The position numbers and the translations under genes were made by a program. From contig JABVCE010000011.1 of the NCBI GenBank assembly GCA_014905635.1, positions 1,178,001 through 1,242,000 of the forward strand: DNA of 64,000 nucleotides, read 5' to 3'. The notes beneath the pieces are model-generated. The model made no database searches. It saw only the letters and a list, made by a program, of their open reading frames with translations, and was not told where the DNA came from. Source of the DNA: Scenedesmus sp. PABB004. Taxonomy: Eukaryota. This document shows, in pieces, positions 1 to 64,000 of the stretch. Positions within the stretch are counted from its first letter, which is position 1. Each line of letters opens with the position of its first letter.

Positions 1-74
1 TGCGCGCCCCCGGAGTCCGGGGCCCGGACCGCGCGCCCGCGCCTGACGCGCCGCCCCCGCCGCCGACGCCCCAG

Positions 75-822
75 GCCACCCCGCGCTGCGCACGCTGGGC
101 GTCATGCTTGGGGCGCTGGGGAGCAGCTGCAGCTGCAGCTGCCGCAGGGGCCCGCCGCCGCCGCCCGGCGCACCGGCCGAGTCGCTGGCGGCCGCGCTGG
201 TGCGCGCGCTGCTGCAGTCGGCCCGCATCGCCCGCGGCGGCGGCGGCGCGGCGGCGGCGGCGACGGCGGCGCGCGCGGCTGCACGGTGCCGCAGCTGCTG
301 GGCGTGCTGCGCTCGCTGCCGGCGCTGACCGAGGTGGAGCTCTGGGGCCACGCCGGCGGGCTGTCGGGCCGGGCGCTGGCGGCGGTGCGGCTGCCGCGCG
401 GCGTCGCGTGCGGCTGCGGCGCGCGCGGCGGCAGCCTGCTGAGCTCTGCCGGTGCCCTGCTCAGCCCCCGCAGCCAGGCGGCCGCGCCAGGCGGCGCGGC
501 GCTGCGAGCGGGCGGGCAGCAGCCTGCCGAGCAGCCGGCGGCCAAGGCCGGCGCCGGGCCAGGGGCCTGGCCGGGCGGCGCCGGAGGAAGCGGCGCCGGA
601 GGAAGCGGCGCCGCTGGGCAGGCGCCGCTGGAGCCGCCCGCGTGCGCGTGCGCTGGCGCCGCCGAGCGCGAGCTGGTCGGGCAGCTGCAGCGCGAGCTCC
701 CGGGCTTGGCACGCGTGGAGCTGCGGCGCTGCCGGCACCTGCCGCAGGGCGGCTGGCAGCTGGCGGCCGAGCGCTGCGGGCGCGGCGGCGGCGCAGCTGT
801 GACCGTGACCGGCTGGCCGTGA
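75..822 (+). CDS. 3' terminal exon of an LRR/F-box-LRR-like protein (partial; apparent frameshift near 285)
   Basis: CCAG acceptor at 71-74; LRR-like segments HPALRTLGV, LPALTEVELWG, LPGLARVELRRC; stop at 820-822. Confidence 0.45.
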
Positions 823-1043
823 CCGGCCGGCTGTGTGAGCGCGCACCGCGTCGCGGCGGTGGCCCTGGCCCGCAGAGCAGCTGCGAGGCGCGGCACCGTG
901 CGCACGGTGCTCGTAACCATCACCGCCGCCGGCTCAAACATGACAACGCCGGCACCGCGGGCCGATCGACGGCGCGCTGCGCCCGCCTCGCACGCCGCAG
1001 CGCGCGCCGCCGTGCGGCCGCCGCGCCGCCCACGGGCGTCACA

Positions 1044-2645
1044 TCACTCCCAGTCGTCCACGCGCTCGTAGCGGCGCTGCGGCAGCGGCGGCGGCTGCGA
1101 CTGCGACTGCGGCTGCGACAGCGGCGGCGGCGGCGCCTCGCCCGGCGCGAGCGGCGGCAGCGCGCCGTCCGGCGCGTACGGGTAGCCGCCGTCCTGCAGC
1201 AGCCCCGCGGCGGCGGCGCCGCCGCCGTAGTCCTGCGCGCTGCCCAGCCAGGCACCGTCCGCCTGGTAGGCGCCGCCGCCGCCGCCGCCGTACGGCGCGC
1301 CGTAGCCCGGCGCGCCGCCGTACGGCTGCTGTTGCTGCTGCTGCTGGAACGGCGGCAGCGGCGCGCCGCTGGCCGGGCCGCCGACGAGCTGCTGCTGCTG
1401 CTGCTGCTGCGGGTCGTCGTACGCTGCGTACAGCCCCTCCGGCTGCGCCTGCGCCTGCTGGCCCCAGTATGCGGCGTAGCCGCGCGCCGGCTCGCCCGGC
1501 GGCAGGCCCCAGCGCCCGCCCGCCTGCTGCGGCTGCTGCTGCTGCAGCGGCTGCGGCGCGCCCGTCGCCCAGGGCGCCAGGCCCGCGCGCTCCGCGCCGC
1601 CCGGCGGCAGGTAGCCGGGCGCGCCATAGGCGTCGTCGGGCCCCGCGCCCAGCCCCATGCCCGCCTGGCCGCCGTAGCCCTCCGGCGGCGGCAGCCCGCC
1701 CATGCCGCCGCCCTCCTCCTCCTCGTTGACCTGGGCGCGCAGCTTGAACGCCTCGAGGCCGTACCAAAACGCCACCGACGTGGTCAGCGCCTGGCGGCGC
1801 AGCGCGCGGCGCAGGCGGCGCGGTCGGCGGGGGCAGGCGGCGCAGGCGGCGGCAGCGAGCCGGCGCGCCGCGGCGCGGCCGGCCGGGGCGGCGGGGCTGC
1901 GCGGCGAGCCTGGCGCAAGAGCCTCGCGCGCGCGGCGCGGCGCGCCTGGCAGAGCAGTAGCAGCGGGTCGAGGCGCCAGCCCTGGAAGATGAGCGTGCTG
2001 CCGACGATCGAGATCATCGCCGCGACCACGATGTCGGCGTCGCGCGACACCTCACGCTGCATGTTGCGCACCTGGCGGCGGCGGCGGCGCGCAGCGGTGT
2101 GCGGCGGCGCGAGTCCGCGGCGCGCGCGGCGCATGGCGGCCGGGCGGCGAGGCGCGGCGCGCGTGGCGCACCTGCAGCAGCGCGATGCCGCAGCCGATGA
2201 GCGTGATGCCGAGCACCAGCGAGGGGCTGGCAAAGTCGACGTTGATCATCGCGAGCGGCGGCAGGCCGGCGCCCGGCGGCAGCGCTGCCGCGCCGCCGCC
2301 GCCGCGGGCGCCGCGGCGTGGCGCCGGCGCCGCCAGAGCGGCCGACCGGGGCGCCAGCGCGGGGCCCGCGGGCCGAGCGCGGCGGAGCGCCGACGCGCGG
2401 CCGCCCGCGAGCGGCGCGGCGGGCGCCGCTGCCGCCGCTGCCGCCGGCGTGCAGCCGCGGCGCAGGGCGGCCATGGACGCGCGTGTGCTGCGCCCGGCCA
2501 CGGCCGCCGGGACGCTTGCCTGGGAGCGGGGCGAATTGCGGGCGGCGTGGGCGCGTGCGGGCGAGCTGGGCGCCCGCATGTGCCGCGGCGCGCAGGGCGC
2601 GGCGCGCCTCACCCGCGCGGCGCCTGCGGGCGCTACCGCCCGCAT
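1044..2645 (-). CDS. ycf66: Ycf66-family protein, nuclear-encoded, with putative plastid transit peptide and Q/P/G/Y-rich tail (4 exons)
   Basis: Spliced peptide MINVDFASPSLVLGITLIGCGIALLQ|VRNMQREVSRDADIVVAAMISIVGSTLIFQGWRLDPLLLLCQ|ALTTSVAFWYGLEAFKLR has the Ycf66_N signature (SRD.D, FQGWRLDP); Ala/Arg-rich N-terminus; start codon choice uncertain. Confidence 0.88.
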
Positions 2646-2929
2646 CTGCGGCCTCAGAAGAGTGGGGGCACCGGTTGGCCGCAAACGCCCGCGCTTGGAG
2701 TGAGGGCGCGGGCTCGACGGGCGCGCAGCGTGCGGCGGGCCTGCGGGGCGCGTGTGGTGCTCGACGAGCGTCACTGCAGGCACGCGCCAACCGGGCGCCC
2801 TGAATAGACCGCCGCTGCACCGCGCGCCGCTGCACCGCCGCCCGTCACGCCGCGCGCCGCTGCGATCGGGCGCACGCGCCGCGCGCCCGCCGCCGCCGCA
2901 CACGCGCCGCCGCCGCACCACCGCACGCC

Positions 2930-3653
2930 ATGGACGCCCCAGCGCCGCCGCGCGCGGGCTGGGCGGAGCTCGCGCCGCGCGTGGCCGCAGCGCTCGCCGA
3001 CGTGTTTGGCCACGCGAGCTTCCGGGGGTCCCAGGAGGCCGCCGTCCGCGCGGCGCTGGAGGGTGCGCGCCGCCGCCGCCGCCGCCACAAGCACCAGCGC
3101 TCGCGCGCGCTGCTCACGCGCCGGCGCACCGCGGGGAGCCAGGGCGCGACTCCTTTGTGCTGATGCCGACGGGCGGTGGCAAGAGCCTCTGCTACAGCCT
3201 GCCGGCGGTCGTGGGCGGCGGCCTGGTGCTCGTCGTCTCGCCGCTGATCGGTGCGGCGGCCCGCCGCGGCGCGCGACCACCCGCGCTGCTGCGGCGCGCG
3301 ACCGCCCGCGCCGCGCACCCGCGCGCCCCGCGCACCCCGCGCACCCCTGCAGCGCTGATGCAGGACCAGGTCGCGGCGCTGCGCGGCCGCGGCGTGGCGG
3401 CCGACTACCTCTCGAGCAGCCGCTCGCCGGCGGAGCGCGCCGACACGCTGCGCCGCCTCGACGCGCTCGCGAGCGCCAGCGCCGGCGGCGGCAGTGGCAG
3501 CAGCGCCGGCGGCGCCGGCGGCGGCGGCGAGCGCCTGCTGCTGCTGTACGTCACGCCCGAGCTGCTCGCGACCGACAGGCGCGCGCCGCGCGAGCGCGGG
3601 CCGCCGCCAGGCAGCCGCGCCCCCGCGGACGCGCGGCGCGGCGCGCCGACCGT

Positions 3654-3691
<38 letters not shown>

Positions 3692-4398
3692 CGCAGCTTT
3701 CGGCAGCGCCTCGCCGCGCTGCACGCCGCGCGCGCGCTGCAGATGCTCGCCGTCGACGAGGCGCACTGCATCAGCGAGGCGCGGCGCGGCGCGGCGCGGC
3801 GCACCCCGCGCCCGCGGCGCGCGCCGCCCGCCGCCGCGTAGCCGGCGCCCCTGAATGTCGCCATGCGCGTCGCCGCGCAGTGGGGGCACGACTTTCGGCC
3901 CAAGTTCCGGCAGCTCTCGGCGCTGCGGGCGCAGCTGCGCGGCCTGCCGTGCATGGCGCTCACCGCGACCGCGACGCGCCAGGTCCGGAGGGGGCCCGGG
4001 GCCGCGTGGCGCGTCGCATGCGCGGCCGCCGCCCGCGCGCGCCTCTCTCGCCCGACCCGGCCGCACCTGGCGCGCCGCCGCCGCCGCCACGCGCCGTCAC
4101 GGCGCAGGTGCGAGAGGACGTCATCGCCAGCCTGCGCCTGGCCGACCCCGCGGTGCTCCTGAGCAGCTTCAACCGCCCCAACATCCACTACACGGTCGTC
4201 CTGCTCGATGTGCAGCAGCCGGCGCAGGGTTTAGGGGCGCCGCAGGCGGCGCGGCAGGCGGCCCTCGGCGGCCTCGCGGGCGACGGCGAGGAGGAGGGGT
4301 GGGACGACCCCGTCGACGCCGCGGCCTGCCGGCAGCTGCTGGCGCTGCTCAAGCCCGGCGGCGGCGCGCGGCAGGAGGGGCGGCAGCAGCAGGAGGGG

Positions 4399-4479
<81 letters not shown>

Positions 4480-6661
4480 GGCCAGGCCGGCCAGGCAGGG
4501 GCCAGGCGCTGGCCCGGCCCCGTGGCCATCGTGTATGCGCTCAAGCGCTCCACCGTCGACGCGCTCGCGCGCCGCCTCGCCGCCGAGGGCCTCGCGTGCG
4601 CGGCGTACCACGCCGCCCTGCCCGACGCGACGCGCGCGGACGTGCTGCAGCGCTGGCGCGCCGGCGCGCTGCAGGTGGTCACCGCGACCGTGGCCTTTGG
4701 CCTGGGCATGGACAAGGGTGCGCGCCGCGCCGGCGGGGGCGCCGCCCGGGCGCGGCCGCGCTCGCCGGCCGCTGGCTGCTGACCGGACCGCTCTCGCATG
4801 CGCGGGCGCGCACGTGCGTGCCTGCGCGTGCTGCTGCCGCAGCCGACGTGGAGCTGGTGGTGCACTTCAACCTGCCGCGGTGCGCGCGGCGCGCCCGGGG
4901 GCCGCGCACGCACGCGCGGGGCGGCGCCCCCCGGGCTCTTCCGCGGGCCCCGCGAGCGCGCGCCCAGCTGGCCCGCCGCCGCCGCCATGCCGCCGCCGCG
5001 GCCGCCGCCGCCGCCGCCGCCGCCACGCCGCCGCCGCCGCCGCCGCCGCGGCGCCGCGCGGCCGCCGCGGCGCGCAGGAGCGTGGAGGGTTTCTACCAGG
5101 AGAGCGGCCGCGCCGGGCGGGGCGGGCAGCCCGCGCGCAGCGTGCTGCTGTACGCGACGCGCGACCGCCGGCGGATGGACTGGATCCTGCAAAAGGACGC
5201 GGACGGCAGGGCGGCCAAGCGGCGCGCCAAGGCCGCGGCGCGCGGCGGCGGCGCGCACCGCGGCGGCGGCGGCGACGCCGCGCCCGACGCCGCGGCGTCC
5301 GCGGCGTCTGCGCTGCGCGCGTTTGGCGCCGTCGTCGACCTCTGCACGCAGCCCGGCTGCCGCCGCGCGCGCCTGCTGCGCCACTTTGGCGAGGAGGGCG
5401 GGGCGCGCCGGCAGCAGCAGCGCTGCTGCGACCACTGTGACGACCCGGCGGCCGCGGCGGCGGCGGCGGAGCGGCTCAAGGCGGCCGAGGCGGAGCTGGC
5501 GCAGCGCTGGCGCGGCGGCGGTCACGGCGGTGGCGGCGGCGGCGGTGCACGGCGGCGGCGGCGCCAGGGCGCCGGCGCGTTTGACCATGACGCCTGGGCG
5601 GGCGGCAGCTCCGACGAGGACGAGGGCGGCGCGGCAGCGCGAGGTCGGGGCCGCGGCGCGGTTGTGCGCGCCGCGGCGAGCGGCAGCAGCTGGGGGGATG
5701 GGCGGGGCTGGCCGCCGAGCGCACGCGCACGCGCCGCGCCGCCGCCGCGCAGGCTCCGACAACAGCGGCGACGACGCGGAGCTGGACCCCGACCCCGCGG
5801 CGGCGGCGGTGGCGGCGGCGCGGGCCCGCGCGGCCGCCCGCTCGGCGGCGCGCGGCGGGGGCGCTGGGTTTGTGGACGCGATGCTGCGGGCCGAGGTGCA
5901 GCACGAGCGGCGCGCCGCGGCCGCGGCGGCCGGCGACGGCGACCCGCTCGCGCGGCTGCTGGCGGCCAAGGCCGCGCGGCAGGTGTGTCTTTGTGTGTGG
6001 TGGTTGGGGGGGGGGGGGGGGCACGCAGTTTGCTGAGCGGGCCGGCCGGGGGCGCGGCGGCGCCTGGGCTGCGTGCCCGCCCCGCTGACAGGCCGCGCCG
6101 CGCGCCCGCAGGCGCCCGGCGCGCCGCCCGCGGGCGCGCTGACCGACGCGCTGCGCGCCGCGCGGCGCGCCAAGCTGGCCGAGGCGCTGGCCGCCAACGC
6201 CAGCCTCGGCGGCGCGACGCCACGGGTCGCCGCCGACATCGCGGCCGCGCTCGAGGCGCCCGCCGCGGCCGGCGGCGCGGGCGCCGCCGCGCACCGCGCC
6301 GCGCTGGCGCGGCTGGTCGCCGACGCCAGGGCCGCGACCGGGTGGCTGTCCCTGCCCGGCCTCGCCGCGCTCACCGGCGACGGCCTGGCCGCCGTCCTGC
6401 GCCTCGGCACGCGCGACGCCGCGGCCGCCGCCGCGGCGCTGGCCGCCCGCCGCGACAGCGCGGACGGCGGCGCCGGCGACGCCGGCGCCGTCGAGGCGGC
6501 GCTCGCAGCGCTGGCGTCGCTGCCGGTGACCGCGGACGCGCTCGAGGCGAGCGGCGCGGCGCGGGCGGTCAAGCCGCTGCGCCGCCACCCGGACGCGCGC
6601 GTCGCGGCGGGCGCGGGCGGCGGTCATCGCGGCCTGGCGGGCGGCCGTGGGCGGGGGGTGA
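2930..6661 (+). CDS. RecQ-family DNA helicase (RECQ3/RECQ5-like) with C-terminal KIX-like and TFIIS-N-like domains; about 10 exons
   Basis: Motifs [88 protein letters not shown]; Zn motif [12 protein letters not shown]...CCDHC; stop at 6659-6661 needs a 1-nt correction near 6617. Confidence 0.93.
4402..4476 (+). repeat. (CAG)~25 coding microsatellite (polyQ) in RecQ
   Basis: Uninterrupted CAG run, in frame. Confidence 0.95.
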
Positions 6662-6768
6662 CCGCTGTGCGGGGCCGTGCGCGCGCGCCGGAACGCCCGT
6701 CGCCAGCCGCGTCAGCGCGCGCCAGCAGCGCGCGCCGCGGGGCCGGGCCGCGGCGGCGGCCGCGGACC

Positions 6769-6858
6769 GCGCACAGCGCGCAGTGCTTCAGCTCGTGCAT
6801 CTCAAAGTCCCAAGCCGGCACTTGAGACGAGCGAGCTGAAGCACTGCGCGCTGTGCGC
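6769..6858. ncRNA. Long hairpin, candidate miRNA precursor
   Basis: 6769-6795 is the exact reverse complement of 6832-6858 (27 bp); further inner pairing TCTCAA/TTGAGA; the hairpin is seen directly, the miRNA call is inference. Confidence 0.45.
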
Positions 6859-7395
6859 AGCGCGGGCCCGCGCCGCTGCCGCTGCTCGCGCTGAGATCGC
6901 CGCCGCCGGCGCAGAGGGGACGCCGCCGCCGCGCGCTGCGGCAGACCTGCTGGCGACGGCGCCCCAGCAAGGCTAGCGCGACGCGCGGTGCGCGCGGCGG
7001 CGGCACCGGCGCCAGCGCGCGCGCGCGCGGCCGGGCGGGCCGGGCGCCCTGCGCCACCGCGCGCTGGCCCCGCCTGGTGCTTAGCGCGTCGGGGCACGCC
7101 GCCCCGCCGCTTATGTCGGCGCGCGCTGACTGACACGCGGCGTAACACACCGGCGCGCAGGCGTGCCCTGCCCGCGCAGCGCAGCACTCGCACTGCAGAT
7201 CCCGCGCGCCTCCCTCGCCGCCGCCCGCCCGCGCGCTCCACCGCGCGCCACCGCCCACCGCTCCAGCGCGCTGCCCCGCGCCCCGGGCCACCCCGGCGCG
7301 AGCAGCCCCCGGCGCCGGCCCCCAGCGCGCCCCGCGTCCAGCGCCGGCGTCCAGCGGCTCCCGCGCGACCGCAGCGCGCCAGTCGCGGCCACAAC

Positions 7396-9700
7396 ATGAT
7401 CCTCGAGCGCGCCGCTCGCTGCGGGGGCGCCGCCGCGGGTGCGGCGCGGGCGCGGGCGCCTGCGCGGGCTTAGGGCGAGCTGGGGCCGGGCGGGCGGCGC
7501 GGGGGGCGGGCCGTGGGGCGTGCATGCGTTATGTGCATCCCGCCCGCCCCACAGCAGCGCCGCGCCGCCCCGCCCCGCGCTGCATTGCCCGCAGGCGCGC
7601 CCGCGCGGCCCTGCCCGCCCGGTCGGGCGCGCGCGGTGCGCTGCCGCGGCGTGGCGGCCGCGGAGCGCACCGCTGCGCAGGCGCCGGGCCCGGTCATCAT
7701 GAACGGCCAGGTGCTGCACAGCATAACGCAGGAGCGCCTGGAGCTGGTGAAGACGCTGGGCCCGCACCTGGAGACGCAGGCGCGCCCGCGGCGCCGCGCC
7801 GGGCCAGGGGGGCGGGCGCATCATCAGCAGCGCCCCCGCGCGCCCCCGCCTCACACGCCCCGCCCCCCGGCCGGCGCGCAGGTGCTGCCGCTGCTCAAGG
7901 ACCCCTCCAAGTCCTGGCAGCCCGCCGACTTCCTGCCGGACTCCAGCGACCCAGACTTCCTGGGCAAGGTGCGCGCGCACGCAGCTGCCGCCGCTGCTGC
8001 CGCCGCCGCTGCCGCTGCCGTCGCTCGCACGGGCTGCCGCCGGCGCTCGTGCGGGTTGCAGAGGTAACGTTGCAGCCGCCGTTCAGGACGCGGCTGCAAC
8101 GTGACCTCCACAACCCGCACGGCTCAGGCCGCAGCCCGTCCGCTGGGCCTCCCGGCGCTCACGCGCCGCCCGCGCCGCCCGCCCGCAGGTGCAGGAGCTG
8201 CGCAAGAGGACCGACCAGCTGCCGGACGACTATCTCGTCGTCTTTGTCGGTGCGCGCCGCGCCAGCAGCACCGGCAGCGCCGGCCGCGCCGGCCGCGCCG
8301 GCGGCGCAGCAGCGGCGGCAGCAGTGGCGGGAGCTCGCCCGCCCCGCCCACGTCCGCGCCCCGCCCGCGCCTGCGCGCGCGCCGCCGCGGCCAGGCGACA
8401 TGATCACCGAGGAGGCGCTGCCGACGTACATGGCGATGCTCAACACGCTCGACGGCGTGCGCGACGAGACGGGCGCGTCGCCGACGCCGTGGGGCCGCTG
8501 GACGCGCGAGTGGACGGCCGAGGAGAACCGCCACGGCGACGTCATGAACAAGTACATGTACCTCACCGGCCGGTGAGGGAGCGAGAGGGCTGGGCGGTGC
8601 TGGGCGGCCGAGGGCGAGAGGGCGGGGGCGGTGCTGCGCGGCGGCTGCTGGGCGGCGGCTGCGCGGCAGCGGCTGCGCGGGGCGGGCGTGGGCGCCGCGA
8701 GGGCGGCAGCGGCGCAGGCCGGCCGCGGCAGCCGCCCGCCGGCCCCTCCCGTCCCCGCCGCCGCCGCCGCGTGCCCTAAACCCTACCCGCCCCGCGCGCC
8801 CCGCGCGCGCGCCCCGCCCGCAGCGTCAACATGCGCGCGATCGAGGTGACGATCCAGAACCTCATTGGCAGCGGCATGGACCCCAAGACCGAGAACAACC
8901 CCTACCTCGGCTTCATCTACACCAGCTTCCAGGAGCGCGCGACCAAGGTGCGGCGGCGTTGTTCGATTGTTTGCTCAGTACCGAACAAACATATGGGGGC
9001 GCGCGGCGGCGGTTGGCGGCGGTGGTGGTGGTGGTTGGTGGCGGTTGATGGCGACGGCGGCGGCACGCAGCGGGGAGCGACTGGCGGGGCGTGCGTGCGA
9101 GGGTCTGCACTGGAGCCGCAGGCGGAGGCGGCGAGGCGGGAGGGCGGGCGGCGAGCTCACGCGCCGCGCCGCCGCCGCCGCCGCCGCGTCGTCGTCCGCC
9201 GCCAGATCTCACACGGCAACACCGCGCGCCACGCGCTCGAGCACGGCGACGAGGTGCTGGCCAAGATCTGCGGCTCCATCGCGAGCGACGAGGGCCGGCA
9301 CGAGCAGGCGTACCAGCGCGTGCGTGACCCGCTGGGGGCTGCTCCTGCACACGCTCCCGCCGCGTCTCACCGCGCCGCCCCGCCCCGCCCTGCCCCTGCC
9401 CCGCCCTGCGCCCGCGCGCGTGCGCAGATCATGGACGCGGTGTACGAGAAGGACCCCAGCGGCGCGACGCTCGCGTTTGCCGACATGATGCGCAAGCAGA
9501 TCGTCATGCCCGCGCACCTCATGGACGACGGCGAGCACGCGGCCAAGACCGGGCGCAACCTCTTCGCGGTGAGGCAGGGGGCGCCCCGGGGGCGACGGAG
9601 AGGCCCGGCGCGGCGGCCGCGCGGGCCGCGCGCCCGGCGCCGCAGGCGGGCTGGCGGCCACGCCGGGGCCCGGTGGCCGGACGCCGCTCACACACCGCGC

Positions 9701-9732
<32 letters not shown>

Positions 9733-10193
9733 TCGCCAAACCAGGACTTTTCGTCCGTCGCGGAGCGCACGGGCACGTACACGGCGATGGACTACGCCGA
9801 CATCATGGACCACCTCATCGCGCGCTGGAAGGTCGGCGAGCGCAGCGACCTCGTCGGCGAGGTGCGCAGGGGTGACGGGGCTGACGCCGCGCCGCGCCGC
9901 GCTGCACGCTGCACGCCGCGCCGCGCCGCGCCACGGGGGCTCGGCCTGCCCGGCGGCGGCGGGTGCGCGCACGGGTGCGCGCACACACGCGCGCTCACGC
10001 CGCGGCCCCCGCCGTCCCTCCCGCCCGCCCACCCGCCCACCCCGCAAAGGCGTGCGAGGCCGCTGACTACCTGACCAAGCTGCCCGACCGCATCCGCAAG
10101 CTCACGGAGCGGCAAAACGCGCGCAAGGCCAAGGCCAAGGGCGCGACCAGCCCCTTCGCCTGGGTGTTTGACCGCCCCGTGGAGCTGGTGTGA
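7396..10193 (+). CDS. FAB2: Plastid stearoyl-ACP (delta-9) desaturase; 10 exons
   Basis: [79 protein letters not shown]; ends [13 protein letters not shown]. Confidence 0.97.
8048..8121. ncRNA. Intronic long hairpin in SAD intron 3, candidate miRNA precursor
   Basis: 8048-8079 pairs with 8090-8121 at 29 of 32 positions; outer ACGGGCTGC/GCAGCCCGT pairing extends it to 8029-8139. Confidence 0.45.
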
Positions 10194-11846
10194 GGCGGCG
10201 GCGCTGGCGTGGCGTGAGGCGGCGGGGGCAGTGCAGAGGCGGGGGGCGCGCTGGGGGCCGGCTGGACCAGGCAGGGGGCGCGCGCCGCGGCCGCCGCCGC
10301 CGCGCGCGGCGCGCGGCGCGCGCCCCGGGCGGCAGGGCGGCGCGGGGGGCGGCTCGCAGCAGGGATGGATGCAGGCGGGCGGGGGCTGCGCCCAGGCGCA
10401 CTGAGAGGTGCTGCTGGCGCGGCGGGCGGGGGCCCGGCCGCGCCCCACTGCTGCGGGCGCGGCCGGGCCCGGCGGGGGGCCGGCTGGCGGCGGGCCGGGA
10501 CGCGCCACCCGGCGGGGCGGGGGTGCGGCCGCCCGGCGCGCTGTACATGTGGTGGCGGGCGGGTGGAGGGGCCGAGCGAGGCACGCGCGGCCCCGCGCAT
10601 TCAGGGGCCGCGGCCTGCGCGCGCGGCGGGGCCGGCCGGCCGACGGCGCGGCGTGCGGGCGCGCGCGGGCGCGGCGCCGCCGCTTTGCTGCTCTGTGTTT
10701 CGAGTCGTGTGAGTCGTGCCGCGCCCGCGGCGGCGGCGCACAGGAGGAAAGGAGGGACGGCGAGGAGGAGGCCCTGGCCCTGGCCCGGTGGCGGGGCGGG
10801 CGGCGCTGTACAGCGGCCTGCGGGGGCCGTCCTGCCTCGCCTCGCTCTGCACAGCACTGCAGTTGGGGCGCGAGGGAGGCACTCTGGCGGCGCGCGCGGG
10901 GCGCGGCCGCACCACCAGCACATGCCCACAGAGCGCCCGCGCGGCGCGCGCGCGGGCGCAGCATGGTTGTTGCCTCGCACATTCACGACTGCAGGTTAGG
11001 GAGAGAGGCGGCGGCGCGATGCGCGCGGGGCGTGCGGGCGGGCCCAGACCTTGAGCAGCGGCGCGCGTGGGTTTTAACTTGGGAGTTGTCCGGTCTGAGG
11101 CTGGCGGGCAGCTCGGCAGTCAGCCTCCCTTTCCACCGCCGCCGCGACAGCTACGCACCCAGCGACGCCAGCACAAGCCTTGCGCCCCGCACGCGAGGAG
11201 GGCGGCGGCCAGTCAGGGCCTGATGCATGAAATGCGCGCGCTCGCGCGCAGGCCTGAGGCCGATAGATAGATAGCCGCGCCTGCAGGGGCGAGCCGTGGG
11301 TTGCAGCCAAGAGAGAATGGACGCGATCGATCGATGCAGGGCAGCCGGCCGTCTCAGCACGCGTGCGCCTGGAAGGGTTCTGCCCTCGCCGTTCCTGCAG
11401 CCGCGCCGTGCGGCGTGCGTGTGTGGGTTGGTCAAGGCTCAGCACGCCGCACAGTGGTCACGATCACCATGAACCCCCCCACCCGGCGCAGCCGCCCCGC
11501 CTCTTTTCAGAACGGGCCCCAGCCGCGAGCGCGCCAGCATTTTAGGTTGAGAGCCGCGACACGCCCTCGCGCAGTGCGGCTGCCGCCGCCGCCGCCGCAG
11601 GGGGCCATCGAGCCAGCCAGCCGGGGGCGGTCGGGAGGGGGCGGGGAACAAGAAGAAGGAGCAAAGACAGTGCGTGCGAAGCTGTGCGCCGCAGGCCGCA
11701 CGGTGCGCGGGCCGGCCTGCACAGCCAATCAACCAGGCCGCGGCCGCGCGCGGGGGCTGGCCGCCGCGCGCGGCCGCCGTCGGACCATGTGTGCCTGTGA
11801 GTTGATGTACAATGTACAAACAAGTACACGCGCGCGCCTAATCACA

Positions 11847-14800
11847 TCACAGGTAGCGCATGGTGAGCATGTGGACGATGTTGTCGGTGGTATAGACCGA
11901 CAGGTCCACGCACTTGCCGGTCGGGCGGCCGCCGGCCGCGCCCGGGCGGCCGGTCTTGAACACGAACCGCGTCGTTCCGCCGCGCCGCGTGCAGCTCTCG
12001 TCGCCGGAGCCCTCGTACGACCGCGCCGCGGGGAGGGGGCGGTACGACGCCGCCGGCTCGTCGCAGTCGCGGAGCTCCGTGCCGACCTCGACCTGCTCGA
12101 TGATGTAGTCGGCCACGCACATCGGGCGGCCCCTGTCGTCCGAGACGGTGAACTCGAGCGCGACGCGCGCGCGCGGCCGCGCCGCGACGGTCGTCGTGGA
12201 CTTCCAGTCGACCGACCAGATGCAGTAGCTCTGCGCCGGCGCGCTCGCGTCGTCGGGCTGGAACGACCACTCCTCAAAGCCCGACGACGCGTCGCACGAG
12301 CACGTCCCCGCCGCGGCGTAGTCGCCGTAGCCGTAGTACCCGCCTTTGGTGTGCGCGGCGGCGGGCGCGGCGGCGGCGCAGGCGCGTGAGCGAGGCGGCG
12401 GCGCAGGCGCGTGCGCGAGCAGGCGCGGCAGGCGCGTGAGCGAGGCGGCGCGGCAGGGAGTCCGCGGCGGGTGCGCACCGTAGTAGTTGTCGTCGTAGCC
12501 CTCGCAATAGCAGTCCTCGCACGCGTATGCGGCCTCGCAGCCCACGCACACGCTGTCGGCGCCGCCGTAGTCGCCGTCTGCGCCGCGCGCGCGGCGGCGC
12601 CGGCGCCGCAGCGTCGGCGCGCGCGCGCGCGCGCGCAGGCGGCTGCCGGCGCTGGCCGCCGCTCCCCTGCAGGCAGGCGCGCGCGCCGCGCGCGCGCGGG
12701 GCCCGGCTCACAGTTGCCGTAGTAGTTGCTGTTGGTGCACGCGTCGCCGACGATCGGCCCCCAGTACGGCCCGCTGCCGTCGCCGTCGTCGAGGCAGTCG
12801 ATCGTATAGCCGTCGCCCTCCCAGCCCCTGTCGCTGTCGCACGCCGCGGTGCACGACTCGCCGACGGGCGTCGAGGCCGCGCAGAGCGCGTCCCAGGTCG
12901 TGTGGTTCATCTTGAGCGGCGGGTCGGAGCAGAACGAGTCGGTCGGCGGCGGCGTGTTCGGCGGCGGGCAGGTCTTGCTCACGCCGTCGCAGGACGACTT
13001 GCCGCCGCCGCACGACGTGCCGCTCGCCGCAAACTGGTACGCGCAGTTGACGCCGCCCACGGTCTGGCAGAAGTCGGCGTTGTCGCACGGCAGCGCTTTG
13101 CCTGCGCGCGCGGCGGCGCGCGGGGCGGGCGGCGTCGCCGGCGGCGGGGCGCGCGGCAGCGCGTCAGCGGCCCGGCGCGGCCCAAACCGCGCCGCCGCCG
13201 CCGCCGCCGCCGTGGCGCACCTGAGAAGCGGTTGACGCACTCTGGCACCGCCGCCGACTTGCAGTCCACCTGCCGCGGCGGCGGGCTCGGCCCCGGCGGG
13301 GTGGGCCCCGGCGGCGGGCTCGGCGCCGGCGGCGGGGTCGGCCCCGGGCCGGGCGTGTCGCCGAGGCGCGCGGCGAGGCAGTCGAGGGCGGCCTTGACGT
13401 CCAGGACGCCGCCGTTGATGGACGAGTCCTTCCAGTATGAGGTGACCTTAGGGTCGGCGGTTGAGACCATGCACTGCACGGTGTCCTTGTTGGAGGCGGC
13501 AGGGTAGGCGTTGCGCAGCTGCGGGGCAGGGAGGGAGGGGGGCACGCAGCGCGGCGCAGGGGGCGGGGCGGGCGGGCGGCGGTGAGCGCGGCGCGCGGGT
13601 GGGGCGGCGGCGCGCGGGGCGACGCGCGGCGCGCGCGCGCGCGCGCGGCGCGCACCAGGAGCGCCCCGCCGGTGACGTGGGGCGCCGCCATGCTTGTTCC
13701 CGTGTACCAGTCGGCGCGCCACTTGTTGCTGGCGGTCGTCAGCACGCTCGACAGGATGTCGGTGCCGGCTGCGGCGAGACGGCGGCGGCAGCGGCGGCGG
13801 CGGCGGGGCGTCGGCGGCCGGGCGTCGGCGCGCCGCGAGACGCGCTGGTGCACGCGGGCCGTGGCCGCCGCAGGGCGCGGCGAGTGTGAGAGCAAGTCAG
13901 AGTCAGAGAGTCAGAGAGACTCACGCGCCGCGATGCGGACGATCGCCCCGTAGTTGGAGCTCGGCGCGAGCTTGTTCACCGGCTCCTCCATCACGTTGGC
14001 TGCGCGAGCAACGGCGGCCGGTTGACGGCGGCGGCCGGCGGTCAGCAGGGGTCGGCAGCGGCGGCGGCGGCGGCGGCGGCGCGCGCGCGCAGCGCGCGGC
14101 TGGGGGGCTGGGGGGCTGCGCGCGGCGCGCGCGCACCGACGGCGAGGACGCAGTCGGGCAGGAACTTGGCGATGTAGGCAGGGTAGTCGGCCTGCGTGCC
14201 GTCCTGCGAGATGACAGCAGAGGCGGCGCGCGCGCGCGTTTGAATTCGGGCCCGACAGCTGGGGCCGCGCCGCCCAGCCGGCGCGGCGCAGCGCGGCACG
14301 CGGGCCGCGCTGGCGCGCGGCGCGCGGCGGTGGCGCGGGGGGCGCCGCACCTGGCGCGGCCCCGAGTTGGCGACGTCCACGCCGCGGTCGACGCCGTTGA
14401 TGACGGCGCCGTTGCCCGCGGCGACCGACGCGATGCCGTCGGCGTCGCAGAGGTCGCCAAAGGAGTCGCGGTACAGCTGCTCCGACGCGCCGCCGACCCG
14501 GTCGGTGCCGCCTGCGCGCCGGCGCCGGGGCGGGCGCGGCGGCGCACGGCGGCCGGCGTGAGCGGCGCGCGCCGGGCTGGCGGCCCTGGCCGGCGGCGCC
14601 GCCGGCCGTCCCCGCAGCGCCGCCGGCGCGCCGGCGCGCAGGCAGGCGCCTCGCGCACCGAGGGAGAGGTTGATCGCGTAGTGCGCGCGGATCTTGATGG
14701 CGTGGGCGATGCAGTTCACGATGTCGCTGTCAGACGCGCCCTGCTCCGTGCCAAACACGTTGCACATCACCTGCGCGGCGCGGGCGCACGGGGGCACGTC

Positions 14801-16689
14801 GGGGCCGCGCCGGCGGGCGCAGCCTGCGCCACGCGGCCAGCGGGGCCCGCTCAAACAACCCCTGCTGGCCCCTGGGCCGTGCTGGGCCGCTATGCCAGGC
14901 GCACCATCTTGTTCTGCATCGGTCCCACCACGCCCGCGACCTTCTGTGGGTCGTCGGCGCCGTTCAGCGGGCCCCAGGCCGCCGCGGTGGTGCCTGGAGC
15001 GCGCGTGTGCGCGCGCGTCAGCGCCCACAGCGCCCACAGCGCGGCGCGCGGCGCGCGGCGCGCCGCGCGCCGCACCGAACGTGTGCGTCCCGTGGCCGTC
15101 GCTGCCGGTGTCGGCCGCGCCGTTGCCCGTGGACTTGCCGCCGACCGTGCCGCGCGTGAAGGTGATGCTGTTGGTCGTGTCGACCTGGGGGATGACGTTG
15201 TTGTGCTTGAAGTCCACGCCATCGTCGATGATCATGCCGGGGCGGGCGATCGTGGCAAAGGGGATGCGGGAGCCGAGCGCGGCCCACGCGTCTGCCGGCG
15301 AGCGAGCGGCGGGCGCGCGGCGCGGGGCGGCGCGGCGGCGGGAAGCGTGAGCGCCGGCGGCGGCGGGAAAGCGCGCAGCGTGGGACCGGGGGCCGGCCCC
15401 GCCGCGCGCCTCCCTCCCTCTCCCTCCCTCTCCCTCCCTCTCCCTCCCTCTCACCGGGCGCCTTGATGCGGTTCATTCCCCACATCGTGCTGCACTGGCC
15501 GTTGGCGCACCTGCACGCGCGGGCGCGGACGCGCGTCAGCGCCGGCGCGCCAGCAGCCGCGGCGCGGGCTCCGCCGCGCGCCGGCGCGGCGCCGCGGCGC
15601 GCGCGAGCGCGGGCGGGGCGCGGGGCGCGGGGCGCTCGCTCACTCTGAGGGCATGCCGGCGGGCGCGGCGAGGCCGCCCGTCTTCTTGTTCGCGCCCTTG
15701 CGCTTGCCCAGGATGCCCTCGGTGCGCGCGCGCTTGAGGGCGAGCTTGGAGCTGCGGCGCGTGACGAACGCGCTGGCGTTGTGCTTCCCCGCCGCGGCGG
15801 CGGCCTTCTCGGCGTACTTGCGCGGCACGACGCCGCCCTTGGGCGTGGCCTTGGGGCCGGGCTTGGGCCGGGGCCGCGCGGCTTCGGGCTCGGGCGCGGG
15901 CTCGGGCGCGGTCCGCGCTTGTGGCTGGGCTCTGCGCCGGTGCGGTAGCGCAGTCCCTCCTCGCCCATGACGTCAAACACGGGCGGCGCGTCGCCGGCCG
16001 CCGCGGTGCTCGCGCCGCCGCCGCCGATCGCCGCCACGATGGCCGCGCTCGGCGGCGCGGTGAGCGCGGCGATCGCCGCCTCGGTGGCCGCGGCGTCGCC
16101 GCTCGGCGAGAGCTTGACCCAGCACTTGACCGGCAGATCCTGCACCACGGCCAGCCCAACGGCCGCGGCCGCTGCCTTCACCGTCGCCAGGCCGGACGTC
16201 GACAGCGTCGACACGCCCGGCTGCCCGCCCGCGCCGCTGCAGCGGGCGGAGTGCACTCGGCCGATCAGGTAGCCGCTGCGCCCGGGCGCGGCTGCGGGCG
16301 GCGGCGGCGGCGCGGCGGCAGCGGCGGCGGCAGCGGCGGCACCGGCCGGGTGAGAAGAAGCCCCGGACGCAACGGAGCTCGCGATGCGGCCTACGTGCGC
16401 TGCTGGTCGCGCGTCACGGCCGCGCGGCCGCCCCGGCTCGCCGGAGCGCGGCCGGGGTGGCCGCCACCGTCAGCGTGAATGAGGGGGGAAGGTCGACTTC
16501 CGCGCCCCGCCCTGCCTGCTCGTGTGGCTGAGCGTGTTCAGCAGCGCCAGGGCTATCCATGGCGCGGCGCGCAGGCCGCCGCTGCGCACCGTCGGGGCGC
16601 TTGAAGGTCGCGACACCGCCGCTACCCGCCAGCGCGACGCCGAGCGCTGTCGCGGCCAGGAGAAGCTGTAGAGCGGCGCGGGGCGCCAT
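11847..16689 (-). CDS. Secreted subtilisin-like (S8) serine protease with Pro-rich linker and Cys-rich C-terminal modules; about 15 exons
   Basis: Signal peptide MAPRAALQLLLAATALGVALAG; WGMNRIKA; catalytic Asp IIDDGVD, His HGTHTFG, oxyanion AAGNG, Ser GTSMAAPHVTG; ends HMLTMRYL*. Confidence 0.88.
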
Positions 16690-17251
16690 GGCGGTGTGCA
16701 GCGCCGCGCTCGGCCGGCGGCAGCACCGAGCTCGGTGAGCCTGGAGTCTGGATCACGCGCTGCGCTGCTTTTCAGGGTCCTCTGAGCAGCTGTAGGACGT
16801 GCCTGAGAGGGGTTTGGTGCGGTGGCATCGGCGGCCTGTCGCTGGCGGGACCGGGCGCGGCGCTGTGTGTGCGCGGTCCCACCCCGGCCTTCGACCCAAC
16901 GAAGGCCGGTGGGCACGCAAGCGGTGCGGCGGCCAGCCACCCCGGCGCACCGGGGAGGTCGATCCTCAGCTTCAGCAGGCGCCGGGGGCCAGCCTGGCGC
17001 GGCGGCACCGCCATGACCAACGCAGCGCCGGCGCCGCCACCGCTGGGCGCTGCCGTGCCGCGGCGCTCCTGACAGACCGTCCAAAAGTCAGGCTTGTCAG
17101 ACGAAGTCATGCTGGGCACATCCGCGAGCCTGCCGGCCTCGCCGGCTCGCCACACCCGCGCTCCCGCGCGGGTGACGCTAGCGCGCGTGCTGCTGGCGGC
17201 GGCGACCGCGCAGCGCGCCGCAGCGCGGACCGGCCGGGGAGGAGAGTGCGC

Positions 17252-17256
17252 TTACA
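17252..17256 (-). promoter_or_regulatory. TGTAA polyadenylation signal of UAP56
   Basis: Chlorophyte UGUAA signal about 160 nt downstream of the stop. Confidence 0.6.
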
Positions 17257-17412
17257 TGCACCCGCGCCGCCGCACGCAGCCCGCACGCAGGCAACGCCCC
17301 GCCCCGCCGCAGGCGCGCGCGCGCGGCGCGCGCCGTGCCGCCGGCCGCCGCCTCGCGCCCGGCCCGCCGCCGCCTCGCCCCGGCCCGCCCGCGTCCGGCC
17401 GGCGTCCCTCCC

Positions 17413-20400
17413 TCACGACTGGTTCATGTACGTCGAGGTGTCGATGCTCGCGGGCAGGGGCTTGATGTCGACGTCGAAGCGCTCCTGCACCTTGTTGAGC
17501 GTGTTGGAGTCGGCCTCGGTCGAGACGAACGTGATCGCGAGGCCCTTGGTGCCAAAGCGCCCCGCGCGGCCGACGCGGTGGAGGTACGTGTCCGCGCCGT
17601 TGCCGTGGCGCTCGTCAGTGACGGGCATGTCGTAGTTGATGACGATGTTGACGCGCTCCACGTCGATGCCGCGGCCCACCAGGTCGGTCGCGACGAGGAT
17701 GCGCACCTGCGGCGAATGGCGGCGCGGCGGGGCGGTGCGGCGGCGCGCGCGTGGCCGAGAGCTGGGCGCGCCGCGCGGGCAGAGGGACGGGCGGAGGCGC
17801 GCCGCGGGCGGGGCCAGCGGCCGGCCGGCCGGGCGGGGCGGCGCGGGGCGGGGCGGGCGGGGGGTGCCCGGGCGCGCACCTGGTTCTCCTTGAACTGCTT
17901 GTACACCTCGAGGCGCTTCTCCTGGGGCATGCCCGCAAAGATGCAGACGCTCGGGAAGTTGCACTCGTTGAGCAGCGTGTTGAGCGTCTTGGCGCGCTGC
18001 ACGCTCTTGACAAAGATCACCACCTGCGCGGCCGCCCGGGCGCGCGGGCGGGCGGGCGGCGCGTGGGCGCGGGCGCGCGCGAGGGGGGGGGGGGGGGCGC
18101 ACATTCTGGCGCCGCGCGCGGGCGGCGCGGCGCGGCGCGGCGCGCTGCTGCGCGGGCGCGGGGGCGGGCGGCCCTCCTCCTCACCTGGTTGAAGTCGAGC
18201 GCGTCGAGCAGGTCGGTGAGCTTGCGGTTCTTCTCCTCCTCGTGCAGCATCACGTAGTGCTGCACCAGGCCGTGCAGCGTGAGCTTCGACTCGTCGTCGA
18301 CGTAGATCTCGGCCGGCTGCGCGCGGCGCGGCGCGATGTGGTGCGGCGCGCGCGGGCGGGGCGGGCGGGCGCACGCGGCGTGGGCGGCGCGCGCCGCGGC
18401 CGCGGCGCTGCACAGCGAGTGCGCGCGCGCCCGCCCGCCGCGGCCGCGGCCGCGGGCGGCGCCGCGCGGACCGCCGGCGAGGCCAGGCGAGGCGCGTGGA
18501 GGACGCTCCACGGCCGCCTCCAGCCGGCGCCGCGCCGCGCCGCGCGCACGCCGCCCCTCTCAACCGCCGCTCCAGCGCGCCGCCGGCCGCCGCCCGCAGC
18601 GCCGGTGCGAGCCGGGCCGCGGGCCGCTGCGCCGCCAAGCCCGCTGGCGCTGCAAGCCATGCAAACACAGGCTGCCGGCGGCAAGCAAGCCTCGCTGCCG
18701 CGGCGACTGCCTCTCTTTTTCTTTTTTGCCCGCCCCTGCACGCGCACACCGACCGTGCCGTGCTGCACCCGCCTGGCTGGCCGCCAGGGGGTGGGCAGGC
18801 GGGCGCGCGGCACCCCCGCGTCGCCGTGGGGATGCCTGCGCAGCGCCTGGGCGCGCCAGAGCCGAGCTCGGCCACGAGGGCCGAGCTCGCTGGCCGCCGC
18901 CGCGGGGCTGGCGTCGGGCGCGCGCGCGGGCGCGTGGGCACGTGCGTGCGCGCTGGGGGCTGCTGGTCGCATGCCCGCGCAGCGGCAGCGCACGGCACAG
19001 AGGCGGCACCGCGACGCGCGGTGCCCGGCTGACCAGCGCCCGCACAGCAGGCTGCGCCCTGGCAGCAGCGGCAGCAGCAGCGGCTGCTGCTGCGTTGCCA
19101 GGGCTCCGCGCGCCGGCGCGGCTGCAGGCGCGACGGCACGCCCCTGCAGCCGCACCTGCTGCGCCGCCGCGACGCGGCGGCGCGTGCGCGGCCGGCGCCG
19201 CCCGGCCGGCCAACGGCCCGCCGCCGGCGCGTGCTGGTGCGTGTGCGCGCGTGGATGTGCGTGTGTGCTGTGGATCGCGGGGCCCGCCTGCTGCCGGCGC
19301 CCTCAGCGCGCGCACAGCGCCGCCGGGCGCCGCGTCCACGCGCGCCCGCCGGCCCCGCGTCGCGAGGCGCATCCGGGTGCGTGTCCGGGACGCACTTTGT
19401 TCATGAACTTCTTGCACACGGTGCGGATGTCCTTGGCGAGCGTGGCGCTGAACATCATGACCTGCTTGTCGTGGGGCGTCTCCTTGAAGATGGCCTGCAC
19501 GTCGCTGCGCATGTCTGCGGCGGCGCGCGCCGGCCGGCGGCGGCGCCGCCCCCGGCGCGTGAGCGAGGGGCCGCCGCCGCGCCGCACACGCCCCTCCCCC
19601 TGCCGCGCTGCGCCTGCCCCTCCCGTCCTCCCCTCCCGCCCTCCCGCTGCCCCCGCGCTCCTCGTCCCGCGGCCGCTGCTCACCGTTCTTCTCCAGCACC
19701 TTGTCGCACTCGTCGATGACAAAGAACTTGACCTGCTTGAGGTTGAGGTCCTTCTCAAGCGCCAGCTGGAGAGCAGCAGCGCGCGCCACCGCGGCGACGT
19801 GGCGTGCATGCGGGGCGGCGGGGCGGCAGGCGGGGGTGAGCGGGGGCGAGCGGGGCGAGCGGGTGAGCGGTCGGGTGCGGGGCCGGTGGCCGCCGCCGCT
19901 GCTGCTGCGCTGCCGCCGCTGCTGCCGCTGCCGCCGCTGCTGCGCGCCGCTGCCGCTGCCGCGGACCTGCTTGATGCGGCCGGGCGTGCCGACGACGATG
20001 TCGGGGCACTTGTCCTCGTTCTTGAGCAGCTCGCGCTGCGCCTTGACGTCCATGCCGCCGAAGAAGTTGCCGACCTTGACGTTCAGCGGCTTGCCGAAGC
20101 GCTCAAACTCGCGGCAGATCTGCGCGCGCACGCGCGCGCGGGCGGCGCCGCAGTCGGCGGCGAGCAGCGGCGGCGGCGCGCGGCGGCGCGCCGCGGCGCG
20201 CGCGCGCGCGCGCTGGCGTCCTGGCGCGGCCGCGCGTGCCAGGGGCGCGCGCGGGTGCGCCGGCGGCGCGCCTGGAACGCCAGCTCGCGCGTGTGGCAGA
20301 GCACGAGCGCCTGCGGGACGCCCTTCTTGGGCTCCAGGTTCTGCAGGATGGAGATGACAAACACCGCCGTCTTGCCCATGCCCGACTTGGCCTGGCACAG

Positions 20401-20764
20401 GATGTCCTGGCGCATCATGGCCTGCGGGATGGCCTCGTGCTGGACTGCGCGCCGCGGCCGGGGGCGGGGCGGGGCGGCAGCAGCATGGGCGGGTGATGGC
20501 CCCGCCCAGGCGCGCCCCGCGGCGCGCGCGGGCCGCCCGCGGGCGATCCTTGCGCTCCGGAGCCGCCCGCGCACCCTCGCTGGGGTGCTCGAAGCCGCAG
20601 CGCTGGATGGCGTCGAACAGCGGCTCCTTGAGCAGCATGTCCTTGAAGCTGGTGCTGTGGATGCCCACGTAGCCCTTCTTGCCCGCGTCCGCCTTGGCCG
20701 CGCCGCCGGCCTGCTCGGGGTTCTCCTCCTCCTCATAGTCGAGGAGCTCCTCGTTGTCCGCCAT
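17413..20764 (-). CDS. UAP56: DEAD(DECD)-box RNA helicase UAP56/SUB2/DDX39; 8 exons
   Basis: [96 protein letters not shown]. Confidence 0.98.
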
Positions 20765-21228
20765 GGCGCCGGGATGTGTGGATGCGCGGGGGCGCGGGGC
20801 GGCTCCCAGGGCGCGCGGGCGGGCGGGTGGTCGCGGGAGCTTGGCGGGGTATCGAGGGCGAGTGACGGGGGCGGCGGGACGGGCCAGGTGATGGGCGCAT
20901 GCGGCGCGGCGTCGCCGGCGTCGAGGTGTTTTTTTGCGCTGTGCCGCGCCCGCGCAAAACACCGCCGTCGCCCTGGCGCGCGGCAGCCCGCGTCGATCAC
21001 CGCAGCGCGATCAAAGTCACCAGCTCGCTGCGCCCGCGCTCTCCCGCGCCCACGCCGCCAAGGCCCGCGACCGCGCGCGCGGCGCAAGCTCCCGCAGCGG
21101 CGCAGCGATCCCGGGACGCAGTCACCGTCACCAGAGGCGCACAGCACGCGCGCACAGCGCGCGCCGCCGCCCGCCGCCGCCGCCGCCGCCGCCGCTGCCG
21201 GCGCGCGGCCCGGAGTGCGCGGCGCGCC

Positions 21229-21880
21229 ATGGCGGCGCTGGAGGCGGCGCACCATGACATGAGGGCCGCGCTGGAGGCGCTCAAGGGCGCGCCGCCGCCG
21301 CACGACGGCGCCGACGTGCCGGGCCGCGCGGCGCTCGCGGCGGCGGCCGAGCGCGTCAAGGCGGAGGCCGCGAAGGGTGCGCACGGCGGGGGGGGGGGGG
21401 GGTGTCGCTCCACACGTGCGCGGCTGCCTCCTTGCGCGCCTCACCGCGGCGCGCCTGGCCCGCCGCGCAGTCGGCATCATGTGCGGCGGCGCGGCGCCGC
21501 CGGCCGACCAACTCGCGTCGCTCGCGGCGGGCCTGCGCGACGCGTGCGTGGGCTTCTGCGCCTGCGTGCATGCGGCCAGCGCGGGCGCTGGGCCGTCGCT
21601 GAAGGCCGAGCTGGTTAAGCTGGCGAGTGGCGTCGTCACGCCTTGCCTGCTGCTGGTCAAGCAAATGGTTGAGGGCGGCACGGGCGCGGGCGGCTTGCGG
21701 CGTGCGGCAGCGCCCCCGGGGCTGCAGCTCGCGCCGCACTGAGCGCGTGCACTCGCCGCCGCCGCGCCCGCAGCCGAGCGGGGAGGACTTGAAGCCCCAA
21801 GTCGGTGCGGCGCGGCGGCAGCCGCGGCGCGTGGCGGCGGCCGCGGCGCGTGGCGGCGGCCGCGGCGCGTGACGGCAGCC

Positions 21881-21911
<31 letters not shown>

Positions 21912-22958
21912 ACGCGCCCGGCCACGCGGCCGACCCTCCTGCCGCTGCGCCGCGCCCGCGCCCGCGCCCGCGCAGCCATGGTGTGGGACGGCCTCGCCGC
22001 GGCGTCCAAGGCGGCGCTGGACAACAAGGCCTGCCTGTTCAAGGGACTGGCGGGCGTCATGACGGTGCTGCAGGACGTGTCACGCGAGGCGAGGCCGCGG
22101 CGGCGCGGCGCGTCTGCGGGCGCGGCGCAGCAGGGCGGCGCGGCGCGCGCCCGCCCCGGCGTCGACCGCGCCGCCTGCCGCCCGCGCCCGCAGATGACCG
22201 AGCTGCAGCAGGAGCAGCAGGACCGCTACGGCCACGCGGCGCCGGCAGCAGGCGCCGCGGCGGGCGGCGAGGGCGCAGACGGCGACGACGGCGCAGCGGG
22301 CGCCGCAGCGGCGGCGCCGGGGCCGGCGGGCGCAGCGGCGCCGCCGGCGCCGCGCTCGCCCGGGTCGGACTCGGGCGAGGCTGACTCGCTGGACTATGAG
22401 GGCGGCGAGATGAGCGGCGCCGAGCGCGAGCTCCTGGCCGCGTGCCTCGCGCTGCTCGCCGCGGCGACGGCGACGCTGCGCGCGTTTGGTCGGGCGCTGC
22501 TGCGCGGCCCCGCGCTGCCGCCGGGCGGCGAGGCGCTGGACGGCTGGGAGAGCTGCGCCTTCCACGCGCGCCACCTGCGCCGCGCGGCGGAGGACCTCGG
22601 CGCGGCGATGTACCCGCCGCAGGTGCGGGCGGCGCCGCGGCCGCTGCGCCCACGCGCCCTGGCCGCCGCCGCCGCCGCCGCCGCCGCTGCCTCGATCGCC
22701 GCGGGCGCTGCCGAGGCGCTCCCGCGCTCGCCCCCGGCGCAGGACTTTGAGGAGGTGGGCAGCGCGGCGCTGGCGGTGTTTGAAGTCACGGAGCTCATGG
22801 CCGACGAGTGCCCCGACGCCGACGCGGTCGGCGCGGGCGAGCTGTCGGCGCTGGCCGCCGGCCTCGCGGCCGCGCACGCGCGCGTGCAGGCCGCGCTCGG
22901 CGAGGCGCAGGCGGGCGCGAACAACGAGGGCAGCGCCAGCGACGGCGGCGGCGCGTGA
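21229..22958 (+). CDS. Cyclin-D1-binding protein 1 (GCIP/CCNDBP1) family; 6 exons
   Basis: GPSLK, VWDG...DNKA...LQDVSRE|M, acidic linker, [11 protein letters not shown] motif typical of GCIP. Confidence 0.75.
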
Positions 22959-22998
22959 GCGGCGCGTGAGCGGCGCGTGAGCGGCGCGTGAGCGGCGC
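22949..22998 (+). repeat. Tandem 11-mer (GGCGCGTGAGC) x~4 spanning the GCIP stop codon
   Basis: Seen directly. Confidence 0.85.
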
Positions 22999-23037
22999 AG
23001 TGGCCACGGTGGCCGCGGTGGCGCTCTAGCCCAGTGG

Positions 23038-23042
23038 TTACA
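23038..23042 (-). promoter_or_regulatory. TGTAA polyadenylation signal of MDHAR
   Basis: About 40 nt downstream of the MDHAR stop. Confidence 0.6.
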
Positions 23043-23081
23043 GCTCAGTGTCACCGCCGCGGTGCGCTCGCGCCGCCCCGC

Positions 23082-25668
<2,587 letters not shown>

Positions 25669-25792
25669 TCTCGGCAGCAGCGCTGGACTGAGCGGCCCGC
25701 CTGGCGGTGATGTCGGGGGCGCGGCGGGTGCGATGGCCGCTGTCGAGGGAGTCAGGGGAGTTACCCGGACCCGCGCACGCGCCCCGAGGAAG

Positions 25793-26851
25793 CTAAACCC
25801 GCGCCGCGGGAGCTGCGGCGGTAGCCGCGCGCATGTGGTCGGCGAACGCCATTGACCCCCACGCGCCGCCGCCCCCCGCCGCCGCCGCCGGCACGCCCGG
25901 CCGCTCCTGCGCGGCGCCGCCGAGCTCGGCGCCCGCGGCCGTGAAGACGCGCGACACCGCCGCGCGCGGCAGGCCGGGCGCCAGCCCACGGTCCACGTCG
26001 TCGACGCCCGGCTGCCCCGCGTCGGCCGGCAGCACGGGGCTCAGCGGCGCCCGGCGCCGAGGGACTGGGCCCACTCGCCCACCACCGCCGCGGCCTGGTC
26101 GGCGTTGCGCCAGGCGCCCGGGCCGCCGGGCGCGGCGCCGGCGGCGGGGCGCCGCCCGAGCGCGCGGCGGCGGCCGCCGCGGCCGCGTTGGCGGCGGGCA
26201 GGGGCGGCGGCACGTGCCGGGCGCACAGCGTGAGCGGCACGGGGTGAAGCAGGCTGCCTGCGCCGCGTGCGCACGCGGCCTCCTGCGCCGGCGCAGCCCA
26301 GCCGGCCGCGCTGGCGCCGCTGGCCCGCATCGCGCTGCTCACACGCATTGCTGCAAAGCTGGGCAGCTCCGCGCTGTCCACCGCCGCCGCGCGCGCCGGC
26401 GCCGCCGGTGGGGAACCCGCGCGCGGCGGCGCGGCGCCGCCGGGCGAGCTCGTCTCCGGCTGCGGCTGCGGCCGCGGCGGCAGCGCGGTCACGGACACCG
26501 CCGTCGCGGGGCGAAGGTGGGCCCTGGTTGGCGACCGGCCGCCGCCGTTCGGCGCGCCCGCGTGGGCCGCCGGGCTGGCGCGGCCGGCGCTGCTCGGGGC
26601 GCCGGACGCGCCGTCGCCCATGAGCTGCTGCAGCTGCGCCTGCAGGCGCGTCAGCAGCGTCGAGCTGTGCGCGACGTAGCTCCGATACTCGTCCCGCAGC
26701 TCCTGCAGCTGCGCCTGGCTCGCTGCGAGCTGCGCGGCGAGGTCGGGCGCGTCGGCGCGCGCGGGGCTGCGCGGCCACCGCTGCTCCTGCTCCTCCTGCC
26801 GCTGCCGCGGCTGCCGCTGCAGCCGCTCCTCCAGCGACTCGATCTGCGGCG

Positions 26852-26882
<31 letters not shown>

Positions 26883-27181
26883 TGAGCAGCCGCGGCTGGC
26901 CGCGGGCGCCGGGCGAGCGCGCCGCCGTGCCGCGCTGCCGTGCGTTCACCTTGTCCAGCAGCACCTGCAGCACCCCCGCCTCGACGAGCAGCCGGCCGTC
27001 CGGCGCGGCGCCCACGCCGCCGTCCGCGGCGCCGCTGCGCGAGGGCGGCGCGGCGGCGTGCCGCTTCGCGGCCCCGCGCCGCCGCGGGCTCGCGCTGCGA
27101 CCGCGCGTGTTTGCCACGTCCTGCAGCACGCCGCGGGGACCCTGTCGCTGCGCCGCGGCGCGCGCGGGGCTGCCGCAGTCG

Positions 27182-27225
<44 letters not shown>

Positions 27226-27674
27226 CCACTGGCACACGTCATCGCTGTCGGCGTCGCTGCCGCTGCCGTCGTCGCTGTCGCTGCCGCTGCCGTCGTCGCC
27301 GTAGCGCAGGCGGCTGCAGCGCTCGCTGGCGCCGCCCGAGGACGCGGCGGGCGCGCGCCGGCGCGCGGCGAGCACCGCGACGCCCAGCTGGTGCTTCGAG
27401 ACGCGCGACGCGCGGCGCGCGAGCTGCTCCTCCGGCGACAGCGCGAGCGCCGAGAGGTCGTGGATCGTGTCCTGCATGCGGCCGGCGCCGGCGGCGCGCC
27501 GGGTCAGGGCGGCGCCGGCGCGGGCGCCGTGGTGCGAGCGCCGCCGCGCGACAGCAGCGCGCCGCTCACGTCCCACTCGGGCTGCACGAGCAGCGCGCCA
27601 CCGTCGCTGCGGCGCCGCGGCCGCGCCGAGGCCGGCACGGTGTAGCGCGGGCGCCAGCCGTAGGTGATGCGCAT
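25793..27674 (-). CDS. SPICE1-like (spindle and centriole-associated) coiled-coil protein; 3' exon structure uncertain
   Basis: Spliced QPEWD|DTIHDLSALALSPEEQLARRASRVSKH resembles the SPICE1 N-terminal motif; coiled coil LAASQAQLQELRDEYRSYVAHSSTLLTRLQAQLQQL. Confidence 0.55.
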
Positions 27675-28140
27675 GGCGGCGGAGAGGCTGGCGGCACCCA
27701 GCTGTCGCTGATGGCTTTGCGGCACAGCGGCCGGCGCGGCACCAGCAGCGGCCGGCAGCCGCTGCGGCACCACCCGGGTGATTTGGGACGCCAAGTTCGC
27801 CGCGGGGGAGGGGAGCGGCGGTGCGTGCGGCGAATCCCGCAGGCGGCGTGTTCGACAGCGGGCGCGCGGGTCAACAATGCTCCCCGGCGCTGCTTGCGGT
27901 TCCAAGAACTGGAAGCGGTCGGCAGCACCGTGGCGGACACCTGGGGCGCAGGCGAGCTCCAGGCCCGCGGGCAACGCAAAGCCCCGCGCGCCCGCTCGAG
28001 CGCCGCGCCGCCGCGCCGCTGCCGCCGCCGCCGAGCGCAGGGAGCCGGCTGGACAACGCCTCTGCCATGCCGCCGGGTGCTCGGCCTCGGTGATCAGCCG
28101 CACGCGCGCGGGGGAGGGCCAACCGCTTGCTCCCGGGCGA

Positions 28141-31100
28141 ATGGCGCGGGCCTGCGCCCTGGGGCGCCTGCGAGGAGCAGCGCTGGCGCTGCTCCTGGCC
28201 GTAGGCAGCGCTCATGCTGTTGTCGGGCCTGCGCCGGAGCTCGCTGGCATCCAGCGGGGGAGCAGCAGCAGCAGCGGGCGCGGTCTGCTGTCGTCGTGCG
28301 ACAGCGGCTCCTTCCCAGCGCTCAAGCCGGTGCGCTCCAGGGCGGGCGCTGCCCTCGCTCTTTCCCGGACGCAGCTCGCTCGCTCACGCCGCGCCGCGCG
28401 GCGCGGCGCGCAGACGTACCTGGAGTCGAAGGTCGCGGGCGTGGAGTGGGCGGGCGCCGACGACATGGTGCGCCGCGCCCGCCGCGCGCCCGGCCGCCGC
28501 CGCCGCCGCCGCCGCTGCCGCCGCCGGCGGCGCGCAGCCGCGGGCGCCGCCGCCGCGCCCTCACGGGCGGGCGCCCGCGCGACGCCGCGCGCCGTGCGTT
28601 TGCAGCACGTGTTTGTGATCACCGTCAAGGCCGCCATCTGGCGCTCCACCGACGGCGGGTCCACGTTTGAGGACGTCACGGAGCGCTTCAACAGTGCGCC
28701 GCCCCGCGCCGGCAGCCCCGCGCCCGCGCACGCGCCGGGAGCGCCCCGGCGGCGGCGGCGCCGCGGCGCCGACGCACGTCGCCGCCGCCGCCGCCGCCGC
28801 AGGCTCGATCAAGGGCGAGGAGCCGGTCGGCGTGACGCAGATCCTGAGCCACAGGACCAGCCCCAACCTCATGCTCTTCGTGAACGCCGGCGAGTACATG
28901 TGGTGCGTGGTGTGATGCTTGGTGCCCTGCCGCGGCCGCTGCCGCAATGCGCTGCGACTTGGGCTGACTTGACTTGACCAGCCCAGGCGCACGCACGGCG
29001 CGGGCCGCTGCTGCCTCACGCGCGCACGTGCCGCCGCCGCGCAGGACGAGCAAGGACTACGGCGAGACGCTGACGCCGCACAAGAACCCGGGCGGCTTCC
29101 GGGGGATCGGCGCGACGCTCAAGCCGCACCCCACGCGCCCCGACTGGGTGCTCGCGCACGCGAAGCGCCCCGGCTGCAAGCTGCTGGACGAGGTCGAGAT
29201 GCGCTGCGCGGCAGACCTGCTCGTCTCGCAGGTGTGGCGCGCGCGCGCCGGCGGCGGCGGCGGAACGGGGGCAGGGGTGGCGTTCAGGGCGGCGCGTGGC
29301 GCGCGCCCCTCCGGCCCGCCGCTCACGGCCGCGCGCGGCCGCTGCCGCGTCTGCTGCGCGCAGAACGCGTTCACGGACCTCACCTGGACCAACCTGACGG
29401 CCAACGCGGCGGGCAAGGTCGCGGGGTTTGTCGACTGGGGCTGGGGCGGGTCGTCGTGCCGCAAGACCAGCTGCGACGGGCTGGGGCTGTCGGAGCAGAC
29501 GGTCTTTGCGACAATGTACGCCCACCCGGGCGACTGGGACATGGCGTGGGACCCGGACGTGCACTTTGTGCGCAGCGATGACTGGTTCAAGACCATCGCC
29601 ATACAGGCGCGGCGGCGGCCTGCGCGGCATGGCAGGGCCAGCGCGGTGGCGGCCGGCGCGGCGCGGCAGGGCCAGCGCGGCGCGGCGGCGCCGGGGCCGA
29701 GCCCCCGCCGCGCCTGCCCGCCCGCCCGCCCACCCGCGGTGCCCGTCCCCCGGCCCGCCGGCCGCGCAGGTGCCGTGCGGGAACCAGTTTGAGCTGCTCG
29801 GGCGGCAGGTGTACCTGGCGGTCAGCAACAAGTGCCCAAAGGACATGGACGGCAAGCCGCGCGCGGTCGACCCCGCCGGCCCGCCCGGCATCACGCTGCA
29901 CACGAGCGACGACGGCGGGCACAGCTTCAAGGCCGCCTGCCTGCCCGTCGCGCTGCGGGTGCGGCGGCGGCGGCCGCCGCCGCCGCGCGCCCCGCCCCGC
30001 CGGGGCGCTGCCCGTCGCCCGCCCGCTCCCTCGCGCGCACGCCTGCACACTCTCTCACACACTCTCACACACTCTCTCTCACACTCACTCTCACACTCTC
30101 TCACGCTCTCTCTCACGTACCCGCGCGCGCAGCAAGAGGGCTACGAGCTGCTTGAGAGCCACGACATGACCGGCGCGGTGGTGATCGTGGACTACCTGGT
30201 CAAAACACACATGGGCAGCATGCAGGCGCGCGCCGCGCGCCGCGCGCGGGGGCGGGGCCGGGCGGGCGGGGGACCGGGGAGGGGACGGCCGGGCCGCCGC
30301 CGGCGGGGCGCGGCGGGGGAGGGCGTGGACCGGCGGCGCGCCGGGGCGGGGCGCGGCGTGACGCGCCACGCAACGCGCCGCGTTGACGCGCCGCGCCGCG
30401 TGCACGCGCAGGCGAGCTCCGCGTACACCGCCGGCCCGCACCACGCGCTGTTCAGCCTCAGCCTGAGCAGCATTTACAAGCAGGACGTGCTCAGCGGCTC
30501 CACCGACTTCCTGCGCGTCGACGGCGTCCCGGTGCGCCCCCCGCCGGCCCCGCGTCCCTGTGCCCGCGCCCGCCCACGCGCCCGCCCACGCGCGCGCGTG
30601 CGCACGCGCCCTCCGCCGCGCCCTCCGCCGCGCCGCCGGCCGTCTCTCACCTCCCTCCCTCCCCCTCCCCCCTCGCCTGGCGCAGGGTGTGTTCATCGCC
30701 AACCAGCTCACCTCGATGATGGGCGGCGGCGGCGGCGGCATGGGCGGCGGCGGCATGGGTGGCGCGGCGGCGGCATGAAGGCCAAGCCCAGCGTGGCGAC
30801 GCAGATCACCTACAACGGCGGCGGCGCGTGGCAGCCGATCCGCGCACCGTTGCGCTTCAACTTCCAAAAGTGCGACCGCTGCGGCGGCGCCAAGGAATGC
30901 AGCCTGCACCTGCACGGTGCGGCGGCGGCGCGCCAGCGGCGCCGCGCGCCGCGCCCCTCGCGCCCCTCGCGCCCCTCTCTCCCTCCCCTCCCCTCCCGTC
31001 CGCGCCGTCCTCTGCACCCGCCCGCCCGCCCACGTGCCGCCGCCGCCCGGCCCCGCGCCGCCGCCGCGCTGCCCGCTCCTCGCACCCAGGCGCGTCGAGC

Positions 31101-32301
31101 TGGTTCTTCGGGGCCATCCAGTTCCCCAGCGTCTACTCCAGCCCCAGCGCGCCGGGGCTGCTCGTCGGCAGCGGCAACGTCGGCGGCGAGGGCGTCGGCC
31201 TCGACGACAACGACGGGTGACCGCCACGCGCGCCAGCGGCCAGCGCCAGCGCCGCGGCGGCGCCAGCGCCAGCGCCGCGCCCGCCGCGGCGGCGGCCGCC
31301 TGCCGCCCGCCGCCCCCGGCCGGGCCCGGCCCGGCCCGCCACCCGCGCTCGCACGCCTGGCGCGCCCCCGCGGCGCCTCCCGCGGCCGACCTGCCCCTCT
31401 CCCGTCACCCTGCCCGCCGCCGCACCCGCCGCACCCGCACCCGCGGCGCAGGCTGTGCACGTGGCTCTCGTTTGACGGCGGCTTCACCTGGTCTGACATC
31501 GCTGAGGGCACGATGATCTATGAGTACGCCGACTGGGGCGGCCTCGTGGTCATGGCGCGGCACGAGCTCAGCGGCCCCGCAGACGAGGTGCGCGCGCGGC
31601 GGCGCGGCGCTGATGTGGCGGCCGGGCGCGGCGTGGCGCCGCCGGCGGCTGGGGCCAGCAGCGCCCGCGAGCGGCGGCCCGGCGCAGCGCTGCCGGCGGC
31701 GGCCCCCGCTGCGCGGCCGACGGTCCCCCCGCGCCGCGCCGCGCCGCGCCGCGCCGTGGGTGTGCCAGGTGCGGTTCAGCTACGACTACGGGCGCTGCTG
31801 GCGCAGCGTGCCGCTGGACGTTGCCCTGTACGTGGAAAACATCCGGTGCGCCGCCGCCGCGGCGCCGCGCCCGCGCGCGCACGGCCCCGCGCCCCGCGCG
31901 CGCACGGCCCCGCGCCCGCGCGCGCACGGCCCCGCGCCCCGCGCACGGCCCCGCGCCCCGCGCGCGCCTCCACGCCGCCCGTCGCCGCCGCCGCCCGCCG
32001 CCGCCCGCCGCCGCCCGCCGCCGCGCGCGCGCGCAGCATCGAGCCCGACGGCCAGCGCCCCAAGGTGCTGCTGCACGGCAAGGCGTGCCGCAGGAGCGCG
32101 CACCCCAAGTGCGCGTACGACGCGAGCGACACGCGCGCCGGCATACAGGGTATGGTCTACGCCCTCGACGTCTCACAGGCGCGCAGCCGCGCACACACGC
32201 GCACGCGCGCGCGCGGATGGGCCGCTGTGTTGAGGCCAGCCAGCCGCCCTCGCCCCGGCCCTCGCCCCGACCCCCGGCCCGCCCGCCTGCGCCGCCGCCG
32301 T

Positions 32302-32342
<41 letters not shown>

Positions 32343-33282
32343 AGGTCATGGGTGACAAGATGCCGCCGTGCGGCGCGGCCGACTACGAGCAGTGGACGCT
32401 GCCGGCCGACGACCACACGCCGCGCTGCCTTCTCGGTGCGGCGGCGCACGCGCGCACGCCCGCGCACCCCGCGCCCGCGCCCGCGCCCGCGCGGCGGCTG
32501 CTGAGCACTCAACCCCGCCGACGTCCGGCCGCGCCGCCGCAGGCGCGCAGCGCATGTTCACGCGGCGCAAGCAGGACGCGGTGTGCCTGCAGGGCGGCGC
32601 GTACGCGCGCCCGCCGCCGGCCAACACGACCTGCGGCTGCACGCCGGGCGACGTGGAGTGCGACTACGGCTTCGTCCCGTCGCCCGACGGCGCCTGCACG
32701 CCGCTGCCGCCGGTGCGCCGCGCCAAGCCGCGCCGCGCCGCGCCGCGCCAGGCCGCCGCCGCCGCTCGGCAAGCGATCAATATGATATCTCGCGCTCACG
32801 CGCCACCGCGTCCGCGTCCGCGTCCGCGTCCGCCGCCGCGTCCGCGCGCCGTCGGGCGCAGGAGAAGCTGAGCGGCTGCCCCACGATCGACGGCGGGGCC
32901 TACCACGTGTCGGCGAGCGGCAAGCGCCTCGTGCACGGCGACGTCTGCACCGGGCTCGGCGCGATCATACCCGACACCGACGGCAAGGGCGCGGTGCGCC
33001 CGGCGCGCGGCCCGCGCCGCAGCCGCACGCCGGCGGCGGCGGCGCGAGCGGCGGCCGCGGCGGCGGCGGCGGCGGCGGCGGCGCGGGCGGGGTGTTTGTG
33101 TGCCTCGTGCTGCTCGCGGTGCTCGGCGGCGGCCTGGGCGCGTGGTACCAGTTCGTGGCGTCGCCGAGCGCGCGCGCCCAGGCCGACGACGCGGCGTCGG
33201 CGGTCAAGGGCGTCGTGCTGAGCGTCGCGGGCCTCGTCGGCGACCGGCTCGCGGCGTGCCTCGGCCGCGGCGGCGGCGCGGG

Positions 33283-33313
<31 letters not shown>

Positions 33314-33465
33314 CGGGGCGCTACGCGGCGCTCAGCGACGAGGAGCTGAACTTCTTCCAGCCCCTCCCCGCGCCGCTCGCCGACGTGGGCGAGCTGCCGC
33401 CGCTGGGGCCGGGGCCGCCCGGCAGCGGCGGCGGCGGCGGCGGCGGCGTGTACACGCTGCGGTGA
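28141..33465 (+). CDS. VPS10: VPS10/sortilin-family sorting receptor; about 17 exons; about 3 apparent 1-nt frameshifts
   Basis: Signal peptide; BNR/Asp-box repeats (RSTDGGSTF, TSKDYGET, TSDDGGHSF, SFDGGFTW, SYDYGRCW); TQITYNGGGAW, CSLHLHG, APGLLVGSGNVG; 10CC module C..GDVECDYGF; TM helix and short cytoplasmic tail. Confidence 0.93.
30046..30116 (+). repeat. Mixed (CA)/(CT) microsatellite in a VPS10 intron
   Basis: Seen directly. Confidence 0.85.
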
Positions 33466-33555
33466 TCGGCGCGCGTGGGGGCGGGGGGCTGCGCGGCCGC
33501 GCGGGGGCTGGGCAGCCAGGCGGCGGGGCGTGCGTGCGAGCGCTGCGTCGGGCGT

Positions 33556-33560
33556 TGTAA
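33556..33560 (+). promoter_or_regulatory. TGTAA polyadenylation signal of VPS10
   Basis: About 90 nt downstream of the stop. Confidence 0.6.
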
Positions 33561-33926
33561 AGTAGCTCGGCGCGCCGCGGCCGGCCGCCGCCCGGCGCGA
33601 CGGCGTTCGCCGTTGGTGGTGGCTTACTCCGGTCCCGCGCCGCCCGCCGTCCCGCCGCCCCGCCCGCCAAGCCCCCGCCCACGTGCCCCGGCCGCCCGCC
33701 CGCCCGGTTGCCCGCCGCCGCCCCGCGCGGCTGCTGAGCCGCGCTGCCGGCGCCGTCCCGACCGAATCACGCGGGGCACGAGCCCCGCGCCGCCCACCCA
33801 GCTAGCCTGGGTGGTGGGCCGCCGGCCCCGCACGCACGCACGGCCGTGCCCCTCCCTAGCGGCCGGGCGCTGCGGCGCGCCGCTGCGCGCCGCGCGCCCG
33901 GCCGCCCCGCGCCGCGCCGCCGCTGC

Positions 33927-34772
33927 TCACTTGAGCAGCTTGAACAGCTTCGGCGCGACCTGCGCGCGGCGCGGCGGCCGGGGCGGCGCGGTCGGGCCCG
34001 GCGGCGGCAGCAGCAGCGGGGCGCCCGCACGGGCCGCCGCCCGCCGCGCCGCAGGCAGCGCTGCCGCGCCGCGGCCGAGGTTGGCTGCACGCGCCCCCGC
34101 TGCACGCCGCCGCCACTCACGCATTTGTCTACACACTTCCAGTAGTCAAACGCCCAGCCCGTGCAGTGCGCGTCGTCGTGGTCGGAGCTCTCGATGCGCT
34201 TAGCGCACTCCTGCGGCGGGGACGGCAGCGTGCGGCGTCGCATGCGGGGCCCCCGGGCGCCCGCGCCGCGAGCGCAGCTGCTGCCGCCGCCGCTGTCAGC
34301 CGCGCACCTGGTAGTTGTGCCACTCCTTGAGGCAGTCCACCTTGCACTCGTCCTCCAGCTGCGGCGACGCGGCCGCGCCGGCGGCGGCGGGCGGGCGGGC
34401 GGCGGCATGCGCTCAGCGCCGGCGGCGGCCAGCTGCGCCCGCCTGCCGGCCGCGCCGCCAGCCAGGCACGGCGCCGCGGCACCGCGCCCCAGCGGGCGGG
34501 GGCGGGCGGGCGGGCGGGCGTGGCGTCGATCTCGGCCGGCGCCCACCTGGGGCTTGGGGTCGTCCTCGGTGTACTCCACCCTGCGGGTTGCGTCGTGGGC
34601 GGTCGATCGCGCTCGTGAGAGCCCGCCCCGGCGCGGCGCAGGCCCTGGGCTGCCCGGGCGGGCGCCCTCCAACGCGCTGCTGCTGCTGGCCGCGCGGCCT
34701 CGCCGCCAGCGCGCGCGCCGGCGCCCGCGATTGTGCGGCTCGGGCGCGTGCGCGTCGCCGCCGGGCTCACAT
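33927..34772 (-). CDS. QCR6: Cytochrome b-c1 complex subunit 6 (hinge protein); 5 exons
   Basis: [69 protein letters not shown]. Confidence 0.95.
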
Positions 34773-35271
34773 GCTGCTCGCTGCGCGCAAGGCGAGGGCA
34801 GCAGCAGCAGCAGCTCCAAAAGCTCCTCCCTGCTCCGGCGCTGGCCTTTCAGACGCAACGAGACGCACGACGACGCGTGATCACTGCCCTGCGGGACCTG
34901 GCGTCGGCGGCCCGTCACAAGCCTCGACTTCCCTGAGCCCGCGCGGCCAGCGGCGGCCCTCCGGTGCCCCGCTATTCAGCTGGAGACCCCGCCGCCGCCC
35001 CGCCCGGCCGCGCAGTCAAGGCCAGACCCAGCGCCCCGCCACCGCGCCGCGCCGCCGCTGCCATCACGCGCCGCTGCCGACCGCCCGCCGCCGCCGGCAC
35101 ACCCCCAGCCGCGAGCCGGCGCGCCCCGATCCCGGCAGCCCCTCGCTCCGGCGCCGCACCCGGCCCCCGCAGCACGCGCGGCGGCGTCCCAGCGCCGCGC
35201 GGCGGCAGGCGCGGCGGCGCCGGCCCGAGGGGCGCAGCCCGCAGCGCGCCGGCGAGGCCCCCGGCGCCGCG

Positions 35272-35860
35272 ATGGGCGGCGAGGAGGACGCGACGGTGAA
35301 GGAGCCGCTCGACCTGATCAAGCTCTCGCTCGACGAGCGCATCTACGTCAAGTGCCGCGGCGAGCGCGAGCTCCGCGGCCGCCTCCACGTGCGGCGCCGC
35401 CGCGCCGCCCCGCCGCGCCGCGCCGCGCCACCGCGCCGCCGCACCGCGCGCCCGTCGCAATGCGCCCGCCCACGCCGCGCGCCCGCTGCCCGCCGCCGCG
35501 GCGGCCAGGCGTACGACCAGCACCTCAACATGGTGCTCGGCGAGGTGGAGGAGACGATCACGAGCGTGGAGATTGATGACGAGACGTACGAAGAGATCAT
35601 AAAGGTGCGCCCGGCGCGTGTGTGTGGGCGCATGGGCGGGCGTGTGTGGGCGTGTGGGTGTGTGGTGTGTGGGCGAGTGGTCGGGGCGGCGCGAGCGCGA
35701 GAGGCGCGGCGGCAAGAGCGGCGCCGGGCGCGCAGCCGCCCCACGCGCCCCGCCCGCGCGCGCCCCGCCGCGCCGCGCGCAGACCCAGAAGCGCAGCATC
35801 CCGTTCCTCTTTGTGCGCGGCGACACAGTCATCCTCATCAGCCCGCCGCTGCGCTCGTAG
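35272..35860 (+). CDS. LSM3: Sm-like protein LSm3; 3 exons
   Basis: [41 protein letters not shown]...|[18 protein letters not shown]. Confidence 0.97.
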
Positions 35861-36402
35861 CTGCGCGGCGCTCTCGAGGGCGCGGCGCGGCAGCGCGCGG
35901 CGGCGCGCGCAGCCGCTCTCGGCGCCCGTCGGGCCTGCGCGCTGGCTGCCTGGCGGCGCGCGGTGCGAGCGCGCCTGGTGCGGAGCGGGCGGGGGTAACC
36001 GAGTGGTGCTCGGTGCTTCCGACTGGGCTGTGGCCCGCCGCAGCCTCAGCTGGGGCGGGGGCGTCGTGCGGGAGCAGCGGCGCCCCCGCTACTGCCCTCC
36101 CTCTCTCCCACTGGCGTGCGCGTGCGTGCGCATGACAGTGGGCGCACAGCGCTGCCCGGCCGGATGGGGTGGTCGGTCGAGAGGCGGGGCCGTGTTACCC
36201 GGCAGCGCCGCGCCGCAGTGCGCGGCTGCTGCGGCGCGCGCACGCCCGTCCGCGCCCCGCCGGAACCAGCTGCTCCGCCCACCGCCCAAGCCCCCCGCGC
36301 TGCTGCTGCTCCCCGCGTCGCGGCGCGCGCGCGGCCGCGCGTCGCCGCGCAACGGCTGCTGCGCCGGCGCGCGCCGCCGCGCGCGCGCGTGCGTGCGGGG
36401 TC

Positions 36403-37797
36403 TCAGAACCGCAGCTTGGAGAAGAACCAGCGGTTCTTGCCGGACTTGAACTTCTCCTCAAACAGCTTCTTGGCCTCCTGCGCAGGCGCGGCAACGGACG
36501 GGCGACGCGCCGGGGCGGGGGCGCGGAGACGGCCCCGTGAGCGGAGCGCGCGCGGCGCGGGGCGCGTCGCGCGGGCGGCTGTGCAGGCGGCTGCGCGGGC
36601 GGCTGCGCGGGCGGCTGCGCGGGCGGCTGCGCGGGCGGGGGCGGGCGCACCTTGTTGGCGTCGACCTTCTTGCTCGCGTTGTCGACCGCCTCGGGCGTGA
36701 CGAGGCCCTTCAGCTCGACGTCGAGCGTGTAGCGCGTGGGCATCAGGTGGTTGTAGTTGACCACCTGGGCGTGAGCGTGCGCGTGTGTGTGGGGGGGGGG
36801 GGGGGGAGGGGCGTGGGCGCGGCGGCGGTGCGGGCGGCGCGGCGCGGCGCCGTGCGAGCGCGGCGCGAGCCCCCGGGGCCGCCTGCTCAAGAGCTGGGCG
36901 CGGCGCGCTGGCGCGGCTGCGGCGGCGACGTCGCGGCGGCGGCCCCGGCGGCGGCCCCGGCGACAGGCGGGCTTGCGGGCGGGCGGGGCGCACCTTGATG
37001 AAGGTCTTGACGCTGCTGCGGCGCGCCTGGACCTTGGCGCTGCTGCGCTTGGTCACCTGCGGCGGCGCGGGCGCGGCACGGCGGGGGTGAGCGTGCGGTG
37101 CGGTGCGTGGCGTGGCGTGCACGCCGCCGCTGCCCCGGCCACCACCGCTCCCGGCGCTGCCGCCGCCGCTGCAGCCGCAGCTGCTGCTCCCGCCGCTCCC
37201 GCTGCTGCCGCTGCCGCCGCTGCTGCTCCCGCCACTCCCGCTGCTGCCGCTCCGGCGCTGGCCGCTGCCGCGGGGCGCCGCCGCCGCGCCCCGACGCCGG
37301 CCGCTGCCGCCGCGCTCGCGCGCCGCCCGCCGCTGCCGCCGCCGGTGCTGCCGCCGCTGCAACCGCAGGCCGCGCCAGCCCGCAGCGCTCGGACGCTGCT
37401 CATGGCGCGGACCCAGGCCGCTGGACGCCGTCGCCGCTCGCTGCCGCCGCACGCCGTCGCACGCCGCTGCTGCTGCCGGCGGCGGCCGCCCGCGCGGCGC
37501 GCGCGCCGGCCCGCCCGCCCGCCCGGCGCGCGGCGCGGCGGCGCGGGGCGCACCTTGCGCGGCTCCTTGGACAGGCCGCAGACCAGGGCGTGGCCGTAGC
37601 CCCGCGCGTTGGTGCCATCATCGTGGTTCTTCACGATCACGGCCTTCTTGCCGGCATACCTGCCCGTGAGCAGGATCACCACCTTGCCGGGCTGCGGGGG
37701 GCGGGCGGCTGGGGGCTGAGGCGGGCGCGCGCGGGCGAGCCGCCGCAGGCGAGGCCGCGCCGCCCGCGGGCGCGCGGACCTTCAGGAACTTGACCAT
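36403..37797 (-). CDS. RPL27: 60S ribosomal protein L27 (eL27); 5 exons
   Basis: [27 protein letters not shown]...[16 protein letters not shown]...[13 protein letters not shown]. Confidence 0.98.
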
Positions 37798-38091
37798 CTT
37801 GCCGGTTGCGCGGTCCAGACAACGGCGCGCCAAAGGGCAGGGCGCGGCAAGCGCGGGCGCCTTGGCGGGCGCTCGGCCATCGCGGTTTAGCCAAGCTGCT
37901 GCTGCGAGCGTGGCCCCCGCCGCGCCGCGACAGGGCCTCGAGACGGCGAGGTGCGCGACGCTCGCCACGCACGCCCAGCGACGCCGCACACTCAGCGCCC
38001 GCAGCCACCGCGCGGCAGCACCTGGGCGGGTCTCCGCAGCCCGCGCCGCGGGGGCGCCCCCGCGTGGCCCCCCTGATCGGCGCCGGTGACC

Positions 38092-40477
38092 ATGTACCGC
38101 CTGCAGTCGCTGCTGGGCGCCTGGCTGCCCGGCGCCGCGGCGGACGACGCGGCGGCGACGCGCGGCGCCGCTGCCGGCTTCTGCGCCGCCGAGTTCCCCC
38201 AGGCGCGCGCCGCCGCCGCGCCCACCGCGCTGCCGTGTCCGCCACGCCCCTGACGTCCGCCGCCGCGGCGCAGATGTGGGGAGCGTTCGTGGAGCACGTC
38301 GTCGACAGCGCGTACCTCCGGTCCTGCGCCGCGCCGCCCGCGCCCGAAGTGCGGCGCCCGCGCCACGCCGCCGCCGGCGGCGGCAGGTCGCCGGGGGCCG
38401 CGCGGGCGGCGCGTGAGGCCGCCCGCCGCGCGCGCGGAGCGGCCGCGGGGCCGACGCGCGCCTCCGCGCCGCGCCGTGCCGCCCGCGCGCAGCCGCCGGA
38501 GCTGCCGCCGCTGCGGCTGCCGCCGGCCAAGCGCCTGGTCGCGATCGGCGACCTGCACGGCGACCTGGAGAAGGCGCTGCGCGCGTTCCGGCTCGCCGGC
38601 CTCGTCGACGAGCGCGGCGCGTGGAGCGGCGGCGACGCGGTGTGCGTGCAGGTGCGCGCCGCCGCCGCGCTCCCCCGCTGTGCTTCCTCGCGCCCTCGGG
38701 AGAGCCCCCCCCCCCCTGGCCCCCTGTCCCGCGCGGCGCACGCAGCCCAGCCCCCGCGCCGCCGCCGGCTCACGGTCTGCCGCCGCTCGCGCTCCCGCGG
38801 GCCTCGCCTCCCTCCCTCCCTCCCTCGCGCGCAGGTCGGCGACATCCTGGACCGCGGCGACCAGGAGATCAAGCTCCTGTACCTCCTGGAGCGCCTCCAG
38901 CGCCAGGCGTCGGCCGCGGGCGGCGCGCTGCACGTGCTCAACGGCAACCACGAGACCATGAATGTGGGCGGGAACTTCCGCTACGCGACCGCGGGTGCGG
39001 CCGGCCGGCGCCAGGGGCAGGGGGCAGGCGCGGCGCGGCAGGCGGCGCGGCGGAGAGGGGCGGCGCGGCGGGCGGGCGGCGCGGCACGGCAGGCGGCGCG
39101 GCGCGGCGCGAGCAGGCGCGCGAGCGCCGGCCGGCGCGGCGCGCAGGCGCCGACCTGGAGATGGCGGCGTGGCGGCGCTGGCGCGCGCTCGGGCAGCGCC
39201 TGCGCGACACGTGCGCGGCGTGCCCGTCCGCGGCGGCGGACGCGGCCGCGGCGGGCGCGCCGATCGACGCGGCGAGCGCGGCGGACGCGCCGGCGACGGT
39301 GTCGGTGGGGCGCGGCGCGCGGCAGTTCAACCCGATGCGCGACGCGGCGCTGCGCCCAGGTGCGCGCGGGCGGCGGGGCGCGGGGGCGCGGGGGCGCGGC
39401 TGCGCTGCCGACCGAGGGGGGCGGGCGGCGTGGGAGGCGGAGGGAGGCGCCACGCGGCGCACGGCCCACGCCCGCACCCACACCCACACCGCCGCGTCTG
39501 CGTCCGCGCAGGCGGGCCCCTCACGCGGCGCTTCTTTGCGGGGCACCCCGTGGTGCTGCAGGTCGGCAGCACGCTCTTTGTGCACGGCGGCGTGCTGCCG
39601 GCGCACGTCGAATACGGGCTGGCCGCGATCAACGCGCAGACGCGCGAGTGGATGCTCGGCGGCGACGGCGCCGGCGGCGGCGGCGGCGGCAAGCGCGCGG
39701 CGCCGCCGCCGTTCCTGCGCGGCGCCGACGCGGTCGTGTGGGCGCGGTGCGCGCAGCGCAGCGGCGGGCGCGCGCGCGCGCGCGCGCAGGGGGCCTGGCC
39801 GCCCGCCGGCGGCGCGGGGCCGCCGCGCGCCCGCCCGCCCACGCGTGCCGCCGCGCAGGGACTACTCGGCGCGTGACGAGGCGCGGTGCGACTGCGACAA
39901 GCTGCAGCAGGTGCTGGAGGCGCTGCCGGGCGCAAAGCGCATGGTGGTGAGCCGGGCGGGGGCGGGCGCCCGGGGCGCGGCGCAGCTGGCGGCGTGCCGC
40001 AAGCGCTGGGCTCTCCTCGCGCGCACGCGCGCGCGCGCCAGCCTCAGCGCTCCGCGCCGCGCGCAGGTGGGGCACACGATCCAGGATCGCGGCATCAACG
40101 GCGCGTGCGGCGGCCGCGTGCTGCGCGTGGACGTGGGGCTGTCGCGCGGCTGCGGCAACGGCGACGTGCAGGTGCTCGAGATCACGCAGGACGGCGGCCG
40201 CGTGCTGCGCCTGCGCGAGGGCCTAGAGCCGGAGCTGGTGCAGGCGCAGCAGCAGGCGACGCCGGAGGCGCCGCAGACGCCGGAGCCGCCGGCGCAGCCG
40301 GAGCAGCCGCCGCCGCCGCCGATGCCGCGGCCGCCGGCGTCGCAGCCGCAGCTCGTGCACGCGGCGTTCGCGGCGTGGCCTGCGATGGCGGCGGCGCAGC
40401 AGCGGCAAGCCGGCAGCGGGCCCGCACGAGATCGAGAGCCAGAGCGAGAGCGAGGGCAAGCGCCCGCCCCCGCCTGA
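38092..40477 (+). CDS. Shewanella-like protein phosphatase (SLP2-like metallophosphoesterase)
   Basis: AIGDLHGD, VGDILDRGD, NGNHE, FVHGG, VGHTIQ, RVDVGLS; N-terminal C...PQ|MWGAFVEHVVD resembles plant SLP2. Confidence 0.9.
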
Positions 40478-40645
40478 GCAAGGCGGCGGCGCGCGCGCTG
40501 CTGCGCGCTGCGCCGCGGCGGCGCGGCAGCTGAACGGTCTGCGAGTCGAGCCGCCGCCGGTTCTGCAGCGATCCACGGCCCCGCCGGCACCCGCACAGTT
40601 GTCCCCGACACTCTCGCGCGCGCACGCGCACTCCCGACAGCCGGG

Positions 40646-43519
40646 ATGAGCGAGACCGACGACGAGCGCGTCTGGTACACGCTGGGCGCAGACCGCAATG
40701 CCGTGGGGCCGTACAGCGTCGCGGACCTCACGAGTGCGGCGCCGCTGACGGGGCGCGGGGCCTCGCGCGGCGGCGCGGGCCCGAACGTGCGCCGCCGCTG
40801 CTGCCGCCGCCGCTGCCGCAGGCTACGCGGCCGCTGGACTGCTCGGCGAGGCGCAGGTGTTCTGGAGGCAGGGACAGCCGACCTGGGATAAGCTGCAGGA
40901 CGTGCCGGCGCTCGCCGGCGTGCTGGCGGCGCGGCGAGCAGCGCCGAGCGCCGCTGCCGGCGGGTGCGCGCGACCGGCGCCCCGCCGCGGCCCCGCAGAG
41001 CCGGCACCCGCCAGCCCTCCTGCAGCAGGCGGTCCATGCCTGACGCCCGCTGGGGCCTCGCTGACAGCCCCGCGCCCGCCGCTCGCTGCGCTCCGCCGCC
41101 CGCAGCGGCGCCGGCGGCGCGCCCCCCGCGCACCCGCACCACCCCGCCGTGCTGAGCGCCAAGGCGTCCGACCCGCTCGACGCGTTCCGGTCCCAGATCG
41201 CGGCGGTCGAGGCGGGCGGCGGCGCCGACGCGGCGCCGGGCGGCGGCGAGCCCGAGCGCGCGGGCACGCCCGAGGAGCTAGAGTTTGAAGACGACGACGG
41301 CACGACCTACAAGTGGCACCGCGTGCTGCGCAAGTACGTCCCCGCGGCCGAGGCCGACGCCGACGCGGCCGCCGGCGCGGCGGCGGGCGCGGCGGCGTAC
41401 GACGTTGAGGCGATGACGTTTGTGGCTGAGGAGGAGGTCATACCCACACTCGCCGCGGCGCGCGCGGCCGAGGAGGCCGCGGCCGCGGCGGCGGAGGCCG
41501 CCGGCGGCGGCGGCGACGGCGGCGGCGGCGGCGGCAGCAAGGTGCGGCGCGGCGGTGGCGGCGGCGGCGGCGGTGGCGCGCGCGCGGCGCGCACGTGATG
41601 CCCGCCCGAACGCGGCCGCCGCCGCCGCGCCGCCGCGCAGCGCGGCGCCGACGGCGAGGCGGGGCCGCGCGGCAAGCGGGCCAAGGGCGGCGAAGCGCCC
41701 GGCGGCGAGGCCGCTGCAGCAGGCGCTGCAGCCGGCGCCGACGGCGCGCAGCAGGAGGAGGGCGAGCAGAAGCCCGGCTGGTTTGAGCTCAAGGTGGGGC
41801 GCGGGCGGCGCTGGCACCGGCAGGGCGCGCCCGCCCGGAGGCGCCCCGTCCCGTCCACGGCCGCCCGTGCTCACGGGCGACCCCCGCGCGCCGCCGCCGC
41901 CTGCGGCTCGGCGGCGCGACGCGGCAGGCCACGACGAGCGTGTACGTGTCGGGCCTGCCGGGCGACACCGACGTGGACGAGGTGGCCGGCTTCTTTGCAA
42001 AGTGCGGCATCGTCAAGCTCGACGACGCGGGGCAGCCGCGCGTCAAGCTCTACCGGTGCGCCGCGTGCGCTCGGCGCAGGGGGGGGGGGGGCGCACAGCG
42101 CAGGCCCTGCCGCGCCGCAGGGGCCCGCCGCGGGCGGCGCGCGCGGCGTCCGAGGGCGCGCACGCGCGCGAGAGAGAGCGAGGGAGCGGCAGAGAGTGTG
42201 CGCCGCGCCGCGCCGAGCGCCGCGTGCCGCCGTGCGCCCGCGCAGGCACAAGGACAGTGGGCTGCTCAAGGGCGACGGCCTGGTCACGTACCTCAAGGCC
42301 CCCTCGGTGCCGCTGGCGGTGCAGATCCTGGACGGCACGCCGCTGCGCGTCGGCGGGCCGCCGCTGGCCGTGTCGGAGGCGCGGTTTGAGATGAAGGGCG
42401 ACGCGTTCAAAGACAAAAAGGGCGGCGCCGCCGGCGACGCCGCCGCGGGCGCCAAGGGCGGCAGCGGCGGCAAGGGCGGCGGCAAGGGCGGCGGCAAGGG
42501 CGGCAAGGGCGGCGGCGGCGGCCGCGGCGGCGGCGGCCGCGGCGGCCGCGGCGGCGGCCGCGGCGACAAGAAGAAGCGGCCGTTCACGCAGCTGGAGAAG
42601 CTCGAGCGCAAGCTGGGCTGGGGCGGCTTTGACGACGCGCTGCCGCCGGAGAAGGCGCGCCGCGCGCGTGCTGCGCCGCTGCGCCGCCGCCGCCGACGGC
42701 CCGCGCGCGCGGCGAGCGGCAAGCGCACGCCCGCCGCCCGAGCGCCCGCTGGTGCCGCCGGTGCCGCCGCGCAGGTCACTGTGGTGATCAAGGGCATGTT
42801 CACGCCCGCCGAGGCCGACGCGGGCGGGCCGGGCTTTGGCGCCGAGCTCGAAAAGGACGTGACCGCTGAGTGCGCCAAGCTGGGCAAGGTGGAGAAGGTG
42901 GGCAGCCGGCCGCCGCGCCGCGCCGCGCCGCGGCGGCCCGGGCGCGCGACCACCACCCGCCGCCGCCGCCCGCCCGCCGACGCCGCGCCGCGCCCAGGTG
43001 CGCGTGTTTGCGTCCCACCCCGAGGGCGTCGTGACGGTGCGCTTCGCGCAGGAGGAGCCCGCGGCGACGTGCCTCGCGCGCATGCAGGGCCGCTGGTTTG
43101 GCGGGCACCAGCTGCAGGCGGCGATGTGGGACGGCGTGACCTCGTTCCACGTGCGCGACCCGGGCGGCGCGCGGCGCGGCGGCCGGCGCGGCGCCGACAC
43201 GCGCTCCTCTCGCCTGCGGGCGCCGCCCCCTGGGCAGGGCGCGCGCCGCGCCCGTTGCCCGGCCGCGAGCGCCGCGCCGACCGCCGTGCCGGCCCCGCCG
43301 CCGCCGCCGCCGCCGCCGCAGGCCAAGGCCGAGAAGAAGGAGTCTGCGGAGGAGGAGGCGGCGCGGCTGGACGCGTTTGCGCGCGAGCTGGAGGCGCAGC
43401 ACGCGGCCGAGGCGGCGGCCGAGGCGGCAGCAGCCGAGGCGGCGGCGGCCGGCGCGGCGGGCGGCGGCGCGGCAGCGAGCGAGGCGGCGGCGGGCGACGG
43501 GGGCGCAGCGGCGCCATGA
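40646..43519 (+). CDS. TatSF1/CUS2/ELF9-like U2 snRNP-associated splicing factor (GYF_2 + RRM + UHM); 9 exons
   Basis: WY...VGPYS...WRQGQPTW; EFEDDDGTTYKW; VYVSGLP, FAKCGIVK, KGDGLVTYLK..SV.LA; ERKLGWGG; ECAKLGKVEK|VRVF..HPEGVVTVRF; MQGRWFGG. Confidence 0.93.
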
Positions 43520-44568
43520 CGCACGCCGCTGCGGGAGTGCACAGGGCGGTTAACTGCCATGCCCACACGCACGAGTGCGCTGCCAGCTCTGCGCCAGCTC
43601 TCCGGCCCCGTTGCACAACACCAGACGGACGTCAACGTGATGATGCGAAGCAGTCCTGCGACCTCTGATGAGACCACCACGGCCGGAGGGACCCGGCAAC
43701 ACGCGACGACGACGACGACGACGACGGCTCTCCGCAGCGCTGCGCCACACCCCCCCCCCCCCTCGGCGCGACGGCGCCTACGACGGCGCCCGCACACGTC
43801 AAGTGCAGTGCTGACCCCCGCTCGCCCCCGCTCACCACACCTCACACCTCGCCGCACCGCACCGCCGCTGGGGGCGCGCGCCGCGCGCGTCGCGCCGCAG
43901 CGCGTGCGCGGCGCCGCCCCCGTCGCCCCCGCCGACCCTCGCCACACGCGTCACAACAACACGGTGCCCGGCGGGCAGCGCCCGCGGCACGCAGTCAGTC
44001 AGACAGACCGGGTTCTGCGCCGCTCGCACGACCGCGGCTCCCATGCGTTCCCGCCGCGCGCGACAGGCGCGGGCGGGGGCGTGGCCGGCTCAGCGCGGCA
44101 CGCCCGGCCGACAACACACAAAACGGCTGCCCCACCAGGTTGGGACGGCCACACGGGCGACGGCGACGTTCGAACGTCGCCAGCCTCTCGGGACCCTCCC
44201 CTGCTCCACGACTCGACTCAGCTTTGGCTGCCGCCGCCGCGCAGGACCGACCGACCACGACACAACACAGCAGCACAGAACCCAAGCCCCGACACGGGGC
44301 TGGCCGCGGGCGACGGCCGCGGCCAGCCCCACCGGTGCGCCTGCACGCGCCCGCCGCGCGGCGGCAGCGGGGCGCCGCCGCCCCGCCGCGCCACGCGGCG
44401 GCACGCCTCGGTTTCTCACTCGACCGTGGCCCATCCCACCGCCGCTGGTGATATCACCAAGGCCACCACAGCAGACGACACGGCAAACAAACCGACGGCG
44501 CCCCAACCGCTGACGCCCCGCCAAGGTGGCGTCGGCGCGGGGGCAAGGCTCACTCTCGACTCACAAGC

Positions 44569-47089
44569 TCAGCCCATGTGCTGGAACGCACCCCCGCCGG
44601 GCAGCATCAGCGCCAGCAGCTGCGCCGCCTGCGCCTGCGCGGCCTGCGCGGCCTGCGCCTGCTGCACAGCGTGCACGGCCTGCGCCTGCGGCTGCGCCGC
44701 CTGCTCGTGCTGCGCCGCGAGCTGGCGCAGCTGCTGGAGCTGCTGCAGCTGCTGCGCCGTGGACGCCGCGGCCGTGGCCATCTGCTGGTAAGCGCTGGCG
44801 ATGGCGGCGAGGCCGCCGAGCTGCAGCGCCGGCGCCCCGGGGGCGCCGGCGCCGGGCCCGCCGCGAGCGCGCCCAGCCAGCCGCCCGTGCCGCTGAGGGC
44901 CGCCGCCGCCGCCGCCGCCGCCGCCACGTCAACGGCCGGAGGGGCCGTGGCGGGCGCGGGGGTGGCGGCCGGCTCTGTGCGCTCGCCGCTGTCCGGCTGG
45001 CTGCCGCCGTCGGCCTGGCCAGCCTGCTCGCCGCAGCCGGGCGCTGGCGCGCCCTGCTGTGCCATTCCCTGGTCCTGCTCCTGCAGCGCGGTGCCGCCGG
45101 CGGCGGCGCAGGGGCTGCCGTCGCTGCTACCGCCGGCGGCGCCGCCCGAGCCGGCGGCGGTGCCGGAACGCTCCGCCTGCCTGCTGCTCTGGTCCTGCAC
45201 CTCTGCCCACGCGCCGGGCAGCGGGGCGTCGGCGCCCGGCGGCGCCGCCTGGGCGCCCAGCGCCGCGAGGAAGGGCAGCGCCTGCGCCAGCAGTTCGCCG
45301 CCGGGCGCGGGCGCCGCGCCCAGCCCGGGCAGCCCCGCCAGGGGCGCCGGGGCGCGCTGCAGGTCGGCGAGCACCGACAGCCAGTGGAGCGTGGCGGTCG
45401 AGGCGGAGGGGTCCCACGCCGGCGCAGCCGCGGGCACGACGGGGCTGAACGCCGAGCCGCCGCCGCTGCCCACCGTCGCCGCTGCGAGCGCGCCGCTGGG
45501 CAGCGCGCCGGTGCTGCTGCCGCCGCTGCTGCACTCGCGGTCCTGCGCCGCGTGGTGGTGGTGGTGCTGCGCGTGCCGGTGGTGGTGGTGGTGCTGCTGC
45601 TGCCCGCCGCCCGCCGCCGCGCGCGGCGCGGAGCAGCTGTTGCTGCCACTCCCGCTGCCGCTCGCCAGACCGGCCAGCGGCAGCGCGCCCGGCTGCAGCA
45701 GGCGCGCCAGCGCCACGATGTTTACGAGGTCGGCCCCCGCCGCCGGCGCGGGCGCCGGCGGCTGCCGCGCGAGGCCCAGCAGCTGCGCCGCCGGGTTGAG
45801 CGCGCCCAGGAGCGCGTCCTGCTGCTGCTGCGCCTGCTGCTGCGCCTGCTGCTGCAGCAGCCGCTGCTGCTGCAGCAGCACCAGCCAGCTCGCCTGCTGC
45901 TGCACCTGCTGTGCCTGCTGGGCGTGCGCTGCCAGCTGCGCCGCCGCGGCCGCCTGCTGCTGCGCCGCCGCCAGCTGTTGGGCGCACGCCAGCTGCTGCT
46001 GCGCCTGCGCCTGCGCCTGGGCCTGGGCGTCGTGCGTCGGCGCGTGCGGCCCCTGCTTCAACGCCTGCGGTGGTCGGCGGTGGCAGCGCACGCGTCAGCA
46101 GGGCGGGCCCCGAGGCGGCGCCGCGCGAGCACGCCGGCAGCCGCACGCGCGCGCGCCCGCAGCCGCGCGCCCCGCACCTCGCCGCTGCGCTGCACGTGCT
46201 GCGCGATCGCCAGCTCCTGCAGCTCCAGCAGCCGCGCGCCGCCCGGCAGCGCGTCGGTCGGGCCGACGCCCGCGAGCTTGCGCAGCAGCAGGCGGTACTT
46301 TTGCAGGTGGCTCGCCACGTTCTCACGCGACAGCCACGGCTCGTCCAGCGCCTGCAGCAGGGCCTTGGGCGTGACGGTGTCGACGCCGAGCGCGAGCGCC
46401 GCGCGCATGAAGCGGAGGTGCAGCGCGGGGCACCACACCATGCGGCTGCTGCGCTGCTGCTGCGAGCCCGCCGCCGCGGCGGCGTGCGCCGCCAGCGCGC
46501 TCTGCGCCGCCTGCTGGTGCTGGTGCTGCTGGTGCTGCTGCTGGTGCTGCGCAGCCGCCGCAAAGGCGGCGCCTCCGTCGCCGGCCGCCAGCCCCGCCTG
46601 CTGCCACCACCACCACTGCCGCTGCTGCTGCTGCGCCGACGCCGCCGCCGCGGCCGCCGCCGCCTGCAGCTGCTGCTGCTGCGCCCCGCCCGCCGGCGGC
46701 GGCGCGGGCTCCGGCTCGCGCGCCGCCTGGCGCTCGTCGCCGGCGCTGGAGCCCGCGGGCGTGTCGCCCAGCGCCGTCTGCGTCGACGCGAGCGAGCGCG
46801 GCGCGCCGCCCGCCGCCGCGCACGCGGCGGGCCCGCCGCCGCCCGCGAGCGCGGCGAGCGCCGCCGCCGCCCACTGCGGCGGGATGCCGCCCGGCTCTAG
46901 TGCGCGCGCCTTGGCCTCGCGCGCGGGCGCCCCGCCGCCGCCATCGTCGTCCTCGCGCCGCCGCTTGGGGGCGGCGGCGCACGCGCCCGGCGGCGCCGCC
47001 GCCGCCGCAGGCGGCGCGCGCTCGCCGGCGCCGCCGCTCACGGCGCCGCCGCCTCCAAGCGGCGGCGACGCCTGCACGTCCGCCTCCAT
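44569..47089 (-). CDS. GARP/G2-like MYB transcription factor with Q/A-rich regions (3' structure uncertain)
   Basis: RMVWCPALHLRFMRAALALGVDTVTPKALLQALDEPWLSRENVASHLQKYRL. Confidence 0.85.
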
Positions 47090-47675
47090 GTGTGCTGCTG
47101 CGGATCGCTCGCGCCGTGCATTTGCGGGGTCGATGCTGCTCCCTGCTGCGCCCGCAGCCGCGCTGCGCCGCGTGCACCTGCGCCGGGCGCGGGCCAGCAG
47201 GCGGACGGCGCAGAGTCAGGCCGCTGCAGCGGGAGCGGGGCGGCGTGGCGGGCGGCGCGCGCGCTCGGGGCTCCAACACGCTGCCGGGCGCCCAGGGCGC
47301 CGGGCCGCGGCGCCCGCGCCCTGGATGGCTGGGGGGACCCGGTGCGGTGCCGGGACGCTGCCCACGCGGCCCGGGCGCCGCGGCCCGTGAGCGAGGGGCT
47401 GCCTCCTCGGCGCGGCCGGCGCGGCGCAGCGCGGCGCCCCCGCCGCCCGGCGTGGCGCTCCCACGCGCACCTGGTGCTGTCGGCTGGGCCCTGCGCTCCC
47501 CGCCTCCTAGCGCGTGCGCGGCGGGCGGTGAGGTCGTGCCCTCTAGCGCGTGCCGCTGCGGTGTGCTTGGTCCTGGTGGCTTCTCTCTCGCCGCACCCGA
47601 TGCTATGGCGGCGCGCGGGGCCGTGGCGTCGGCACACGCGCGGGCAAGCCCCTCCAGATATCTCTGTCATTTAAC

Positions 47676-47680
47676 TTACA
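47676..47680 (-). promoter_or_regulatory. TGTAA polyadenylation signal of the PP2C-like gene
   Basis: About 135 nt downstream of the inferred stop. Confidence 0.55.
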
Positions 47681-47814
47681 GCTTGCGGCTGGCCACACGA
47701 CGCCTGAACGCGCCCACCTCGTCCCCGCGCCGGCAGGTGCGCCGCCGCACGCCGCCGCACGCCGCACGCCGCCGCCCCCGCGGCCGCCCCGCCCCCGCCC
47801 ACGCACACGCAGGC

Positions 47815-50800
47815 TCAGCAGTGCGACGCCGGCTTGCGCAGGCTGATGGACTTGCCGGCGGCGGCGGCGGCGGCCCGCGGCGGCGAGGCCGCGCGCCGGT
47901 CACCGCCGACGGGCGGCGCCTTGGCCGCGCCGGGCGTGCCGCCGCGGCCGGGGCGCAGGCCCAGGCCCGCGCTGCCGGGCGTGCCGGCGCGGCCGCGGCC
48001 CTCGGGCGCGGGGCTCGCGCGGCCCTCCGCGGCCAGCGCGGCGGCGAGGCTCTGCGTCGAGCTGCGCAGGCTGATGCCGGGCTCGGCCGACGCGCGGCTG
48101 GCGCGCAGCGACAGCCCCGCCGCCTTGGAGCTGGGCGCCTTGGGGCTGGGCGAGCCGGCGGCGCCGCGCGGCCGCGCGCCGGCGCCGGGGGCCAGCCGCC
48201 GCCGCCCGCCGCGGCCGCCGCCGCCGCGGCCGCCTCGGCGCGCGCCTTGGTGGGCGAGTCCACGCGCGACGGCGAGTCGACGTCACTCTCGTGCTCCGCC
48301 GGCCCGCAGCCCGCGGGCGCGAGCGCCAGCCGCGACGGCGGCGTGCGCCGCGCGCCGGCGCTGCCGGGCGTCGCGCCGCCGCCGGCGCGGCGCGCCGCCG
48401 CGGGCGACGCGGCCGCGAGCGCCGGCGCCTTGCCGCGCAGGGGCGTGTCGGGGTCCACCACAGCGCCCGCCAGGCTGACCTTGACCGCGGAGCCCTGTTC
48501 CCGCCACGCGCGCACCTCCGCCGCGCGCGCCGCGTCGACGGCGGCCGCCTCCGCCGCGTTCACCAGCTCCCACCAGCGCGCGCGCAGCGTGCGCCTGCGG
48601 GGGCGCGAGCGCGGGAGGGGCGGCTTGGGACGCCAGCCGGGGGTCGCCCGCGGCGTGGCGGCACGCGCCGTGACGCGCCGCGCCCCGCCGGACCTGTAGG
48701 CCGCCTGGAACTTGACCGCCAGCCGCAGCAGCTGCCAGCGGTACACGGCGCCGGGCGCGGCACCGCGCGGCCGGACGGGCGCTGCGGCGACATGCCCGGA
48801 ACAATGGCGTCGGCGGGCCTGCGGCGCCGCGGCGGCGGGCGGGGGTCAGTGGGGGCTCTGCGCGCGCTGCGGCGCGGCTCCACGGCCGCTTGAGGACCGT
48901 GCACGCACGCACATCGGCCACTTGAGCGCGACCACGACCAGGCCCAGGTCGGCGTGCACGTGGCCGCGGTTGAATCCGCCGTCGGCGTAGCCGCGCGGCA
49001 GGCGCAGCTCCGCGCCCGCGCCCCGCGGCCCCGGGGGGCGCAGCGCCTCCTTGTCGACCACCAGCGGCAGCGCCTGGCCGGGCAGCGGGGGGGGGGGGGG
49101 CGCCGCGTTGCTTCGCGCGCACGCGCGCGGACAGGCGCCCAGCACGGCGCGGCCGAGCGCGCCGCGCACAGCCCCCCCCCTCTCCCCCCCCCCCCTCCCT
49201 GCACACCGCGAGCTCGTCGTGCGTCATCGCCGGCAGCGGCTCGGTCGCCTCGCCCGCCGCGCCCAGCTCACGGCGCGCCTGCTCCATGTCGGCGTTGTGG
49301 CGCTCGAGGGCCTTGGACAGCGCGCGGTGCATCACCAGCCGCGCGACGTTGGTCTGCCGCGCCAGCTGCGCGGCCGCGGGCGCGAGCGGGGGCGGCTGAG
49401 CGTGGCGGAGGCGGCGCGGGGCGCCGGCGCGCGCGCGCCCGGCGTGTCGCGCGTGGGCCCGGCCGCGCCGTGGAGCGCGGCGGCGCACCTGGCCGGCCGC
49501 CGCGACCTCGCTCGGCTGCTCGCCGGCGGCGCCGCCGCGGCTGCCGCGCGCGCGCCTCTGGGCGCCGGCCCCGGACGGCGTGGCGTTGGCCGCGCCGTCG
49601 CCGCCCGCGGCGGCGCAGAGCGCCGCCTTGGCGTCGGCGAGGCGGCCCGCGTTGAAGTGGTGCAGCAGCAGGCCCACCTCCTCGGCGGGCATCACCGACA
49701 GCAGGCCCGCCCCCGCCAGCACCAGCGTCTCGTCGCCCGCCGCGAGCGAGCTCACCCTGACCTGCGCCGGGCGGGGCCGGGCCGGGCCGTCGCTGGCTCA
49801 GCGGGCCGCCGCGGGCTCAGCAGGCCGCTGCGGGCTCATCGGGCCGCGGCGGCGGAGCGCGCGGCCGCCGCACCTCGCAGTCGTGTGAAACAAACGGCAG
49901 CGGCGGCAGGGCGTGCCTCAGGCCCGCGTTGGCGTCCTGGCGCAGCCACAGCGCCTGCAGCTTGGCCGTCTTGCCAAAGCCCAGGCCGACCGCGCAGCCG
50001 CTGGTGGCCGCGCCCTCGCCGCTCGCCGGCGCGGCGCCGCCACTGCTGCCGACGCCCGCCTCGCGCGACAGCACCAGCCTGTGCGCCTTGCTCGAGCTCA
50101 GCGGCCGCACGCTCACGCCGGTGGTGTAAAACGCACCTGCGCGCGCGCGGGCCGGCGGCCGCGGCGCGCGCGTCAGCGCCCCAGCACGCGGCGCCCCCTG
50201 CCCACCCCTGCCTCCGTTGCCGCCGCCGGCCAGGCAGGGCGGTGCGGCGCGCACCCTTGCTCGCGGCCAGGAATGGCAGCGCGTCGCCGAGGCGCGCGAC
50301 GGTGCAGCTGTTGGCGCGCGTGTCAACGTAAACCATCAGCCCCGTCGCGCCCACGCCCGCCTTGACCTGCGGCGGCGGCGCGCGCGAGCCCCGTCGTGCG
50401 CCGCCGCCGGCGCCGCTGCTGGGGCCGCCAGCGCGCGGCCTGCCGGCCGCGCGCGTGCGCGTGCGGCGGGGCCGCACCGCGTCTGGCAGGTCGGACGCAA
50501 AGAAGCTCCGGTCCAGCTGCCGCACCGCCTGGCGCAGCGCCCAGGTGGGGTCGGGGTTGGCGGCCAGGCACTCAACGAGCGCCTCGTAGCAGCGGTCCGC
50601 GCAGTGCCGCGCCGCCGCCGCGCCGCCGACGCCCTCCCAGAGCGCGGCAAAGAGGTGGCCCTCGCCCGCCACCACGCGCGTGAGCGCCTGGAACGGATAG
50701 CTCGCCGGCGCGGACGCCGTGAAGGGCAGCAGCTGCGGCGCCAGCGGCGGGCAGGGGGGCGGGCGGCGTCGGCCGCCACCGCGGCGCGGCGAGCGCCGCG

Positions 50801-51045
50801 ACCTCCGCGCACAACCGCCCCGTGCGCGCACCTTGGCGCCGCCCGCGAAGCTCTGCTGCCGCAGCGCGCAGGCGTCGGTGGTGCTGACCGACCTCGGCAC
50901 CTCCTGCGGCGGCGCGGCGGCGCGGGGGGCGGCGGTGGGCGCTGCGACCTCGTCGGTCGGCCAGCGCGGGCCGCGGTGGCCGGGCAGCGGCGGCGCGCCG
51001 CCGCACCAGCACCAGCTCATCCGGCTTGCTGACGCAGCAGCCCAT
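47815..51045 (-). CDS. PP2C/PPM-fold protein, probable pseudophosphatase, with N-terminal MGCC acylation motif; about 10 exons
   Basis: FAALWEGVGGAAAARHC, GATGLMVYV, VARLGDA, LVLAGAGL, NVARLVMHRAL, HVHADLGLVVVAL follow PP2C motif order; stop inferred after a frameshift near 48180. Confidence 0.75.
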
Positions 51046-51536
51046 GGTTGCTGTGGTGGGGAGGACGGCGGTCGGGCTAGCTGGGAGTGGCAGGCATACG
51101 GGAACGGCGCCGCAAGCGAGACGGTGCGCCCGCTGCTGCTGGCTCTCGATGCGCAAAGCCACGAGCCCGCTCTTGTAGCTCGCTGGTGGACCACAGCAAG
51201 TGATGCGAGTGCCGCTGGGCTGCGGGGGCGTCGGGATTTCAAGAGGTCGGGCGACAGCTGCCTTTGTGACCGTTGGGGAGGGCGCGTGGCCGCCGCGCAG
51301 CGACGTCGAGCGCCACGACGACCGCGCCGTGACGTCCCCGGCGACGCCTGCACTGCTCGCACGGCTCGCGCCCGGGCGCCGCCGCTGCCGGCGCCCCGCC
51401 CAAGGCGCAGGGCTTTGTGTGGCGCTTGGCCGGGCGCATGCACTGTGGGTCGCTCTGAGATCACTCCGGCAACAACGACCGGGCGGCGCGACCCGGCCGA
51501 CGTGCTGTGCAGCGGGCGCGCCAGAGCGCCGCGTGC

Positions 51537-53518
51537 ATGCGCCGCGTCGCGCCGCTGCCGCCGCCGCCGCGGCTGTCCCACGACGCTGCTGTTCAGCCCA
51601 TGCGCGCTCTGAGATGGCAGTGCGCTCGTTCCCTGCGGCCGCCCGTCGGAGCGCAGCGGCGGCGTGCGCCGCCGCGCGCGTGCAGCGCTGCCAGCACTGC
51701 TCCGCCCGGCAGTGCTGGCAGCAGCAGCAGCCCCGGCAGCAGCCCAAGCAGCAGCCCCGGCAGCAGCCCGGCAGTCAGCTGGCTGCAGCGCCTGGAGCGC
51801 GGCGACGGCGCGCCGCCGCCAGCGGCGAGCGGCCCGAGCATCGTGACGCGCATCCTCTCGCAGAGCGACGCGCTCCAGCGCGCGTTCAGCAGCGCCGCCA
51901 GCGTCGGCAGCGATGACGGCAGCGACGCCGGCAGCAGCCCGGATCGGGCCGACGGCCCGAGCAGCAGCGGCAGCAGCTGGGGTCCAGGACCGCCGCGCGC
52001 CCGCGCACCGAGCGACGCCGCGGTGGCGGCCGCCGCGGCGGCGGTGCGCGCGGCGCTCCACGGGCAGCGCGTGGCGCTGCCGCGGGGTTTTGCCGTCCCG
52101 GCCGCCACGACCGTGCCGGCGTACCAGCTCGTCGGCGTGCTCCGGGCGCACCTCGGGTGCCCGACGCTGCCGCAGGCGGCGCGCTGCAGCAGCGTCGAGG
52201 CCAAGTGGGGCGTGCTGCGCCTCGCGGCCGCCGCGGCGCGCGGGCGCGGCGAGCTGGCGGCGGAGGTGGACGCGCTGCTGGACCGCGTGCTGCTGCCGGT
52301 CGCGGCGCGCAAGCTCGCCAAGGTGCGCGGGGAGGCGGCCGGCGGCCGCGCGCGCCGCCACCGGCCCTGCCCCGCCGCCGGCCGACCACGCACCGCGCGC
52401 CGCCCCCTGCCCCCTGCCCCCGCGCCCAGGTGCTGGCCAACCCGGCCGTGCCCGCTGCGAACAAGCAGGGCGCGCGGGAGCGGCACGACGCGCTGCGCGC
52501 GCGGTGCGCCGCCGCGCTGACGGCGTGGGCCGTCGCAGCCGCGGCGGGGCCCGCGTTTGCGGCGCTCGGCCCCGCGCTGGAGGCGGTCGGCGCGGCAATG
52601 GCCGCCTCGCTCGCCACGGGCGCGGCCGCCGGCGCCGCCGCCGCCACCTCTGCCGCGGGCAGCCAGTGCAGCGGGCGTGTCATGGAGGCGGCGGCGCTCG
52701 CGAGCCTGCGGCGCGCGCTGCCGCGCGGCTGGGCGCTGCTGCCGAGCCTGCACCTGCTCGGCGTCGACGGCGCCGCGTTTGAGGGGGTGCAGCCGGGCTG
52801 CAAGTACGAGGCTGACATGGTGGTGCTGGACGAGGCCGGCGTCGGCGTGGCGGTGGTGGAGGTCAAGCTGGGCGCAGCCAACCCGGTCATGACACTGTGC
52901 TCGGACGCGGGCGCGCTGCTGCGCCTCGTCGACGGCGCCGCGGGGCGCACGCTGACCGCCATCACGCGCGCGCCGCTCGAGGGCGGCGGCGGGGGCGCCG
53001 CCGCCGCGCCGGGGCCGGCGCTCGCGGCCGCCGCGGCCGCGGCCGCGGCGGCCGGCGGCGGCGCCGGTTCCGCGCTCGCCAAGGCCCGCGCGGCGAGCGC
53101 GGCCGCGCCGTTCGCGGCGCCCGCCGCGCCGGGGCGTGCGTGGACGACGTGGCACGTGCCGGTGCACCCGCAGTGCCTGCCCGTCTACGTGCTGGGCAAG
53201 GGCATCGGCCCCGCTGAGCTGGCCAAGGGCGCCGCCTCGCTCGTGGACAGCTGTGCCCTGAAGCTCATGGCACGCTCGCCCGCCGACGCGGCGGCCTGCC
53301 TCGCGCCCGCCGTCGCGGCGGCGGCGGCTGCCGGCGCGGGCGCGCCGCCGGTCAGCAGCCGCGTGCCGCTGGCGCTTGGGCCCGAGCAGCGCGCCCTGAT
53401 CATGGAGCAGCTCTGCGCGCGCGTGGAGACGCTGCAGCGGTGCCTCATCTTCAGCCTGGCTGCCACCGACGGCGGCGCGGCGCACGAGGCAGGCGCCGGC
53501 GTCGCGCCGGCCGCGTGA
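51537..53518 (+). CDS. Hypothetical protein with a NERD-like PD-(D/E)XK nuclease motif (start uncertain; intron about 52323-52429)
   Basis: GRVMEAAAL...GWALL...KYEADMVVLDEAGVGVAVVEVKLG. Confidence 0.6.
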
Positions 53519-53807
53519 GCGCGCCGGGCTGGCTGCCGGCGGCCGCGCACGTGTGGCGGCGAGCAGCGGAGCGTGCACTGTGCCGAGGGCGCCGCCTGGC
53601 CCCCTCGGACGCGCGGCGGCTGGCTGGCTGCGAGCGACGCGCTGCCGCCCCATGAAACGCTCTCGGGTGGTGTTGCTCTCAGGTCGTGCCCTCCGCACGC
53701 GACGCGCCGCGCCCGAGCTCTCTCGCGTCGTCGCCCAAAACTGCGCCCCCGCCCGCCCGCGCCGCTGCGCCTGCAGCAGCCCCGCGCGCCCCCGCTCGCC
53801 CGCTGCA

Positions 53808-54901
53808 TCACTGCTGGCGCGCGGGCAGGCCGGGCATGAGCGGCGGCAGCACGTCCTTCTTCTCGCCGCCGCCGCGGCCCGCGCCGCTGCCGTCGCTGAT
53901 GAGCTGCACGTCGACGCCCTGCTTGGTGGGCATGATCCGCGCGACGATGCCTGACGTCGCGCGCGGCGGGCGCGTCGGCCACAGGCGGGCGCGTCAGCCA
54001 GAGGCGGGCGACGAGCCCACCGCCGGCGCCGCCCGCAGCCCGCCAGGCTGCGCGGGCCGGCCGGCGCGCACAAAGCGCGCCCAGCGCGCGCACCCGGGCC
54101 GAAGAAGCTCTGGAACTTGGGTTGCCGCTCCTCCCAGATGGACAGCTCCAGCTTGGACTCAAACTCCAGCGTCAGGCAGTACGCGCCCTGGAGCGCGGCG
54201 CGGCGCGGCGCGCGCGCCGGGCGTCAGGGCGGCGCGCTGCACCAGGGCCCGCGCCCCGGCGCGCCCGCGCGGACCGCGCGCTCGGCGGCCGCGCAGCGCC
54301 CCGCCTCTGCCGCCGCGCCCCCCGCCGCCGCCCGGCGCCCGGCGCACCTCCACGACCTCCTCGCGCAGCCCCCTGAGGCGCGGGCACATCTTCTTGGGCG
54401 GGTTGCCCTGCCGGCCGAAGCGCCAGATCTTGTCCAGCGCCTCGTCGAGGTGCTGCTCGTCACCATACCTGCGCGCAGCATGGCGTGGCAATGGCGGTGT
54501 GGGCGCGGCATACGCGTCACCGCGCCGCGCGGCCCCGTTGCACGCCGGCGGCGCCGCGCCGCGCGCGCCCTGCGCGCGCGCGCGCGCCTGTAGCGCGTCG
54601 TGTCCTCGCGTATCTGCTTCTGTATGTCGGTCATCTGGCTGCCGCGCAGCTCGTACGCGGCGCGCGTCGTCGCGCAGGGCACGGGCTCGAGCTGCGCGTA
54701 GCTGAGCGCAAAGCCGAGGATGGACATGGGGAAGCCGTAGATGAGGAGGACGGAGGAGATGTCTGTGCCGGGGAGCAGCGTGAAGTAGGCGCCAAAGCCG
54801 TAGACCATCAGCCCCAGGCCCAGCGGCGTGAGGATGGAGCCGTAGGAGATCTTGGTGATGCTGAACTCCGAGTCGGGGACGAGCTCCGCGCCCGGGCCCG
54901 A

Positions 54902-54939
<38 letters not shown>

Positions 54940-55390
54940 GCGCGTCGGCGTCGGCGCCGGCCGCGCGCGGCGCGAGGGGCGCCGCGCGGCGGCTGCTGCG
55001 CGCGGGCGGGAGAGGGGCGGGAGAGGGGCGCGGCGGGGCGCGGGTGAGAGGGCGCGGGCGCGGACCGGCAGGGGGAGAGGCCAGCGCGCGCCGCTGCGAG
55101 AGCAGCGCCGCGGCAGCGCCGCTGCCGCTGCCCGCCGCGCCGCGTGCGCCGCGCCGGGGGCCGCCCATTGGGCACGGATGCGGGGCCGCCGCGCCCGGCT
55201 CTCCACCGCCGCGAGCGCGCGCCCGCGGCGCGCCCGGGCGCGGCGCGGCAGGCGGCGAGCGCGCGGGGCCCCACACGCACCTGGGGCGCGCCAGCGCCGC
55301 AGGCCGCAGCGCGCAGGCCGGGCTGCAGGCGCCCCGCACGCGCTGCGAGGTCGCCGCGCCCGACGCGAGGCCGCGCTGAGCCAGGAGCAT
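53808..55390 (-). CDS. APE1: DUF2854 thylakoid protein (APE1/slr0575 homologue); 5 exons
   Basis: Transit peptide; YGFGAYFTLLPG, LIYGFP, ALSYAQLEPVPC, IREDTTRYR|YGDEQHLDEAL, FQSFFGPG. Confidence 0.9.
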
Positions 55391-56031
55391 GGTGGTGCTG
55401 GCGGGTGGGCGCGATGCGGCAGGCCCTGCGGGGCACTCGGTGTGCGAGGGACGCCGAGGCGCGCGCGGACGGGCGTGGAGAGGAGATGATTGGCTGGCGC
55501 GTCGCCGCACGCCGTGCGTCGCTCCTGTCACGTCGCTCCTGTCAGGGAGCGGAGCGGGCGACAGCAGGCTGGCCGGCGCGCGACGACGTGCTCAGCCGCT
55601 GGCGGCCGTGCCGCCCAGTGATCAACGACGTCGCCGAGCACGCACCGCACTCCCGACCAGCCCTCACGAGCCACAGCTCCCGCGCTCCCAGCCAGCCAGC
55701 GCGCGCCAAAGCCGAGGTGCGCCGTGCCGGCTCCGCGCCCGCCGCGCCCGCGCAGACCGACCCCCAGAGCTGCAGCCAGGGCGTCGCGACGCAGCGCCGG
55801 GCGAGCGGGGCAGCGAGCGCGCCAGGGCGGGCAGGCCGCGAGCCGCGCAACCACCGGCCGCGTGCACTCGCGTCGCGGCCCGGGCGCCCCACGCGCGCGT
55901 CGCGACAGCTCGGCGTGGCGCCCCTGGAGCTGGATCCGGCGGCAGCGTGCCCTCGTTGCGCCGCGGGCGCCGCGCCGCCGCCGCCGACCGGCGAACGCTG
56001 CCGCTCGCTGCCGCTCGCAGGGGGAGGCGCC

Positions 56032-58644
56032 ATGGCGCCCGCGGCGCGCGACAAGCGCTCCTACGCGCAGCAGTTTGCGGACCTGAAGGGCTGCACCGAC
56101 ATGTCCATCTTCAACACCGCCTACCCCAAGCCCGACCAGGCCGCGCAGGCGGCGGAGCCGGGTGAGGGCGAGCCCGCGCCGCGCCGCGCGGCGCGCGCCC
56201 CGCTTCATCAGTCCGCCCAACCCCGCTCGCTCTCTCTCTCTCTCTTCTATTTTCTCGCTGCTCACCCGCCCACGCTGCGGCCCGGGCGTGGCGTCGCAGG
56301 CGCGTACCTCATCCCCTTTACCGACGGCATCTACGCGCGCCGCGAGCCCCGCCCGCTGCTGTCGGTCGAGCCGACGACCATGTCCAAGGCCGCCACCGAC
56401 GCGCGGCTGCGCCGCATGTACCTGGAGCGCTACTTCGGCCTCATCGGCATGCACGCCGTCGCGTTCTTCGTGAGCGGCCCGCGCCGGGCGGCGGGGCCGG
56501 GCCGGGCCGGCGCGCGCGCGCGGCCCGACCCCCGCGGGCCTCGCAGCTGCTGACCTCTACCAGGCCCAGGCCGCCGCGCGCGGGCGCCGCTTCAGCGCAG
56601 CGCAGCTGAACCCGCCGCGCCGCCACCGCCGCCGCCGCCGGGCCGCAGGTGGCGCCGTTTTACTTCTCCTGGTCCAACCTCGCCCTCGGCATGACCGTGT
56701 GGTACTTCACGCACGCCATCGGTGCGGCGGCGGCGCTCGAGCGCGGCGGCGCCGGCAGCTTTGCCTCGCGCGCGCGCGCGCGCGCGCGCGCGGCGCTCCA
56801 CGCTGCGCTGCTGCAGCTGCAGCCCGCGCCAGCGCCCGACGCCGCCGCACGTGCCGCCGCCGCCGGGGCGCGGCGCCGCAGGCATCTGCTACAGCTACCA
56901 CCGCCAGCTCACGCACCGCTCGTTCAAGACGCACAAGGCGCTCGAGTACTTTGCGGCCTGGCTCGGCAGCCAGGCGGCGCAGGGCCCGCCCATCGAGTGG
57001 TGCGGCGCGCCGGCGGCGCACGGGGGGCCCCCGGGGACCCCTGCGACGCTCGTGCGTGCAAGCGCGGGCGCGCCCTCACGCGCCGCCCGTTGCGTGCCGT
57101 GCCGCGCAGGGTGTCGACGCACCGCTACCACCACCTCCACACCGACACGCCCCTCGACCCCCACAGGCGCGGCGCGGCGCGGCGCGGCGCCGCTCGCCCG
57201 GCTCGGCGCGGGGCGCCATCCTCACGCCGCCGCTCCCCGCTCTTTCCCTCGCCGCGCGCAGCCCGTACGAGGGCTTCTGGTGGTCCCACATGGGCTGGTT
57301 CGCGGACGCCAAGGTGTGATCCCCGCGCGAGCGCGCTCGCGCGCGCGCGCGCCGCGGCGGCGCGGGGCCGCGAGGCCGCCCGCCGCCGACCGCCGACCGC
57401 CGCCCGCCGCCGCGCCGTGCGCCGCAGGCGGCGTGCGAGCGTCCGACGCTGGACCACAGCAACGTGCCCGACCTCACCTCGCAGCCCTTCTACCGCTTCC
57501 TGCAGGCCACCTGGTTCTGGCAGCTCATCGCGCGCCACCTCATCACCCAGGTGCGCGGCGGGGTTTAGGGTCTGTAAAAGCTGCGGGTCCCAAACCCCCT
57601 CAAGGAACCCTGGGAAGCCCCCAAGGCTTTGAGGCCGACGCCGCCCGCTGACGCCCGCCGCCGCCCGCAGTACTTCTTCGGCACGTCCGCCGTGTGCTGG
57701 ACGCTGGCCTTCCCCATCGTGTACGGCTGGGCCGTGACATTCTCCGTCAACTCGTGAGCGCCGCCGACACACAGCGCCGCCGACGCCGCCGCCGCCGCCG
57801 CCGCGCCGCTGGCCAGCGGGCACGCGCCCCCTGCAAGCCCGGCGCGCCGCCGACACCGCGCCGCGCGCCGCCCGCAGCGCCGCGCACCTGTGGGGCCGCC
57901 AGCCGTACGACACCGGGGGTGAGCGTGCGGCCGGCCGGCGGGGAGGGCGCGGCCGGCGCCGCGCGCGCAGGCCGGCCGCCGCCTCGTGCGCGTGCGCGGG
58001 CCCCAAACCCGCCGCCGCCGCCGCCGCCGCCAGACCTGTCGCGCAACAACTGGTGGGTCGCCCTGCTCGCCGCCGGCGAGGGCTGGCACAACAGGTGGGC
58101 CTCGCCTGCTCGCCCGCGCGCCGGCCAGCGCGGCGCCGGCGGCGGGCGCCGCGCCCCCCCCCCCTGCCGCGCCGCCCAGCTCCCGCGCGCCGCCCCGCCT
58201 GCCCCTCGGCGCCGCCGCAGCCACCACATGTATCCCTTCAGCGCGCGCCACGGTGAGAGCGCCGCCGCCGCCGAGGCTCGCGCGCCCGAGCGCGCGCGCA
58301 CAGACAGTGTTTGTCGCGCGTGCCGTCACCCAGCACAGCACCCCGGCCTGCGTGCTCGCGCTGCCGGCGGCGCGCCGCCGGCCGGCCCTCCCCCGACGCC
58401 CCCGCCTCGCCGCCGCGCCGCCGGGCGCCCCGCCGCAGGCCTCGAGTGGTGGGAGTTTGATATCACCTGGATGCTCATCCGCACCCTGGAGCTCCTCGGC
58501 CTCGCGTGGGACGTGCAGCTGCCGAGCAAGAAGCAGATCGCCGCGAAGCGCGCGCCGGCGGCCGCCAAGACGGCGCCGGCCGCCGGCGGCAAGCCCGCGG
58601 GCAAGGTGCAGCTGCGCGCCAAGCTCGTCATGCGCGCGGCGTGA
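56032..58644 (+). CDS. Acyl-lipid/acyl-CoA delta-9(7)-type membrane desaturase (ADS/FAD5 family); 12 exons
   Basis: His boxes YHRQLTHRSF, HRYHHLHTD, GEGWHNSHH; DPHSPYEGFWWSHMGW; SARHG|LEWWEFD. Confidence 0.95.
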
Positions 58645-59329
58645 GCCGCGCCTCGGGCGCGCGGCGCGAGCCGCCGGGGCAGCGCGGCGGCGCGCGCGTC
58701 GCCAACCAACGAGCGCGCGCTTGTCGGTTGAACCACGTTGGGCTTTTGATGCATTGGGGCGATGGGGTTGATGCACTGGGGCGGCGCGCCGCGAGGCGCC
58801 GCCTGCCGCTGACAGGTTGGCGTGTGCATGGGTGTTTCACGGGCAAACCTGTGCAGCAGCGCGCCCACGCGCGGGGAGGGGGAGGGCGAGGGGGAGTTGT
58901 CGACGGGCGCGCGCGCGGGCAGCGGCCGCCGGGGTGACGCCGCGACGGCGGGCGGCCCCCCGGAGCGGTGGAGCGGCGTGGCTGTGAAGATGCGTCTGCT
59001 GGGCACTGGGGCGCGGTAAGGCGCCCCCTCGCCTTTGCACGCGGCGGCGTCACACTCGCGGCGTCGAGCAAAGCCCCGGCGGCGGCGCGGAAGCGAAGTT
59101 CAGGGTCTCCCCGCGAAGCCGCCCCCCGCCATGTCACACCCGCGCACGCCGCCGCAGCCGCTCGGCGGGGGCTTCGCGCTGCCAGTCCGCGGCAGCTCTT
59201 CCCAGCCCCCCGCGGCCAGCACAACCCGCGCGCAGGCCCTCCGCTCGCCTCACATGGACGAGTGAAGTGGCGATCACCTCCCTGGCACCTGGCAGAGACC
59301 TGCAGCGCGCGGGGGCCGCGGCAGCGAGG

Positions 59330-61859
59330 ATGGCGAAGTCACCATGGCCCCGCGCCCTGCTGCTCGCGGCGCTGTCGGTGGCGGCGTTCATCTGGCTCAT
59401 CGGCACGCTGGACATGGACTCGGTGCCGAGCACGGGCAGGTGCGGCGGCGTGCGGCGGCGGGGCGCGCGGCAGCAGCGGCGCCGCCGGGCGCCCGCTCAC
59501 GCCGCGCCCGCATGGCGCTGCTGCAGGCGCCTGCTGGCGACGGCGGCGACGACGACCGGCAGGCGCAAAATCCAATGGGACGCCAAGACCATCTCGGCGC
59601 TTGTGCTGTCGGTCGTGGTGCGCGCCGCTGTGGGGGCGGCGGCAGTCGCGCACGCCGCGCGCGGCCTGCGGCACGTGGTGCCTTGCCAGCCTCGCCTTCG
59701 CCGCCGGCACCGCAGGTGTCGCTGCTGTCCACGCTCGACCGCGAGTGCGGCGCGTCGCTGTACCTCGTGCTCTTTGCGGTGCTGGTCGACCTGCGTGCGT
59801 GCCGGCCGCGCGCGCGCTGCCGCCGCCGCCGCCGCCGCCGCACCGCCGCCGCCGCCGCGGCCGACCCCTCCCCGCCGCGCGCGGCCGCCCGCCCGCCGCC
59901 AGCGATACGCAACGCGATGGCGCTGACGGCGCTGACGATCGCGTGCGGGTCGCTCGCGCCGGCGATCGCTGCGATGAGCGAGCCGCGCCTCACCGAGCGC
60001 GGCGTGCTCGCCCTGGTTGACTACCCTGGCGCGCTCATCCTGCTGCCCACCATGTTCTGGGGACTCTCCATGGGTGCGGCGCGCCGGCGCCGGCGCTGCG
60101 CGGACGCGCGCGACGCCCGCGGCGCGCGCGCATGACACCGCGCCGCCACGCCGCCGCCGGCGGCTCTGGCAGGCGTGATCGTCAACGCCTGGGCGGCCAG
60201 CTGGCTGCTGTCGCTGCTGTGGGTGCTGCTGATGGCGGCGAGCAACGCGGAGCTCATCTACAGCTACTCCAAGCTCATGCGCGTGCGCAGAGAGGCGGTC
60301 GCCATCGGGCGCCTCCTCGTCCCGCTGAGCGCGGCGATCGCGGACCGCGCCGTCGGCGCCGACGCCGCGCCGCCGGCCAAGGCGGGCGCGGCCGGCGGCC
60401 GCGGCGCGGACGCAGGCGCCGCCGACCAGGCGGGCGGCGCCGCCGACGCGGTGCTCGCGCTGCCGACGGGCGAGCTCGTCGCGCAGCGGCGGGGCCTGCT
60501 CGAGTCGCTCGCGGCGCTGCGCGCGCGCGCGCTGCACATTGAGGCCGTCGCGCTGCTTTACCCGGCGTTCCACCTCCCCGTGATGAGGGAGGTGTGGGAG
60601 GCCAACCACATCCACCTGGCCAGCGCCGGCGCGCTGCCCGCGCGCAGCGCGGCGAGCGCCGCGGTGCTGGCCGACGACGAGGCCGCCGGCGCGGCCGCGC
60701 TCGCGGCGAGCACCGGCCGCTCGCGCTTCACGTGGCGCTGGGGGCCGTGGTGGAAGCTGCAGGACCACTTCCAGCTGTCGCTGGTGCTCAAGGTCGTCGT
60801 GCTGCACCTCGTCACCGAGGCCTTCCGCCACAAGATGACTAAGCCCTGCACGGTGCGGTTCTGGATCATGCTCTTTGGCGTGACCGGCCTCGTGACGGCG
60901 TTCCTCATCTACACGGTCATCTGCTACGCCCGCAAGCGCCTGCACCGCGGCCCGCACTGGGCCGACGCGCGCGACGCCGCGGCGGCGGTCAAGAAGGCCG
61001 CCGCCGCCGCCGCGGGCGCGTCGGGGAGCGGCGCGCTCGCCGACGGCGCGGACGCCGGCGCCGGCGCGGGCAGCGACACCGCGGTCGTGGTCGAGGGCGG
61101 CGCCGGCGCGCCGCCGGCCCAGCCCGGCTGCTGGGCGCGCTTCAAGGCGCGCACGCCGTGGACGTGGGCGCCGGCGGCGTCCGCCGTGACCAACGTGAGC
61201 GCGTGCAACAGCCTCAACGAGCACCGCGGCTTCACCATCCCGGCCATGCTCGGCTGCGCGGCGGTGAGCCAGGGCATCGGCGTCGTCGCGACCGCGCTCG
61301 GCATGCCCGCGGGGCCGACCATGGCCTACCTGCTCCTCGGCCTCGGCCTCAAGCCCCACGTCGTCGCGGGGTCGAGCCGCTTCCTCGTCCTCTGCTTCTG
61401 GTGCGCCGCCGCTGCCGCGGCACAGCCCGCACCGCCGCCGCACCGCCGCCTGCCGCCGCCTGCCGCCGCCGCGGCCGCCCCCTCACGCCGCCCGCCTCGC
61501 CCGCGCGTCGCTCGCGTGGCAGCTTTGGCACGTTTGTGGCGTACATCATCGCCGGCAACCTTCACCGCCAGCTCGCGATCGCGTTTGCGCTGCTCAACCT
61601 CGGCCTCGCGCCGCTCGGCATGCTGTGCTTCCGCTGGCTGTGCCTGCCCGGGCACGTCGCGCTGCTGCTGAGCCTCGTCATGGGCCTGACGGGCATGATC
61701 GCGGTCGCGGTGTGGTCGCTCGTCCCGCTGCTCGCGGCGCTCGCGGGCACGGTCGACAGCCTGCCGCCGCACATGGGCCAGCACGGCGGCCTGCTGCGCA
61801 GCACGGCGGACTGGGGCAACACCTTTGACATCAACCGCTTCTGCCACGCCCAGCACTAG
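59330..61859 (+). CDS. Sulfite exporter TauE/SafE family membrane protein (divergent); 6 exons
   Basis: LVDYPGALILLPTMFWGLSMG|VIVNAWAASWLLSLL and LLLGLGLKPHVVAGSSRF resemble plant TauE/SafE repeats; multiple TM helices. Confidence 0.72.
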
Positions 61860-61866
61860 TGGCGTG

Positions 61867-61955
61867 GGCGGCGCGGGCGGCGGCGCGGGCGGCGGCGCGG
61901 GCGGCGGCGCGGGCGGCGGCGCGGGCGGCGGCGCGGGCGGCGGCGCGGGCGCGGG
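61867..61955 (+). repeat. 12-mer tandem repeat (GGCGGCGCGGGC) x~7 just after the TauE stop
   Basis: Seen directly. Confidence 0.85.
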
Positions 61956-62725
61956 TCTGAACGCACCGGCGGCACTCAACTGGGGCTTGGCTGGGCCGCC
62001 GTCCGCGGGTGGCGCTGCGGTTGGCGTTGTGCGTGTGCGCGCACTGGTCTCTCCGCAACACATGCAGCCCTGTGCCGCTGTGTGCGGCCCGAACTGAACG
62101 CGTCTGGTGTGGCGGCGCTATGTGGCAGTTCCCTGGCAACATCACAGAGGCATCTCGCGGCCCGCCCGCTGCGCGCGTCGCGCTCGCCGCCGGCGCCGCG
62201 CCGCGCGGCGCCAGAGCACCGGGTGCGGCGCCGCACCGAGGGAGCACCAGGCCCCTGCACGCTTGGGCCGCAGACGGCACGCTTTCAGCGCGAGAGTGAC
62301 CACACGACGCGCCCGACAGGAGCTCGCCAGCCTCGTCCAGGGCGCAGGGGTCCAGCGCGGGGCCGGCACCGGCTTCGTCACCGTGCCCGTCCCCCCCTGC
62401 TGCACCCATGCGCAGGGCGCGGCTCTGCACCCATGCGCAGAGCGCGGCTCTGTCCACCGCGCACGCGTCGCCGCTGCCACACGCACGTCGCCGCCGCTCG
62501 CTCGCTCGCGCCCGCGCACGGCAGAGCAGCGGCGTGTCCCGCGAGCCGGCGCCGCGCCTTCGAGCCTGGACGCAGGCCAAGGATCGCGGCGCGGCTGGCC
62601 CCCGCTGGTGCCGCTGCTCAACAACGCCCACGCGCCGCGCTCGCCGCCCTCCTGCCAGCGCGGCCCCGGGCCCACGGGCGGCGTCCACGCCGGGAGGAGC
62701 GTCGTGGGAGGCGTCGCGCGGGCCC

Positions 62726-64000
62726 ATGCAGGCCCACCGGCACGCGGCGCGCGGCGCTGGCGGCGGCACCGTCGCGGCGCTGCCGCGGGCGCAGCCGCAG
62801 CAGCGGCCGCGCCGCCGCGTGCGGGCGTGCGCCGCCTCCGGTGCCGCCGCCGCCGCCGCCGCCGCCGGGCCGGTGCCTGGGCCGCCCGGCCTGGCGCGGC
62901 GCATCCTGGCCAACCCGGAGCTCGAGGGGGAGCCGCTCGCGTTCCTCAAGGCGACCGAGGCCTTCTGGTCGGCCCTCAAGCAGCAGAAGCACGACCCCCG
63001 CCGCCGGGGCCCCACCCCCGTGACAGCCAGCCCGCAGCCCTGCGCGGCGCACGTCGGGGGCGCGCCCGCGCCCGCGAGCGCCGCCGCGCCGCGGCGCGGC
63101 CCCGCGTTTGGCGCCGCGCCGCCGCGCGTCGCCGGCGCGCCCGCCGCGGCGCCCGCGGCGGCGCACGACTTTGACGTCGTCGTGTGCGGCGGCGTGCTCG
63201 GCATGCTGGCGGCGCTCGCGCTGCAGTCGCAGGGCTGGCGCGTCGCGGTCGTCGAGCGGCGGCTCGCGGTCGGCCGCGTCGCCGAGTGGAACGCCGCCTG
63301 GTCGGAGCTCAAGGCGCGCGGCGCGCGGGGCGGCCGGCCGCCCGCACACGTGCCCGCCCGCCCGCGGCGGCGGTCCGAGCCGCCCGCGCTTGCACCCCTG
63401 CCCCCGCCCGCGCCACCGCGCAGGTGCTCGCGGAGCTCGGCCTGCTGAGCGAGGCCGAGCTGCGCTCGAGCGTCGCGACGAGCTTCAACCCCGTGCGCGT
63501 CGCGTTTGCGGGCGCCGCCGGCGCGCCGCCCGCGGCGCCGCTGCTGGTGCAGGACTGCCTTAACCTGGGCATCAGCCCCAGCCGCCTCGTCGCCCTCGCG
63601 CTCGCGCGCTTCGAGGCGCTCGGCGGTGCCGTTTACGAGCACACGTCGTTCAAGGTGCGTGGGTGGGTGCGTGCGTGCGTGTGTATGTGTGTGCGTGCGC
63701 GCGCGCGGCGGGCTGGCGAGAAGGCAGCCTAGCCTGGCTGTCCAGCGGGCGGCAGGCGGGCGGGCGGCGTCCGGCCGCGCGCGCGGCGCCGCGCTCGCTC
63801 ACGCACCCCCGCCGCCGCGCCGCAGTCGGCGGTGGTCTGCCCCGACGGCGTGGCGCTGACGACGGCGCCGTCGCGCGACGCGCCGCCCGACGTGGGCGAC
63901 ACAAACCGCCCCAACGGCCTGCGCACGCGGCGCGGCGCCGCAGCGGCGGCGGTGCCGCGTCTGCGCTACGTGCCTGGCGAGGGGCTCGTGCACTCTGGCG
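62726..64000 (+). CDS. CruP/CruA-like FAD-dependent oxidoreductase (lycopene cyclase-like), 5' part; runs off the window
   Basis: FDVVVCGGVLG, VAVVERR..GRVAEWN, VATSFNPVRVAF, DCLNLGISP; transit-peptide-like N-terminus. Confidence 0.82.

Follow-up and report, generated by a model that had tools for sequence, protein, structure and literature searches.

Among the spliceosomal introns of animals, plants and fungi, those of the GT-AG type constitute 97.9-98.7% and GC-AG introns about 1% or less, with the GC content of splice sites correlating with that of the genome, according to the accessible part of one survey (PMC7072748), and a further study is devoted to the signals that compensate for GC at human 5' splice sites (PMC3167603). 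Far higher frequencies are described for some GC-rich algae. In the accessible text on Emiliania huxleyi, with a genomic GC content of 65%, a GC donor is given for 56% of 241 curated junctions, nine GC junctions were confirmed by RT-PCR, and the authors blame the high GC content and caution that ab initio gene finders place junctions wrongly (PMC4028052). Likewise, for the pelagophytes Aureococcus anophagefferens and Pelagomonas calceolata, the available portion of a preprint gives a predicted GC-AG proportion of approximately 14-17%, attributed to high GC, as compared to 0.32% in a lower-GC pelagophyte relative (bioRxiv 10.1101/2024.10.30.620910). A literature search, with most subscription journals and all supplements outside its scope, did not find elevated GC-AG usage in chlorophytes.

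The DNA analysed here, hereafter the window, is a 64-kb stretch of nuclear DNA of Scenedesmus sp. PABB004, a chlorophycean green alga with its closest relatives in the Sphaeropleales. The GC content is very high throughout, amounting to 76-82% in each 4-kb piece and to 85-89% in the homology-verified introns, and approximately 130-160 predicted introns are spread over 23 predicted genes. A sequence-only reading had proposed 18 GC donors in this window, and at all 18 positions the first two intron bases are indeed GC. In 17 of them the donor is directly preceded by AG (the exception, 24624, follows TG), and in 17 the intron starts with GCGCG (the exception, 22089, reads GCGAG), so that AG|GCGCG, described earlier as the form of nearly all these sites, was counted in 16 of the 18. 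However, with both strands of the window counted, there are 70 copies of AGGCGCG, and only 16 of them are the donors in question. The motif by itself is hence no proof in DNA of 76-82% GC, and because it is uninformative in such a GC-rich context, homology was used as the test. Twelve of the 18 introns have a length that is not a multiple of three, while six are in frame, and thus at the former the homologous downstream frame requires splicing.

For four genes, namely those encoding monodehydroascorbate reductase (MDHAR), a RecQ helicase, stearoyl-ACP desaturase and a sortilin/VPS10 protein, all donor/acceptor pairs within 45 to 60 nt on either side that keep the frame open were enumerated regardless of their dinucleotides, and the joined peptide of each candidate junction was scored against a profile of homologous proteins. 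Among the 36 junctions treated in this manner, GC-AG is the best explanation for ten, a share that is biased upward by the choice of genes, which were picked partly for carrying claimed sites. At eight of these ten junctions the best GT-AG alternative scores 11.7-39.8 bits lower and at the other two no such alternative exists. The spliced coding sequences of all four genes, 6,063 nt in total, are without stops or frameshifts. For four of the 26 junctions called as GT, in MDHAR (introns 7 and 8), the desaturase (intron 2) and sortilin (intron 6), a GC option scores within 2 bits, and the assignment to GT follows the consensus only. With two additional junctions placed exactly by the numbering of residues or of profile positions, the junction is fixed to the nucleotide by homology at 12 of the 18 GC donors, four in MDHAR, three in sortilin/VPS10, two in RecQ and one each in the stearoyl-ACP desaturase, UAP56/DDX39B and DUF2854 genes. 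A GC start and an AG end at a junction that restores the protein were thus found at these 12 homology-fixed junctions, and six more such introns come from the gene model. As judged from homology and coding signal, from which splicing was deduced at all sites, the GC-AG introns of the window are real, and the main observation of the sequence-only reading is confirmed.

The MDHAR gene, on the minus strand, contains four consecutive GC-AG introns: intron 3 (24703..24831, 86.2 bits) without any GT-AG candidate, intron 4 (24488..24624, 96.8 bits versus 79.9 for the best GT-AG), which has the only GC donor located after TG, intron 5 (24142..24346, 80.9 bits) without a frame-open GT-AG candidate within 60 nt on either side, and intron 6 (23883..23994, 101.6 versus 83.4 bits). 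In the RecQ gene on the plus strand, intron 3 (3579..3696) scores 44.1 bits against 22.4 for the best GT-AG, and intron 4 (3779..3880), which splits helicase motif II and contains an in-frame stop, scores 87.8 against 48.0; at the latter the gene model recovers donor 3779 with a wrong acceptor (3841). In the stearoyl-ACP desaturase gene (plus strand), intron 1 (7780..7881) obtains 91.4 bits versus 66.8 for the best GT-AG alternative. The sortilin/VPS10 gene, also on the plus strand, carries GC-AG introns at 29607..29769 (110.0 versus 92.6 bits), 30226..30411 (82.0 versus 65.2 bits) and 32179..32344 (54.2 versus 42.5 bits), and at the second of these an alternative donor 6 nt to the 3' side, at 30232, is also GC and scores equally (82.7 bits). 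In the gene for a UAP56/DDX39B-like DEAD-box helicase (20120..20271, minus strand), the intron was placed by residue numbering against chain 1xtk_A, with the exon upstream of donor 20271 aligning end to end with residues 34-90 and the downstream exon beginning at residue 91. Similarly, at 54469..54587 (minus strand) in the DUF2854 gene, profile numbering runs across the junction, positions 1-71 being matched by the upstream exon, including its final residue, and positions from 73 onward by the downstream exon, with the split codon filling position 72.

Partial homology support exists at two further sites. A 155-nt intron of a Ycf66-like gene (1791..1945, minus strand), with a length not divisible by three, comes from the ab initio model, and its score loss, meaning the drop in model score when GC donors are barred, is 21.9 nats; the Pfam Ycf66_N match extends as far as the final residue of the exon upstream of donor 1945, and a Pfam search with the downstream exon gave no match. 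The possible 105-nt intron in a GCIP-family gene (22089..22193, plus strand, score loss 6.0 nats) is preceded by a GCIP_N match (E = 0.027) that extends to the last residue before 22089. It is in frame and without a stop, hence splicing is not forced and read-through is possible, and the gene model divides this region into two tiny GC introns. This is the weakest of the 18 sites and may represent coding sequence instead of an intron. The ab initio model is the sole basis for four predicted introns, all on the plus strand. They comprise a 71-nt intron near the start of a metallophosphoesterase gene (38203..38273, 14.5 nats, length not divisible by three) and one in a gene with RNA-recognition motifs (42655..42774, 21.3 nats), the flanking exons of both giving no match in Pfam searches, an intron in a membrane fatty-acid desaturase gene (57167..57261, 8.3 nats) and one in a gene for an FAD-dependent oxidoreductase (63314..63423, 10.2 nats), the last two also with lengths not divisible by three. 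The third of them is located in what we take to be the second histidine box region of the desaturase, the motif presumably being continuous across the junction, and neither of the two short exons adjoining this intron gave a PDB match, even at E <= 10. The exon upstream of 63314 has a DAO/FAD-binding Pfam match, and a Pfam search with the exon downstream of the intron gave none.

The window-wide number of introns was taken from a self-trained HMM gene model, which recovers all 18 donors and, with exact borders, 34 of the 36 introns derived from homology. The 114 GT introns of this model and the 18 GC introns add up to 132, in agreement with the approximately 130 that had been counted by hand, and the resulting share of 13.6% (exact 95% interval 8-21% for this 64-kb window) reproduces the earlier estimate of about 14%, or roughly ten times the usual frequency of approximately 1%. 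At a rate of 2%, the probability of at least 18 GC introns among 132 is 2e-10, and for the 12 strictly verified introns alone it is 1.6e-5. With the GC prior set to 1% at the start, the first pass of the model still yields 32 GC introns. It further predicts 26 weaker and unverified GC introns, which set an upper bound of 28%, and the true share in the window lies somewhere between 9 and 28%. The score-loss test was not used for this rate due to its asymmetry, since barring GT leaves many GC substitutes and barring GC leaves few GT ones. A similar genome-wide rate would be an extrapolation from this single 64-kb window.

The GC donors differ from the GT donors in their sequence context. The exon ends with AG at 11 of the 12 verified GC donors versus 6 of the 26 verified GT donors (Fisher p = 1e-4), and exon position -3 is C at 9 of 12 versus 10 of 26 (p = 0.08). 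On the intron side, positions +3 to +5 read GCG at all 12 GC donors and at 20 of the 26 GT donors, which bears out the notion that the GC donors mirror the dominant GT donor, and the base at acceptor position -3 is C in all 12 verified GC introns and in 24 of the 26 verified GT introns. When all well-supported donors are considered, GC is used at 17 of 57 (30%) when the exon ends with AG versus 1 of 75 (1.3%) otherwise, which is the pattern expected with an ordinary U1 snRNA. Relaxed 5' splice-site recognition had been offered as an explanation earlier, and the opposite pattern was observed, as GC donors are found almost only where the exon ends with AG; the other part of that interpretation, GC pressure behind the GC donors, agrees with the accessible parts of the studies on E. 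huxleyi and pelagophytes (PMC4028052; 10.1101/2024.10.30.620910). Thus, the data point to compensated, not relaxed, donors and to ordinary U2-type splicing.

We therefore consider it highly probable that these are ordinary U2-type spliceosomal introns with GC in place of GT at the 5' splice site, generated by a GC-biased T to C change at +2 and surviving by compensation. Strong GC-biased mutation or gene conversion would drive the change at +2, and a C at this position would survive only at donors that otherwise retain enough pairing to the 5' end of U1 snRNA, such pairing being presumably provided by A at exon -2 and G at -1, often with C at -3, together with GCG at intron +3 to +5. The pairing argument uses the textbook U1 sequence and not that of Scenedesmus sp. 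PABB004, and we infer both the U1-pairing mechanism and the direction of the change from T to C. Introns of the U12 type, which likewise tolerate non-GT donors, were considered and rejected, because their defining extended donor motif, RTATCCTT-like (PMC2846911), is absent from all 18 donors, which show GCG[CA]G after an exon-side G, the U2-type pattern of this species.

An altered spliceosome, in which U1 (or U6) snRNA is a variant form or the 5' splice site is proofread less strictly, would make GC a co-canonical donor with a share nearer 25-30%, including donors that lack the exon-side AG. Such a share is what the gene model converges on, since it yields 42-50 GC introns out of approximately 158-167 from any starting prior, even with a separate donor matrix for GC introns, which did not sharpen the count (44-50 GC), and the decoy donors GG and GA draw only four predicted introns each versus 40-43 for GC. 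Verified donor 24624 follows TG and not AG, and in E. huxleyi GC became the majority donor, as the accessible text shows (PMC4028052). However, of the 26 extra GC predictions only one is located after AG, 12 are shorter than 80 nt, which is the length of the shortest verified intron (only 4 of 114 predicted GT introns are below it), and most lie in low-complexity, unconserved sequence. One of them, 30767-30804, is wrong, as it falls within a verified region where the homology-derived intron is 30532-30780. Together with the strong AG dependence of the verified GC donors, which fits an unchanged U1, this renders an altered spliceosome unlikely. An Rfam scan of the 64-kb window at the gathering score gave no match and hence no snRNA gene. 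If true, a shift in the 5' splice-site machinery, through a U1 variant that pairs with C at +2 or through looser proofreading, with GC as a regular donor in at least a quarter of introns and also where the exon lacks a terminal AG, would have no precedent in the green lineage.

The ordinary U2-type reading has also to be weighed against artefacts. Exons could have been joined wrongly, with nearby GT donors being really used or the segments being kept as coding insertions, and in this respect the length of six of the 18 introns preserves the frame, site 22089 permits read-through, and at 80% GC stop codons are so rare that an open frame is no proof of an exon. Against this stand the cost or absence of GT-AG options at the ten profile-scored junctions, the two junctions exact to the residue (20271 and 54587), the 12 introns that shift the frame and the in-frame stop at 3779, so that wrong joining is very improbable and is already largely refuted for the 12 homology-fixed sites. 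Even less probable are assembly or base-calling errors reading T as C at +2: although extreme-GC regions are difficult to sequence, the same single base would have to be wrong in approximately 14% of donors, with errors favouring donors that follow AG, and the absence of stops and frameshifts from the 6,063 nt of joined exons of the four profiled genes argues against such errors.

With the compensated U2-type reading, the introns of the window resemble the U2-type GC-AG introns of animals, plants and fungi in their GC start, AG end, otherwise GT-like donor and stronger consensus elsewhere, but their share is far higher, approximately 14% (9-28%) in this one window. With E. huxleyi they have in common a GC-rich algal host with frequent GC donors. 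However, that alga is a haptophyte in which GC is the majority donor at 65% GC, whereas here GT remains dominant at approximately 80% local GC, and its junctions were proven by RT-PCR, while those described here are deduced from the DNA sequence. The pelagophytes have a nearly equal GC-AG share, but they are stramenopiles with 0.1-0.9 introns per gene, in contrast to the Scenedesmus genes with many short introns. A metagenome scan with the MDHAR alignment gave 79 loci with a best segment identity of at most 56%, mostly intron-less matches of transcript length, and a genomic MDHAR locus of a close relative was not found among them.

With these results, a chlorophyte joins the few GC-rich algae in which compositional pressure extends to the second most conserved intron base. 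Approximately 30% GC donors after AG-ending exons as compared to about 1% elsewhere would further constitute a clean natural experiment, gauging how much U1 pairing is required for the +2 mismatch to be tolerated. The link between GC content and GC-AG introns being already published for haptophytes and pelagophytes, no new question is opened, and frequent GC-AG introns are known to arise as a by-product of very high GC content and are of importance mainly for gene annotation. Gene finders that accept only GT, or that assume a GC prior of approximately 1%, would break or distort many genes of Scenedesmus sp. PABB004, and the warning to this effect in the sequence-only reading is matched by the same caution in the accessible text on E. 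huxleyi (PMC4028052). Well-supported GC-AG introns, one or more per gene, are present in 12 of the 23 genes predicted in the window, and in one of these genes they account for four of the eight introns.

Exon junctions were determined by a test blind to dinucleotides in four genes, those for monodehydroascorbate reductase (MDHAR), RecQ, a desaturase and sortilin. Profile HMMs built from near-full-length homologues (76 of 120 sequences for MDHAR, 106 of 120 for RecQ, 59 of 120 for the desaturase and 8 of 75 for sortilin) were searched against ORF translations to locate exons, with five profile matches split or trimmed manually and four short exons added (RecQ exon 7 and sortilin exons e, f and g). 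For each pair of neighbouring exons, all frame-open donor and acceptor positions within ±45 to 60 nt were allowed with any terminal dinucleotides, and the joined peptides, 1,546-4,879 candidates per junction, were scored against the profile. Ten of the 36 junctions were found to be GC-AG, all ten being among 18 GC donors that a sequence-only reading had listed, named here by window position with (-) for the reverse strand. MDHAR contains four GT-AG and four GC-AG introns, the latter at 24831(-), 24624(-), 24346(-) and 23994(-); a GT-AG alternative does not exist at 24831 and 24346, and the best one scores 16.9 bits lower at 24624 and 18.2 bits lower at 23994. RecQ has five GT and two GC introns (3579 and 3779, best GT 21.7 and 39.8 bits below), the desaturase seven GT and one GC (7780, 24.6 bits below) and sortilin ten GT and three GC (29607, 30226 and 32179, with 17.4, 16.8 and 11.7 bits), an alternative GC donor 6 nt downstream of 30226 scoring +0.7 bits. 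Four junctions scored as GT (MDHAR 7 and 8, desaturase 2 and sortilin 6) differ from a GC alternative by 2 bits or less and were assigned by resemblance to the GTGCG consensus.

At 20271(-), the flanking exons align to residues 34-90 and 91-138 of human DDX39B (chain 1xtk_A), the first of them end to end, and at 54587(-) they correspond to positions 1-71 (up to the last residue of the exon) and 73-106 of Pfam DUF2854, with the split codon as position 72. With these two sites added to the ten profile-scored junctions, 12 of the 18 GC donors are fixed to the nucleotide as judged by homology. For 1945(-) and 22089, Pfam matches extend to the final residue of the upstream exon and the downstream side is without a match; being in frame and open, the intron at 22089 may be read through as coding sequence. 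No usable homology was found for the sites 38203, 42655, 57167 and 63314. All 18 coordinates do carry G-C, preceded by AG at 17 and followed through as GCGCG at 17, and the full AG|GCGCG reported for nearly all of them is present at 16. The motif alone is weak evidence because AGGCGCG occurs 70 times and GCGCG 3,088 times on both strands.

The window-wide frequency was estimated with our own two-strand HMM gene model, comprising 3-periodic second-order coding states, opposite-strand shadow states, weight matrices for donors and acceptors, introns of at least 35 nt and a C-versus-T prior at +2 re-estimated per round, which was seeded with the 36 homology introns and then retrained on its own predictions. 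It converged on 158 introns (114 GT and 44 GC) and recovered all 18 claimed donors. Of the 36 seed introns, 34 were reproduced without error, and the acceptor of the intron at 3779 and intron 6 of sortilin, a weak one, were missed. Starting from a 1% GC prior, 32 GC introns were obtained on the first pass and 42 at the end, and a decoy third donor type, GG or GA, drew 4 introns each versus 40-43 for GC. Barring GC donors within ±60 nt, a test biased by construction toward GC introns because GT substitutes are few, lowered the score by 6.0 nats at 22089, by 8.3-22.6 nats at the other 17 claimed sites and by 0.4-12.4 nats at the 26 extra predicted GC introns (at least 8 in two of them). These 26 look different from the verified class: only one follows an AG-ending exon, 12 fall below the 80 nt of the shortest verified intron, versus 4 of 114 predicted GT introns, and one conflicts with the homology result. 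They persist with a separate GC-donor matrix. For this reason the GC-AG share is estimated as 18/132 (13.6%, exact 95% interval 8.3-20.7%) rather than 44/158 (28%), which serves as the ceiling with 12/132 (9%) as the floor. The earlier hand count of 18 in about 130 is reproduced, and the share is far above a 2% rate whether 18 introns (P = 2e-10) or 12 (P = 1.6e-5) are counted.

GC and GT donors differ in exonic context. Among 38 homology-fixed introns (12 GC and 26 GT), the exon ends in AG at 11/12 GC versus 6/26 GT donors (Fisher p = 1e-4), with A at -2 in 11/12 versus 7/26, C at -3 in 9/12 versus 10/26 (p = 0.08) and GCG at +3 to +5 in 12/12 versus 20/26, while acceptors are similar. A larger set, which depends on the preferences of the sequence-only reading and the gene model, of both of which the homology set is independent, gives AG-ending exons at 17/18 claimed GC versus 40/114 predicted GT donors (p = 1.6e-6), the GC share of donors being 30% after AG-ending exons and 1.3% after others. 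The U1 snRNA 5' end pairs with donor positions -3 to +6. C at +2 would cost one such pair and A at -2 with G at -1 would gain two, and hence the context of GC donors appears to be the pattern demanded by an unchanged U1. The GT donors of verified introns are also unusual, with a consensus G|GTGCG, C at +4 in 21/26 and no A-rich positions; acceptors are CAG in 36/38, and 27 of the 45 AGGTGCG occurrences on both strands are predicted donors.

Use of nearby GT donors, or retention of the segments as coding inserts, is excluded for the 12 homology-fixed sites, since GT-AG alternatives score lower or do not exist at the profile-scored GC junctions; besides, 12 of the 18 introns would alter the reading frame if retained, and the one at 3779 contains an in-frame stop. 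Sequence error at +2 is implausible, as the spliced coding sequences of the four genes are intact over 6,063 nt with zero stops and errors would show no preference for AG-ending exons. The dependence of GC donors on AG-ending exons argues against a changed spliceosome, and U12-type splicing is excluded by the donor sequences of the 18 sites. The original observation is therefore right and was carefully made, and its explanation by GC pressure is supported; the suggested relaxed recognition of 5' splice sites is not, given that GC donors are tied to AG-ending exons.

Earlier work, including PMC2490688 and Thanaraj and Clark 2001, reportedly deals with compensation at human GC donors, the subject of PMC3167603, or with GC-donor accumulation in mammals. 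GT-AG accounts for 97.9-98.7% of animal, fungal and plant introns, and the GC content of splice sites correlates with that of the genome (PMC7072748). In Emiliania huxleyi, GC-AG made up 56% of 241 curated junctions, nine confirmed by RT-PCR; the authors ascribed this to 65% GC and noted the failure of ab initio gene prediction in this species (PMC4028052). For pelagophytes, predictions put GC-AG at 14-17% of introns, compared with 0.32% in a relative of lower GC (bioRxiv 10.1101/2024.10.30.620910). The excess in the window belongs to a kind already known from other GC-rich algae. A literature search of incomplete coverage found no report of elevated GC-AG in green algae, and this is possibly the first chlorophyte case.

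GC content is 76-82% in every 4 kb bin, exceeding 72.4%, the top genome-wide value quoted for Sphaeropleales in PMC7354681 and PMC12571836; either the organism itself is more extreme or this stretch is unusually rich in GC. Best protein matches come from chlorophycean algae of this order, with 98% identity of Monoraphidium proteins to one desaturase exon and 80% of Tetradesmus and Scenedesmus to one RecQ exon. Rfam found no RNA genes in the window. Pfam, run on 300 of 660 stop-to-stop ORFs picked by codon-position GC pattern, pointed to nuclear genes of a photosynthetic eukaryote: Ycf66-like, RecQ, TFIIS-like, stearoyl-ACP desaturase, subtilase, DEAD-box helicase, GCIP-family, MDHAR, sortilin/VPS10, cytochrome bc1 hinge, LSM, ribosomal protein L27e, metallophosphoesterase and DUF2854.

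In MDHAR (23085-25660, -), the GC-AG introns are consecutive, introns 3-6 of eight, and much of intron 5 is taken up by a short tandem repeat (about 24200-24290, -) which tblastn reads through as a repeated Ser-Arg-Ala unit. RecQ exon 6 carries an in-frame run of about 27 glutamine codons (4396-4480, +) within an insertion of about 90 residues relative to the homologue profile. The sortilin intron at 29959-30132 (+) includes a CT/CA-rich, microsatellite-like tract (about 30028-30117), with GC far below its surroundings and His/Thr/Leu/Ser repeats on read-through. GC in the window is lowest (65-75% when computed over 300 nt) at about 10800-11800, a part downstream of the desaturase gene that lacks codon periodicity and probably represents intergenic or UTR sequence.
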